DNA from: Kondoa subrosea
Taxonomy: Eukaryota
NCBI GenBank assembly: GCA_039545335.1
Contig: BCIN01000008.1
Coordinates: 1-64,000 of the forward strand
Direction: 5' to 3'
DNA length: 64,000 nucleotides
Part shown: positions 1 through 64,000 of the stretch, piece after piece
Numbering within the stretch: position 1 is the stretch's first letter
Layout of the letters: every line of letters starts with the position of its first letter
Position numbers and translations under genes: made by a program
Notes under the pieces: model-generated
Told to the model about the DNA's origin: nothing
Databases searched by the model: none
The model's input: only the letters and a program-made list of their open reading frames with translations

Positions 1-851
1 TTACCAACTTTGACAAGCATCGAAGATGATTTGACAACAGGTGATGCCACAGATATAGGGGGAACTCGATCTTCCATTCTAGGTGAGCATCGATAGAGCT
101 GATCCATGTCTTTTGCAGCTGGATATTCATCCATGTCCAAAGTGAAGACAGTGCAGACCGAAGTATTTGGACCTTGGTAGAAGCTGACAGAAGAGTTGGA
201 TGAGCTCGATGAAGAGGAGAAGGTATCCGAGCTCGACTCTTTGCGTTGAAGAATTGAGCGAGAAGGTTGTTTGGCAAGCCAAAGGAATTGTTCTGAGCTT
301 TCATTGATTGAGCTAGAAGGTGAAGCCTGTACGCTGTATCTGTCTGACAACTAGGAGATGGGAATCAGACTGGAAGTTTGAGGGATAAAAGGAGAGACAT
401 ACGTCAGAAGAACAGGTTTCGCTTTGAGGAGTTGCTGGCTGCTCCAAACTGAAGGAGGACTCGTTCTGAAAAGAGAAATATCAGCTAGGAACTGCAGAAG
501 GAAAGAGGAAAAACTTACGCCTAGCATATACAGGTCCTTTGCTACAGCTGTATTTCTCTTTAACGTGACGGCCATCTCTAAAGTGATAGTTTGTGATGAG
601 AAGAGAAGAGGGATAACCAAGAAACGGCGCACTTTTGTGCTTCAAAATTGCCACGCATTTTATGCAGATTAGCAACTGGTCGAGACTGAAGTTGCAATTG
701 CAAGAGGCTTGGATGTTTTGGATAGGAACAGGGGGGATCGCGACATATGTAAGGAGTAGTGATAGAGAGGTATACAAAGCGTAGGAGACGAGACACTACT
801 TACGGCACAGAAGTACTTGCAAGAAACCTTAACGAGACTATTGAACGTCAT
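1..851 (-). CDS. Hypothetical Ser-rich protein, 5' part (continues beyond window start)
   Basis: ATG at 851. GT-AG introns with a 7-nt microexon (633-639) give the continuous frame MTFNSLVKVSCKYFCA-HKKMAVTLKRNTAVAKDLYMLG-NESSFSLEQP..., open to position 1. Confidence 0.5.
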
Positions 852-1353
852 GATAACAGCGAAAGGACGTGTATCAAGGATTCAATATGTAAAACCTCGG
901 CGTGCTGCATCAGAAGCATATCTCCTTAGTTGCCGTCTATCCTTGCGCTCGACAGGCTCAGATTTGGCACGCGACCGAAAGCATCGCGAAATTGACTAAC
1001 TCCAGCAGACAGAAGCGCTGAGGTAGAAGACAGGAATCAGCAGCAGATAGGAGAGCCCTGGTGCAGTCCTGTGCAGTAGAGCAATGTGAGAGCAGATTAA
1101 AGTTGCCAGAGTAGAAATCGTGTACGGTTTCCAAGCAGAGAGTAATGGGAAACTCGAGCCCTACTTGAATAGTTGCAAGGCATGGTCGGCCTACACTAGG
1201 ATGGATTGGGGGCCAATGAAGTTGCGAGCAGACGTTCTTGCTCGCTCGAGGTCAAGGGAGCTTTCGACCCGTTGCAGCGAAACGATAGCCAAAAGATAGC
1301 TCGTTACAGTCATACAGAGATCTGAAAGCCTGCAGCAAGCCGATACAAGCACT

Positions 1354-2518
1354 ATGTCCTATTCCGCCGTTCAGCCAGACCTGGTTTTCGACGCTGATCA
1401 GTCTGACACTGGGTTGCACTTTCAAGGTGAGCCCTGAGTATAGCTGCTTGTTTTTTGAGCTCAGACAATCTATGTAGACTTTAGCGGCAACACAGCAACC
1501 TCAGGCCGCCTGTCGCCAGCTCAGAATTTGTACGAGCCTGACCGGGACATGTTAGCAACTATCAGCTGGACCTGGAGCACAGCTGAAAGTATATATACAG
1601 ACAGCGACAAGTAGGAGGAAGTGCTGGCCTGTTCTCTGTCGAATATTACACGAAGTACTTTGATGTCGACACGAAACTTGTGTTGGAACGCGCTTGGAGA
1701 ACAATGTATCCAAAGGAAGATTATGTTGTAGATGTACTGAACGGCGTGCCAGATCTATACGGTCAGTCTATCGACATTCAGTGCAACTCAATCTGAAAGA
1801 GGAGTAATACAGGCCCTTTCTGGTTTCCTACAACACTCATACTAGCTCTCTTCTTATCCTCGTCGCTATCTTCTTCCATTACTGCCTACCTCTCTGGTCT
1901 CCCGTATGCGTACGACTTCACTAGACTATCGGTTGCTGTGTCTATAATGTAAGTAGGGCTGGTCCATCGGTAGGATTTAAGCTTAACTACGGCCGCTCAG
2001 CTACTCCTATGCCTTTGGGATACCTGCAGCATTATGGGCAGTAATGAGATATTGGGCAAAAGTAGATAGCCGGTCAGTGGTCGATATCATTTCGTTGTAT
2101 GGATATGGGCTAGTGATTTGGATTCCTGTCGCTGTAGGTTCAACTTTTGCCATGACCAGAGCGCGTTCTTACTCTATGCTTCAAAGTTCTTGACGATCCC
2201 ACCTATTGCTGTCATGCGCTTAGTCTTCACGGCTTTGGCTTATGCGCTTTCCGGCTACTTTCTACTGAAAAAGTAAGCTTCGACTGCCTGTATTTGTTCG
2301 CTCCACTCAATCTGCAATGTAGCATCTATCCACTTCTCTCGGCAGCACCATCGCAAGCAGCCAGAGGGCTGATACTAGCCGTCGGCATTCTTCATACAGC
2401 TTTGGTCATCGCATTGTGGATATGCTTCTTCAGCGTTTCAGGCGGACCCAGCAAGGTTGGACCCTCTATACCAGGTCTACCACTACCGAGCGGAACTACA
2501 GGGGAAGGGGATATCTGA
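1354..2518 (+). CDS. Yip1-domain Golgi membrane protein (YIPF1/YIPF2/Yip5-like)
   Basis: Spliced translation contains YYTKYFDVDT and PDLYGPFWFPTTL followed by several hydrophobic helices, diagnostic of the YIPF1/2 group. Confidence 0.9.
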
Positions 2519-2547
2519 TACAATAACAATAGAATTGGACTAAACGA

Positions 2548-4026
2548 TTATTGCCCAATTTTCTTGACATTCCGAAGAATATCAGTCCTGTCATTCCTTC
2601 TCCAGAAATCCAAAATCAGAGCTGCCAGTCTGCCAGGTGCATCTTCATGCAAACAATGCCCCACATCTTGAAAAACGGTCATTTGATATTTGCCTTGCAT
2701 TTGCCCAATAGTCAATTCCGTATCCAGTCGATCTGTTCCTGCTAAAACTAAGAGTTTTGCTGTTCGAGCCGAGAGGAACTTCTTCGATAAATTGGCATAC
2801 CAACCTAATCCGCCAAAGTAAGAAAAAGGATCGGTGTGCATATTGGAAACATGTCTCACCTGCCCAAAATGGTTCAGTAGCCGAGAGATTGGTCCGCCAT
2901 TCGAATGCTTCGGGTTGAGAGGAAGAAGGTTTGAGAAGAGGAGGTACTGAAACTCGGGCGGAATCGATGTTGTGTAAGGTTTTTGATGAAACGCTATATA
3001 GAGAATCAGGAGGTTTCATGAAGATGCTGCAATGCAGCTCACTGCCATGCAATGGATTCTTCTACTGAGCTGAATGCTTTCGGTCGTGAGCTAATCAAGC
3101 CAGTCATTGCCGACAGTGCTTCCATTGCTGAGCCTATTGAAAGAGATGAGCTTCGGCAAAAGCTATATTTACTGAATGACCTTCTACGATGTCGAGTACC
3201 ACCAAACCAAGTACATCTGCTACTTCATCTTGTATTTGATTGCATGCATGGACCACCACAGCTCCGCCCTATGCATAGTTAGGTTGATCTTGAGAAATTG
3301 TGTAAGATGTATACCATGCTATGACCAATCAAAACGAGCTTCGGAGCTTTCGTTCGATCCGGAAACATCTCCTTCAAGATGTTCTTGAGATCACTAGCTA
3401 GTGTTTCCAATGACATATCCATCTCATTCTCGACCTCAGATTTGCCTTAAAAGTCATCATCGAAATATATCACTTTGCATTAGTAGATGACGAACCATGA
3501 CCTCTCGCATCTAGAGCAAGAATACCTAATCCTTTCGTCTCGGATGATCGCAACACTTCTGCAAATCGAGCGAATGAGAGACCAGAGTAGCCAGCTCCAT
3601 GATGACAGACGAAAACGGTGCCATGAGGATCTTCAGTGTTTCGAGTTGTACTTGGAGCGGAATAGTAGACTCGGAAAGTAGAACCAGGTGAAGAGGACAC
3701 CGAGAGAGCTTCATCGAAGAAAGAAGATCCGCTGGAGCAAGAATTATGTATCTGCCTGTCATTACAGTGACAAGTTTCCTATTATGGTACATACCTGATT
3801 GCGGTATATGGGGGTCTGCTTGTAGAAGGCCTGAAGCTATGACACTTTAGATTGATCTCACTCGATTACGTAAGACACACCTCTGAGAAGAAGAAGAAGG
3901 GAAAGAAAGCGTGCCTAATGTATCTTGTAGCTCCTCTTCATCATCCTCACTCGGCAACGTAGGCGGCACTAGAGGTAGCTTGCCCAACTTGCCTCGTAAG
4001 AATTCTTTAGGGTCGAGGTTGTCCAT
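2548..4026 (-). CDS. PPE1: Protein phosphatase methylesterase 1 (alpha/beta hydrolase)
   Basis: Motifs CHHGAGYSGLSF, LDARGHG, WRTNL, KLLVLAGTDRLDTELTIGQMQGKYQ and GHCLHEDAP. Confidence 0.93.
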
Positions 4027-4251
4027 CGCCAGGTCCCGAGGTTGCCAGTGTAGGAGCAAGTCTCGAAGGATACGAAGCGGAAGGGAAAGGCTCGTCCACT
4101 GAAGGATTCAAGCGCTGCAACACTCGACTGCAACTTGTGCAAGTGTCGGGCTTGTGTTATTCTAACTTCCTGCGTAGTATCTGCAGACTGCAATGCGAAT
4201 ACGGAGGGAGAAGACACAGCAATAACAGGACAAGCGCACCAGTCGGAGAAG

Positions 4252-5794
4252 ATGGGAGTTAAGGGAATGACGGAGCTGATCAAGCGGTTTGCTGCAGAAG
4301 CAGTCAAGCCTTTGCAACTCGAATCATACAAAGGCAAAGCATTGGCCATCGATGGCAATCTTCTCATGCAACGCTTTCATCATGGTACGACAGACAAGCC
4401 TGTTCAGTTGCTTTGGTATCGCTTCCTGAAGAATCTCAAAGAGCAAGACATTACGCCTGTTTGTGTTTTCGACGGAGCTGTAAGGCATCCAGCGAAGAAG
4501 AATGAATTACTCAAACGTCAAGCTGCCAGAGCTCTGGCTTATGATCGAGCACATATAGAGGTCCAAAGGTCGAATCGCTTGCTTGAACTACAAAGTCTTC
4601 TGACTCAGTACCGAGGATCTGTTCCCCTTCCCCCTGCTCCTTCTGGTTCTACATCTCCTCAACCTTCTCTTCCTGTTGATCCTCAACAGCATATCAGTAC
4701 AGAACAGCTCTTTGCTATAGAAGAAATGTTACCATCGCCGTCACCTGTTGCCATTGCTGTACCTTCAGAGAAGCCAGAAGAAGCCTTAGAAAAACTAGTA
4801 GAAGGCATTACTCAGCTCTCAGCGAAAAGCGACGCCTTGGAAATCCCATCTCAGCCAACACCTAATCAAAAACGCCTAGAAGAACTTGAGAGCGAAGTCT
4901 ATGAACGCATTGAAGCATCTCAAGGATCGGAGCCTGCTTTGATGGAGATCTCGGACCGAGTAGAGCAATTGCAGACCAGTAGTCACAATTTGGCCAACAC
5001 GTACACTTTTAGATCAGCTCCCATTCCGAAGCAGAACTATGATAAAGTGATGGTACGTCTGGCGAAGTACTCTGATTTATCGTCAGCTTAGTTCTGTCTT
5101 GGCTCGTACAGCGACTGATCCGCGCTATGGGCATACCTTGCATGGAAACACCAGATGAAGCACCAACCGAAGCAGAAGCAACAGCATCAAGTCTTGTACA
5201 ATTTGGAATAGTGGATGCAGTCATTTCCGAAGATTCCGATGTTCTGCTTTATGATGTTCCTATGATTCGTCATGTCACTGGATTCAAGATAGCTCCTACT
5301 GTGATTGATGGCAAAGAAGTGAGGCAGCTGATGGGATTCACAAGGGAACAGTTTGTTGATTTGGCTATCCTAAGTGGGACAGACTTTTGCGAAACCATAC
5401 CAAAGTGAGAGCTTGTTAAAGTTCGCTTAGTCAGAAGCTGATAGATATGTAGACTTGGACCAATCACTGCTCACAAGTTATTGCAAAAGTACTCGAGCAT
5501 CGAAGAGATCCATGCAAACGAAAGCGGATACACCTTCCCCGACGATTATTTACAGCAAGTACAATTAGCGAGACAAGTCTTCTTGGAACCACCTGAACCA
5601 CCTTCAGACTTTGATGCTTTCAAGCTGCAAGGGCAATCTGCTGATTTCATGGAAGTGATGTGAGTCGCGTATGCCTTTTGTAACAATCAACGTCGATCAG
5701 TACTTCGCGCAGGAAAGATCTCGGTCTGGAATCAGAGTTGCATCAGAACGTACCGCTGAACGCATTCGGACAGCCGATGGCTGCCTTTGCATAA
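4252..5794 (+). CDS. FEN1/XPG-family (PIN-like) 5' nuclease, FEN1-like paralogue
   Basis: XPG-N region MGVKGMTELI...LAIDGNL...VFDG; XPG-I region EAEATAS...SEDSDVLLY; H2TH region DLAILSGTDF; three introns. Confidence 0.88.
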
Positions 5795-5867
5795 TGTGAG
5801 CCAGCAATTGTATCATCGGGATGTTGGGCTTGTACTCGAACCATGTTGTAACCATTTTAACACCTTT

Positions 5868-7133
5868 ATGACCTATCGCTGCATCTTTTTAGGCTCAGAT
5901 GCTTTCAGCTGTCATGTTTTGAGAGCACTCCACTCAGCTAAACCGGGCAAGCGTTATCGAGATTTACTTCAACTTGTCTGATCTGGCCAATGTAGAGCTG
6001 TGCTCGTCCTTATCTGTCATCACACCACCGCCTGCTCGTACTGGAAGAGGACTGAAGAAGCTAGCACAACGTACAAATTGCGTCTTTACTCGAATGTAGC
6101 AATTCTGAATTTCGCAAATAGCTCCCTTGTCTACTCTGGCTTCTGAGTTATCTCTGCCCGTTTCCTATCTCAACTCTGAATCATTGCAGACCTGGACTGT
6201 CCGTTTCTCTCAGTGACTATGCATCAGGTCTGAGCTGATCTTCTGCCGGGGGATTTATTTCGTAGCCGCCTACAATTGACATACTCATCACCGCTTCATT
6301 CGGCTATCTTCTACCTACTCGTGTCATCGAATATTTCCCGCCGCTTCAAGCACTCAATTTACATCCATCCTTGTTACCGAAATATCGCGGTGCCGCGCCA
6401 ATACAATGGGCTATAGCTAATGGCGATAACGAGACTGGTGTCACGCTCCAGGAATTGAGTAAAGGTGCTTTTGACCGGGGCCGGATCCTAAAGCAGAAGA
6501 AGATGGTATTTTCCAGGCTAGCTCAAACTCACATCACTGATAGACGCTTCTGGGTATGCAGTATTTGGCATCTGATATCTCATACCGAGATGCAGAAGCT
6601 GTACTAGGTATCGAGAGCGGCAAGATGCTAGTCGAAGTCTTGTCGGAGTTTGATCGTCACAAGGTCTAGTCCGCTCCACTGGCAGTCACGCAAGGCTGAT
6701 ATACAAACAGGCTTCCGCCTTCCCGCAAACAGGAAAAGCTACCAAGGCACCCAAAATAATAAATGAACAGTCCCGGATAAGCTGGAGCACGTCATCTGCT
6801 CGAAAACTGTGTAATTGGAGTCGAGCTTTTGGTCATCAGGTAAGATCATCAGTGCAACAGAATAGTCAGCTATCGCTCATGTCACAACAGCATCCTCTCT
6901 GGACCACAATTGACGGCCGAAGAGTTCAATTACATAATATTACCTGTGTCGAAGAACAAGAAGAGCACGCGCACACTGGACTTGCGCACCTGCATGGTGA
7001 CGGAGTGCGTATACAGTGCAAGATTGGCACGCTTTGCTGCAGCAGCATGAAGCCCGAAGGAGGCCGACAGATGCAGGCGAAAGATGCTTGGAACGGATTA
7101 GCCAAAGGCGAACATAGTATACAATTCGAATGA
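5868..7133 (+). CDS. FMT1: Methionyl-tRNA formyltransferase
   Basis: IFLGSDAFS, TASFG, NLHPSLLPKYRGAAPIQWAI and ETGVT motifs. The first intron appears to be GC-AG (5947-5995). Confidence 0.9.
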
Positions 7134-7164
7134 ACAGATCGATAAATAGGTCAGAGCCGACTCG

Positions 7165-9242
7165 TTACTTCTTGCCACTTGTTTTGGCTATCCTCCGCTT
7201 CTTCTCGCCCTTCTTCATTTTTGTCTTCCGCTTTTCAGCTTTGCTGTCTTTCATTTCTTGTTTCCTGGCTTTCTTGTCATCCTTGTCTTCAAATTTCTTC
7301 CCCTTTGGCTTCTTATCGAAACGACTCCCTTCATCGTCACTTTCGTCCGAGCTATCCTCGTCCGATGAAGCATCGCTGCTCTGCACGTCCACTGCAGCGG
7401 ATAAAGGACTCGCTTCAACTTTTGCTTCTCGATTTGGTGCAAGCCCAGTGGTAGAAGCATAGATCAAGTCTTTGCCTTCTCCAGAAAGAACCTTTTCCAC
7501 GTCTCTTTCCGCATCATACACTTCAATCAATTGTCTAGGTATGTAACTTTGCGCAAAGACTGCATCGTCTTGTTTCTGATCTACAGCTGATCCATCTTCT
7601 TGTTGCGCTTGAGGTAGAGCAAGCAGTCGTTCAACTTCTTTTGCTATTACTTCAGTCGTTTCACCGCCATCTGTGCCCCATGCAGTAGTGATGATATCGA
7701 AAGTCGCTCGAACGCCTAGAGTAGGTACATTACGCCGACTGAAGAATTCATCGATGTTCTTGATGTCGGATCGAAGGAAGTCAAAGGCATGAGGATGATC
7801 TTGTTCTACCGATTGCGAAACATCGATGACCCATAAGTGGCCTTGATGGTATCTGAGCTTGAATGTGAGCAGAAGACCAAAGTAGAGACAATTCGTGGAA
7901 CGAACAGGATATTGTATTCACTCAAATCTGCGTGAACTAGACGACATGTCTTGAATATCGTTCGCATCATTGTCAGTGCTTCAATGTAAAGATCTTGTAT
8001 TTGGTTCTCCATGAGTTGAGCGTCTTTCAGCCGCGGTGCTGCTCTGTACCATTTATTAGATATGTCTACTCAGCGAGAACAAGTCCACTCACTCCCAGGT
8101 ATTGCCTCCTTCGCCCAAGAAGCTCATGACAAGAACATTATTCCGCACTTCTATCGGATCTGGACATCTCAATCCAGCAGCGTGCAACCGCCTCAGATTT
8201 CTCAACTCCTTTTCAGCCCATAATCGAACCATCTTTCTAGGATTCGACCTCGAATACCCGCCCTTGAATCGATATTCACCAGTAACATAACGATCGCGAT
8301 CTTTGAAAGTCAAAATAGAGGTTTTGTAAATCTTGATTGCCAGGTGAGGAGGAAGAACGGTCACTGGATTTGAAGCCGCTATAGAAGATTGTTGATCTGA
8401 TGATGCCGCCATTTGCATATCACCAGACATAGCGTGATAAACATTGGCCTAAATTCGGTCAGTAATGAATTTTTACAAGATACAATAGTTGTTCACCTCC
8501 TTGCCTGTGCTAACACAACCTTCGACTTTGCTCAGCAGTCCTCTTCCAATCATCTTGAACAGTACTAATCGAGTTCGAGGGTCCAAAACTTGTTCATTTG
8601 TGGCTCGGTCTGATTTATCTTTGTTCAATGACCGTTCGTTACCACCTTTCCTTGTAGCAGCAGATCCCATTGTAGAAGTAGCACCAGCTGATGCAAACAG
8701 AGGGGAAAGATTTACTTGAGCAGCATAACGTTGTTGAAGTGTAGAAAGGGAAGAATCAATCTTGGACAGATGAGTACCAGCTGGTGTATTTGCTGATACA
8801 GCTTGTGTCTTTACAGGTGCTATTCGAGCAGGTCGATTTGAAGCTGGAAGCATAACTCCCGAAGTATTTCCCTCTTGCTGCATATCAATGACGGCTGTAG
8901 CGTGTGTTTTGAGTCGGTTGTATCTCTTCGTCAGATTAGAGCCGCCTGCATCTTCCCAATCCTGACCATTGACTGCATCCATTTCTCCTTCTTCCTTGAA
9001 AACACAATAGACATAAGACCATTGGCATTTTCAGTATGATCACAGCTGGAACTAACAGATAGAGAGTAATCATCTTCCTCGTCCTCGTCAGAATCGAAGT
9101 CATCGCTGTCGCCTAGCACAGAACTGTCTATGCGAGCGGTCAAGGGAGGAGCTACAGAAGGTAGTACAATAGAGGCAGGGATATGGAGAGTGCTAGGCTG
9201 AGCTTCGTAGATCTCTTCAGCGTCTTCGAACTGGTCTGCCAT
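7165..9242 (-). CDS. RIO1: RIO1 atypical Ser/Thr kinase
   Basis: [44 protein letters not shown] and [12 protein letters not shown] motifs; Lys-rich C-terminus. Confidence 0.96.
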
Positions 9243-9460
9243 GTCTGCAAGTGATTTGCAAAAACTAGGTTTCTCCAGTGGACTGAGCAGGGCGCTCGCT
9301 GGAACAGGAAGCTGAATGTATAGAGCGAATATCCACTGTCTTCAGGGGTATAGCGTCGATGGGGATCTAGACTGATGCTCGTCTATCAATGACCATGCAA
9401 AAAAATAATACATTGGCATAACACCTCGCGAATTAGCATAGTACAGACACCGATCATATC

Positions 9461-12400
9461 TTATCTTGGACCTCGAGGACCCGCTTGTTTGAAGAGCCCG
9501 CGTAGTCTGCTTTGCTCCTCGATCGGCGGAGGTGCTTGTTGTAGTCGACCACCTTCGGGGAATGGATTAAAGGTAGCAGCTTTGGGCGGTGCAGCAGCGT
9601 AGCCCTGATCTGGATGAGGAGCTGGCTGAGTCGGCGGCCCTGCGCCTGTTATGGCATTCAGCAGGCTGCCCAGATGATTTTCAGAAGTTGACATACCTCC
9701 TTGCTTGACTTTGAAGCTGAGTAGATCTGCTATTTCATGCTGTAGAGTAGCTTTCTGATTCCTGAGCGCTCCGACCTCATCGAGCATGCGTCGCGTCTAG
9801 AACCTGAGTTCAGCATGTCATTCTGAAGACAAGGCCTGACTAACCTCATTAGTCAGATTTTCTGTGTTAGAGCATTAGCTTCGCACTGTTCAGTCGACAA
9901 GAAGAACTGACTCCTAAACTCTCGAACTTGGGAATTCACTCCATCGCGAATTGATTCAAGTATCTTCTCACCATCTTCTGCGGAAGGACTCTTGACTTGC
10001 TCTTCCATCTCTTTCTCCTTGATAGCTTGTCCTTGATCATTACCTCAGCTCCAGATCAGTAAAGTGAAGAGCGATAATCTCACCCTCAGCGATCTTTTTC
10101 AATAAGGTATCCTGTTCCACACTCTTTGCTTTGAGGATATTGATCAATTCATCAATCTTTTCTTCCTTCTGCTTATGGAACAAATCTTCGGTCTTTTGAT
10201 CTAGTTCTTTAGTCTTATCTTCTTGAGGTGAAGCTCTAGCCAGCAATTCCTCAAAGCGTGCTTCTTTTGCTCGCTGACGTTCAGCTTCCGATTCTTGATT
10301 TTGTTTCAGCTGATTCATGAAACCTTTCAAAGCTGCGAGAATACCACCTGATTCTGCTTGACCTTCTGCTGGAGGCGCCTCACCAGCTTGAGGTGGAAGG
10401 GGAGCAGTTTGGGAATGCGTAGCCATAGGCCGAGGACCGGAAGGATGAGGCAGACCTTGCGTATATGGATCTGGCGGGACTGGTTGATTGATGCCCAGAG
10501 ACTGCATCGCTTCAGAAACAGCTGGACGCTTGATCAAGATCGTTTCGATTTGATAGACTTATACACTTACAAGCATAACTCGGTTGAGCTGTATAATGAC
10601 TCTTGTTGGATGACTTTGATGGTCGTCTTGAGAGACTTCCGCCTAATACCTCTGATTTGCCCCATCTCTCTTCTCGATCTCCTTTGGCTTCTGGTCCTCC
10701 GAAACTAGAGGGATATACGTCAGCGCCAGCGCAGAGTAAATTCATGAACTTACAGTCTGACAGAAGCGAATTGAGCAGTATTGATCCGAGGTAGCGAGAT
10801 GCTGCGTTTCCTCAGTTGTTGCGGCTTACCAGGCGGGCGACCTCTCGATATCGACTGTTCGGCATCTTTTGGAGGTGCTGATTGCCGAACCTTACGCAAG
10901 GTAGCAACGCTACTGCCTTCAGACACCTTGCGATCCTTCTTCGACCCGCTCATAGATCTCCTGGTTCTGGTTGTAGCAAGCTTCTCGACTTGTGACTGTA
11001 ATGAGTTAACAGCTTGAGTAATCGCTTGCCAATCAGTTGTTCGAGCTGTTTGTTCAGACTTCAAGTAGGCATCAAAGCGTTGCAAGTATTCGCCAACTTG
11101 TTTCTGATATCCAGCATTCGCCTCGGTCGCTGATATTTCGTCAGCTCTGTTAGGCTGAAACATGTGATGAACTTACTTTTGCCTTGGTCTGCAATGCTCT
11201 GCATTATGCTTGCCAGAGTAGCATTGATCTGCTCCTTTGCGACTCATTAGTGGCGCAGGAGGATTCTGAATGTTACTCACTTGCGCGGGATCCGACTTGG
11301 GGGTAGACGGTTGAAACAAAGGTTGATCCGGGAAGCTCTGTCGAGGATGCATGTAAGACGAATCTGCTCACCGATCACGCTTTCAACATAACGTACATTT
11401 GGAAAGGATTGATGTCGTAGGGAAGTGTCGGAAGACTGGGCTTGGACAACAGTTGGACCTTCCACATGCTGTACTGAAGTCAAGAAATCGCCTTCTACCG
11501 AAGAAAGTAGGCTCACTACGGTGATCGGTCTTGAAGCATCATTCTGACCAGTCTAAAGGTCATCTGAGGGATGCGATCTGTACAATGAGGTACACTTACA
11601 GTTGCGGACCAACGACTTTGATCAGGTTTAGCAGAAACGCTCTCTAACCGCTGTCGAGTCAATTCACGCTCTCGAGCTATCGCGTCCTCGCTTCTAGGCG
11701 TCGTCTGTACCGAATTCGACGACTTCTGTTTCGTCGATCGATCAGGATCACGCCAGCTAGTCTTGAGATCTTACAGACCTGCTGTGGCCCTTCGATGCCC
11801 GCTTGCGGTGTTTCGCGTAGTTCTTCGATAGACGTTCGAGCGAATTTTCTTACTGGCTGCCGATATCTTTCGGGCGATTGTTCAGGAGAAGCAGCGGGAG
11901 AGCCATCTAAGCGACCCAGGACAGTGGTTAACAGATCTTCAATCCGATCCAGCGCAGCCGCTTTGAGCGCGGTCGAATCCTTATCAGGACTACTCGCTTC
12001 TTTGCTTTTGTTTGCGGGTGCATCAATGACAACACCTTCTTTACGTAGACTTTGTTCGATGGCACTGCTGACTTTATGCTGAGACTCCATGAGAATGTTG
12101 CAAAGGGAAAGCATATAGTCAACTGCAGGAGCGATGTATGAGCCTCGTCATGGAATGCGGCAGCAATTCTGGAAGCTTACCTTTGTCAGCGATCGAGGGC
12201 TCGTCTCGGACAGTGACGTCCGAATCGCTATCATGCTGACCTCGAAGACGCCCAGCAATGGAGACGAGCTGTTTTTGTATATCATCAATATGGTCCGTCA
12301 AGCGAGTCGATTTAGCGATGTATGTAGAATCTTGTCGCTCCATGCTTTTGAGTAGGCGTTGCATATCTCTTGCAACAGCTCGACCAGGCACGTATCCAGG

Positions 12401-14930
12401 GAAGACATCGCTCTTGACCGATTTGCGATCCACATCAGACCAAGCTCCTCGTGGACGAAATGAGGCTGGAGGTTCACGAAGAAAGCGACTTGAATCATCC
12501 GCAGATCCTCTTCGAGGTACATCGCGCAAGACGTAACGCCTGAGCGAATCGGAATGCATAGATTGCGCAGTGAAGCGCACTGATCCGGTCTCTGAGCCTA
12601 TCGATGGTCACATGAGCGAAGTGGAATACTCAAGCCGATTAAACGCACCGTAGACGGGGTCCTTTTCTCGCAGAGGAGGGAAAGATTCGCTATGACGCAT
12701 TTCTGATGACTGAGCAGAGGTAGGACGACCGCCAAAGCGATCCGGTCTGCTAAGAAATTGGTCGATGCCTTCGAAGTCATCAGTCTCGCTTCCATGTTCA
12801 ACGAGATTTGGCGTCGATCGGGTTAAGCGACGATGCGGAAGACCTGATACGCCTGCTTCTTCCGGATTGAAAGGCTCTTGCTGACTCTTCTGTCGTTCAT
12901 GCCATAAATCCTTGATTCGACTGGCTGGTGAATCCATTCGAGGCGAAGTTTTGGTCTCTGGCGTGTTGTCAGTGGTGATAGAGCTATGCATGGCAAAGAC
13001 GTCGAGAATATGAGCCAGCCATTGTACGCGTTGAGTTGCTTTGCTACAACCAAAAATTTCTTTGTATCCATTCGACCACATCAACTGAAACGCTTGTACA
13101 GCTGTCGGCTCCTGAGTGAGCTGATAAGGATCTCCAATATTGGCCAAAACATTCGCATCCTCTGATGAACCGTTTCGAAGACTTTCACAACTCTGGCAAG
13201 CTTGCAAATCTATTCTTTTCTCTTCCTCTAGCGCGTCTGGATCTTCAGAGCTGAAGGCGATGAGAATAGCACCAGGTATGAGTACAGCCCGAGCAAATCT
13301 CCATTCTTGCCGACCAGAAGAAGATTCAGCTGCGTAGAAGAGTTCGCCATGAAACAGGATCTATGTAACTGATTCAGCCGGTGGAATCAAGCTTGCTTAT
13401 ATGATTACCTCTGCTTCGGGAACAGAACTCAAGGAGCTGCTTTCCATTCCGGACCAGATACTAGCAGCGGGGCCAGGGCTGTTTGAGATATCCAGGCGGG
13501 GCGAAGCTTCGACTTTTCGCTTCCTGGTTTGATCAATGTTGGGTTGTATGATAATATGAGGTAAAGGTACATCTTGAGCGTATTGAGACTTGTGACTGCT
13601 TGTTGTATCGGCAGATTGATTTCGTCGATGTATTATTGACAATGGAGAAGTCACACTTGCCGGCTTTGACGATGCAACAGGAGCTGTGGCTATTTGCGAT
13701 AGATTGCTTCGTGATGAAGCAAAGCTTCGTAAGCTGCTAGCAGGCGACTGAGGGCGAGATGAGGAAGAGGGGGGCGAAAGAGTGGATGAAGCAGCAACAA
13801 GATTATCTTCCGATTGAGAGCGCCCATGTACACCACCAAACATAGCAGCTCTTTGCTGCAAAGCTGGCGAAACAGACTTCTTCGAAGAGGCGGGACTAGC
13901 AGGTCGGTCGTTCCGCGCGCCAGAGCCAAGGAAGTGTTCAGCAACCGACGCTTGGGCAGTAAGTAAGCCTCGCTTAGAAGAAACAGAGTCGCGCAATGTA
14001 GAAATCGAGCCTGCTCTAGTCGATAATTCGGTTTTCTCGCTGACGGCACGTCAATTAGGTCTAGCTGTAGAAAGACGCGCGACTCACGTAACAGGACTTA
14101 GACTCGTCCTCATAGCTTCGAATGGATTCCCATCTCTATCATATTCAATACCTCTCTCGACTCTTCGACCGCTAGCATCTTTGCTTTCTTCCTGCATGCG
14201 CTGGTGCTGACCCTTTACTTCCGAGATGATCTCTAGTATATCTCGTTCTGCAGGGAATTGGTCCGTTGCCAGATCTGTTCCGTCAGAAGATTGAGATTCT
14301 TTGGAAGGAGAAAAGATAGGATCGGGCACTGGTGTAGCATTAGCAGTCGTCCGAGAATGATCAGAGTGTTCAGTACTGCCAGAACCATGGGAGGCTTGTC
14401 TTGAACGAGGAGCAGAACTTTCTTGAGCTGTATCTGAATTCTGGAGCTGGGCTGAAACGAGTTTGATACTTGGTCCATCGAGGTCTTTAGCTGGAACAGG
14501 TGGTCTTGACTCTTCGTACTCTGTTGACTTAGTAGTAGCGTCGACTGAGGCTGCCTTGGGACCGTCGGGCTGAAAACGTCGATGAGGTTCTATGCGCAAA
14601 TATACGACAGATCTGGCTTACTTGAGTAGCAAACCTCGAAGTTTGAGCAGCAATGGATTGCTTATCAGCCGAAGGATCAAGCAAATGAGCTCGCTTGGCT
14701 CTTCTTGCTCTGACGTTTGCGAGAAAACTATCTGGTGAATCAGGCGAATCCAAGCCAAACTCTGCCGAATCTGCCTCTGGTCGACGAACAGCTAGATCTG
14801 GAGCTGTACTTGAATGTGGTAGAGTAGGCCTTTGACGAAAAGCAGAAGCTAAATCAGAAATACTGTCTCCACTGTGTGCTGACTTCATATCTTCTTCTAT
14901 GGGGTATTGCTTGTCTGTACGTCTGTACAT
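9461..14930 (-). CDS. Large low-complexity protein with a probable PH domain and C-terminal coiled coil
   Basis: Chain of minus-strand ORFs joined by GT-AG introns. PH-like segment at about 13000-13360 (GELFY...EWRFARAVL...RIDLQAC...FQLMWSNG...RVQWLAHI). The 5'-most junction near 14600 is unresolved. Confidence 0.6.
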
Positions 14931-16262
14931 GAGCAAAACATGGAGCGTCCATCAATGACGCAGCTCGCCTGTATTCCAGCCCATTATTTGTCGTACGTGT
15001 GAGTTCGAGATTGTTCAATGACTATAAGTAGAATTCCTGCTCCAGCCCGTACATAGACCAGGGAATAGCTCAAATGTGGTATATAAAGGTGCTCATGACA
15101 GTGCAAGAGGGAACAGAAAGTGCAGATGAAAACACAAGTCTGCAAAGTGAAAGAATCGAATCTCGTGGAAGGTGAGCAATGGAATTGCATTGCAAAAGAC
15201 GGTCAGAGAATAGCATGGTGAGCTGCATAACAATATGCTGTTGACAGACAAGCCTTGGAACACTAGCTCCAGATGCAGACTCTGGCCTACAAGTTGTCTC
15301 TGATTATCAATACATATTACCTACGAGTTATTCCACCTTTGACGAAAGACGCTCGCGTTACGCCAGCTCTATTCTATCTTTGCGCTGAATAGGTGTAGTA
15401 GTGCCATTAATCTAAATCGGTTGAAATTGTTCCGAACGGTGGATATGTTGATTGAAGGAAGTCTTACAGGTTATCATTGATTTTCTGGTGCATGAGATAT
15501 ATACAACAAGAGAAGTCGAGCCTCGCTTCCAGATTTTCTTGCAGTCTTTGGCCAGACTGTTCGCCTTGCAAGTGGCAGGAAATGCAGGAAGAAGGACTGT
15601 TGAAGACTTTATAAGCGAATGCGCGACTATAAGAATTTTGGTTTAGTAAAGAAATTAGCTGGCCAACATATCCTGGGCTCAGACTAACGAGGATAGGAAT
15701 AGTATGGAGACAGGACAAGAGAAATTTTGGAGGAAGAGAAGAGAAAGCGAAGAGGAAGTGAAGAGATCAGTGATACTATGCAGCTGGATACAGCCAGACA
15801 TCGCTCGAATTATGCAAGGTATGACAAGTGCAGCTGCTTTGAACTTCCCAAAACACGCTGAGTTGCTACATACTAAAAGTAGCTGCCTAGCAGCACAGAA
15901 GATAGCTTCGGCTAAAGCGGGAGTACTCTTCGTAGAGAAGCTGTGCTGGCCACAGCAGAAGCTCTTCGGACAGAAAGTCGGAAGTCACGCATCGGTATGA
16001 CCCAAACTGTTCGAAACCAGAGTGCGCTATACCTATAGCTGGAGATACCTTGGCTCCGCGTTCTGCTGCGCTGGACGTAGTATAAAGAAGCGGAAAGAGC
16101 AGTACAAGGGAAGACAAAGGCTGAGATCTAGGGAGGCTGCCATCAAGCGGAAACCGCTAGGGTCTGAGCTACTGTGAGGCTTTGAGAGAAGACCAAATGT
16201 CGTGATTGCTGATGAGATGTCCTTTTGCTAGATCAAGCACGTCGTCGCTCACTTGAAGCGAG

Positions 16263-17927
16263 ATGCATCCACGTCGAGTTCGACCTATTGCTTCACTCGT
16301 TTCATTCTTCTACCTCCAGAGCTTCGATGCGAAATTATTCGCTTCGCTGCTTCTGACGGCTCGGATATATCTGGCCGTAAGCGAAGCTTTTCAATGACCA
16401 CAGATGCTAAGTGTACTACAGTACGGCAATCGATCATCTTTGAAGCAACCTTGCGCACCTCGGACCATCTGCAGACAATCTCTCGATTGCGCCTGGTCAG
16501 TTCAGAATTCTGCGCAACTGTAGCTTGCTTTGCCCTTCGATGCATCTTCATCAACTCGGCAAAGCAACTTGGTGAATGCAAAGCTGCATCTACAGGAAGC
16601 TTCAAGCTGCTGGAGGAGCTTCATATTATGCCAGCCTTTGGGTACGAACTAGATTCGCCGCATTTAGCGTATATCTATGCACTGGTTCGCCGTCATACCG
16701 GTCTTCAAACCGTAACTATCCAGCTCAGGGAGCCGAAGCGACATGAGCATCCGGATCGTAGGAGACAAAGAACGCTCTTTGCGGAATTGCGAATTGAGTT
16801 GGAGAAACTTGGCATCAGTTGTTACTGCAGCGTAGGAAGGACTGTTTACCAATGATCTAATGTTCGGCTCTCCAACAAGCGTTCTCGCCGAGTCACTTTG
16901 TCAGGGACAGAAGATCATGCATCAGTCTTTCATTCTCATTATCTACAAGGCTTTCTAGACCACTCAAGCCTTTCTTCATACATACAAACCTTTGAGGCGA
17001 ATATCCAATGCCTAGATCTTCGATGTGTCGGCGGAAGCTCTGCTCTCCTGTGGTCACATCTGTCCCAAATCCTGTCTGCGTGTTCGGCCACAGTTACAGA
17101 ACTTCGATTGGAATTAAGAGACGATGTGGATTATCAAGGATTGCAGCAATGTGCACGACTGGCTTATCTTACGCTGGATCTATCACCAGGTCATATTCCC
17201 CTCTTCCGCTTATTTCCCTTTCCGCCGGCCTTGCAAAGCCTGCGTACGGTTTGGAACAACACGGTCAATTCCGTTATGGATATGATTCACATTGTCTCTG
17301 CCATAGAAGAGGGAATAAGCAAGGCTAAGGATTGGCAGGAAGTGGTGATCAGCACGGGAATTTGGCGAAAAGATACACAAGCAGATCATCTACTTTTCGC
17401 CGTCATGCTATCAATGCAGCAGACCAGAGATTACTTGATAACGAACGAAGCACATCGAGACGCCCTTGCAGTCGCGGCCAATCAATTGACTCGCGATCAA
17501 TTCGAACAACGACATGGGCAATACGATGAAGAACTCATTCCTCGGTACAAATGTGTCGTCTTTAGCTCATTGAAGAGTGCGGCCAAAGAGCATGGGTTGA
17601 CCCTCAGGATTTGGGCGGAACCGAATCCCTACGAAACCGAAGACACAAATGTGAGCTTAATGGCTGGCCAGAAGATCCAGATTCGTTGAATAGCTCTGCA
17701 GTACACTATCCCGGAATACTTCCCTTTGATCAAATCTTTTGGAATTGAAAGTGAAGAAAGGTCCAGGGAGCGGCAGATGCAGACTATGAAACAGCCTGAG
17801 ATTACGGATTATTTCGGTGCAGCGGCAGCTACAGGTCAGTTCAGCTTGCTGAATCCGATAATCTAGTGGGCTTACGAGCGCAATAGACTAATCTGACATA
17901 GATTACTGGATGGCACAACATTCATGA
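16263..17927 (+). CDS. F-box protein (LRR-like body) with C-terminal PIP-box-like motifs, paralogue A; apparent 1-nt frameshift near the start
   Basis: MHPRRVRPI-/-FTRFILLPPELRCEII F-box start. Introns 16377-16421, 16832-16879, 17651-17701 and 17835-17901 join ORFs 16253-16855 and 16898-17689 to the tail NYTIPEYF...QPEITDYF. Confidence 0.75.
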
Positions 17928-18175
17928 AGGTGTATAGTAACCTTCTCCCCGAGCTCGAAATTACAAGTACCGTTACTATCAGTATTTGCGAAACTTTGTT
18001 CGATCTCTTCAGACGCGCTGTCTAAATAAGTTCAATGCATGCACTGTAGACACCGTCACTTAGCGCACAAGCTTCCATACTCTCATCATTCTCGGAAGTT
18101 ACCGATCGGTAAACAAACTTCGCGTTGTCGACTCTTGTTATGAACAGTGTTTCGAAGTCTCGCTGAATATACCCG

Positions 18176-21100
18176 ATGGAGACCCTACTGAAGAGCCCGC
18201 TCAACCTTAAGACCAACAGACCCACGGGAAAGGCAGACATTCGCTGTCGGATGGACCAAGAATGTCAAAATGTCATCAAGCAATTCGCAGCCTTAGTTTC
18301 GCAGAGCACATCTTGGCTGGATGAGTACATTGACTCTACTGCAGAGAATCAGAAGAAAGGGTCAGCCTACTCTCTTACTTTGAAAGTAGAACACAGCTCA
18401 TTGTTTACTTTTTTCCCTTTCGTGTGCTACAGATCGTCATATACTCAGCTTATGAAAACACCTTCGAGACAGAAAGCAGCAGCAATGACACTTTCAGTCT
18501 TCAAGGACACCATTCAGCAAGAGAGTCCTGCTGCTCAGCGGGCTATCTTTTCTAGACCCCTCTTCCAACCTGTTCCCTCGCCAAACAAAGAGAACGATCG
18601 TCTGGCAGTCTCACCGGCTGCTGCTCGCAGTAATAGTCCAGCTAAGAAAGTCTTGTCTCCTGGTTCACCAGCTGCTCGACCTATTCTTGAACGAGCTCTA
18701 AGTCCTCGGACCAACGTAATTCAATCACCCGCTACAAACAGGCCTGCTGCAAGTCCTATTCGATACAACTCTCCCCGAGCTTTGGCTCTGTCTCCTAAAG
18801 CTTCTAGTGTTCAACATCAGCTGTATCGAGATCCAGTTGCTCCTGCTTCACCTCAAGCTCCGATTCAGCAACTCCAAGAACCAATTCAACTCGTTTCGAC
18901 ATCTACTGTCCAGAAGAAGATGGTTGAAGAAGTAGAAGACGCGCAAGAAGTCGAAGTGCTGGACGATGCGGTTCTTGAAGACGAAGTATTGACGGGCGGA
19001 TCTGCAAGCAGCTCTTTCGAAGAGGCAGCGATAGAAGCATCACTCGTCGCTCGTCCTATCAGTCAAAGTCCAGGTTTCGCTGCTAAATCAACAGCTATTC
19101 TTCAAGCCTCACCTCGTCAATCACCAAAGAAAGTTATGGCTTCTTCACCACTGAAGAATGGCTCACCTCGCTCTCTTCGTAGCAACCAAGCACCACCTAG
19201 ATCTTCTCCTGCAAATGTCAAATCTCCTTTGGCGAGTCCAGCTAAATCTGTCAGATCCATGGTTTCACCTCGTGGCATTCCTACTCCCAATCGCTCAAAA
19301 GCCCCTACTCCAGCCAAGTCGATCGAGAATATATCTACTCAATCTACTTCTGCCAAGACTTTGGAAAAGACCAGCTCATCTGAATATGCTTCCGCTTCCG
19401 AGCCAGTAGAAACAACTATTGAGTCTCAGGCCGATAGTCAAGCTTCTGTTTCTGCAGCGGCTTCTTCTCAACAAAGTGTGCCAACTAAAACGCCTGGTGG
19501 ATCGCTCTTCTCTAGCGAAAGTCGCAAAACCGCTCGAAAATCACTCGATCGCACAACAGCTCTGCCACCTTCTCCAACTTCAACCTTCCTGTCTCATAAT
19601 CCCAACCGGACTTCTCAATTCACCTTCAAAGGTTTACCTAGCAGAGAGAAGAGTCTTGGTCTGGTCCTTGGTCCTTCTTTAGCTTCCCGTAGAACTTTGA
19701 CCAGCTTGGGTCCTTCACAAAGCACAATACTTCCAGCCAGAACGCAAGAACCTCATTTCTCACAAGCGACTGAAAGTACACGCAAGCGAAAGAGTGATGT
19801 TGCCGAACCTCTCGTCAATCAAAAAGCGAAAGCCCTTCGAGTTTCTCCGCCTCCTTTACCGAAAGAAGATACTCAGCCCATTCCAGCCAAGAATAGAATT
19901 GAAGCGTTGAAGAATAAGGTCGAGAGCATGTCCAAGAGTCTTCACGGCGCAGTAGGAGCATCAAGAGCTTCTTCGTCTATTCCTATTCCTCAAGCTGCAC
20001 CTTCGCCTTCGTTCTTACGCGCCCAAAAAGCTTTCGGTGCTCCACCTCCTTCTCCTGGTTCTCCAAGCGGTTTGCGATCACCTACATTTGGCATGCCTCC
20101 TCGATCACCTTTGCATCGCAACTTCAACTTCACTGCTCCTCTAGATAATGCGACTGCTTCCAATGGACCGAAACGTCCAGCTGAATTGGTCCGCAAGTCT
20201 TCAGTGAATGATATAGTCAGAGTATTCGAATCGAGCAAACAACCTCCTGCCTCTTCAAGTACTAATCGCATTCCAGTTCGTTCACCTGTCAAATCACCTG
20301 TCAAAGCTATGGCTGCTGCTTTCAATCAGCAACATACAAGTACTACTCCTCCTGGTTCTCCTCCAATGCCTCAAGTATCGCCTGTGCATGCAAAGAAGAC
20401 AAATCCTTTATCGCCTTCTATTGCTCAAATGCCTATTGCTCAAGAACCAGCGATAAGAGAGGATGCAGACATGATCATGGAAGAAGCTGAAACTGAGGAA
20501 GAGGCAGATGATGAGGAAGAGATGATTGAAGAACCTGTTGTTCAAGTCAAGGAAATGAAGAAGGTTGAGCAGAAGAGAAGTTTCGAAGTTGAGATCATTA
20601 AGCAGAGGGAAAGAACTGTTTCTCAATACAGCAGCGCTCTTTCTCAGGTGAGCTGTTTCTCCCTTCCATTATGGAATCGATTTGATTTCGTTTGTGAGCT
20701 AGACTGAGGAATCGCAAGAATCGCAACCTCAATCTCAAGGACTTCTTTCTCAAGCTGTCTCTGCGCTGTCGAAATCGTTTGGCAGGAAGCCCATTATGTC
20801 GACTTCTGCTACTGGTTCAGTCAAAAGCATCCAAATGGCAGCTCAAGCCGCCAAAAAGGTCAGTGTATAGTCAGGTTTTGCAATATCATTCGTGCTTAAC
20901 CGGGCTTCCATGTGACAGGAACAAGAAGAACGAGATCGAAGAGCAGCAATGAAAGATTCATTGGAACAGAAACGCCGCTTAGCTGCTATTGCTAAACAAC
21001 AGGAAGAAGAACGTCAACGTTTAGTTGAGCAAGACAAGAAAGCCAAAGAGCAAGAAGCTGTTGATCGGAAAAGGAAAGAAAGAGATGATTTGGCTAGCTC

Positions 21101-22043
21101 TAGAAACACTAGCTTGGTCAATCCTCCTGCCAAGACTCTGAGAGTTAAGAGTGTCAAGGCAGGCTTCGCGGACAAATGATTAGACATAAATAGCTGACGA
21201 CACATGACAGCCCGCTGAAGAAGAACCAAACAAGAAGAGGAAAGTCGATCCGTCCGTTCCCAAAGTGGAAAAGAAGATTAATCCTCCTAGTCGACCGGTA
21301 AGCAATTGATATCTTTAATAGGATCAGATTAGGACTCATGAGCTCTCCAGGCTTCCGCGATGAGCATGGCGTCCTCTTCCCAGCATACTCATTCGAGAGC
21401 ACCTTCAACCGCTCGAGCTGTTCAACCAGAAGCTAGCAAGAAGGTCTCTTCGGTCATCAAAACAACAGCCGAAGCTTCTGCTTCTCGTCCTGCTGTCGTT
21501 CGTACTGGAGCAACCAAAATACAGATCAAGACCGTGGCTCCAGTCGCTGCACCTGCCAAGAGGGTTTCTGCTCAACCTAAAGCTATTCCTCGACCTGTTA
21601 TTGCTGCGGTTGTTGAAGAGAAGGAGATCTACGTCGAGTTGCCTGATATCGATAGCGAGTGAGTTGTACAAGATCTCAATCTCCGTGTATCAGCTCAATC
21701 CGATATCTAGATACTCTGATTCGGATGAGGAAGCTCAAGCTGCCAAAGCTGCCGCTCAACCTGATTGGACTCGATCACCTGAATTGAGAGCTGCTTTGGC
21801 TAATCAATCTCAATTCGATCCTGATCTCATCTTCGGTGCGATCCCTCCTCTACGAATGGAAGGTTTGTCTGGTGCTCTCTGTCGTGCGATTTTAGTCTGA
21901 TCGTTCGCTTTTGCACAGAAATCTTTGTTGGTCCCCAGAAACGTTTCCGTGCCAGAACCAGTTCCGCCAATTGGGCAGGACCTGATCAACTTTCTCGGAC
22001 GGAAGAGATTGAGTTTGCTAAGCGAATGGGTTATCGTGCTTGA
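18176..22043 (+). CDS. Inner centromere protein INCENP (Sli15/Pic1), chromosomal passenger complex
   Basis: SP-rich body and coiled coil. C-terminal IN-box/ARK-binding region LPDIDSEYSDSD...PDWTRSPEL...DPDLIFG...RARTSSANW. Confidence 0.9.
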
Positions 22044-22187
22044 AAAAACAAGTCTTGTATTTCTCAGTTGTATATATATTAGTACTGTTCAGTTGCATAC
22101 TATACAACTTTCGTAATTTACTTGACTCATTGTGATCAACAGATGATGGAATAACACAGACGGATATCATGATGCAATCTACGTTGA

Positions 22188-23500
22188 TTAATGCACAACT
22201 CCTTTGTGTATAGTGCCAGGGAATACGTATGCGGGTAGATCTTCCGCAATTTCTTCCTCGTTGTGATGCGTGTCCGATTGCCCTTGCAATGAATATGGAT
22301 TGGATGAATCTCTTGAATGATCATGTGTAGTAATACCGCTATGCGTTGCAGAGGGTATTGACGAAGATCTAGAAGGATTTTGCGAATGACCAAAGCCATT
22401 GAGCGGAGATTGTGATCGAGCGAGAGAAGGTTCATCTGAAAATGGGTCTTGATAGGATGCCATCAAACCGGTTGAAGCTGAAAGAGGAGGAATAGATGAA
22501 GAAGGAACCGACATCGGTGCCAAAGAATAACTTGTTATAGGAGCCATTTTAGGTGATTCTTCGTAAATGCTGTCTCCGCCTAAAGATGGTCTTCTGTTTA
22601 TCCCAAGCCCTTGTCTCCTCTTCCTCCGTCGCCGAGTCAACAGCCATATCATCACTATCAGGGCCAAAGCAGCGACACCTGCTACTGAACCAGCGATGAT
22701 GGGTGTTGATGATGTTTTCGAGCTAGATGATGCAGCTGGAGAAGAAGTGGAAGAAGGAACAGATGCTGTTGAAGAAGGTGCAGTGACTTGGAACTCAATA
22801 AAATCGATAGAGCTGTAAAGTCAATCATTAGCTCGTATGGGGTTGAAAGCAAGAGGATGCAATGCCCAACTCACAACCATAGTCCTTCTTCAGCCGTCAA
22901 ATTTCCAAGGTTTGTCATGGTAACGATGTGATGCTCGAGCGCTAGCAAAGGCGACGAGTAGGTGATCATTTGTCCTTTATAGCCAGACTTCTGCATATCG
23001 TCTGTTTCACATATTAGCTCATTGCGGACTATTGAGAGTCCGTTTACCTGGTGATAATCCTGACCAAGTACTGTAAGGACCTAGGTCTTCTCCGTCGACT
23101 GAAGGATGGGTGTTAATGCAAGTATAGCTCACTGTTGATGCGAAAGCTTCCCTGGCAAGTCATGAGGTAAGCTATGATAGTTCCTTAGCGGAAGTAGTCT
23201 CACATGATCGTTATACTAGACGTTTATCAGCTCAAATGAACAAGAAGCAAGGTCGCTGACTTACTTTGTCCGCCCATATATTGAAAGCACAGAAAGTGAA
23301 GTCGAAGGATACCTGAGCGCCAACCGTTTCCGTCACGGCGATATGGCCATCGCTGTAGTATGTTTCTTCGCGCATGAGAGCATAGACATGAGCGAATAAG
23401 AAAGCTGCTGTCGAAAGTTCGTTCGCATACGATTGGGGAAAATCCACCCTTGGCTATAGCGCAACCGCTCATTGGAGTCCTCCCATGTCACGTTGGCCAT
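22188..23500 (-). CDS. Single-pass membrane protein: N-terminal beta-sandwich-like domain, Ser/Thr linker, TM helix, cytoplasmic tail
   Basis: Starts MANVTWEDSNERLRYS; TM segment PIIAGSVAGVAALALIVMIWLL followed by RRRRKRR; multiple introns. Confidence 0.65.
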
Positions 23501-23767
23501 ACCGCTGAAGGAGAGCGCGGTATATCAAGACAAAGAACCTCTGAAAGAATAGAACAATTCGAAGAAGGCAGCACTGCCTGGGCGAAACTAGACCGCATGC
23601 TTCGATTTTATCACAGCACAACAGAGCAGCAGAAGTATCAATATGCGCGCATTGCAGCTGTCAACTACAGTAGAGGTCTGTGATGAAGTCTGCTGCATGT
23701 TTGGGGAATAAAGCTTGATTACTAAGCACGACTCAAGATCTTCCGAAGCAAGACGCAAGCTTGTACA

Positions 23768-24823
23768 ATGGAGAGGCTACGTGTAGAAGCAATGCGTCTG
23801 GTGCCACAAATGATCCAGAAACTCCTGGAAGCCGTGGAGCAAAACGATTTCCAATTCATGGCGAAGCAACATTTCATCCTGCCTGAGACTCTGTCTCTGA
23901 CAGATTCGGACCATGATATTCTCAAGTATGTGGTCTACCGAAGGATATTCTCGGAGACACCAAACGAAATAATTCAGCTGTACCAAAATGGTGACATGCA
24001 AGCCAATCCGTTACATGGAGAATTGGTCAGCTCTATAGAAGATACTGCGTGTATATCAATGGCATCAGAATGGTTGATGCAGGTTTCCAACTTCTATCGG
24101 AGTGGGCTGCCTTTCGAAACCATCAAGCGAGTTTACGAGATTTCCATATACTATGCTCTTTGGCACGCTCAACGCATGGTCACAACACTGGGGAGGGAAA
24201 TACATCTTAACAGAGCTACAACGGTACTTCGGAAGATAAGTACGGCTTTAGGCAAGCAATTGGCTGTATGCGATGCGCTTTCGATCCCATCTCAAACTCT
24301 GAACCGATGGGAACAAGCGCTGGACACAATTCGATACAAGCTCACGCTAAGCGGGGACACCAGCGATCATTGGATAGCCCTTTACGCCTCGCTCAATTAT
24401 CTGGCATTTCTATTGCGATTACCTATCAAACTCACTCAGGGTGCCGGTCATATGAATAGAATCAATACCAGATTTCTTGAACCTCTCATACGTAGTGCAC
24501 ATCTTCCCTCCGCTGCTAAACGATTTGAAGTGTTGAATCGCTTCCCGATCGCAAATCGTTTCAGACGAACAATGGTCCTCATTTGTCTGCACTGCGGCAA
24601 TAATACACGCCAGTCACCTGAACAAGCAGAGCGTTCCGAGATCGCACGCTTCTTCAAGCATTGTTCAGGGTTCGACCTTTTTTTCGGTTACATGACTATC
24701 AAGCGCTTATACCGCTTTGACAGATGCAGAACTGCAATGTACTGCTCACGGGATTGCGCTGTCGCTGACTGGGAAGCGGGGCATAAAGACAAGTGCTATA
24801 GCAAGATCAGGGACAAGCAGTAA
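23768..24823 (+). CDS. MYND-type zinc finger protein
   Basis: C-terminal CLHC...CSG/CRTAMYCSRDCAVADWEAGHKDKC. A stopless 54-nt intron (24670-24723) lies within the finger. Confidence 0.8.
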   Translation: MERLRVEAMRLVPQMIQKLLEAVEQNDFQFMAKQHFILPETLSLTDSDHDILKYVVYRRIFSETPNEIIQLYQNGDMQANPLHGELVSSIEDTACISMASEWLMQVSNFYRSGLPFETIKRVYEISIYYALWHAQRMVTTLGREIHLNRATTVLRKISTALGKQLAVCDALSIPSQTLNRWEQALDTIRYKLTLSGDTSDHWIALYASLNYLAFLLRLPIKLTQGAGHMNRINTRFLEPLIRSAHLPSAAKRFEVLNRFPIANRFRRTMVLICLHCGNNTRQSPEQAERSEIARFFKHCSGFDLFFGYMTIKRLYRFDRCRTAMYCSRDCAVADWEAGHKDKCYSKIRDKQ

Positions 24824-25103
24824 TTCGATTGGTGGAGGAGGAATCAAGGAGTCAGAAGATGAAAACAGGCTTGGGTTGACTGTCTTCTATGTCTCGTACG
24901 ACGACTATTTTCGTTCTGCGATTCTGATGTTGAATCCAATGCAGATAGTGCAATTCATCGCAATCGCTGGCACACGGTCGTTCACCCGTAAGCTGCGGAT
25001 GAGGAGGGAGGACGAGTGTTTGTGAGTAGATTTCGTAAGAACTACTTGAAACTCATGCGACTAGTTACAGATTGAAAGGACCCGGGCTCTCTCGCTTCGG
25101 ATA

Positions 25104-25599
25104 TCACCGCTCCTGGTATCGACAAATAGCTACCACTTGCGGGAATTCCTGTTGTTTCGGGTGTAATAATCCTGAAGGATTCTATGGGTACCGCGTATTC
25201 ATAAATAAAGGGTTATAGCACTGACTTGGCTGTGATTGTTCACGGTACAATCGGAAGCTGCACCCGCGTTGAAATAGCCCACAGCATGCGCAGCGTGACT
25301 AGGACAGTTGTTGGCGTGACAGTGCCATGTTTGCCTTGTCGCGTCGTACCAGTACGGCTGTTTTGGAACATCAGAACCGTTGTGGTGCGACCGAGCTATC
25401 TTACAGCATAACCGTGACAATTGACATAGCATTTGATTGCTGCTTCCTCGGTTTTATGTGCGGTTTCTTTAAATGTTCCGCATTTCTCATCCAAACAATG
25501 AAACCCGTTCTTAGATTTGGCGAAAGTCTGAGCAGGGTCTATCATCGTAGGCGGCGTTATACTAGGTTCCTGTTCAAGATTTCTGCTGTTAGATGACAT
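25104..25599 (-). CDS. Small hypothetical protein with two tandem C-x4-C-x16/18-C-x4-H motifs
   Basis: Intron 25358-25404 joins two ORFs in frame; a second intron is predicted at 25182-25225. Confidence 0.55.
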
Positions 25600-26205
25600 A
25601 GCATCGCCTCAAGAAAGCTCGACCTACGTTGAATGTCATTGGAGCTGGGCGGTTTTGGATCGAAGTATGCGGAGCAAAAGGATTCTGACTAAATGTGACT
25701 TCAGGCGCGGGAGGAGTACCATGGAAAGGCATGATGACAGATTCAGACTATTAATCTGCTTGGTATTCGCGAGAAAGGCAATAGCTAAGTACGGCGCTAG
25801 GTTCAAGCTTAAAGGATGATGCTCTTGAGCAACGGTAAGAGGGAAGAGAAGAGGAAGCAGACGAAAACGAAAAGGAAGACAACTGAGCATTGACAAAGGG
25901 GATCTAGTCATGCCAAAGACATTGGGCCACAGAAAGTAGTATGCGTTGCTTATCAAATTCACCCCTACCAGTGACCAGCAACTAGAGCTATGGAAGAACA
26001 GAACCATCACGGCGCAGTACAATCCCAGCAGATTACACATGTTAGATTGATCGATTAGATGCATGAAGTAACAGAGATGTAGAGACTGCAGGTAGGACAG
26101 AGCGATTCTTCAGCTCTCAATCGAGGCTTGCCCGTCCGACACCAACCTCTGCCAAATTATCGACGCGTTTTCTTTTCCGAGACCAGCGTATACATTGCTT
26201 CCAGA

Positions 26206-29200
26206 ATGGCTGACCGAGCAGCTAGGAAGGCCAAACTAGAGGAGTTGCGCGCTGCTAGGGCTGGAGATACCCGTTCTCGATCTTACAAGGTGACTACTGC
26301 ATCCAGTTTCAACGCGTTCGCTGATTTAAGAGCAGGACACAACTAATGTGGATCTATACGATGAAGTGGATGAGGAAGCTTATGCTAGCATTGTCAAGGG
26401 GAGATTGGCCGAAGACGACTTTATTGAAGACGACGATGGATCAGGTTATGTTGACAATGGCATGGAAGAAGAATGGGACAACGATGATGGCGGATCTAGT
26501 CAGGAAGAGGGAGATCGTATGCTCCTACATTTTGCTATTGCTTATACTCAGGCGTGTTGGATTAGGCAAAGGCAAGAGGCGGAATCGCAAGAAAGACGCG
26601 AAAGGCAAACCTGAACCCAAGAAAAGAGTCACTGCGACAGTCTTCTCGAAACCGAATGGGAAGGCCGCCGCTGCTGCACCTCGACCGGCTGCATTAGACA
26701 TCAATCCTTACAAGAAACAAGTGGATGTAGCCCAAGAAGCAGACTTCATGTCTTCCTTGCTAGGCAATCTAGATGATACTACTGCTACTTCCTTCCTCTC
26801 TTCGTCAACAAGTCGTAAACGCAAAACCTCACCTGAACTTCAATCAGCTAACTGTAATCCGTTACGCACTTCTACCTCTTCTTTCCGCAAACCTCGCTTT
26901 TCAAACACGCTCACACCTAGTGGTACTTCTTCACCTGATCCGTACTCTGAGCTGCTACCGACTTCAAACGGTGCTTCGTCCGATGGCGATCTACCTTCTT
27001 CAGCAAAGAAAGCTCGTCCCAGTCCTTCTCACAACATGGACAACTTCACTGATCTGTCTTTCGGCAATGATTCTTTCGACCAAGGAGATGTAGACATGGT
27101 CAAAGAAGAAGTGGACGACGATATTTTCGTCAAACCAAATCAAGTCAATACTCGACTAGCTGCTGCACCTTCTAGAAAGCTGGTCAACACCTCTTCTATC
27201 AAACCCGCTCGTCCGTTATCATTATCGCCAACTCCTGCTGCAGATAAAGCGGACGTTTCCAAAGACAACAAGAAACCGAAAGGTTTGGATTGGCGATTAG
27301 CTGCTGAAGGCGTTACTGTTTCTGAATCTGCCGATTTACCTGCCTTGGATGATCTACCCACTGCTGTTAACGGAAAGAAAGGCAAAGCCAAACAGAATGA
27401 TGCACCTTTGACAAGCAAGATCAAAGCTTTTGAATCGGACGGCGAAACTTTGAAATTCTATTGGTTGGATCATATGGAACTCAATGGTGTTGTTCATCTC
27501 TCTGGCAAAGTCCTTGATCAAGAAACTGGTAAACATGTTTCTTGCTGTCTGAGCGTAGAAGGGATTGAGAGGAATCTATTCGTTTTGCCTCGAGGCAAGA
27601 AGTCAGAAGAAGAGAAGCTAGCCAAGAAGACCAATGGAAAACCTGAAATTAAGAATAAGAAGAAAGTAAAGAAACAGATGGATTCTGATGAAGAGGAAGA
27701 GGAAGCTACTGGTTCTGAAGAGTCCGACGAAGAAGAGTCCAAAGAAGAATCAGAAGACGATGAATCTGATTATGGACCTACTTTAGATGATGTCTATGAC
27801 GATTTCGATGAAGTCAGGCAAGAAGCTGGAATTACATCTTGGGCTTCTAAAGAAGTTACGCGCAAGTATGCCTTTGAACTACCTGGCGTGCCTGCAGAGA
27901 CCAAATACCTCAAAGTGGTTTATGGCTTTGATCGTGAGTCAAAGTCATTGGTTGGCTACTTGAGCTGACAAATATTGATAGAACCTCAACTTCCCATGGA
28001 TTTGACAGGAAGAACCTTCAAACGAGTCTTTGGAACAAATACTTCTGCCTTCGAACTCTTTGTCATCAAGCGAAAGATCATGGGTCCTTGTTGGTTGGAA
28101 GTCAAGAATGCTGAACTCAGCGGGAAGGGTGTACGTTTCACATTCCTTATCTCATCGATCTAGTCTCAATCATCTCTTATTCTTATCAGGTCTCTTGGTG
28201 CAAATTGGAAGTGAAAGTCAGATCGCCAAAACATGTCAACCCTTTCAAAGACAGCGACCCAGATGCGCCTAAAGATATGCCACCCTTGACGATGATGAGT
28301 CTGAGTTTGCGAACCATAGTCAATCACAAAGAAAACAAGCGCGAAATCGTCTGCGCTACAGCTCGAGTTTGGCAAGATTGTGCGTCGTTGTCCATCACTA
28401 AAGCTTCTCTATCGTACTGAAATTATACGTACAGCGAGCTTGGAAGATACAACTCCGATCGAGAAACAAGTATGCTCCGTGCATACTGTTGTTCGACCTT
28501 TGGCAGCTTTTCCCGCTGGATTCGAAGCTTTGGCGAAAACGAAGACGCCCAAAATCAATCCTGTTAGAGCTGAGAGAGTAGTGATCAATCAGCTGTTAGG
28601 TGAGCCAATCAATCAACCATAATTCGACGCAAGATCTTATTGGGGGTACAGCAACAATACAACGCTTCGATCCTGATGTGATCATTGGTCATGAGTTCAG
28701 TGGAGTGCTTCTTGACGTCCTCTTACATCGTATGAGGGAACTCAAGGCCGATCATTGGTCAAGATTGGGTCGATTTAGACGAGATAAATGGCCAAGGCTC
28801 AAAAACGGTCTGAATTCACATTTACTCAATGGTCGACTTGTCCTGGATCTCGCTAGCGAAGGTTCAAAGGTGAGCTTCTACAAGCACCTTCAACGCAATC
28901 TGATAACACGTAATATCAGAGCATGATTGCCTCCACAACCTGGTCTTTGACCGAAATGTGCTCAACTCACCTCAAAATCGAAAGGCAAGACATCGATCCG
29001 GAAGATACGGCTGACTACTTCGATTCTGGCGCCACTACACCGAATAACTTGATGGACTTTCTACGACACTGCGAGGCTGATTCTTACTTCCAAGCTGCAA
29101 TCGCCAACAAAGTTCAAGCTCTACCTCTCACAAAGCAGTTGACTAATCTTGCTGGCAACTCTTGGTCAGTTATGTAATGCTAGACTGTTGTGGTCATTTA

Positions 29201-31689
29201 GCTAACTGTTTATATAGGAACCGAACCATTGGAGGAGGGCGAGCTGAACGAAACGAATACATTTTGCTACATGAATTTCACAAAGGCAAATATATCTGTC
29301 CAGACAAAGTGTCAAATTGGGAGAAGAAAGCCGCTGCTGCCGCTCGAGCTGCAGATCCGGAGAATGACGAGGTCGACACGTCAAAAAAGACTGGAAAGAA
29401 AGACAAATTCAAGGGTGGTCTGGTCTTCGAGCCAAAGAGAGGTCTTTGGGACAAATTCATTCTCGTCATGGACTTCAACAGTTTGTATCCTTCCATCATT
29501 CAAGAATACAACATCGATTTCACGACGGTCGAGCGGAATAGTTCAGTATGTGTTTATGCTAGATGCTTGGCTTTCACACCAATCCAGCTGCTACAGGTCG
29601 ACGAGGACAAAATCCCAAATGTGCCGACCATAGAGGAGCGTGGTGTTTTGCCGCGTCTGATTCAAACACTGGTCGAAAGGCGAAGAGCTGTCAAAGGGTT
29701 GATGAAAGACAAGTCTGCTTCAGCCGCCAAACTACTTCAAGTGAGCCTGGCCGTAAAGTACACGACTCTGGCTGACACCATGCATTCAGTATGACATCAA
29801 GCAAAAGGCGCTCAAGCTCACAGCTAACAGTATGTACGGATGTCTGGGTTTCGAAGGCTCAAGATTTTATGCTCGACCACTTGCTGCTCTCACCACATCG
29901 AAAGGTCGTGAAATTTTGACAAACACCCGAGAACTGGCCGAAAGTCTGCAGCTTGATGTGTGTTTACAGCTTCTCTTTGCGGGAGTACCTGACTCCTTTG
30001 CAGGTCATCTATGGTGATACTGATTCGGTCATGATCAACACAAATGTCACCGAAATGACAGCTGCACTACAGATTGGTAACGAATTCAAGAAGGCAGTCA
30101 ATGAGCGCTATCGTCTACTAGAAATCGATATCGATAACATCTTTCAACGCATGTTGCTTCTTCAAAAGAAGAAGTACGCTGCTGTGGAGATCAAGGAGAA
30201 TGGCACGACTAGTATGGAGATCAAAGGTCTTGATATGAAGCGCAGAGAATACTGCAATCTGTCCAAAAATGTTTCTGCGTACGTTTCACTATAAATCAGC
30301 TCGAAGTAAATTGACCTGCTTTGACCTAATTTGCAGATACGTCCTCAAGCAGATTCTTTCCGGAGAGCCGACAGAAGTCGTAGTCGAGAAGATTCATGAA
30401 TACCTCACTTCGGTAGGCAACGGAGTGCGAGAAGGCAAGATCTCCCTCGATGACTTCATCATCTGGAAAGTGAGTAAGAATGCAGAATGGGCAGCATAAC
30501 ACTGAACTGCCTGACAGCGATTGGGTAAAAACCCTCAAGACTACCCAGATGCTAAAAATCAGCCTCACGTACAAGTAGCAATGCGCCAAAAGCAGAAAGG
30601 TCAAGACTGCAAAGCCGGCGACGTAATTCCGTACATTTTCTGTCTCGGGTCAGATGGCATCAGCGCCCGATCAGCGCAAGCAGACAAAGCACATCATCCG
30701 GATGAGCTCAGAAGGGCTGATGCTACCTTAAAGATCGGTCAGCCGCGGTTCTTTGCCTCTTTGCGTGAAGACCATTGACAATTTTGTCTAGATTTCGAGC
30801 ATTACCTTTCTTTGCAAGTCCTTCCTCCGGTGGAACGTTTGTGTGATCAAATAGAAGGCACTGAAAGATCTCGCCTGGCCGAATGTCTAGGTGAACTGAA
30901 AACATCAGATCTGATTTCACATACTGAACATTACTTCAGGGCTGGACACGAGTCGATATCAACAAATCGCCGCTGGAGGAGCTGACGTAGAAAGGGAGTT
31001 CCACACTCTGGAATCGCAGATATCAGATGCAGATCGCTTCCGAGACTCTGAAGCGTTGCGAATCGCTTGCAGACATTGTCGAACGGAAACGGTCTTTTCT
31101 GGCTTGATGGACAACTCCAACCGAATGATCAGATCCATCGGTCTCATTTGTCCAAACCAAGAATGCAGTTGTCCGATCGAAATCCCTTCTCTGGCAATGC
31201 AGATCGAAAATCAAGTTCGCTCGTTCATCAATAAATTCTACGAGAGCTGGCTTCTTTGCGATGATCCATCGTGTCAGAATCGGACTCGTATGATGTCTGT
31301 GTACGGCAAGAGATGTCTGAAAGATCAATGTCGCGGCATGATGCACTACGAGGTGATTTCATTGATCATCTCTTTTAGTGCCTTACTGACTCGCTTTTAG
31401 TACACTGATTCTCGACTGTACAATCAGCTGTTGTACTTTGATAATCTCTTTGATGTGGAAAAGGCTATCAAGAAAGCTGCTGGTACAGCTTTGCAAGGTC
31501 AGTCGTCAACCTATAATTTTGTACGAGTGCTTATTGGTTGGGAATACAGAGGAGGTCCAAGCTTTAGCAGCTCATAACGCACCGAGCTTCGGTATTCTTC
31601 GACACTCTATCTCCAAATATCTCGACAGATGTGGAAGACGATATGTAGCAATGAAGGGTTTGTTCGGTTTCATGAAGATTGCAGCATAA
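26206..31689 (+). CDS. POL1: DNA polymerase alpha catalytic subunit
   Basis: N-terminal [25 protein letters not shown]; family B motifs [23 protein letters not shown] and YGDTDS; C-terminal Zn fingers. Confidence 0.98.
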
Positions 31690-32454
31690 TGTACTATAGT
31701 ATCGTTCAGAGGTCGTGTCTAAGTAATGTTTGCTCTTCTCAATGCTGTGTCGCGTTCCAAGTCGTTGCCGCTTTACTTACGTACTTCATCTCGAAGATTC
31801 AACTTGTGAACTTGTCAAACTAAGTCAGCCAATCAATCTCGTTTTTCCAGTAATTTGAACGTGGATGAGCACGCTTCTAACTCGACTGCAACTTGAGTCA
31901 TCAACTTTCTCCCTCTTGCTGGACATCTGTGAACGGGAACTTCGGAAGCAATCTTTGATTTTGTCTTGCAAGAGCGAATCCAGTGCCAATTCCGCTGTTG
32001 GCTTCCGAATCAGCACAGAAGTCTCATAGCAGCACCTCCGGCAGCCTCCAACTGTTCCATTCCCATTCATTCAGATACCTCTGTATCTGTCTTTGAATCA
32101 GTATAGATCGTGCTCGAATCTGACGCATTGATGTGACCTGTCACTCTTGAAACTGGCTAGATCTTCTCCTGTGAAAGTGTGTGGATCCTTCCTGGATCTG
32201 AAAACGCTCAACGGTCAGAGAATTTACACTGGTCTGTACTTCTGCTCGTTCATGCTCATTTGGTCCAGCGTAAGGTATCGATCTCCTTGATCGTGAAGTC
32301 TTTGCAGAGAGAAATATAGAGCGGCCAAAAGTAGCAGTTTCATCTCTTCATCCCTTTGTTCGATTATCATAGCTCAGGCTTGAATTTCATCTCTTTCTCT
32401 TCTTCCTCCTTCTTCAGCTCCATTTCTTTAGAATACAAGAAGAACCTAGTCGCT

Positions 32455-33284
32455 ATGTCTGCACCGTGAGCGTCTTCTAGAAGAACTTGGTATATAGCTA
32501 AACTAAGCTTGCTTGCGCAGACGTCCTACAAGAGTTCAAAAGCCGAAAGTCGTCAAGCCGGTAGCAGCCAAACCACTCAGCATAAGCGAACGACGAGCTT
32601 TCGCTGAGGCTGCTGTTGTACTCAAATTCGCGGAGAAGAGCTTGAATGAACCTGGCTATGAAACGAATCCTGACTTCTGGGACGAGTACCAGACGGCGAT
32701 GAAGGACACGAAAGGAGAAGATAAAAGGTTCAACGGCAACAAGAAATACCCGCTGAAGGAGCTTCAAGTGAGACTTCAGCAGATTTGCAGGCTGTGCTAA
32801 AATCGTTTCCGTCAGAGATTGCTGAATCTAAAGGTTCCTGAGTTGAAATGGTCCTGCATATGGTCCTTCCTATCCTGGGATGGCATCGTCTATTCAGGCT
32901 GCCGGCAGAGACACTGCTTTTAGCGGATCTGTGGTCAACACTCTCGGACGCCCTCATGCTGATACACAGACTTCGAACTATCATAACATTGATCCAAATC
33001 TGCTTCTAGCCTCACAACCCATGCCGACTTCTACGGGTCATATGCCATCAACCATGCTTCCACCCGGCGCGAGACCCACGATGCATCCCGCCCCTGGACC
33101 TCAATATATGGGTCCGCCGTCTCATAATATGGCTCTACTTCCTTCCCCAACGCGGCCTTTGTCGACGCCCAATTCTTTCGCTTCTGTCAATTCAAGCCAT
33201 GCTGGTCACACGCCTCCGCCTTCAGCTGGATCTCAGCGTCCTCAGAGCAGCGAATATGCCCACTGGGATTACTTACGTCACTAG
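32455..33284 (+). CDS. Hypothetical protein with Pro/Ser-rich C-terminus; apparent +1 frameshift at 32846-32848
   Basis: MSAP exon plus ORFs 32513-32800 and 32880-33284 with GT-AG introns. The frame is continuous only if one A is removed. Confidence 0.45.
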
Positions 33285-33694
33285 AGGGGAATACTTCCAC
33301 GATTTTTTTCTTCTTCTTCGTATAACTCATGCATCTTCCGTTTTGAATCCATTGTAATACATCACATATATGCACCAAACCTCTGTACCTTTTCAACCAT
33401 GGCTGCATGGTCTTCCAGCAGTATACTTCATTCTGGCCGGCAATGACTCTTTGATCTTTTCACCAAGTCTCTGAACTTGTGCTCTTGATTGCTGCTCCAG
33501 AACTATTGCCTGAAAGCTTTGAATTGTGTGCTTGTGTGGCTTGACTTGACGTACCTAGCGCATCTGACAATAGCCCACTTATTGCAAATTCGGCCTTGGT
33601 CAATTTGATGATATTTCAGATTGTGGCAATTTGCGAATAAAGCCCGCAGTGAGCTGTCTTCTTCTCTCTTACACATATATCTTCCATCACTCCA

Positions 33695-34210
33695 ATGAGC
33701 TACGAAAGTCTTACTGAAGCACAAGCTTATGCTTACAATGTCCACTTCTGCGGAGAGGTATGTAGCTTTCCACTTGACGCGTCTTTGATCAAGCTGATCG
33801 TTTCTCTCTAGTGGATCAAAAGTGTCAGTGACTCTACTGGAAGCTCTTCACCGGGCAGCCAGAGTTCAGACGAATACCTGCCTCATCATCAGAATCTTTC
33901 TGCTTATTCGATCATGTCATCCGAGATCTCTCACCTCGAGATTGCATCTCGTGCGCCTTCGCGATCATTTACTCCTTCGGTTCATTCTTGCAATGCTACC
34001 TTTATCGATCACGGCGAACCTTTGGAGCGCGCTCCTACTTTCATTGATCATGGAGAGCCTACCAAGCGCTCTCGTCGCGTCGGCAGCTATGATCGCAGAT
34101 TCGTTCTTCACACTAGCGGAACAATTTCATTGTGCGCAAGAATTTCGGCTAGGCTTGGTAAATGGATGAAAAGCAAAAAGCTGAACAGAACAAAGACTTT
34201 GGGAAGATAA
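33695..34210 (+). CDS. Hypothetical Ser-rich protein with duplicated TFIDHGEP motif
   Basis: ATG at 33695; one intron (about 33758-33812) joins in frame to ORF 33914-34210. Confidence 0.5.
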
Positions 34211-34495
34211 TGGGCAGTGGGAAGCTGGTCTGCATTGAATCGGGCAATTGTTTTGGGTTACAGTAATCAAATTGATATGTACTAGTATTGGTTGACGTAA
34301 ATGGATGTATATAGTACTTATCGTTTGGCACCTTTATTCGATCACTTCAAATCAGGTTGGCAAATGCATATGAAGCTTGACTTCGCCAACTTCCAGAATG
34401 TCAGCATACTTTCAGATTGATTACCAAATCAGCAGTTCTTCTGCACTCCAATTCCCCTTCACTTGCCGGAACACGATCATTTGCCTTTCCCAATA

Positions 34496-36460
34496 TCAAC
34501 CCAAGATCCTCTTCCCTTTACTTTTCTTCATCTCATTAGGATCACTGAATCGATGCGTCACATTCTCAACATGTTTCTTCAACCATTTAAGTCCTTCCGG
34601 TTCAATATTTCTACAATCAAGCATTTCCAACTTTTTCAATTTCAAGTTTGGTTTCTTTTCATCGTTGCCTGCTAGAACGATTTCTATCAATGGACCAGCT
34701 TTCACAGAATCGTTTGAATTGAGGGTAAGATCTTCTAAATTTGGTGTGAGGGTAGGTAAGAGTTGAATGAGTTGATCAGAGACTGGGGAACTTGATAGAT
34801 TGAGAGAATGGATATTGGAAGAAGGGGAAAGAATGTCGATAAGTGAATGATCAGAAGCGATAGGTAAGCCAACCAGAATAAGTGTATCTAGAACTGGTGA
34901 TTTAAAGATGGTTGTTGGCATATCTGCATATGCTGGCGGACAAGCTTTTGCGTAATCGATACGAAGAAGTTCCAATTTAGGTGCATCGATGTCCAAGAAC
35001 AGCTTGACCACGAAGTATTCGCACTGCTTGAGTATCAGCTTCCTCAGCAGAGGTAATTCGGTAATAGGTTTGGCTGCTAGATTTCTGCTAAAGCTTGTCA
35101 AGGGTGCTTTGATCAATGTTAGACTTCGAAGATGGGGAAGAGGTTGAGATAAGAAGCGAAGATCTGAAACTCGACCTGTAGAAGAATCGCCTTGATCATG
35201 CATAAAAGTGCTCATGTCCGGATAAGGCTGTTCGTCTGGGTCGTAATGGGGTAATTTGACCAGATGGGATGCCACAATAAGTCTTTCTAGTTGTTTGACC
35301 TTATCTGCTTTATTGTCCAGCTTATATCTTTGTCGAACGGTCGAAAAATCTTCGGTGGAGGTCGTTTGTTTGGAATCCCCCAAAGCTTGAAAGTATCTCA
35401 GATTTGGCATCTTATCACAGATAGCTTCTAGACTGAGCACTAGTGCGGGAAATGAATCATCAAGACCAGCAAAAATGAGTTGGACAACAGTTGACAAATC
35501 GAGGGACCAAACAAGAAGTTTTGTCATCAATGCTGGACCAATATAAGAAGGCAAGGACCACTCGAGGGATCCCAGCTGTCCAACCATTTTTGATGGGATA
35601 ATAGCTTCGATCTTGCTCCAATGATCTTGCCTCTGAGCTTTAATCTTTAGCGTATTGAGAGTTCGACGAGCTCCCAAACGTTGAGCGTATTCTTTTGTCT
35701 TGTATTCTATAGCTCGCTCGTTACCAGCCAAAGACAAAATTTGCCAGAAAGACGGTTCATTGAGGATAATGCGTCTCCAGGATTTGCAAACATGAGAACA
35801 GCGGATTTGGGTAGAATGTGGTAAGTACTGCATGATTTGAATGAAGAGTTCTGCTGGTAAGATTTCGGTCGTCCCGGTTGTTCCCTTGTATCCCAGTATC
35901 AGCTAGATCTCGGAAGATAACATGAAAAAGGTTACCTTCTGTAAACCTTCTACAGTAGCCAGAAGTTCGGTGAGAGTAGATGACTGCGCAATTATAAGCA
36001 AAGAGTGCATTGACGAACCCTCTGAACTAGACTTACTTTCGCACCAGCAGCATCACAAGCTTTGATTCCCGCTCGTAACACTTTCGCAGCCTGATCCAAT
36101 TTGCCAATAGCTTTATAAGCATCCGCAGCTCGTTTGTAACCCTGCTCGAAACAATTGAGATCTATACTTCCTCCAACATTGACATCGGTAATCAGAAGCG
36201 CGTACCTGCTCTGCATCTGGATTCAAGCTGATCTGAGTCTTCGCATCCAACAGAGCTTGTTTGGGAAGTCCAAGCTTGAGAGCGGTGACGCTTCTGGAAT
36301 CATAGAGCTTGAAATTGCTGCCATTCTTTGAAATTGCCTGTACTCTCGAATTGCATGAGCTCGTGAAAGTCACAGTGAGAAACTACGACGCGACCTCGTT
36401 CAAGAGATCATAAGCTCTGTGAAAGTCTTCTTGACGAAAAGCTTCCTTGATCGATTGCAT
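34496..36460 (-). CDS. TPR + F-box + LRR protein (Pof3/Dia2-like SCF substrate receptor)
   Basis: N-terminal TPRs (YDSRSVTALKLG...ALLDAK...GYKRAADAY), F-box LPAELFIQIMQYL...CSHVCKSWRRII and C-terminal LRRs. Confidence 0.85.
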
Positions 36461-36806
36461 TGATCGTTTCAAATCGAGAGGCTCATGTCAACAAAACTTC
36501 AAGACGCGAAAAAACTAGGGTACACAGGATTTTGAAGTGTATGCACAAGGTATATAAATGCATAGGGCAGAGATTAGAAACTATCACAATGCTTTGCCCT
36601 CCTTTCATGTTGCGGAAGAACGAGTTATAACATGTTGTTGTCAGTCCAAGAAGTGAATGCGAGGTGGTTTTGATCGGTCAGTGTAGGCACTGAAGAAGCG
36701 GCGGGAACGAGTTAAATCACGAATGAGAATGAAGACTCTCGGAGCTATGAGCATTCTGTTCGTAAGCAAAGATATTGCTATTCAGACATCTTAGCTCACC
36801 CTCGTC

Positions 36807-37413
36807 CTAGTCCTTCAATCGCTTGAAGAGCAAGATGTGTGGTTCTGGAAGATGACGCATACTGTTTTGAAATCATTAGCATCACGGTATAAGAGCTTCT
36901 TAACGACATACTATGCCTACAATTGAACGAATCAGCTCAAAGACGCCTACAAAGCGGCGCCGAAACTCACCTCCCAGCCAGGCGATTGTCTGATATTCAA
37001 CCCTCTCCATTCATCTTCCGTAGGTAATCGATCTTCAGGTAAATATTTGACCAACTTCGCGATGCATCAACAGGCTGATCTCGCCCCAGAACAGAGGAAG
37101 GGGACGTACGGCTTTAGGTAGAATGACATGACGGTATTCAAACTCGTCGTCAGAGTATCGAGCGCTGTAGCTGCACCAATTGAAATGAGCAAAGCTTTCG
37201 GGGGGTTTGTCGTGAGATCAGACGAACAAGATAGAATCGCTGTATTTCCTGTTACAAAACAGTCAGTGGACGTGTCATTTGATGCAATAGAGATGGAAGC
37301 GCACTCTATATCTTTCTGTCTTTGCTCCTGACACATTAGAGACGCGATCAGTTTGGGCTCAATTTACGAGCTGCGGAAATAGCAGAGCGTACAGCGTTGA
37401 ATTTCTTGCTCAT
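36807..37413 (-). CDS. CKS1: Cyclin-dependent kinase regulatory subunit (Cks1/Suc1)
   Basis: Spliced translation YSARYSDDEFEYRHVILPK...[33 protein letters not shown]; includes a 5-nt microexon (36912-36916). Confidence 0.95.
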
Positions 37414-37738
37414 GTCTGTCTCGAGGGCAATAGATCTGTGATGTGTGTTGAAACGGGCTGGCTGATTGAGTGAAAGAGAAAAACATTCGACCTTCTCAAA
37501 GATTCTGGGGAAATATTTGTATGCGAGTGTGGCTAATGGTCTGGCCGCGTAACATAAGCCATGGGACAGGATTCATGAGACTAGGGAAGAGCGCAAATAG
37601 CGCCCCTCTTGTTATCGGTAACTCCTCTTAGGAAGCTTGAATATTACTCTTGGTATCACTTGTAACACCTAGACTGTAAACAAACCTTGATGAACCTGAT
37701 TTGTACGCTCTGCCGTTGCGGCCACACTGTTCGCAATT

Positions 37739-39620
37739 TCAATATCTTAACGGAACACCAGAGTGAACCCTCGCTTCTGGGCAATCGGCCATTCAATGAT
37801 CCTCCAGGTCGTTTGTATTTGCAGCGAGCATACCCTTTCCATCTACGTCGATGCAATCTGGCGCTCTTGTAGCTAAGAAATATTCGTCAATATATTGTTG
37901 CTCCAGAAAGCGCTAGAAGACGGTATTTAGCTCAGAGGGGGAACACAAACTGCACAAACTGCATCACAGCTTACCGATGAATACGCTCGCTTTCGGCGTG
38001 TAGACGTAGAAGATGCGGAAGGAGGTCTGCAATCCGCAAATTTTGGGTAGGAAGTGAGTTGTCGCTGATTGAGCGATTGCACAAAGGATTTGTTATTCGG
38101 CGGTTGTGTATTTCCGGACGAGAAAGGTCGAGGCGGCTTGAGCTGCCTTGCAAAGAAATCTGTAATTTGATACTGAGGCGTCGAGTCAAAGGGTTAGCTC
38201 ATTCTGGCTGGAAAACGACATGCGCTTTACATTACACTTTTCCTCTTCGTAAGGATCTGCTTTGGAATTGACCTGCAGTAGAAGTCCAGCTTCAATAGCA
38301 TCCGTCTGAAAACGTTTCCAGAATGCGCGCTTGAGGAACATGATCATATCAATTGTGCTTCCACGCCGATGCCAATGCTCTTCCGATAGATATTGAGTTA
38401 TGATGGTAGCTGCATCCTGCTCAGAGGAATCTGACGACTCGATACATTGCTCGGACAATTGGAGGAAAAATTCACGATCTTCCTCTGTAGATGCTTTCCA
38501 ATCTTCTATACTGAACTGCACCCATTGCCATCGAATCCATCGCGAGTGCTTCAGCGTCATAAGAGCTTGGACGACATAGAGGTCGAACATTGATCTATCG
38601 CGAAACACAATGTGCAGATGCTCCAAGTTTTCTGGCAATAGAGTTGCCAATTTAATTTCGCCCATCGCCACGCCAGCAAAGGGCTCCAAGACCAGCTTGA
38701 TTAGTCTTGGAAAGCCACTGGAAAGATACAATTGCATATTTTCTGGGACTTCAAGCCGCAGGTATTCCAATGTGCCGGCAACTGAATTTACAAACAATAC
38801 AAAAGAATCGACGAGCTCGCCGTATTCCGACATCAAACGAATATCCAAATGGGTAGTGTTGTTAAGAATGGGCAGTGAGTCTAGGTCAATGCATCTATAA
38901 AATTTGCTGTCGCAAAAGATGGATCCATCAGATCCATAATAATCTCTCGCAAATAGATGTACTTGATGAGACGAAAGATGGGCGGGCGCCTCTGCTTTAC
39001 AGTGGGTGTGAACATCGTTGCCATCTTCTGGCGTAGAAATACAGAATTGGATACCGCAGTCAACAGCGTTTTGTATAATAATGTCGTGTATCGCCAAAGC
39101 ACTTTCTCTGGGTTCCTCTAATGCGATGCTGAGTCGGCGAAGGGAAGGGCATATCGGTAGTAGACGCCTAAGGGTATCGTGAAGTGTTGTAATTGCACCG
39201 TCTTCAAATACGCATTCGAGACTCAAGTGTAATTCATGGACATGCAGAAGTTGTCGATCGGCAAGCGATGGCTTCGAGAGACTGCAAACTTTGGACCACG
39301 ATGATGGGGCTTCTACAGATAGGTCAAGACATTGGTAGAGAAGAGGAGAGATGAAGGTATAGAATTCGCTGTTGACGAGAACTAAGCGAGCCATAGCTCT
39401 GAGATGTTCGTAAGAGACGAGAGTGTGCGGGTATGCGGATAAGTCTTGCACTATCCATACGATAGAGTCAGCAAGTATTGGTGTGGTTAACATTCTACCT
39501 ACACCCTTCAATATCAGCAGCCGCGTATGCAGCCGCCAATACAATCTCAAGCCGCAATTCCACTGGAAGCTGTCCAAAGCGAGTGAAGGACAATGGTCGA
39601 ATTCGACGAATTGGTTGCAT
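37739..39620 (-). CDS. F-box protein (LRR-like body) with C-terminal PIP-box-like motifs, paralogue B
   Basis: MQPIRRIRPLSFTRFGQLPVELRLEIV F-box. Introns at 39451-39502, 38173-38230 and 37913-37974. Tail NYQITDFF...QRQLTSYP...QQYIDEYF. The last exon is uncertain (stop at 37793 or 37739). Confidence 0.78.
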
Positions 39621-39999
39621 TGCGACACCAAGAGCAATCTATTGACTGAGACAGCAGACAACAGCCTACTCTTCAGCAATCAATTTCGCTGATCTGCTTG
39701 AAATCTCACTGTTCGTAATGCTTCAGCCTCTCTCCCTCTCGCTCTTTTGAACAGCAAAGGTAGTATCAAGGGCCAGGTATAGATGGCCGCAGATATAACC
39801 AGCTTCGTCGACGTTTCGATCAGCGCGATCTGTGCACGAACGCTGATGCCCGCTAGACTTTATGCGTCACGAAGAATCGATTGGAAATGGTTAGTATGGA
39901 AAAAGAGGGTCAACAAGCAAGAGTTTCACGGGACAAAGCAAGACAAAATGCATGCAAGTATAAACAACGAATGAGAGACCCCCGAAACCGCTAGACCGC

Positions 40000-40622
<623 letters not shown>

Positions 40623-41020
40623 GTTAGTGAGTGGTTGAGAGGGAGTTTGGAAAAGTTCAAAGTGGTTGAGGGAAGCAACCAGAAGGAAAGGCAAGGCAAG
40701 CAAGGTTCAAAAGAAAACAACAAAGCTCGTCAGAAAAATCAACAATCCTCGAATTCTGGCTTTTACGCGTTTCTTTGGGTCGGAATGGGCTATGATGGTG
40801 ATTGCACAAACAGATCAGCTGCTACATAACGCGAAAGAATGAGATCCGAGCGGTGATATACAAAATACTTTGTTTGTTTGCAGCACGTGACCACAAAAGC
40901 CTTACGCCACTTCCTGGATCTTCCTGGATAGCTGCATCTCCGGTTTCTCTCCTCAACCAAATCCAAATCATCACAAGCTTTCACCCTCACTAAACCCAAC
41001 CTTAAATTAACACTCTCACA
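40623..41020. promoter_or_regulatory. Divergent H3/H4 promoter with MCB/SCB-like elements
   Basis: ACGCGT at 40765-40770 and ACGCGAAA at 40829-40836 between head-to-head histone genes. Confidence 0.5.
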
Positions 41021-41441
<421 letters not shown>

Positions 41442-41915
41442 TTCTCAAGCGGGTTGTTGTCATCTCTTTCACTTGTATATATTTGCATTTGGATTTCGAG
41501 CTTGAGTCTCGTTGTATCATTCTCTTTCACTTGACTCTCTTCCCCTTCTTGCCTTCATCTCTTGTTCGATCTTACGCTACTCATCGAGTCTGTCTTCTGA
41601 TCTCACACCGTGACAGACATGAAACAGATTTTGACAAACGAGAGCAGATGAGAGATTCTGACACTGAGCATGGCGGACAGACCGCAGATCTGTTCGTGCC
41701 AATGTATCAAATAAACGTAGCAGTGTATGCATGAGCGAAGAACAGGCAGGGTGAGGGAAAAGCATTGCATATCTGCATTGTGATTATGTTGGAGAAACAA
41801 ACGACTGAAAAAGGAAGAGTTACTGAGCCCGTTACAGAAAACACCCGCGCCGATCTTTCAAGAATGAATTAGACATGAGAACATACGAAACACTTTATTA
41901 GCTTACCAGCAAGCG

Positions 41916-43648
41916 CTACTCGTATTTTTTGATGAACTTCAGGAAAGCAAGGGTTGTAGGCTTATCCTGTACGCCTTCAACATTAGTCGCAAATAACAGC
42001 CAGAAAGTAATAGCTACACACTTGCACGTCAACCAGTCTGAAGTTAATAGCTGGTGAAGCTGCAGGAGGAATATGCTGAAAGTTGAACCTAGGCCAAGTA
42101 AAAAACAAGCTTCAGGGTATAATCGGATGAGAAACAGAGAAAGAGCTGCAGCAAGTGATACTTTTGGTCAAAGGCATAGTTGTCTTCGCTGCATCAACGA
42201 TCTGAGCAAGCCAGGCCCAACTTGTCTTCGACTGGTCCATCATAGTGCAATCCAGTTTCGGCAACGATGTAAGGATGCTCGTGAGTCGCGTATTTCTGGT
42301 AAAATGGTAAAGCGATTGCTTGATACAGTTCGATCTGTTCCGGTGCCTGTGCTACTGCGTTAGCTTTTGGAACTGAGGAACAGCTTGACGTACTTCAGGG
42401 TAGCCATCCTATTGCAGTAATGATTCAGTATGGCGTTTATCAAATGTGCTATCACTCACACCTGCAAAGAAGCATATTAGCAGCAAATCGAAGGTGAAGT
42501 TGTCTACTTACAAGCAACATAATCAACGTATTTGTCGCCGACCCAGTACGGCTCGATCTCGGTGAGATTGAAACTGAATTGAGGTCTGGGGAGAGAAGTC
42601 GATCTGATGATCTCAGAAGCTAGAGAGCGCTTACGACCACACCATTTTAACCTTGGGTGCAATTTTCCTGCAGGCATCAGAGACAACTCTGAAACCCTGA
42701 ACAAAGTCTTGGCTAGCATAAGAGTACCAGTAAGCCAGACGGATGCCGAAGAATGGAATTGAGACAAACGCGTTTCCACTGAAGAAAGAGTGTTCAATTG
42801 GTGTGCTTACAGCATAGAACGGAGAAGGATACGAACGGATAGGTGTTTTCGCCTTTGCCATTTTGAGCTGCATCGTTTTGATAATAGTTGGCCTTTCATG
42901 GCATTAGCATGCTATAACGAGACTAGGCTTGTAGCTTTACCTCATGAGCAAATCTAAGCCTGACTTCAGGGAAACCGAAGGTAACCAGATCTTGCATGAC
43001 TTTGCAAATGGCGACAGCGTTAGTGTTGTTTTTCTTTGTCAGGCCAGTCCAACTTTCGTAAGGCATGACTGAAAGCTCCATGATAGGATCCGCTGCTAAT
43101 ACATCGCCAAGAGCAGAGTAGATTTGCTCTCCAGTGAAAGGTACACTCGAGTTGACCTGAGCGTATCGTCCATACGTGCTAGGTGAGAATGAATAAGCAA
43201 TGGCCCGCTAGCACATGCTGCGCCAGAGAACTCACGCAAATCGTTTCCCGGTCCTATGTCCCCCAAAAAAATAAGCTTCAAGCAAGCAGCGTCAAGTTGA
43301 AAATTTTACGCTAAGATCAGGTCGCTGAGATGTTGAGTGTTGCCTCCTCCACTGGACTGTTCCAGCTGTCAGCGAAATCCCGACTGAGTTGGAAAAGTTT
43401 GCTTGCTCACATCATCTGGTAGCTGATGAAATCTACTTCAGTATGAGAGCCAAGACAAAACTTGGGAGACTTACAAGTCCAAATGGTATGCCATGAAGCT
43501 CCAATGGTTTCCGAGCCACTGACTGAGCAGGCCAGACAGTGCCTGCTGCAGTACTTGCTTGGCGATGATGAAGTTTCTTGCTAAGCCGGTCTTCACCGAA
43601 CGCGGTGACCAGCAAAGGCACTAGTACGAGAAGAGAAAGAAGGTGCAT
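41916..43648 (-). CDS. Secreted glycoside hydrolase, GH26-like; possibly disrupted near the C-terminus
   Basis: Signal peptide MHLLSLLVLVPLLVTAFG; acid/base motif VRLRFAHEAN; KMVW, PYWVGDKYVD and nucleophile motif YIVAETG; 9-nt microexon 42770-42778; apparent extra base at 42216-42218. Confidence 0.7.
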
Positions 43649-44263
43649 TGTAAAAGAGTGTGTATCAAATGAGGCTGAAGAGATTGAGAAAATATAACGA
43701 AGCGAGAAAAGCGACTGAGCAAAAAGAGTGACTGATGGACCATAACACGCAGCAGTTTATGAGCGTAGGAGCGCTCGGCGGGCTCGGACAGAAAGGAAAC
43801 GAACGAATCCTGGTAATCATTAGTAACGAGAATCAATGGATGCTGTCTTCGCCCAGATCTTGTGAGTACACCGTACTGTAATACAGCACTCATTGCAGTA
43901 CTAGCAGTGGAAGTTTTTGAAAAGAAGTGCGCCTGAAACAAAGAGAAAATTGCCTTGATTGAGGTGCACAGAGTTAGGTCAATGACAAAAATCCAAGAGA
44001 CATTTGCTGCAAAGCGCTGATCGCTGGTGTCTAAGGAAGCACAGCAAGATCACAGCTCATTGATGGGCCTCTACATATTCAGTGGAACTCGCCTCTCGTG
44101 GTTGGAGGAGGAGTTGGAGGAGGTCAATACATGACCGCGCTGGAAGCGATCGAAAGCAACAGGCAATTGAGACTTGCATTATATTGAAGATCTGCACGCT
44201 ATTACAATCATTACAGCAGCCCTTGTAAACTTTGAGACTTTCCAATCAGCTTGCACAATAACA

Positions 44264-45274
44264 TCATTGGTCATCCGAAACAACAGCTGCCTGTTCCGCT
44301 TCCTTCTCCATGGGTGCATTGTTCATGACTTCTTCTTCTACTGCTTGTTCAGCTTCTAGTGGAAGAGGAACAGATTGAGCCAAAGCCAAGTACTGCGCCG
44401 CTTCTTGCGCCTTGATATGATCTTGGGCCAATGACCATTGACCAGCCTTCCATGCTTCCACTCTGCTCAACTCCTTCTCAACCTGACGAACAGCTTCCTT
44501 CCTTGTCTCCTTGACCTGCTTGTTTCCTTCACTTTCTACGCTATCCAACTTCATCAACAATTTTTCAAGCGAATCGATATACGAATGGACAGCAGAGTTG
44601 ACAGAAGTGTAGGTAAGCTTGCCAGACGCATCAAAGATGGGTCTAAGAAAGCAGAGTCAGTCATAGTTTGCGACCAAGAAAAGATTTACTCACGAATTGG
44701 GGAACACAAAAGCAGCTTGATGAGCTGATAACTGAGTCAAGATGGATGCCAGCTGAGATAAATGCTTTCGTGCAGATTGACGAGATCTCCATTTGCGTTG
44801 AAGAGTCGAGGCAGCAGCATTGAGTTGTTCTTGAGATGGCATAGGTTTAACGGTAGAAGGTATTGAGCTGGAAGGATCGATTGGCTGTGAGAGAGTAGAG
44901 GCTGAAAGAGCAGGTTGATGAGGTGTGGGAACAGAATCTTCGCCTTCCTCCTCATCGGAAACGTCATGAAAGTAAGCCTGAGGTGAGGCAGCTCTAGGAT
45001 GACAGTAGAAAGGATGCTGAGCTCTTTGACGAATTGCTTCTCTTTGACGAGCTGCTAAGAGGGCTTCGTACTGTTCTTGTTCGAGCTGGCGACGATACAG
45101 TTCCTGTTGATAGCGCTGACGTCTGGCGATCTCCTGCCGGCGCGCCACTTCCTGACGCCTCGCTACCTCTTGACGACGAGCGATCTCTACTCGGTGAGCG
45201 TACTCGACCTCATAAGGATCGTAGTGAAATGGCATATGAGATGAAGGAGAGGCATATAAGGGATAGGCGAACAT
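44264..45274 (-). CDS. IQ-motif + BAG-domain co-chaperone
   Basis: IQ-like AASTLQRKWRSRQSARK; BAG-like LLMKLDSVESEGNKQVKETRKEAVRQVEKEL; one intron. Confidence 0.8.
45119..45190 (-). repeat. Four degenerate 18-bp coding repeats, E(I/V)ARRQ
   Basis: EIARRQ EVARRQ EVARRQ EIARRQ in the IQ-BAG ORF. Confidence 0.7.
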
Positions 45275-45477
45275 CTTGGAGTATGGTTCGGAGGAAAGGA
45301 TTGGGAGGTAGAAAGAATGGCGACTTTCTTGAGGTGACGATTCATCAGCCTGCCTTTTGCTGGATCTTGCGACCGACTTCGAGAAAATTCCAGAAAAAAT
45401 TGGAAGGTATATTCAAGTTGCAAAGGGAAAGTGAGACCCAGCACAAGTACTCACCATTTTCGTTTTCTAAGCATCTC

Positions 45478-45966
45478 TTATTTATCCGTCGACGTGTATT
45501 TCCCTTTACACCAAAGCAGAGCGTTCCCTTGCTGACCCATCTCGACTCCCTTGACTTTCCCAATGAACAACCTCGATCCTTCTTCCTCAGACATGCCAAA
45601 CTGACTCAATTCCATAGAATACACCACTTCGCACTCTATGGCTCCCATGCTATTAATGGCTGCCAATTCTTGCTGATTTCCAGTCCTAGCATAAGCCGCT
45701 GCCAATCCAGCTTGATGTTCGCTCAAAAGATGTACAGTGAAACATTTGTGTGCAGTGAGGAGAGTAGCTAGCTTTGAAGGTAATTTGACAGAAAATGAGA
45801 TTAAAGGTGGATGTAGCGAAATGCATGAAAAGGATGAGATGGTAGCTCCGTAATTTGCAGCTGCTGGTATAGCTACGATTGTTACAGCTTGAGCTGTGCT
45901 TCTCATGAGTTTGCGAAGTGATTCGGCTGTCGTCGAAACTTGCAATCTGCGGACAGAAGGAAGCAT
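45478..45966 (-). CDS. Flavin reductase-like domain protein
   Basis: LRKLMRSTAQAVTIV, GATISSFSCISLHPPLISF, FTVHLL, LFIGKV and ALLWCKGKY. Confidence 0.85.
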   Translation of the reverse strand: MLPSVRRLQVSTTAESLRKLMRSTAQAVTIVAIPAAANYGATISSFSCISLHPPLISFSVKLPSKLATLLTAHKCFTVHLLSEHQAGLAAAYARTGNQQELAAINSMGAIECEVVYSMELSQFGMSEEEGSRLFIGKVKGVEMGQQGNALLWCKGKYTSTDK

Positions 45967-46013
45967 TCGAAGTTCACAAGCTCTCTTTGAGCTGAGGGTA
46001 ACAAGCTAGGATA

Positions 46014-46788
46014 TCACAGACACAGTATCATGCTGTATATCAAAGCGTCGTTCTTGCTTACTAATGATTGTTCGTGAACAAGGGAAGCGTTTTTCAGGCC
46101 AGAGGAGTTAGGGTAGTAAGCATGCAGGTCCGTCAATACAACTACAGTATCAGCTAGGGTACGCTTGTGGTGCTGTATTGATGTAATATTCGGCCCCATC
46201 ACCAGACCTTCTGTACAAGTAATATCCTGGTCGAGAACTACTGGTACGGATGTAAAGTAGACTAGGATTTGTAGGCTAGATAGAGAGCTATCAATCGGAG
46301 TTAAGCTAGTTAAGGAGGAAACGTACGTGTCGCCAAACTGTAGGAGGCGAAACTCGTGCCGGAGCACTTGTAAGATGACTTGACTCAAGGCGTTGGCGAC
46401 GCCGATCATGAGGCTCTTGGACTGGTAAGCCATAGTCGTTGGCAGGTGCTAGTTCAGGTGGCATTCCTGCCCAATAAGCTTCCTCCTCTTGTTGACGCCG
46501 CTCCCTTCGAATGCTGTACCTCTATATGAGCTGAAGATGAGCATTTCTCGATAGCAAAGCTTACGTATCAGCCTGAGCGGCAGCAGGGTCGTAGGGCCCG
46601 ACATGGAAAGCAGAAGGATGTCTTTCATCGCTGGGACGAAGTCTTGAGTTACGATCTCGTTGTCGTTGATCTTCAAGCTCGGTCTGTTGCTGTTGTTGTT
46701 GCTGCAGAGCTTGCCGGTGTTGCGCTCTCTCGTTTCTTCTTTGCCATTCCGCGTTATGATCATCCGCTGCCGTCCTCTTCTTGCTCAT
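46014..46788 (-). CDS. Hypothetical Arg/Gln-rich protein, structure uncertain
   Basis: MSKKRTAADD... ORF with a GT-AG intron at about 46522-46564. The downstream frame is ambiguous (possible indel). Confidence 0.35.
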
Positions 46789-47192
46789 GATATCTGAGAA
46801 GGAATGGTAGGAGAATGTAAGTAGATTCGTCGTCTGAAGCTAGGCTGGAAGGTAGAGAGAGGAAAGCTTCTGAATATGGTTTCTTGGCGAAACAAGACGC
46901 TGAACAAAGGGTCAAAGAATTCAACGAGAGATATAAGACCTCGTGCTAAGCAGGTAATTTTGGTTAACATAGTTTACGCAATGAAAGAAGGGTAGGGCGA
47001 CATCCGTGAAATCATTAACAAGGGAGAAACGAGCCATGAATTCAGGCAGGCGATGTTGAATAACGTTGGAAGAAGTGAGCAAAGAGACTACCAGCAGGAA
47101 TAGACCGTAGAAGTAAAGGTCATGAACAACTCACAAATCCATGCGAAGAAAGAATACACCTATGAACACTAAAGATTCGACGAACCCTCTTT

Positions 47193-47861
47193 TTACGCCT
47201 TGTACTCCCTAAGATTGTTCAGTCCATTCAGTCTATTTTGTAGCGCATCGTCTTCTAGCCTGTTGAGACTAATGGGTAGGATCTTAGCCGATATGATTGC
47301 TATTCAATCTTTGCGACCTCACCTTGGAACCCAGGCTTTCGCTTCTTCAGCGGTTTCCGGACATAAATTACTGAGTTGAGCGACTTCAAAGGCTTTGAGA
47401 TCGCTTTCGTGCGTGAGAGCCCTTTAGCGAAAGCCACAAAGATCAAAGTCCACTCCAATACGTTTCAGGATGAAGATGATGGGAAGACTCACACTCGAGC
47501 AGCATAAACCTGTTCGGAATTTGTAAATCTTGCGAATTGATTCACATATTCAAACGTCTTCTTGAACACCCTTATTATCAGGAATATCATAGTCAGATTT
47601 GTCCCAATTTCATAGCCAAAGCAAAACTCGCTGAGTATCGGCCGCGTTCTCCCTTTGATTGATCTGTTGATCCAGCAAGACTTTGACTTCAGAGACTGAC
47701 AGAGCGTTGGTGTTGTTGTCGAATTCTGTTCACACAAAACATGGGTTGATCCAACTCGACGAGCTCTAGAGTCGTGATGATGTACCTCTGCCTAACCTCA
47801 GTGTAGCTGCATCTTCTTCTCCTTCTTGATTCCGCCGCTGTCGGTGCGCTATCGAAGTCAT
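47193..47861 (-). CDS. RPB4: RNA polymerase II subunit RPB4
   Basis: EEDAATLRLG-EF...LSVSEVKVLL...VFKKTFEYVNQFARF...FEVAQLSNLCPETAEEAKAWVPSL. Confidence 0.93.
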
Positions 47862-48703
47862 TGGCTGTTCAAGGGCAAACTATGCTCGTTCTCAAAAGTG
47901 ACAAGGCGAAGAGGACGCCCCTGATATTCTTCTCCTTACTTCTTGGTCTTATTATTGCTTCTTGTCGCGGCTCTATGCCTAGTCAAGGCTCGATTTGCTT
48001 CGTCAGAAGGTAGAGCAAAAGGCCTGCACGTTGTATTCGAACACTCTATTGTCAGCTGCATCAAGGATCTCCATTTACTAGCTTATCTCGCCAGTTTCTT
48101 GATCCTACCTCTTCTTCGTCTTAGTGCTACACTTTAGGGCAGAATTTCAAAGTTCTTCACCACTTCATTCGCTCTCTATTCTGGCTTCATCCATTTGGCT
48201 CATCACTGTAGCCATGATATATGAAGGACATCGTATATCTTCTCTAGCACGTACTCAATCGGCATCTCAGAACGCGCAAAGGCCTGTTTGGTTATTTCGT
48301 AACCATGAGCTTACCCGGTAATATCCTAGCTATGCTCTTCTAATCTCTTTGTACGCGCACACAGACTCAGATTGTTGGTCGCCAGTAATCTCATCTTTTT
48401 TGGCCTGAAGTAAGTGGCTATTGTAATGATCTATTCACTTTGAATTTCGCGCTCCATTTGCAAAGGCGGAAACTAGGGAAGCTGTTATAGCAAAGATTTC
48501 TTGTAATAGATTGTAATACTGCCCAATAGCTATCTCGACCAGGTCCTAAAGCAGCTCTTTGACATTTGTCAGTTTCCCAGCTTGTCCTTGTACCAATACC
48601 TTCGTTCTCGCGTTCTTCGACCTGATCCGTTATTTCAGCTCGCGAACAAGTGAATAGACCTCCAAGCCAGCCTTACCTTGTCCCCTTGCATTCGTAGCCC
48701 AAG

Positions 48704-49968
48704 ATGTCTGAACGTAAAGTGAGTTGCTTGTTTGTATTGCTTACTAGTAATTAACTGATTGCCTGCCCGTTAGGTCTTGAATAAATACTTGTAAGCTTCT
48801 CTCCTCTCTCTATCTATGAGAGTTCTCAGCTAATGTTAGTTTTCTTTGGATAGTCCACCTGATTTCGACCCTTCGAAAATCGTCAGACAGAAAGGTGTAG
48901 CTAAGAAACAGCAAGTTGTTAGATTGATGGCTCCCTTTTCTATGAGATGCAATACATGTGGTGAATATATCTACAAGGTGAGTAGTGTTTGACTCGGTAT
49001 ATGTTTGGGAATGTTTGAGCTGATCTCTGTACATTCTTTCTATAGGGCAAGAAGTTCAACGCTAGAAAGGAAACAGCTGAAGGAGAATTATACTTTGGGA
49101 TTAAGATCTTTCGTTTCTATAGTGAGCTACTTGACATTCCAATGATTCACGAATAAGAACTCATACTTATACCTTTTGAATAGTTAAATGTACTCAATGT
49201 TCAGCTGAAATCACTTTCAAAACCGATCCAAAGAATACGGATTATGTAGCTGAACATGGAGCTATGAGAAACTTTGAACCTTGGCGTGATTCTGGTGAAG
49301 TACCAGAAACAGAAGAAGAAATGTTGGCTCGTTTAGAAAATGAGCAAGCAGCCGATGATCCAATGGCTGCTTTGGAATCGAAAACTGTGGATTCAAAAAG
49401 GGAAATGGATATTTTGGACAAGTTGCAAGAAGTTAGAAACAGGAATGCAAGGAATGAAAGGGCTGATAAAGACAATGTTTTGGATCGAATCAATTCTAGA
49501 CCTGCTATTGAAGGTGTGGATGAGGAATATGAAACTTTGGAAGCGGAACGCAAGAGGAAATTGGGTGAAGAGGAAGACGAAGCCGAGATTCGAAAACATT
49601 TTGGCAAAATTCCTGGTGCTGGAGTACCTGTTCCTTCCATTGAGTTGAACGAAGCTATCGAAGAGGAAGGAGATGGCGATCTGACTGCGACGGAAAACAA
49701 TTTCGGTCCTTCAACTTCTTCTTCTTCCTCTGCTATGCCTCCACCTCCAGCACCTCGCGCAGCTGTTGTCAAACGTAAGATGGACGATGTCGAACCAGAT
49801 GCTTTATCTTTACTTTCGGAAGATGCGAAACGCTTTGCTTTTTCAGCTGCTTCTTCTACCTCTGCTCCAGTCGCAGCCAAGAAAAAGAAGAAGGACAATG
49901 CTATGGCTGCCAAGTTTGGTATCAAAGTTGCCGCAAAGGACGTGAAGGGGAAAGGAAAGGCTACCTGA
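48704..49968 (+). CDS. YJU2: Splicing factor YJU2/CWC16 (CCDC94)
   Basis: [46 protein letters not shown] and KTDPKNTDY; 17-nt microexon 48774-48790. Confidence 0.96.
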
Positions 49969-50230
49969 TCAAGAGAAGCTGGGTCGAGAGTTGAAAGATA
50001 GATGGTAGAGTAGAAGGGGATATTGGAAGAAAGAGGAGGATAGAAACCAGCACACGCTTCGCATCTGTATAGTACGCAAACACTTTCATGTTATTCAGTT
50101 TATTGCATCATCACCTTAATGGGTATTACTCAACGTCTGTCTGGAAAGTGTGGCAGTAATTTTGCTACTATTGACGATAAAATACAGAAATGGTATGATC
50201 CTTCTATAATTCTCCCTTTTGCGATATCGA

Positions 50231-51631
50231 CTACAGCAAAGAATCCTGGATCGAAGCAATTTCAGTATTTGAACAAGAAGAAAGGGGCCAAGGACTGACC
50301 ATTCTCGAATATACATTCAGCACAGCTGCAACGATCTCCAACTGGAGTTCGCTCGCATTCGCTGCTTCCACCCTAGCTAATCTAGAAATCTCTGCCAAAT
50401 TGCTTCTTTCCTGCGATTCTTGACCGGCACTTCCCGAACCCAAACCACTTCCTCCTTGTGCAGTAGGCGGTTTCCCAAATGGCCATTGAGAGAATTCAGC
50501 CATGAGTTCGTCGCATTTAGCAAAAGCCGATTCCCTCGCATCGTAACCCAAATGAACCAAGGCGTTTTCCAACACGTTTGCTGCGAAGGCTGCGCAAACC
50601 ATACAAACTGCCCGAATAGTTCTATATCGGACTGTATCGGAGTAGAATTCAGATGTTGGTACGGCAGCAGTTCGAGCAGTTAGTAAAGCGGAAGTTCTTC
50701 GAAGAACATCATCTTTGAAAGTTGGATCCGAAACGGGATGAGTTGCCATGTCGAAGAGCAAGAAATTGCGTTTCTCCGTTCGAAGCACTCCCTTGTCTAC
50801 TAATCCTTTTGCTAAACGTTCTCGAACTTGTTTGAGTTGATAACCGATTTTCATGACATTCCATGTTTCTCCTGTGATTGTTCTTCATGAGTAAAAACGT
50901 GGGAAATAGAGCAGAGAGAAGAAGCCGCACCACTCATGAGATCGATCCATGTACCTACACTCATCTTTTCGCTTACTTTCATCATCTTCAACGCTTCATC
51001 CAACAACACTTCTCCTGTTAGTCTTTCATCCACTACTTCGATGTACCTGGAATAAGAGGAGTCTGTATGAGCTACATAAGTAGTAGAGCCTGATTTTGTG
51101 CTCACCTATCTGGAAGAGGAAACCGCCGCCTATTTGGATCTTTGACCATCGCTATCCGATGCCTCAGTGCCAATTCAATAATGATTGCTCCTCTCAGAGT
51201 ATAGGAAATGTTATCGTTCCAGAAAGAGAGATAACCCTGTTCGATCATACCTAACAATAAGTAATCTTTTTCATATGTTCGAGCCCAAAAGCGCTGCGGA
51301 CCTGTTTGTCCTTTAAACCCAAAAGTAATACTTCTTCCATCAATGTTAATTTGGGATTCAGTCGTTCCTCATCTTGATCATCCATATCTCTAGGATCATA
51401 ACCAACTTTATGGGAAGACCTAGAAATGGATCCACTTCCATTGTTTGAATTGTTTGCGTTAGAAGTGGAAGTTGAAAGATTGCTGTTGTTGTTGCTGTTA
51501 CTGCTGTTAGTAGATTTCTTGAGATCGTTTGAAGGTCCTGCATTGCTGTTTGTTGAAGTCGAAGTAATTTCTGAAGACTGATCTCCACCGCCTACTCGAC
51601 GTCTAGATAGACCTCCTCCGCTTGATGACAT
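50231..51631 (-). CDS. VPS74: Golgi phosphoprotein 3 / Vps74
   Basis: GLSRRR N-terminus, [28 protein letters not shown] and RERLAKGLVDKGVLRTEKRNFLLFDMATHP. Confidence 0.96.
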
Positions 51632-52228
51632 GCTTTGAAGCGATGTAATGGTTGTAGAAAGGACAGAGAGAGTGCAGGAACCAGAGAAAGATAGGGCGCG
51701 ACGGGTAAGATAGAAAACGGAAAGTCAAAGATGCCAAGGGTCTGGTTTTCGCAGTAAGTAGTCGTCTTGCTGCGGACCTTTGAGAGCTGATTTCCAGCGA
51801 GCGAAAGGCGACAAAGAGACTGGGGCCGTACTTCTCGATATGCTTGAGATTGAGACCCGCGAGTCGCGACAGAGGGAGTTCTTTTGAGCGATGTGTCGTC
51901 TACCTAGTCTCAGTGCTATCACTTTAGGGCGTAGCAGCGCGCGAGAGGCTCTGCAGATGGACAAGTCACTGTCGGAACCAACTAACGGTAAAATCCGAGA
52001 CAAGTGTATCTTCTCACACAACAACCAGCAAGCTCGGTGTAGCAAGGCTTAGGGCTGTCTGGCGCCCTGTTCATATTCAGCTCCACCAGCCGATCGCCTA
52101 AGCATTGCTCGACTGGACAAATCGGAGAGTCGATGCCTCACGCCCAACTCGTTTGATTCGCATAAATTACATCTAACCCTTGCGAGCATAATACTGGGAA
52201 AAAGGCAACGTCCTCAAAGGCCTTCTCT

Positions 52229-55200
52229 ATGCAAGCTCAAGACATGCCTCCTCTACCGCCTTTGCAAACTCCTCCAGCTGTTTCAAGAGAGACCGATCCT
52301 ATGCTGGCCATGCATCCTCCTGCTGTGCCGCGTCTCGCTCTGGAATGCCTGCCTTTGCCTATACTGATTGTCGAACCTTCTTTGCGCCTCAACTTCATCA
52401 ATTCTGCAGCAAGACGATTTTTTGGCATTTCAGACTATATGCGCAAGCCAGAGTCAGACTTCCTAGGGATTGATGAACTCTTTGCTGGCGACCTTCGTTT
52501 AGGACCACCTACGAGTGATCAACTGGAAGCAATGACCATGAGAGGAGAATCTATGGAATTCGGGGAATGGGGCGAAGAATTGAGATCCTTCTCATGCAAG
52601 CGAAAGAACCCTGGTCAACCTTACTCCGACACTTTGGTTCACGTCAGAGCTTCCGTGGCACCTTTTCAGCCCAGTTCAGACTACTTTGCTGCAGGAGCTC
52701 ATCACGCTACCTCGACATCACGAGCGAAAAAAGCTGCCTACTCTCCTTCTCCTCACAGTCCTAGTCTCGCAGCTTCCGGACCTTGGCATACTGTCACTCT
52801 TCTGGGCACAGTCGTTTCGCCTGCCTATTCAAACAATGAAACCTTAGGTGCATTGACACCTCACGACAGTCCTCGTGGATCAATACGTCGACCTTCAAAA
52901 TCAAAGTCTCAGACTTCTCAATCTTCCTCTGCTTCTGGTCGCCGAAGTGTTGGGTCTGCCCCTATCAACGAATCTGCCTTTGCTCAATTCAGCGCGGTGG
53001 CCGACGCCCGCCAACCTCCTGTGCTTTCAAATCTCCAACTGGGTAAGACGAAGAGTCCTGGTTCTGCAAGTATAGTGGCTCTGCCGCCTACTTCGCCTAG
53101 AATGCAAACCTCGTCGGATGGAACGACGGATTCATCTATACCAGCACCCTCATCTAATACTGCAAAAGATGGTTTCTTCCCTAAACTCTTGACGACTACT
53201 TCAGCTCAATCTATAGCTTCTAGCTCTACGGGCAACTCCTCAGGTCGTTCAGCAAGCGCCGGTACGCCGTCAAGTCTACTTTCCACAAACACCTCCTTCT
53301 CGCAGCCGTCCCAGTCTCAGCCAGTTTCTCCTGCTCCACCTGTTGCAAAGGCGACTTCCGAGAGTGACATCCTGCCCATGAAGTCAACGCATCTGTCCCC
53401 GACACCAGAAAGTCCAGAAATCGAAATGGGTGCTCCGTCTTCACCAGCTACCTCAAGCAGCAAGTCTTACGTCTATCCATCGGTTTCCGATAGATCTGTC
53501 AGATCTCTACCGCCAAATCTAGAAGATATTGAGAAAGCCGCTCCACCACCTCGAAAGAATTCACCAGCGGCTCAAATAGCTGCGCAACAAAGACTGCAAG
53601 AATATGTCCAATCTACCGCTGCTGCTACTGCTCAAGTTCAGACTTCACCCAATGCTGGTCATTCCAGAAGATTATCGGAACCTCATTCGCCTTCAATAGC
53701 TCTGCGGCAAGCACCTGCCTGGACGAGTGCAGCTATGTCTATGACAGTAAGTCGTTTTGCTATACGGCTTTGACTTTAGTATTGATGCATGCGGAAAGGG
53801 AACGACTAAAAGACCACCTCTCAGGCCGGCAGGTCGACCTCGATCTTCTTACAATAGCTATAGCGGTTCTTATAACTCGAAATGGTCTTCCGCTTCACCT
53901 CAATCTTCTTCTGCTTCCACTATTCATCCTGCAGCCTCGACACCTTCCCCTACAGCAGATCTAGCAGCAGCTTTCGATATGCCAGCAGCATCTAATCCTC
54001 TTACTCTACTCACTCATGCCGCTTTGGCTCACTTACCTAAAACTGGTCTACTTCTCGCTTCACATGATCTTTCTGGAGGCTTTGTTAATGATACAGCAAG
54101 AGAACTTCTGCTCGGTGTCCGATCACCAGCTCAACTACCTAAGAATCCTGATGACAGCGAAACAGAAGATTCCGATACGAAATCTCAACAAGCTCGAAAA
54201 GATTCACCTAGCAACGGCGATTGGATGGAAGAAGGCATGTGGATTGCTGCACCTGAACCAGGAGGGAAGTGGACTTGGGACGGAGCTGAATTTTTCAGAG
54301 GCATCGATAACGAATCGCGTTATCGACATTCTTCTACTCCTAATTACAGTCCTTCGAACAAGAGTACTTCACCACCAGAATTGGGAGATCGACCAAACGC
54401 TTATTCTGAACCTCCTGGAAGTGTTTTGGAAGATTTACCAGCTGGTTATGCTTTCAGTGAACCGTTACGTAAAAGTGGTGGTGGTAATAATGGAAGTGAT
54501 CCAAAAGGCCCTAGTTTGGCTAGTACGGCTTCAACTACAAGTTTAGGCAAGGATGTTGCTGGTTTACCGAATCAGGTGTACAAAATGACTGTAGCTACGA
54601 TCTTGAGAAGAAGTCAAAGTTTGGCAAAAGCAAGAAGGAAAGCAGCCAAAGCTGCCAAGCTCGCTGAAACCCAGAAACCATCGCCTAATCCAAATCGACC
54701 GGGTCTATCAAGATCGGATACGAATACTTCAAGATTATCTACTTTGCGTGAGGAAGAAATTTCTTCTGGTCCACCTACACCTTCTACTCCTGGCTCAGCC
54801 AGTAAGTCTGTAAAAGATACTTGATTGTGAACACTGCTGATCCAGCCGTTCTTTGTAGAGAGTAAGAGTTCGAAACCGCTCAAGAAACCTTATCGAATAT
54901 ATGATGCCTCCTTTTCGCAAAGAATTATTGACCCTCTGGAACCACTGCTTGAAATGGTCGCTCGCCGTGGTGAAGATCCAGATGCCTCCTTAGGTGGTGG
55001 AGCCAGTGCTGGTGCTTTAGTTGTTGGCATTGAGGTGGAAATTTCGGAATCTGCTGGAATATCGCTCGATGCCTACGAAACCTCGACGGCAATGCCAAAA
55101 CAGTCGACTTCAAGTGTTCATAGTGCAGTTGTGGAACGCAAGCGAGTTCGAAGGCGATTAGTGGAAGTCCGAGGCGCACCAATTCGCAAACCTGACGGCA

Positions 55201-57923
55201 CTCATCTGGGTGGCATGCTCATTCTTACTGATATCACTGACCAGCGAAGATCAAGCTCAGCTGAAGGTCAAAGTACCAAGATTCGTGAACTTACTGGTAA
55301 AAAGCTACTCGACAGCGGTGAAGGTTATTTCAAGCAAATTCTCGATCATATGCCTCAGGTTTGTTCTTTGCTCTAAGGGATCAATCTCACTAATGGCTTT
55401 GCAGATGGTCTGGACGACTACGCCGATGGGATCTCATGACTACTTCAACAATCAATGGTATGAATATACTGGTCTCGAACCGGAACAAAGTCTTGGGATT
55501 GGGTGGCAGAATCCTTTCCACGATGATGATATGCCTCATACCATCAAAGCCTGGAGCCATTCTTTAGCTACTGGAGATCCATATTCTGTTGAGTATCGAG
55601 CAAGGCGGCATGATGGAGCCTGGCGTTGGATGCTTGGCCGAGCTTTACCGATGAGAGACGCCGAAGGGACAATCACTGGCTGGTTTGGTGGGTTTCTTTC
55701 GTCTTTACCAAGAGTTCAGCTTAATGAGTTCAATGTCTAGGGTCTTGCACCGATGTCGAAGACTTCATTCATGCCCGCTATCAGCTGGCCAAAACCCAAG
55801 AGCAGTTCATGAGTGTATTATACAACACCGAAATGATGTGAGTTTCTTCTTCTTTCTGTGCATTTGTTGTGAAAATCAATGGTTTTGCAGCATTATAACT
55901 CTCGATCGAAAGCTAGAAATCACATTCTTCGAAGGCATGAAAGAGGAAATCGTCCCAATGACAGAGATTCCCGTTGTCAAAACAATTGGAATGAATTACT
56001 GGGACGTTTTTCCCTGGGGTCACACGCTTGGCATGCACGAGAAGCTCGACGCTATCCTATCAGGCGCAGAGGTAGGAAGGTTCTTTTGTTCGAAAGATGT
56101 GTTGGCTGAAAACCCTCATAGTCAAACATCACTTTTGAAACGCCATACACTATTGAAAAGGATGGCAAAGCTCCTATTTACCGTGTTACAGTGAGGCCGA
56201 TGTTGGACTTGGCTGATCTCCGCTGACTTTCGCGGTGTAGTTGTCTCCGATGCGAACCCAAAACCTGGATGGTGAATCCCAAATAGAAGGTGTGATCATT
56301 GTTGGAAGCGATGTATCTGCAATCCGCGACGCAGAAACCGAATTAGCACGTGTATCGGACGAGAGAAGCAAGTTGGTCGTATCAGAAGCGGCCGCGAAAG
56401 AAGCTTCACGGATGAAGAGCGAGTTTGTCTCTACCATCAATCACGAGCGTGAGTTGCGTCAATCAAGCTTTGAAGTGGTCTTATTCGTGTTTACCAGTGC
56501 GGACGCCTGTGTCGGGCATGATTGGTATTGCCGAGCTCTTATTGGATGACCCATCGCTATCAGCTTTGCATCGGGATTCTATCGAAAAGATCATGCGATC
56601 GGGCGAGATCTTATTGGATATGATAGGCATGGTCCTGGTATGCGAGATCTGCTACAGCAGCGAACGGTCTAACGTTCTTGTCACAATAGGACATGGGCAA
56701 AGTAGAGGCTGGTAAACTGGTAGATAATATCGTACAGTTTCAGAGAGCCGCTGCTAACTACAATATAGGAATTGGACATGAGGCCTTTCCACCTGTCACA
56801 GATTCTGGACGATGCACGATTGGTGGCTTCAGCTAGCTCTCGCAAAGGCCTACAATTTGTGGACAAAGCTCAGCAAGTCTACGCCGGCCCTGTCATAGGT
56901 GACATGCCTAAATTGCGCCAAATTCTCTCAAACTTGCTATCCAACGCTATCAAATTCACAAGTCAAGGCGCAGTCACTCTGGGTGTTGTCCAAGAAGCTG
57001 AGACTGATGATATGGTTCGAATTGCCTTCACTGTGGAAGATACTGGAGTCGGCATCAAGCAGGAAAATCTGTCTCATCTGTTCAACGCTTTCCAACAAGA
57101 GGATGCCTCGACTTCTCGCAAATTTGGCGGCACTGGTCTAGGCTTATATATATCGAGACAAGTTGGTGTCAGAGCTTTTTCGAGCGGCTGGTTGCTAATT
57201 CTTGTAAACAGCTCGCTGAACTTATGGGTGGCTCAATAACCTTGAATTCTGCTCACGGTCAAGGCACGAAAGCGATCTGTGTTGTGCCATTCAAGAAGTC
57301 CCACGAGCCTCTAATGGTGCCCGCCCAGGAGGTAGAAAGAACCAGATACGTAGATCGATCAAGAATATGGATTCTGGTAGCAGAAGATAATGAGATCAAT
57401 CGAGAGATTGTTGTGCGGCACTTGCAGAAGATGAAGTTCAACGTCAAAGCGGTGATCAACGGTCTCGAAGTGCTGAGGGTCTTGAAAGAGCAGAAGTTTG
57501 ATCTGATTCTGTAAGTCAGCGAGAGCAAACAACTAGGAACACTGCGCTAATGTCCTCAAATTCAGTATGGATGGCCAAATGCGTAAGTCGCGCCTATGGT
57601 CCTCGGTTCTGACATGTGCTAACCGGTAAATAGCTGAAATGGACGGCTATCAAGCGACAGCGGCTATACGTAGCCAACCTGAGTTCGGCCATCAACAGGT
57701 CAAAATCGTCGCACTTACGGCGGCTGCTGTCGAGGGTGACAAGCAAAAATGTATCGATGCTGGCATGGAGTGAGTTCAGCTTACCCTATGCCAGAGCATC
57801 CATTAATTTCACACAAACAGTGACTATCTTGCGAAACCTGTTCGAGCGAAGAGCTTAGAAGCCATGATTCTCCGACAACTTGTTCCTTCGCCCGAGTCAA
57901 GTCCACCCTTTCCGCCGCATTGA
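52229..57923 (+). CDS. Hybrid sensor histidine kinase (PAS domains, HisKA, HATPase, receiver)
   Basis: PAS motif YFNNQWYEYTG...HDGAWRWML; H-box INHELRTP; N/G boxes NLLSNAIKFT, VEDTGVGI and GGTGLGL; receiver VAEDNEIN...DLILMDGQMPEMDG...DYLAKP. Confidence 0.95.
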
Positions 57924-58255
57924 TACATCTCTTTAATACTTTCGTCATGTATTTGTTTCGCTGATTGTAAAAAGCTGTGTATGAGTATATCGAGCTGATT
58001 GTCAAAAAGGGTCGCATCAAGGTCAAGCCATGTTTGTCAAATAGATATCAATAGATTTTCTCACATAAGCATTCAATGTCGAAATAGCAAACATTGTTCT
58101 TGTGTCCATCACAGCCATCAATCTCGAGACTGAATTTGCACCTTGCCGTACTGAGTGGATCGCGAAGCGGACGCGAGATCTCAATCAAGACAACTTGATA
58201 GTGAACATGACATGATTTTTGCAAAATGACCGAACTACTACCGTAACCTATTCCT

Positions 58256-60019
58256 CTACACCCGCAAACTGGACTGTGATTGGTCAAAAGGTGTTAGTAT
58301 ACGCGATTAGCGGTTTGGAGGAGACAAGACATACCATATCGGCTCTAAGTCTCGAGTAAGCCAAAAGACCTTCGATCTTGCCTAATCCTGCAACAGCGAT
58401 ATCCCTGTCCCTGTTCGTGAGGAAGGTGGCATTAGTACACATTTTACTTCATCATCATCAGTCTTTTACGAACCAAAGGTATTCCTTTGCAACTCGTTGA
58501 ATATCTTGAGGGGTGACAGCGTCGACGGCCGCTTCAATTTCATGTGGAGCTTGTCTTTTACCAGTAGTAACCAATTGTCTTCCAATATCTTCAGCCACAG
58601 CCGTTGTTCCATCCAAACCAAGTAAAAGGGATGCTTTGAGTTGAGATTTAGCTCTTTCAACTTCACCTTGAGTAGGAGCGATAGTCATTCTTTGCCATTC
58701 TTTCAATGTAAAGTGAGTCAAGTCATCCAAATTCATAATGTTTTCCGAAACCATGTAGATTCCCCATAATCCAGTGTCGGAGTAAGAAGTTGAGAAAGAC
58801 ATGTAAGAATTTGCCAAGTTGTTGGAAGAGATGATGTGAGAAAGTCGAGAGGACATGAGAGCTGAAGCGCCTAGCGATCGATCCCAGTTACCGAAAATGG
58901 ATTGCATGACCAACATTGGGTAATAATCTGGTGAAGTCCAACCAACACCTTCAACAGCGATAGCAATGTGAGCAGTGCCCATAGTATCGTCTCTGATTCT
59001 AACGTCGGATCCAGTGAAAGATGTAGCTTTCTTTCCAACGACTTTGCCGAGAGGAATTGGGTTGGAAGAAGTAGGTAGAGAGCCAAAGTGTTTTTGAGCT
59101 AGATCGACGAGTTCTTGGTGATCTACACCTCCAGCTCCGACGAGAACCATGCGGTCTGCGGTGTAGTTGTTAGAGATGTAAGATTGAAGGTCGTCTCGCT
59201 GTATAGAAAGAATGTTTTGCTTTGGGCCGAGAATAGTACGTCCAAGTGCTTGTCCTGCAATTCAAGACAATCAGAGCGGACCAAATTACGACTTCTGGCA
59301 GACTAACCCTGGAAAGCGGTTGCGTGCAAGTGGTCAAAAACGACTTCTTCCAGCTGTTTGTCAACCTCTTCCTGTTCCCTCAGAATCACATCACGTTCCC
59401 TTTCGATCGCTTGAGACTCAAGTTTGCTGTTTTGCAGGATGTCTGAAATGATTTCAACAGCTTTCGGTACGTCTTGCTTGAAAGATTTGGCGTAATAGAC
59501 AGTTTGTTCTCTTGAAGTGTAAGCATTCAAATGAGCGCCCATGTTTTCTACTTCTAATTCCAGAGCATGTTGAGATCGTTTGCCTGTGCCTTTGAAAGCC
59601 AAATGTTCAAGGAAGTGAGCAACTCCCGAAGTCTAATCAAAGCCAAAAGCTTTGAGTGTGCTTTCTGGCGGTCCATCGAGCTTTCAGACTCACAGCATCT
59701 GTTTCATTTCTTGATCCAGAGTCGATGAAAATGCCCGTTGTAGCTGTTTGCGCTGTATTGCTGGATTCTGTTGAGATATGACCTTGCCGCATCAAATCAT
59801 GCCCTTAGCCACAATCTTTATCGGTGCTCACCAGTTGCTACAGTGAGACCATTGTTCAAGGTTGTAATTTGAGTGAAGGGAGCTTGTACGGCAGTCGCAA
59901 AAGTGCGATGCTGTGAGTAGAGCAAATAATCAGTCCTGCACACATTTCGCTCTCACTAAAGCCTGGAAATTTACCAGAGGTCTACTCGTCTGCCTCAAAG
60001 TCCTTGCTAGGTATGCCAT
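58256..60019 (-). CDS. MAS1: Mitochondrial processing peptidase beta subunit / complex III core 1
   Basis: Arg-rich presequence; [14 protein letters not shown] zinc motif, [10 protein letters not shown] and [12 protein letters not shown]. Confidence 0.96.
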
Positions 60020-60316
60020 CGAGGTATCAAACCAGAGAAAGTCACTGTTTGGTTACAAAATCAGCGACCCTTGATTCGTTGAAAATCGGATTCCACCGTT
60101 TCTCTGCTGCTGCGACTCACATCTGCTCTAGATTATCGATCTCGCACATCGAAGCTGTACTAAGCAAGATCAAACTCACATCTTGCATATTTTCGGCTTG
60201 TAACGTTTCAGTATCGCATGTGATTTGCCCTGTACGCCAGGCTAGACCTCTCTTGCTCTTAACAATCATCTTCAAAGCCTTTATTTCCTCTCTCCTTTCT
60301 CTTCACGTAAAGCATC

Positions 60317-61765
60317 ATGTCCCATTCGGCTGCTGGTGAGCACAACCCCGCTTTCTCGACTTGAACATTCATTGAACAACCTCGTTTAGAACGACTAGCA
60401 GCTCTAAGAGCACATCTACAATCAGCTCCTAGGACTCAGCGTCTCAAAGGTCAAGGTGCGATTTGATCAATTGCGCATCCTCCAAGGAAAGCGCTCATCA
60501 AACGCATTGCTAATCAGTCGCAATCGTTACTGGAGCTGGCTCGATTCAGGGTATAGGAGCAGCAACAGCAAAACTATTCGCCCATGAAGGAGTTCAAGCG
60601 CTTTATTGCTTGGATTTCGTTGCGGATGGGTTGAAAGTTTTGGAAGAGCATTTGAAGAAACAATACCCTGAAGTCAAAGTCTGTCCCTGTGCTTCTTCAG
60701 CTGGAAATTCAGCTCAAGGAGAAAGTGGCTTCCGACAGGTCACAACTGTTCAAGCCGATGCAGCTAATGAAGCTGCTATCGAATCTATCTGCAAACGAGC
60801 CGTCAAGGAAGAAGGGCGATTAGAGTGAGCGCAGCGTTATTAGATCGCAACATTATCAATTAACAAGAGTCAACAAAGTATCTTCTTCGCCAATGCTGGA
60901 AAGCTTCATATTCCGCCAAGTCCCCTAGACGTGTCGCCCGAAGCTTGGAACGATGTCATGCGTGTCAATAGTCTTTCGTTCGTCTCTTCGTGGTATCCTG
61001 CATTGACTGAATTGACTTAATGATTCGAAATCGATTTAGGTGCTTTTTGGCTATCAAACATGCTTCAAAAGCCATGAAAGTCACCTCCTCGAGCAAAAAA
61101 GAATCAAATGGAAGCATTGTATTGACTGCATCAGGTAGCACTGATTATTTCATTTCCCAAATTCCTTGTTAAAAGACATTCGAACAGTTGCTGGAATTCG
61201 ATACGGCGCTGGAGGTATAGAATACTCCGCATCGAAGGCAGCGTAGGTTCAATATCAATATTCGCAGTCCGATCATGTAATAATTGATTTCGTGCAGTGT
61301 CATTTCACTCGCTTCACATGGCGCCAACGATTTGAGTGGCACCAACATTCGAGTTAATGCTGTTTGCCCGTAAGTCTTGTCATCTCCATCATCAAACAAA
61401 CACTGAGGTGTCACGTAGTGGTCTGATCGAGACGTAAGCTTTTCCGGCACCTTTCACATTCATCTCATTTCTTATGCTTGAGTTAAACAGAGGAATGACT
61501 ACTCTTGTTTTCGATTACGCTCGAGGCAAAGGCAACGAAGGGCGTATTGGTCAACTCAACCCTACAAAACGTTATGGTGTACCGGAAGAGATTGCTCGGG
61601 CAGGTTAGTGCGATTCTTGTCTTCTACTGCTTTTATGCTAAGAGCAAGGATCGTATGACAGTGCTTTTCCTCGCTTCGGAAGATTCTTCATACGTCAATG
61701 GTATCGCTTTACCTGTCGATGGCGGATTATCTAGTTCTCATCCAGTAGCGGGAAAGTGGTCTTAA
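60317..61765 (+). CDS. Short-chain dehydrogenase/reductase
   Basis: [19 protein letters not shown], catalytic [21 protein letters not shown] and LPVDGG. Confidence 0.93.
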
Positions 61766-61841
61766 ATTGCATATAGCACATCTTCGTAGTCATTTATGCA
61801 AATGTACAATAAATGTTCAAAATTGTTTGGTCGATATTGAT

Positions 61842-63048
61842 TTAGCTTCCCCTTTGTGCATCTGCGACCGAAGAATCTCTACTACTGCTAATCGGTGTGA
61901 AGTCTTTAGTCCTAGCAGCTCTCGGTGTGGCGTCGTCTCGTGCCATATCGAGAGCAGCGACAGAATTGACCAATTCATCCTCGCTTGAATCCCATTCCAC
62001 ATCAGCAGCATCACCTTCCAAACTCGTCACTCTGCTTAGGACCAATTCTTCGGGAATTGATGAAGAAACATCTTCTTCTTCCCATGAGGACAAACGTTCC
62101 ACTTCATCTATATCGGATAGAGTGCCCTCAGACAGGAAAGAGCCAGACATGGAAGATTGATCCCAATCTGTTGTTGGTGGTGTAGGTAGATGAGATAGAC
62201 CACCTTTGAGTGCTTGTGGGTTGGGCTGAGAAAGGTTAGGTCTAAGGATATGAGTGATTCGACGGCCTTGGTCATCTGTTTTGCCTGGCACCAAATGAGC
62301 ATCATGCAATTACTTTTCAGATTAAGGATAACTTACTGAAGGAGACGACATCCCAGAGCCTAGAGATAAGATGACAAAGATATCGTTCGAAAGGATCCAC
62401 TATCAGCCAGCATAGCTGTTTAGGTGATCTTGAGACTTCAACAATAGCAGGTTCCAGATCTTCCGCGTCATCTTGTTCTCTCTTGATCGTCCGCTTGTTT
62501 GCAGGTATAGAATGCACCAAAGTAGGATCTACAATCCTCCTTTCTTCGCTTTCTTGTTCAGGTGCTAGCCAAACCAAATTTTTTCTAACATCTAACCAAT
62601 CTAGCAGTTCCCGCTCCACAATTTCCAGCAGCTCGTTCGCTCGCGTTCCACTCTTTGCTATCCTAGCCATCGTTCGCCTACAGCCTTTGATACTCATCCT
62701 GAATCTCCCACAAGCAGCTGAATAAGGTTCCATACTTGGCGGTTCAATCGAAGGGATAGAAGCTACTCTTCCAAAAGAAGGTGGTGGAGGAATAGGAAAA
62801 GTATGAGTTTGTTTCCTAATAGGCATAGGTAGATTGGTAGGATCCGATTTGGAACGAGTTGTGCGATCTAAAGGATCGGACAAAGCCATGGATGCGTTCT
62901 CGTGACGCCGAAGACGACGTTTGCCTATACTTCTTGGTCCTTTGTAAGGCTGACGAGAAGATAACGCAGCAACTCTTGGATTGATTGGGACATTCAAGGT
63001 TGCAGGTTGCGACGTTGCAATCGAAGGCTGTAGTGAGATGGTTGACAT
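61842..63048 (-). CDS. R3H-associated N-terminal domain-type protein
   Basis: GKRRLRRHENAS and PFERYLCHLISRLWDVVSFS segments; acidic C-terminus; one intron. Confidence 0.65.
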
Positions 63049-63149
63049 ACTGTAATGTGTGATCTGTAGGAGTCAGGCGCTGAAAGAGAGAGTTGATAAT
63101 AGCCAAAGTTTGAAATGATCGCTGTTCCCAAACAACGGCCAACAATCAG

Positions 63150-64000
63150 ATGACTGGAAATGCCCCTGAACCGCTGTCGGACCCGAAGAACTTTGATTCC
63201 GATGCAGAGTACAATGATTGGATACGGTCTTTAGGCCATGTCGAGTTTGATGACGCTTGGAGTTGGTGACCTATTTCAGGGTTTCACTCTGTTCTGTAGT
63301 AATGCTCTCAGTAGTCCCTCTTCCTTCTCCTTCGAATGAGAACGCGCGTCTCCGTATCACCGCATTACATCTGTGGGCTTCTTCTTCGCTCTGTCTTGGG
63401 TCATGACGATTTGAGCTTTCTCTCATGTTTCTGCTCAGAGGTAGTTTGGATATGGAAAAACATTACATAGCCGACGAAGAGAAGCCATCTCATGAACTGC
63501 TTCATTTGTCCGTCCAACCTCTTCTCGTTCGATTGCTATCTCATTCCCTCGATTCAGACCGGACTATGGCTTTTTGATCGAGCGAGAAGTAGAAGGAAAG
63601 GTCATCAATCGAGTGCTATTTGATCTGGGTCTGCGTCAAGTAAGCTTCCTCTTCTTTTCTATGAGAGAAAAGAGTCTTCTAATGCTTTCACAGATCGGAA
63701 CACCTATGAAAGAAGTTTACAAGAAATCTCAAGAGAAATTCAAAGCTAAGACAGCCAAGAACGCTACAGAATTAGTCAAGGATGAGCTGAAAATCCCTTT
63801 GGAAAACTTAGATGCTGTCATTCTTAGGTCAGCTCTTATCCTTTTATCATTACTCTTCCATAACTTTGGTTCTTCCATAACTTTGGTTGTCCAGTCACAC
63901 ACATTTTGAGTAAGCCTCGTACTCGCTCCCGTACTATTCACAGCTTACGTGCTTTTGTAGTCATATTGGCGATCTCACCTTATTCCCTGCTTCGGTCGAT
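63150..64000 (+). CDS. Metallo-beta-lactamase superfamily hydrolase (lactonase-like), 5' part
   Basis: FLIE...VLFDLGLR and spliced LSHTHFDHIGD (HxHxDH), using a 15-nt microexon at 63895-63909. Confidence 0.85.

Follow-up and report, generated by a model that had tools for sequence, protein, structure and literature searches.

Among the closest described systems are two E3 receptors that use a PIP box to dock on PCNA. Cdt2 (DTL) is a substrate receptor of CRL4 with a C-terminal PIP box, through which the ligase is placed on PCNA close to the substrates bound there, and the available part of PMC6312923 describes peptides at each of the three sites in the trimer. FBH1 (FBXO18), according to the accessible portion of PMC12946210, belongs to the F-box proteins, is an SCF component, and contacts PCNA with two motifs, an APIM and a PIP box located at its N-terminus. 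Here, we analyzed a window of 64,000 nucleotides of the Kondoa subrosea genome (contig BCIN01000008.1, positions 1 to 64,000), in which an initial annotation had described a pair of F-box genes with tandem C-terminal PIP-box-like motifs, read as a clamp-coupled ubiquitin ligase module of a layout not described before. The claim of no precedent was too strong, since Cdt2 and FBH1 are already known as PIP-docked E3 receptors. Judged from their alignments, the two genes, A (16263..17927, + strand) and B (37793..39620, - strand), are real, old, and distantly related paralogues, and their tails carry a motif for which PCNA docking is the best reading.

By BLASTP, A exon 3 aligned with B exon 2 at 46.2 bits (E 3e-10; 54/221 residues identical, 24%), and A exon 2 aligned with B at E 1e-4 across the RL(R/V)LV(S/N)SEF block, which bears out the assignment of this block to both genes. 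The WQ.V..S...W...T..D...F and (N/D)PYE.E..N blocks, also said to be shared, are likewise present in the A/B alignments. Identity reaches 56.7% over the 30 aa of the N-terminal exon and ~27% over the full models (126 of the 456 aligned pairs). Moreover, the two intron positions reported as common to A and B were found again, with the same phase and GT..AG borders in both genes. The intron after DI(S/E)G lies in phase 1 (A, 16377..16421, 45 nt, GTAAGC..CAG; B, 39451..39502, 52 nt, GTAGGT..TGCTGAC..TAG), and the intron after PYE..N lies in phase 0 (A, 17651..17701, 51 nt, GTGAGC..CAG; B, 38173..38230, 58 nt, GTAAAG..GCTAAC..CAG). At E 1e-5, the window as a whole showed no DNA-level self-repeat, and the duplication is therefore old. 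A third paralogue in the window was sought and rejected (next best tblastn match, E 0.19), as was a relationship between B and the true F-box gene at 34496-35902 (best BLASTP match, E 1.4).

Gene A was modeled with five exons and has no internal stop from position 16292 on, and its start is out of frame. The reported resemblance of its N-terminus to that of B is real, but the dot in the motif as originally written, MHPRRVRPI.FTRF, conceals a frameshift: the ATG at 16263 and its 9 codons (MHPRRVRPI, 16263..16291) stand in frame 0 and FTRF...ELRCEI in frame 2, one base out of register. Aligned with B at the DNA level, A shows two gaps, one of 3 bases and one of 1 base, with the 1-base frameshift somewhere in 16284-16291, and the FTRF frame has no ATG downstream of its preceding stop at 16229-16231. 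In this assembly, a one-base frameshift following codon 9 has probably inactivated A, or else the assembly is in error there. Beyond this point, the F-box-like/2EXR-like motif of A (FTRFILLPPELRCEI...DISG, 16292..16376), recognized by its likeness to B and by a sub-threshold Pfam 2EXR match, is followed by intron 1, which would be open and in frame if retained. A putative intron 2 (16832..16879, 48 nt, GTAGGA..AAG), with no counterpart in B, is the sole means of removing an in-frame TGA at 16853-16855. The codon score of A exon 2 is -0.133 and is not the best of the six frames; together with the frameshifted start, this means that A may be decaying.

Gene B is intact, with four exons and a spliced translation of 551 aa without internal stop. 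Exon 1 (MQPIRRIRPLSFTRFGQLPVELRLEI...DIEG, 39503..39620) carries the F-box-like/2EXR-like motif, again with a sub-threshold Pfam 2EXR match, and exon 2 (38231..39450; codon score, 0.006) encodes the protein body, a possible LRR-like beta/alpha solenoid that terminates in DPYEEEKCN. Two tail exons follow, exon 3 (37975..38172, 66 codons) and exon 4 (37793..37912, 39 codons plus TGA), separated by a phase 0 intron (37913..37974, 62 nt, GTAAGC..GCTAAAT..TAG). The end of B had been placed at 37739, which we could not reproduce with any in-phase GT..AG intron; without a further intron, the gene ends at the TGA at 37795-37793. That both loci are decaying orphans or pseudogenes without present function would fit the frameshift of A, the failure of our searches to return a homologue, and the low codon scores of the main exons, but B stays open over 551 codons across three introns, and copies old enough to have diverged so far show a single frame break in A, yet have kept the motifs and the intron positions. 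We regard a loss of function at both loci as very unlikely.

The initial annotation had further placed hidden exons beyond the apparent stops of both genes. The unspliced stops are indeed found at 17687-17689 (A) and 38188-38186 (B), each within the shared phase 0 intron. In A, the tail exon (17702..17834) may be followed by an intron 4 (17835..17901, 67 nt) and a putative last exon ending in TGA (17902..17927); without splicing of intron 4, the frame stops at the TAG at 17864-17866. The hidden exons combine open frames, splice signals, and coding-like codon usage, from which we infer that the tail splice sites are used. The codon scores of the A tail exon and of B exons 3 and 4 are 0.185, 0.102, and 0.092, respectively, each the best of six frames and all above the off-frame 95th percentile of 0.063 (60-codon chunks, n=395), and the probability of an open frame by chance is 0.042 for 66 codons, 0.15 for 39, and 0.12 for 44. 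The introns of the models measure 45 to 67 nt. When a homologue was used to map the MPP-beta gene, its exon matches were separated by gaps of ~46 to 55 nt with the donors GTGAGC, GTGAGT, and GTTAGT; judged against this gene, the introns of A and B look normal for this genome. Disorder-promoting residues make up 36/53 positions of tail A and 78/106 of tail B, and none of the three tail pieces searched matched a Pfam domain; from this composition, the tails are probably floppy.

All five motifs quoted for the tails were found: (N)YTIPEYF (A1, 17702-17722) and QPEITDYF (A2, 17792-17815) on the + strand, and (N)YQITDFF (B1, 38172-38152), QRQLTSYP (B2, degenerate, 38067-38044), and QQYIDEYF (B3, 37900-37877) on the - strand, with B1 and B2 in exon 3 and B3 in exon 4. 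The motif recurring in both tails is [QN]-x-x-I-x-[DE]-[YF]-F. In A as in B, the first copy abuts the shared phase 0 intron, and the last copies, A2 and B3, were aligned with each other by MAFFT. In the six-frame translation of the 64 kb, Q..[ILMV]..[FY][FY] has seven strict matches, four of which lie inside the A/B tails. At least two matches to a relaxed motif arose in 6/200,000 shuffles of tail A and 42/200,000 of tail B, and at least two matches to the core I[TPD][DE][FY]F in 0/200,000 for either tail. The recurrence of the motif in the two tails is beyond chance. A DNA repeat was considered as its source and rejected, the self-comparison giving no match at E 1e-5. Moreover, the codons of the copies differ synonymously (ATC/ATT, GAA/GAT/GAC, TAC/TAT, TTC/TTT), and the likeness between copies is therefore at the protein level.

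These data also bear on the possibility that the proteins lack such tails, the genes ending at 17689 and 38186 and the motifs being untranslated relics or products of chance. A intron 3 has a weak branch-site-like sequence, and both read-through products terminate cleanly 12 to 14 codons past the junction, as this reading would have it. Against it stand the motif statistics, the first copy lying in frame right after the same phase 0 GT..AG intron in both genes, the textbook GCTAAC branch site of B intron 2, the codon scores that are best in the proposed frame, and the synonymous differences between copies. Altogether, we hold genes without these tails to be highly improbable.

The correspondence of the motif with the PIP box, as had been proposed, stands for part of the copies. 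After splicing, A2 and B3 fit the canonical pattern of PIP clients, Q-x-x-[ILMV]-x-x-[FY]-[FY], strictly, and A1 and B1 fit it with N at position 1, whereas B2 fails with P at position 8. Across the copies of A and B, the two sequences that this comparison spans, the conserved positions are those that define the PIP box, i.e., 1 (Q/N), 4 (I), and the aromatics at 7 and 8, in addition to an acidic position 6. D or E occupies position 6 in all four good copies, and N occupies position 1 in two of the four. The relevant part of PMC7225939 ties an acidic residue at PIP position 6 to high affinity and describes Q1 as dispensable in Y-family polymerases, and its table gives the human Cdt1 peptide as VTDFFAR, against ITDFFAR in B1. 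Validated PIP boxes ending in YF also exist, e.g., the Cdt2 peptide with a Kd of 57 nM in the available part of PMC6312923. PCNA docking is thus predicted as the best reading of the tail motif, with a likelihood that we place a little under even. FFAT-like and Atg8-interaction readings were dropped by eye; neither motif, as usually defined, includes the conserved Q/N1 and I4.

The tails might instead be translated and functional with another role, either binding another hub (the Rev1 C-terminal domain, Mlh1, or other) or serving as PIP degrons through which CRL4-Cdt2 would target A and B on chromatin-bound PCNA, in which case they would be substrates instead of ligase receptors. PIP degrons are defined by TD at positions 5 and 6 plus a basic residue at +4. 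B1 resembles the Cdt1 degron, and a basic residue stands at +4 after A1 (K) and B3 (R), but no copy combines the two features: A2 and B1 have TD with A or L at +4, and A1 and B3 have PE or DE at positions 5 and 6. As to other hubs, ELM, in the accessible part of PMC7145657, describes a hydrophobic helix bearing a double aromatic pair as common to PIP, RIR, and MIP motifs, many of them binding at least two hubs, and PIP-like motifs as promiscuous among PCNA, Rev1, and Mlh1. Nevertheless, the conserved Q/N1 and I4 are specific to the PIP box rather than to RIR or MIP, and another hub or a degron role appears unlikely to us.

At the other end of the proteins, the F-box assignment was retained in part: an F-box-like motif and a sub-threshold 2EXR match are present, but no Pfam F-box family is matched. 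2EXR (PF20150) was the best Pfam family each time, below its gathering cut-off of 24.8 bits, with 17.8 bits for B exon 1, 19.3 for A 16286-16375, and 19.2 for the A read-through, the last match spanning profile positions 1 to 66 of 94. At E <= 1, B exon 1, B exon 2, and the A N-terminal pieces matched none of the F-box models PF00646, PF12937, and PF13013, nor did the 182-aa read-through of A at E <= 10; this negative is weak because the queries were pieces, the B domain being split by an intron and the A query carrying 15 residues of a retained intron. As a positive control, the F-box gene at 34496-35902, 3 kb away, was detected at E 1e-11 and 4.3e-9. ESM-Atlas neighbors were labeled F-box, F-box-like, 2EXR, or DUF7730, with scores of 0.93 to 0.97, and those of B exon 2 are fungal F-box-type clusters; most of these neighbors are F-box proteins by automatic naming, and they are taken as leads only. 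By sequence, the LP.ELR.EI start looks like the first helix of an F-box, and the RL.LV.SEF block like later ones. Docking on PCNA could then be real while the N-terminus is not a working F-box, A and B being 2EXR-type adaptors or clamp-occupying regulators without an SCF link. This would account for a 2EXR match that stays below threshold and for the lack of F-box matches beside a nearby gene that is readily detected, but the LP.ELR.EI start, the RL.LV.SEF block, and the F-box-named Atlas neighbors speak for an F-box-like end, and the Pfam test is a weak one. We consider such an SCF-independent role improbable, and membership of A and B in an SCF ligase is at present a lead drawn from these resemblances. 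The LRR body of the initial annotation was suggested by a low-confidence AF2 fold model (pLDDT 46.9), in which strands alternate with helices, but no LRR profile was matched in Pfam. Foldseek with this model returned no match at E <= 0.001, and its second-ranked match was TIR1 (E 0.017), among unrelated barrels; searched by sequence, solved structures gave a best E of 0.19 for an unrelated protein.

No homologue of B exon 2 was found by word-indexed search of 5.8 billion proteins, and none by phmmer over 1.84 billion representatives or with a two-sequence profile of A and B (E <= 1). Two scans of metagenome contigs gave 124 and 162 pattern matches, of which tblastn confirmed none. This lack of homologues is expected, because no named relative exceeds 80% identity even for the MPP-beta ORF. 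The best explanation is that A and B are the sole two detectable members of a lineage-specific, fast-evolving basidiomycete family. At present, this is an orphan family of two members in one genome, one member being frameshifted.

We propose a model in which the proteins of this orphan family would begin with an F-box-like motif of the fungal 2EXR type and continue into a body that probably forms an irregular leucine-rich beta/alpha solenoid. Their C-terminal tail, in which disorder-promoting residues abound, would come from one or two small exons that follow short introns. With its two (A) or three (B, one degenerate) PIP-box-like copies, the tail would dock on the PCNA ring, and two boxes with a flexible linker between them could grip two of the three clamp subunits, which would place the folded body beside further proteins on the clamp. 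Should the N-terminus bind Skp1, these neighbors could be ubiquitinated by an SCF ligase, by analogy with the logic of CRL4-Cdt2. Paralogy, shared intron positions, nonrandom motif recurrence, and coding-like tails are observed, and the model adds to them splice-site use, tail disorder, the PCNA partner, Skp1 binding, and any substrate, all of which we infer. As a whole, this explanation of an F-box-like family with a solenoid body and a PIP tail docking on PCNA is tentative, its chances falling somewhat short of even. A stronger version, in which this lineage-specific fungal family comprises SCF receptors whose tandem PIP boxes, of high-affinity type, clamp two to three PCNA subunits in a proteolysis pathway parallel to CRL4-Cdt2, with the fast-evolving solenoid body selecting targets among the proteins on the clamp, is predicted with far less confidence and is distinctly unlikely. 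The tails hint, short of proof, at a clamp-linked protein-tagging role, and the present value of the locus is that of a well-defined, cheaply testable hypothesis rather than a result.

Among known families, 2EXR, DUF7730, and F-box-like_2 (PF20150, PF24864, and PF13013) share with A and B the N-terminal F..LP.ELR..I motif, and the Atlas neighbors of the A N-terminus carry these domains, whereas the Pfam scores of A and B remain below cut-off. The neighbor clusters listed are mostly from Ascomycota, whereas the genome of A and B is that of a basidiomycete. To our knowledge, no PIP-like tail is known in these three families; a literature search on 2EXR gave nothing relevant among the papers listed, and a limited search found no tandem C-terminal PIP-like boxes on an F-box-like protein that is not a helicase. 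If the model is true, A and B would give a first functional handle on the large uncharacterized fungal 2EXR/F-box-like expansions. The Cdt1 N-terminal PIP degron shares TDFFAR with B1 (PMC7225939, peptide table), whereas no copy in A or B has both degron features. FBH1, in the portion of PMC12946210 at hand, combines an F-box with a PIP box, as A and B may do, and it is a UvrD-type helicase whose N-terminal PIP box doubles as a noncanonical degron; A and B, unlike FBH1, lack a helicase domain and carry their boxes in tandem at the C-terminus. Cdt2 shares with A and B a long C-terminal extension with a PIP box that ends in YF (PMC6312923, available part). Unlike them, it is a WD40 DCAF of CUL4-DDB1 that is not F-box-like and has no sequence relation to them, and one PIP box is described for it in that part of PMC6312923, against two or three copies in A and B. 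If true, these tandem boxes would lend themselves to testing how the PCNA trimer is occupied multivalently, and, should both ends of the proteins work, A and B would represent a second, independently evolved cullin-RING route to the clamp, of SCF type as opposed to that of CRL4-Cdt2.

Gene A, the plus-strand F-box-like gene, and gene B, its minus-strand paralogue, were rebuilt from the raw sequence and the stop-to-stop frames. Gene B is intact, its four minus-strand exons (39620-39503, 39450-38231, 38172-37975, and 37912-37793, separated by introns of 52, 58, and 62 nt) giving a spliced model of 551 codons with no internal stop. Without a further intron, its stop lies at 37795-37793, and the end at 37739 proposed in the initial annotation was not reproduced. 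Since a CKS (Cks1/Suc1) exon (37035-37217, minus strand; PF01111, E = 1.4e-8) lies directly downstream, the 3' end of B must fall no more than about 500 bases past the stop at 37793. The model of A on the plus strand (exons ending at 16376, then 16422-16831, 16880-17650, 17702-17834, and 17902-17927) is open from 16292 onward; an in-frame TGA (16853-16855) drops out only if a further intron of 48 nt, absent from B, is spliced. All introns of the two genes (seven to eight) are GT..AG and 45 to 67 nt long, and most carry CTAAC-, CTAAT-, or CTGAC-like branch sites. Such short introns appear normal for this genome, as similar gaps (three, of about 46 to 55 nt between exon matches) were obtained by homologue mapping of a housekeeping gene, that of the mitochondrial processing peptidase beta (MPP-beta; 58323-59907, minus strand), with donors GTGAGC, GTGAGT, and GTTAGT. 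The window is eukaryotic DNA with short spliceosomal introns. In the protein collection, the top named matches of the MPP-beta ORF (58458-59261) reach 79 to 80% identity and are scattered evenly across many Agaricomycetes orders, and a single unnamed metagenome protein reaches 89%. As judged from sequence, the source is thus a basidiomycete to which no sequenced species in that collection is closely related, and its lineage is poorly represented in public proteomes.

The paralogy of A and B is carried by exon 3 of A against exon 2 of B (46.2 bits, E = 3e-10, 54 of 221 residues identical) and by exon 2 of A, which matches B across the RL(R/V)LV(S/N)SEF block (E = 1e-4); in a full-length MAFFT alignment, 126 of 456 aligned pairs are identical. 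The WQ...W...T..D...F and PYE.E..N blocks were seen in both proteins, as were the two common intron positions, in phase 1 after DI(S/E)G and in phase 0 after PYE..N. No nucleotide self-similarity was found within the window at E = 1e-5, and the duplication is thus old. A third copy in the window was ruled out, the next tblastn match having an E value of only 0.19. Homologues were found neither by a word-indexed search of 5.8 billion proteins, nor by phmmer against 1.84 billion representatives, nor with a two-sequence profile, and none was confirmed in two metagenome scans; this is expected and says little, because A and B themselves share only 46 bits and the organism has no close sequenced relative.

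The common N-terminus, initially written MHPRRVRPI.FTRF, holds as a likeness (56.7% identity over 30 residues of the N-terminal exon), but the dot conceals a frameshift in A. There, the ATG at 16263 lies in frame 0 and the FTRF...ELRCEI stretch in frame 2, DNA alignment with B places one 3-base and one 1-base gap, both in A, and no ATG occurs in the FTRF frame of A between the upstream stop and FTRF. As assembled, the full protein of A cannot be made from the ancestral start, making A either a recent pseudogene or the victim of an assembly indel. When 16251-16380 (plus strand) is compared with 39632-39499 (minus strand), 34 of the 44 alignment columns that span the ATG and the FTRF codons are identical, and the first ~40 coding bases are far more alike than the remainder (about 27% protein identity), with no nucleotide similarity elsewhere in the window. 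A strongly constrained N-terminal peptide or mRNA may account for this, or else a small tract of gene conversion.

Unspliced, A and B each reach a stop 12 to 14 codons past the conserved N. Spliced, the C-terminal tail of A, behind the phase-0 intron, has 44 codons (plus 8 if the last 67-nt intron is used) and that of B has 66 + 39. Scored by codon-usage log-odds, for which 14 other ORFs in the window (5,137 codons) formed the training set, the tail exons reach 0.185, 0.102, and 0.092. Each outscores the other five frames and exceeds the off-frame 95th percentile of 0.063 (60-codon chunks, n = 395), a modest support given the in-frame median of 0.206 (n = 79). The tails are probably coding.

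The five motifs described in these tails are all present: A1, (N)YTIPEYF, and A2, QPEITDYF, in A; B1, (N)YQITDFF, B2, QRQLTSYP, and B3, QQYIDEYF, in B. Read without splicing, A1 and B1 are each preceded by a Q encoded by the acceptor CAG. The strict PIP pattern has seven matches in the six-frame translation of the 64 kb, four of them in the tails, which also hold four of the five matches in the window to the core I[TPD][DE][FY]F; the fifth, IKNIDEFF, lies inside the RIO-kinase ORF. Among 200,000 shuffles per tail, at least two relaxed matches arose 6 times for A and 42 times for B, and two core matches 0 times for either. The recurrence of the motif is not chance. Moreover, the copies are encoded by codons with synonymous differences, which, together with the lack of a DNA repeat, argues that the likeness is kept at the protein level. 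The first copy directly follows the common intron in both genes and MAFFT pairs A2 with B3, indicating that two copies are ancestral; B2 sits in an insertion.

The conserved positions, 1 (Q/N), 4 (I), 6 (D/E), 7 (Y/F), and 8 (F), match the PIP-box pattern. A full PIP degron has both TD and a basic residue at +4; this pairing is absent from every A and B copy, and hence none is a full degron. Q1 is not conserved in Y-family polymerases, which nevertheless bind PCNA, and the human Cdt1 peptide is tabulated as VTDFFAR (PMC7225939), compared with ITDFFAR in B1. The Cdt2 box, a 57 nM binder, terminates in YF (PMC6312923). ELM places PIP, RIR, and MIP motifs together as PIP-like, many binding more than one hub (PMC7145657), and this promiscuity counts against too narrow a reading. 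Allowing for doubt over splicing and partner and for promiscuity, PCNA docking is the likeliest single interpretation of the tails, at somewhat less than an even chance.

On the N-termini, Pfam gave only 2EXR, below threshold (17.8 to 19.3 bits versus 24.8); F-box families were absent at cut-offs of E <= 1 and E <= 10, a test weakened by the intron that cuts the domain. A true F-box gene about 2.3 kb from B (468-aa ORF, 34496-35902, minus strand; PF12937, E = 1e-11; PF00646, E = 4.3e-9) served as positive control for the F-box models; its kinship with B was not detectable (best BLASTP E = 1.4). ESM-Atlas neighbours of A and B, leads by the tool's calibration, are fungal clusters labelled F-box or F-box-like: B exon 2 scored 0.97 (155 of 256 features common, family shares of 13 to 97%), and the N-terminus of A scored 0.93 with DUF7730, 2EXR, or F-box-like_2 clusters. 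AlphaFold2, with A as the sole other row of the alignment, folded B exon 2 into alternating strands and helices (pLDDT 46.9). Foldseek with this low-confidence model returned 0 matches at E <= 0.001, and the F-box/LRR receptor TIR1 ranked second (E = 0.017) amid unrelated barrels. An F-box-like plus LRR-like architecture is plausible, and the link to SCF is a lead.

Genes of the cell cycle and of replication abound in the neighbourhood of A and B. Besides CKS, it holds an XPG_N nuclease (4054-5091, plus strand), the RIO kinase (7165-7917, minus strand), a core histone exon (40099-40314, minus strand), and, between A and B, the DNA polymerase alpha catalytic subunit (26325-31400, plus strand; DNA_pol_B, 29147-29794, E = 2.9e-34; zinc finger, 30915-31400, E = 7.4e-39), of which a 547-aa ORF without Pfam match (26325-27968) may be the N-terminal part. 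Immediately downstream of A, an 846-aa Ser/Pro-rich ORF followed by an INCENP ARK-binding box (21364-21900, E = 5.2e-15) is probably one INCENP/Sli15-type gene (18167-21900, plus strand). The host being a eukaryote, this clustering around A and B is probably coincidence.

Altogether, the initial observation was largely right, with three corrections (the frameshift and extra intron of A and the end of B), and its full reading as a clamp-coupled SCF module seems unlikely. Its claim to be without precedent would hold for the layout only: in the literature excerpts retrieved on PCNA-binding F-box and SCF proteins, no F-box-like family of non-helicases carried boxes in tandem at the C-terminus. The principle itself is known, as Cdt2 is an established cullin-RING receptor docking on PCNA via its own C-terminal PIP box (PMC6312923) and FBH1 an established F-box protein binding PCNA via a PIP box and APIM (PMC12946210), and A and B would be new only as a variation on that principle.
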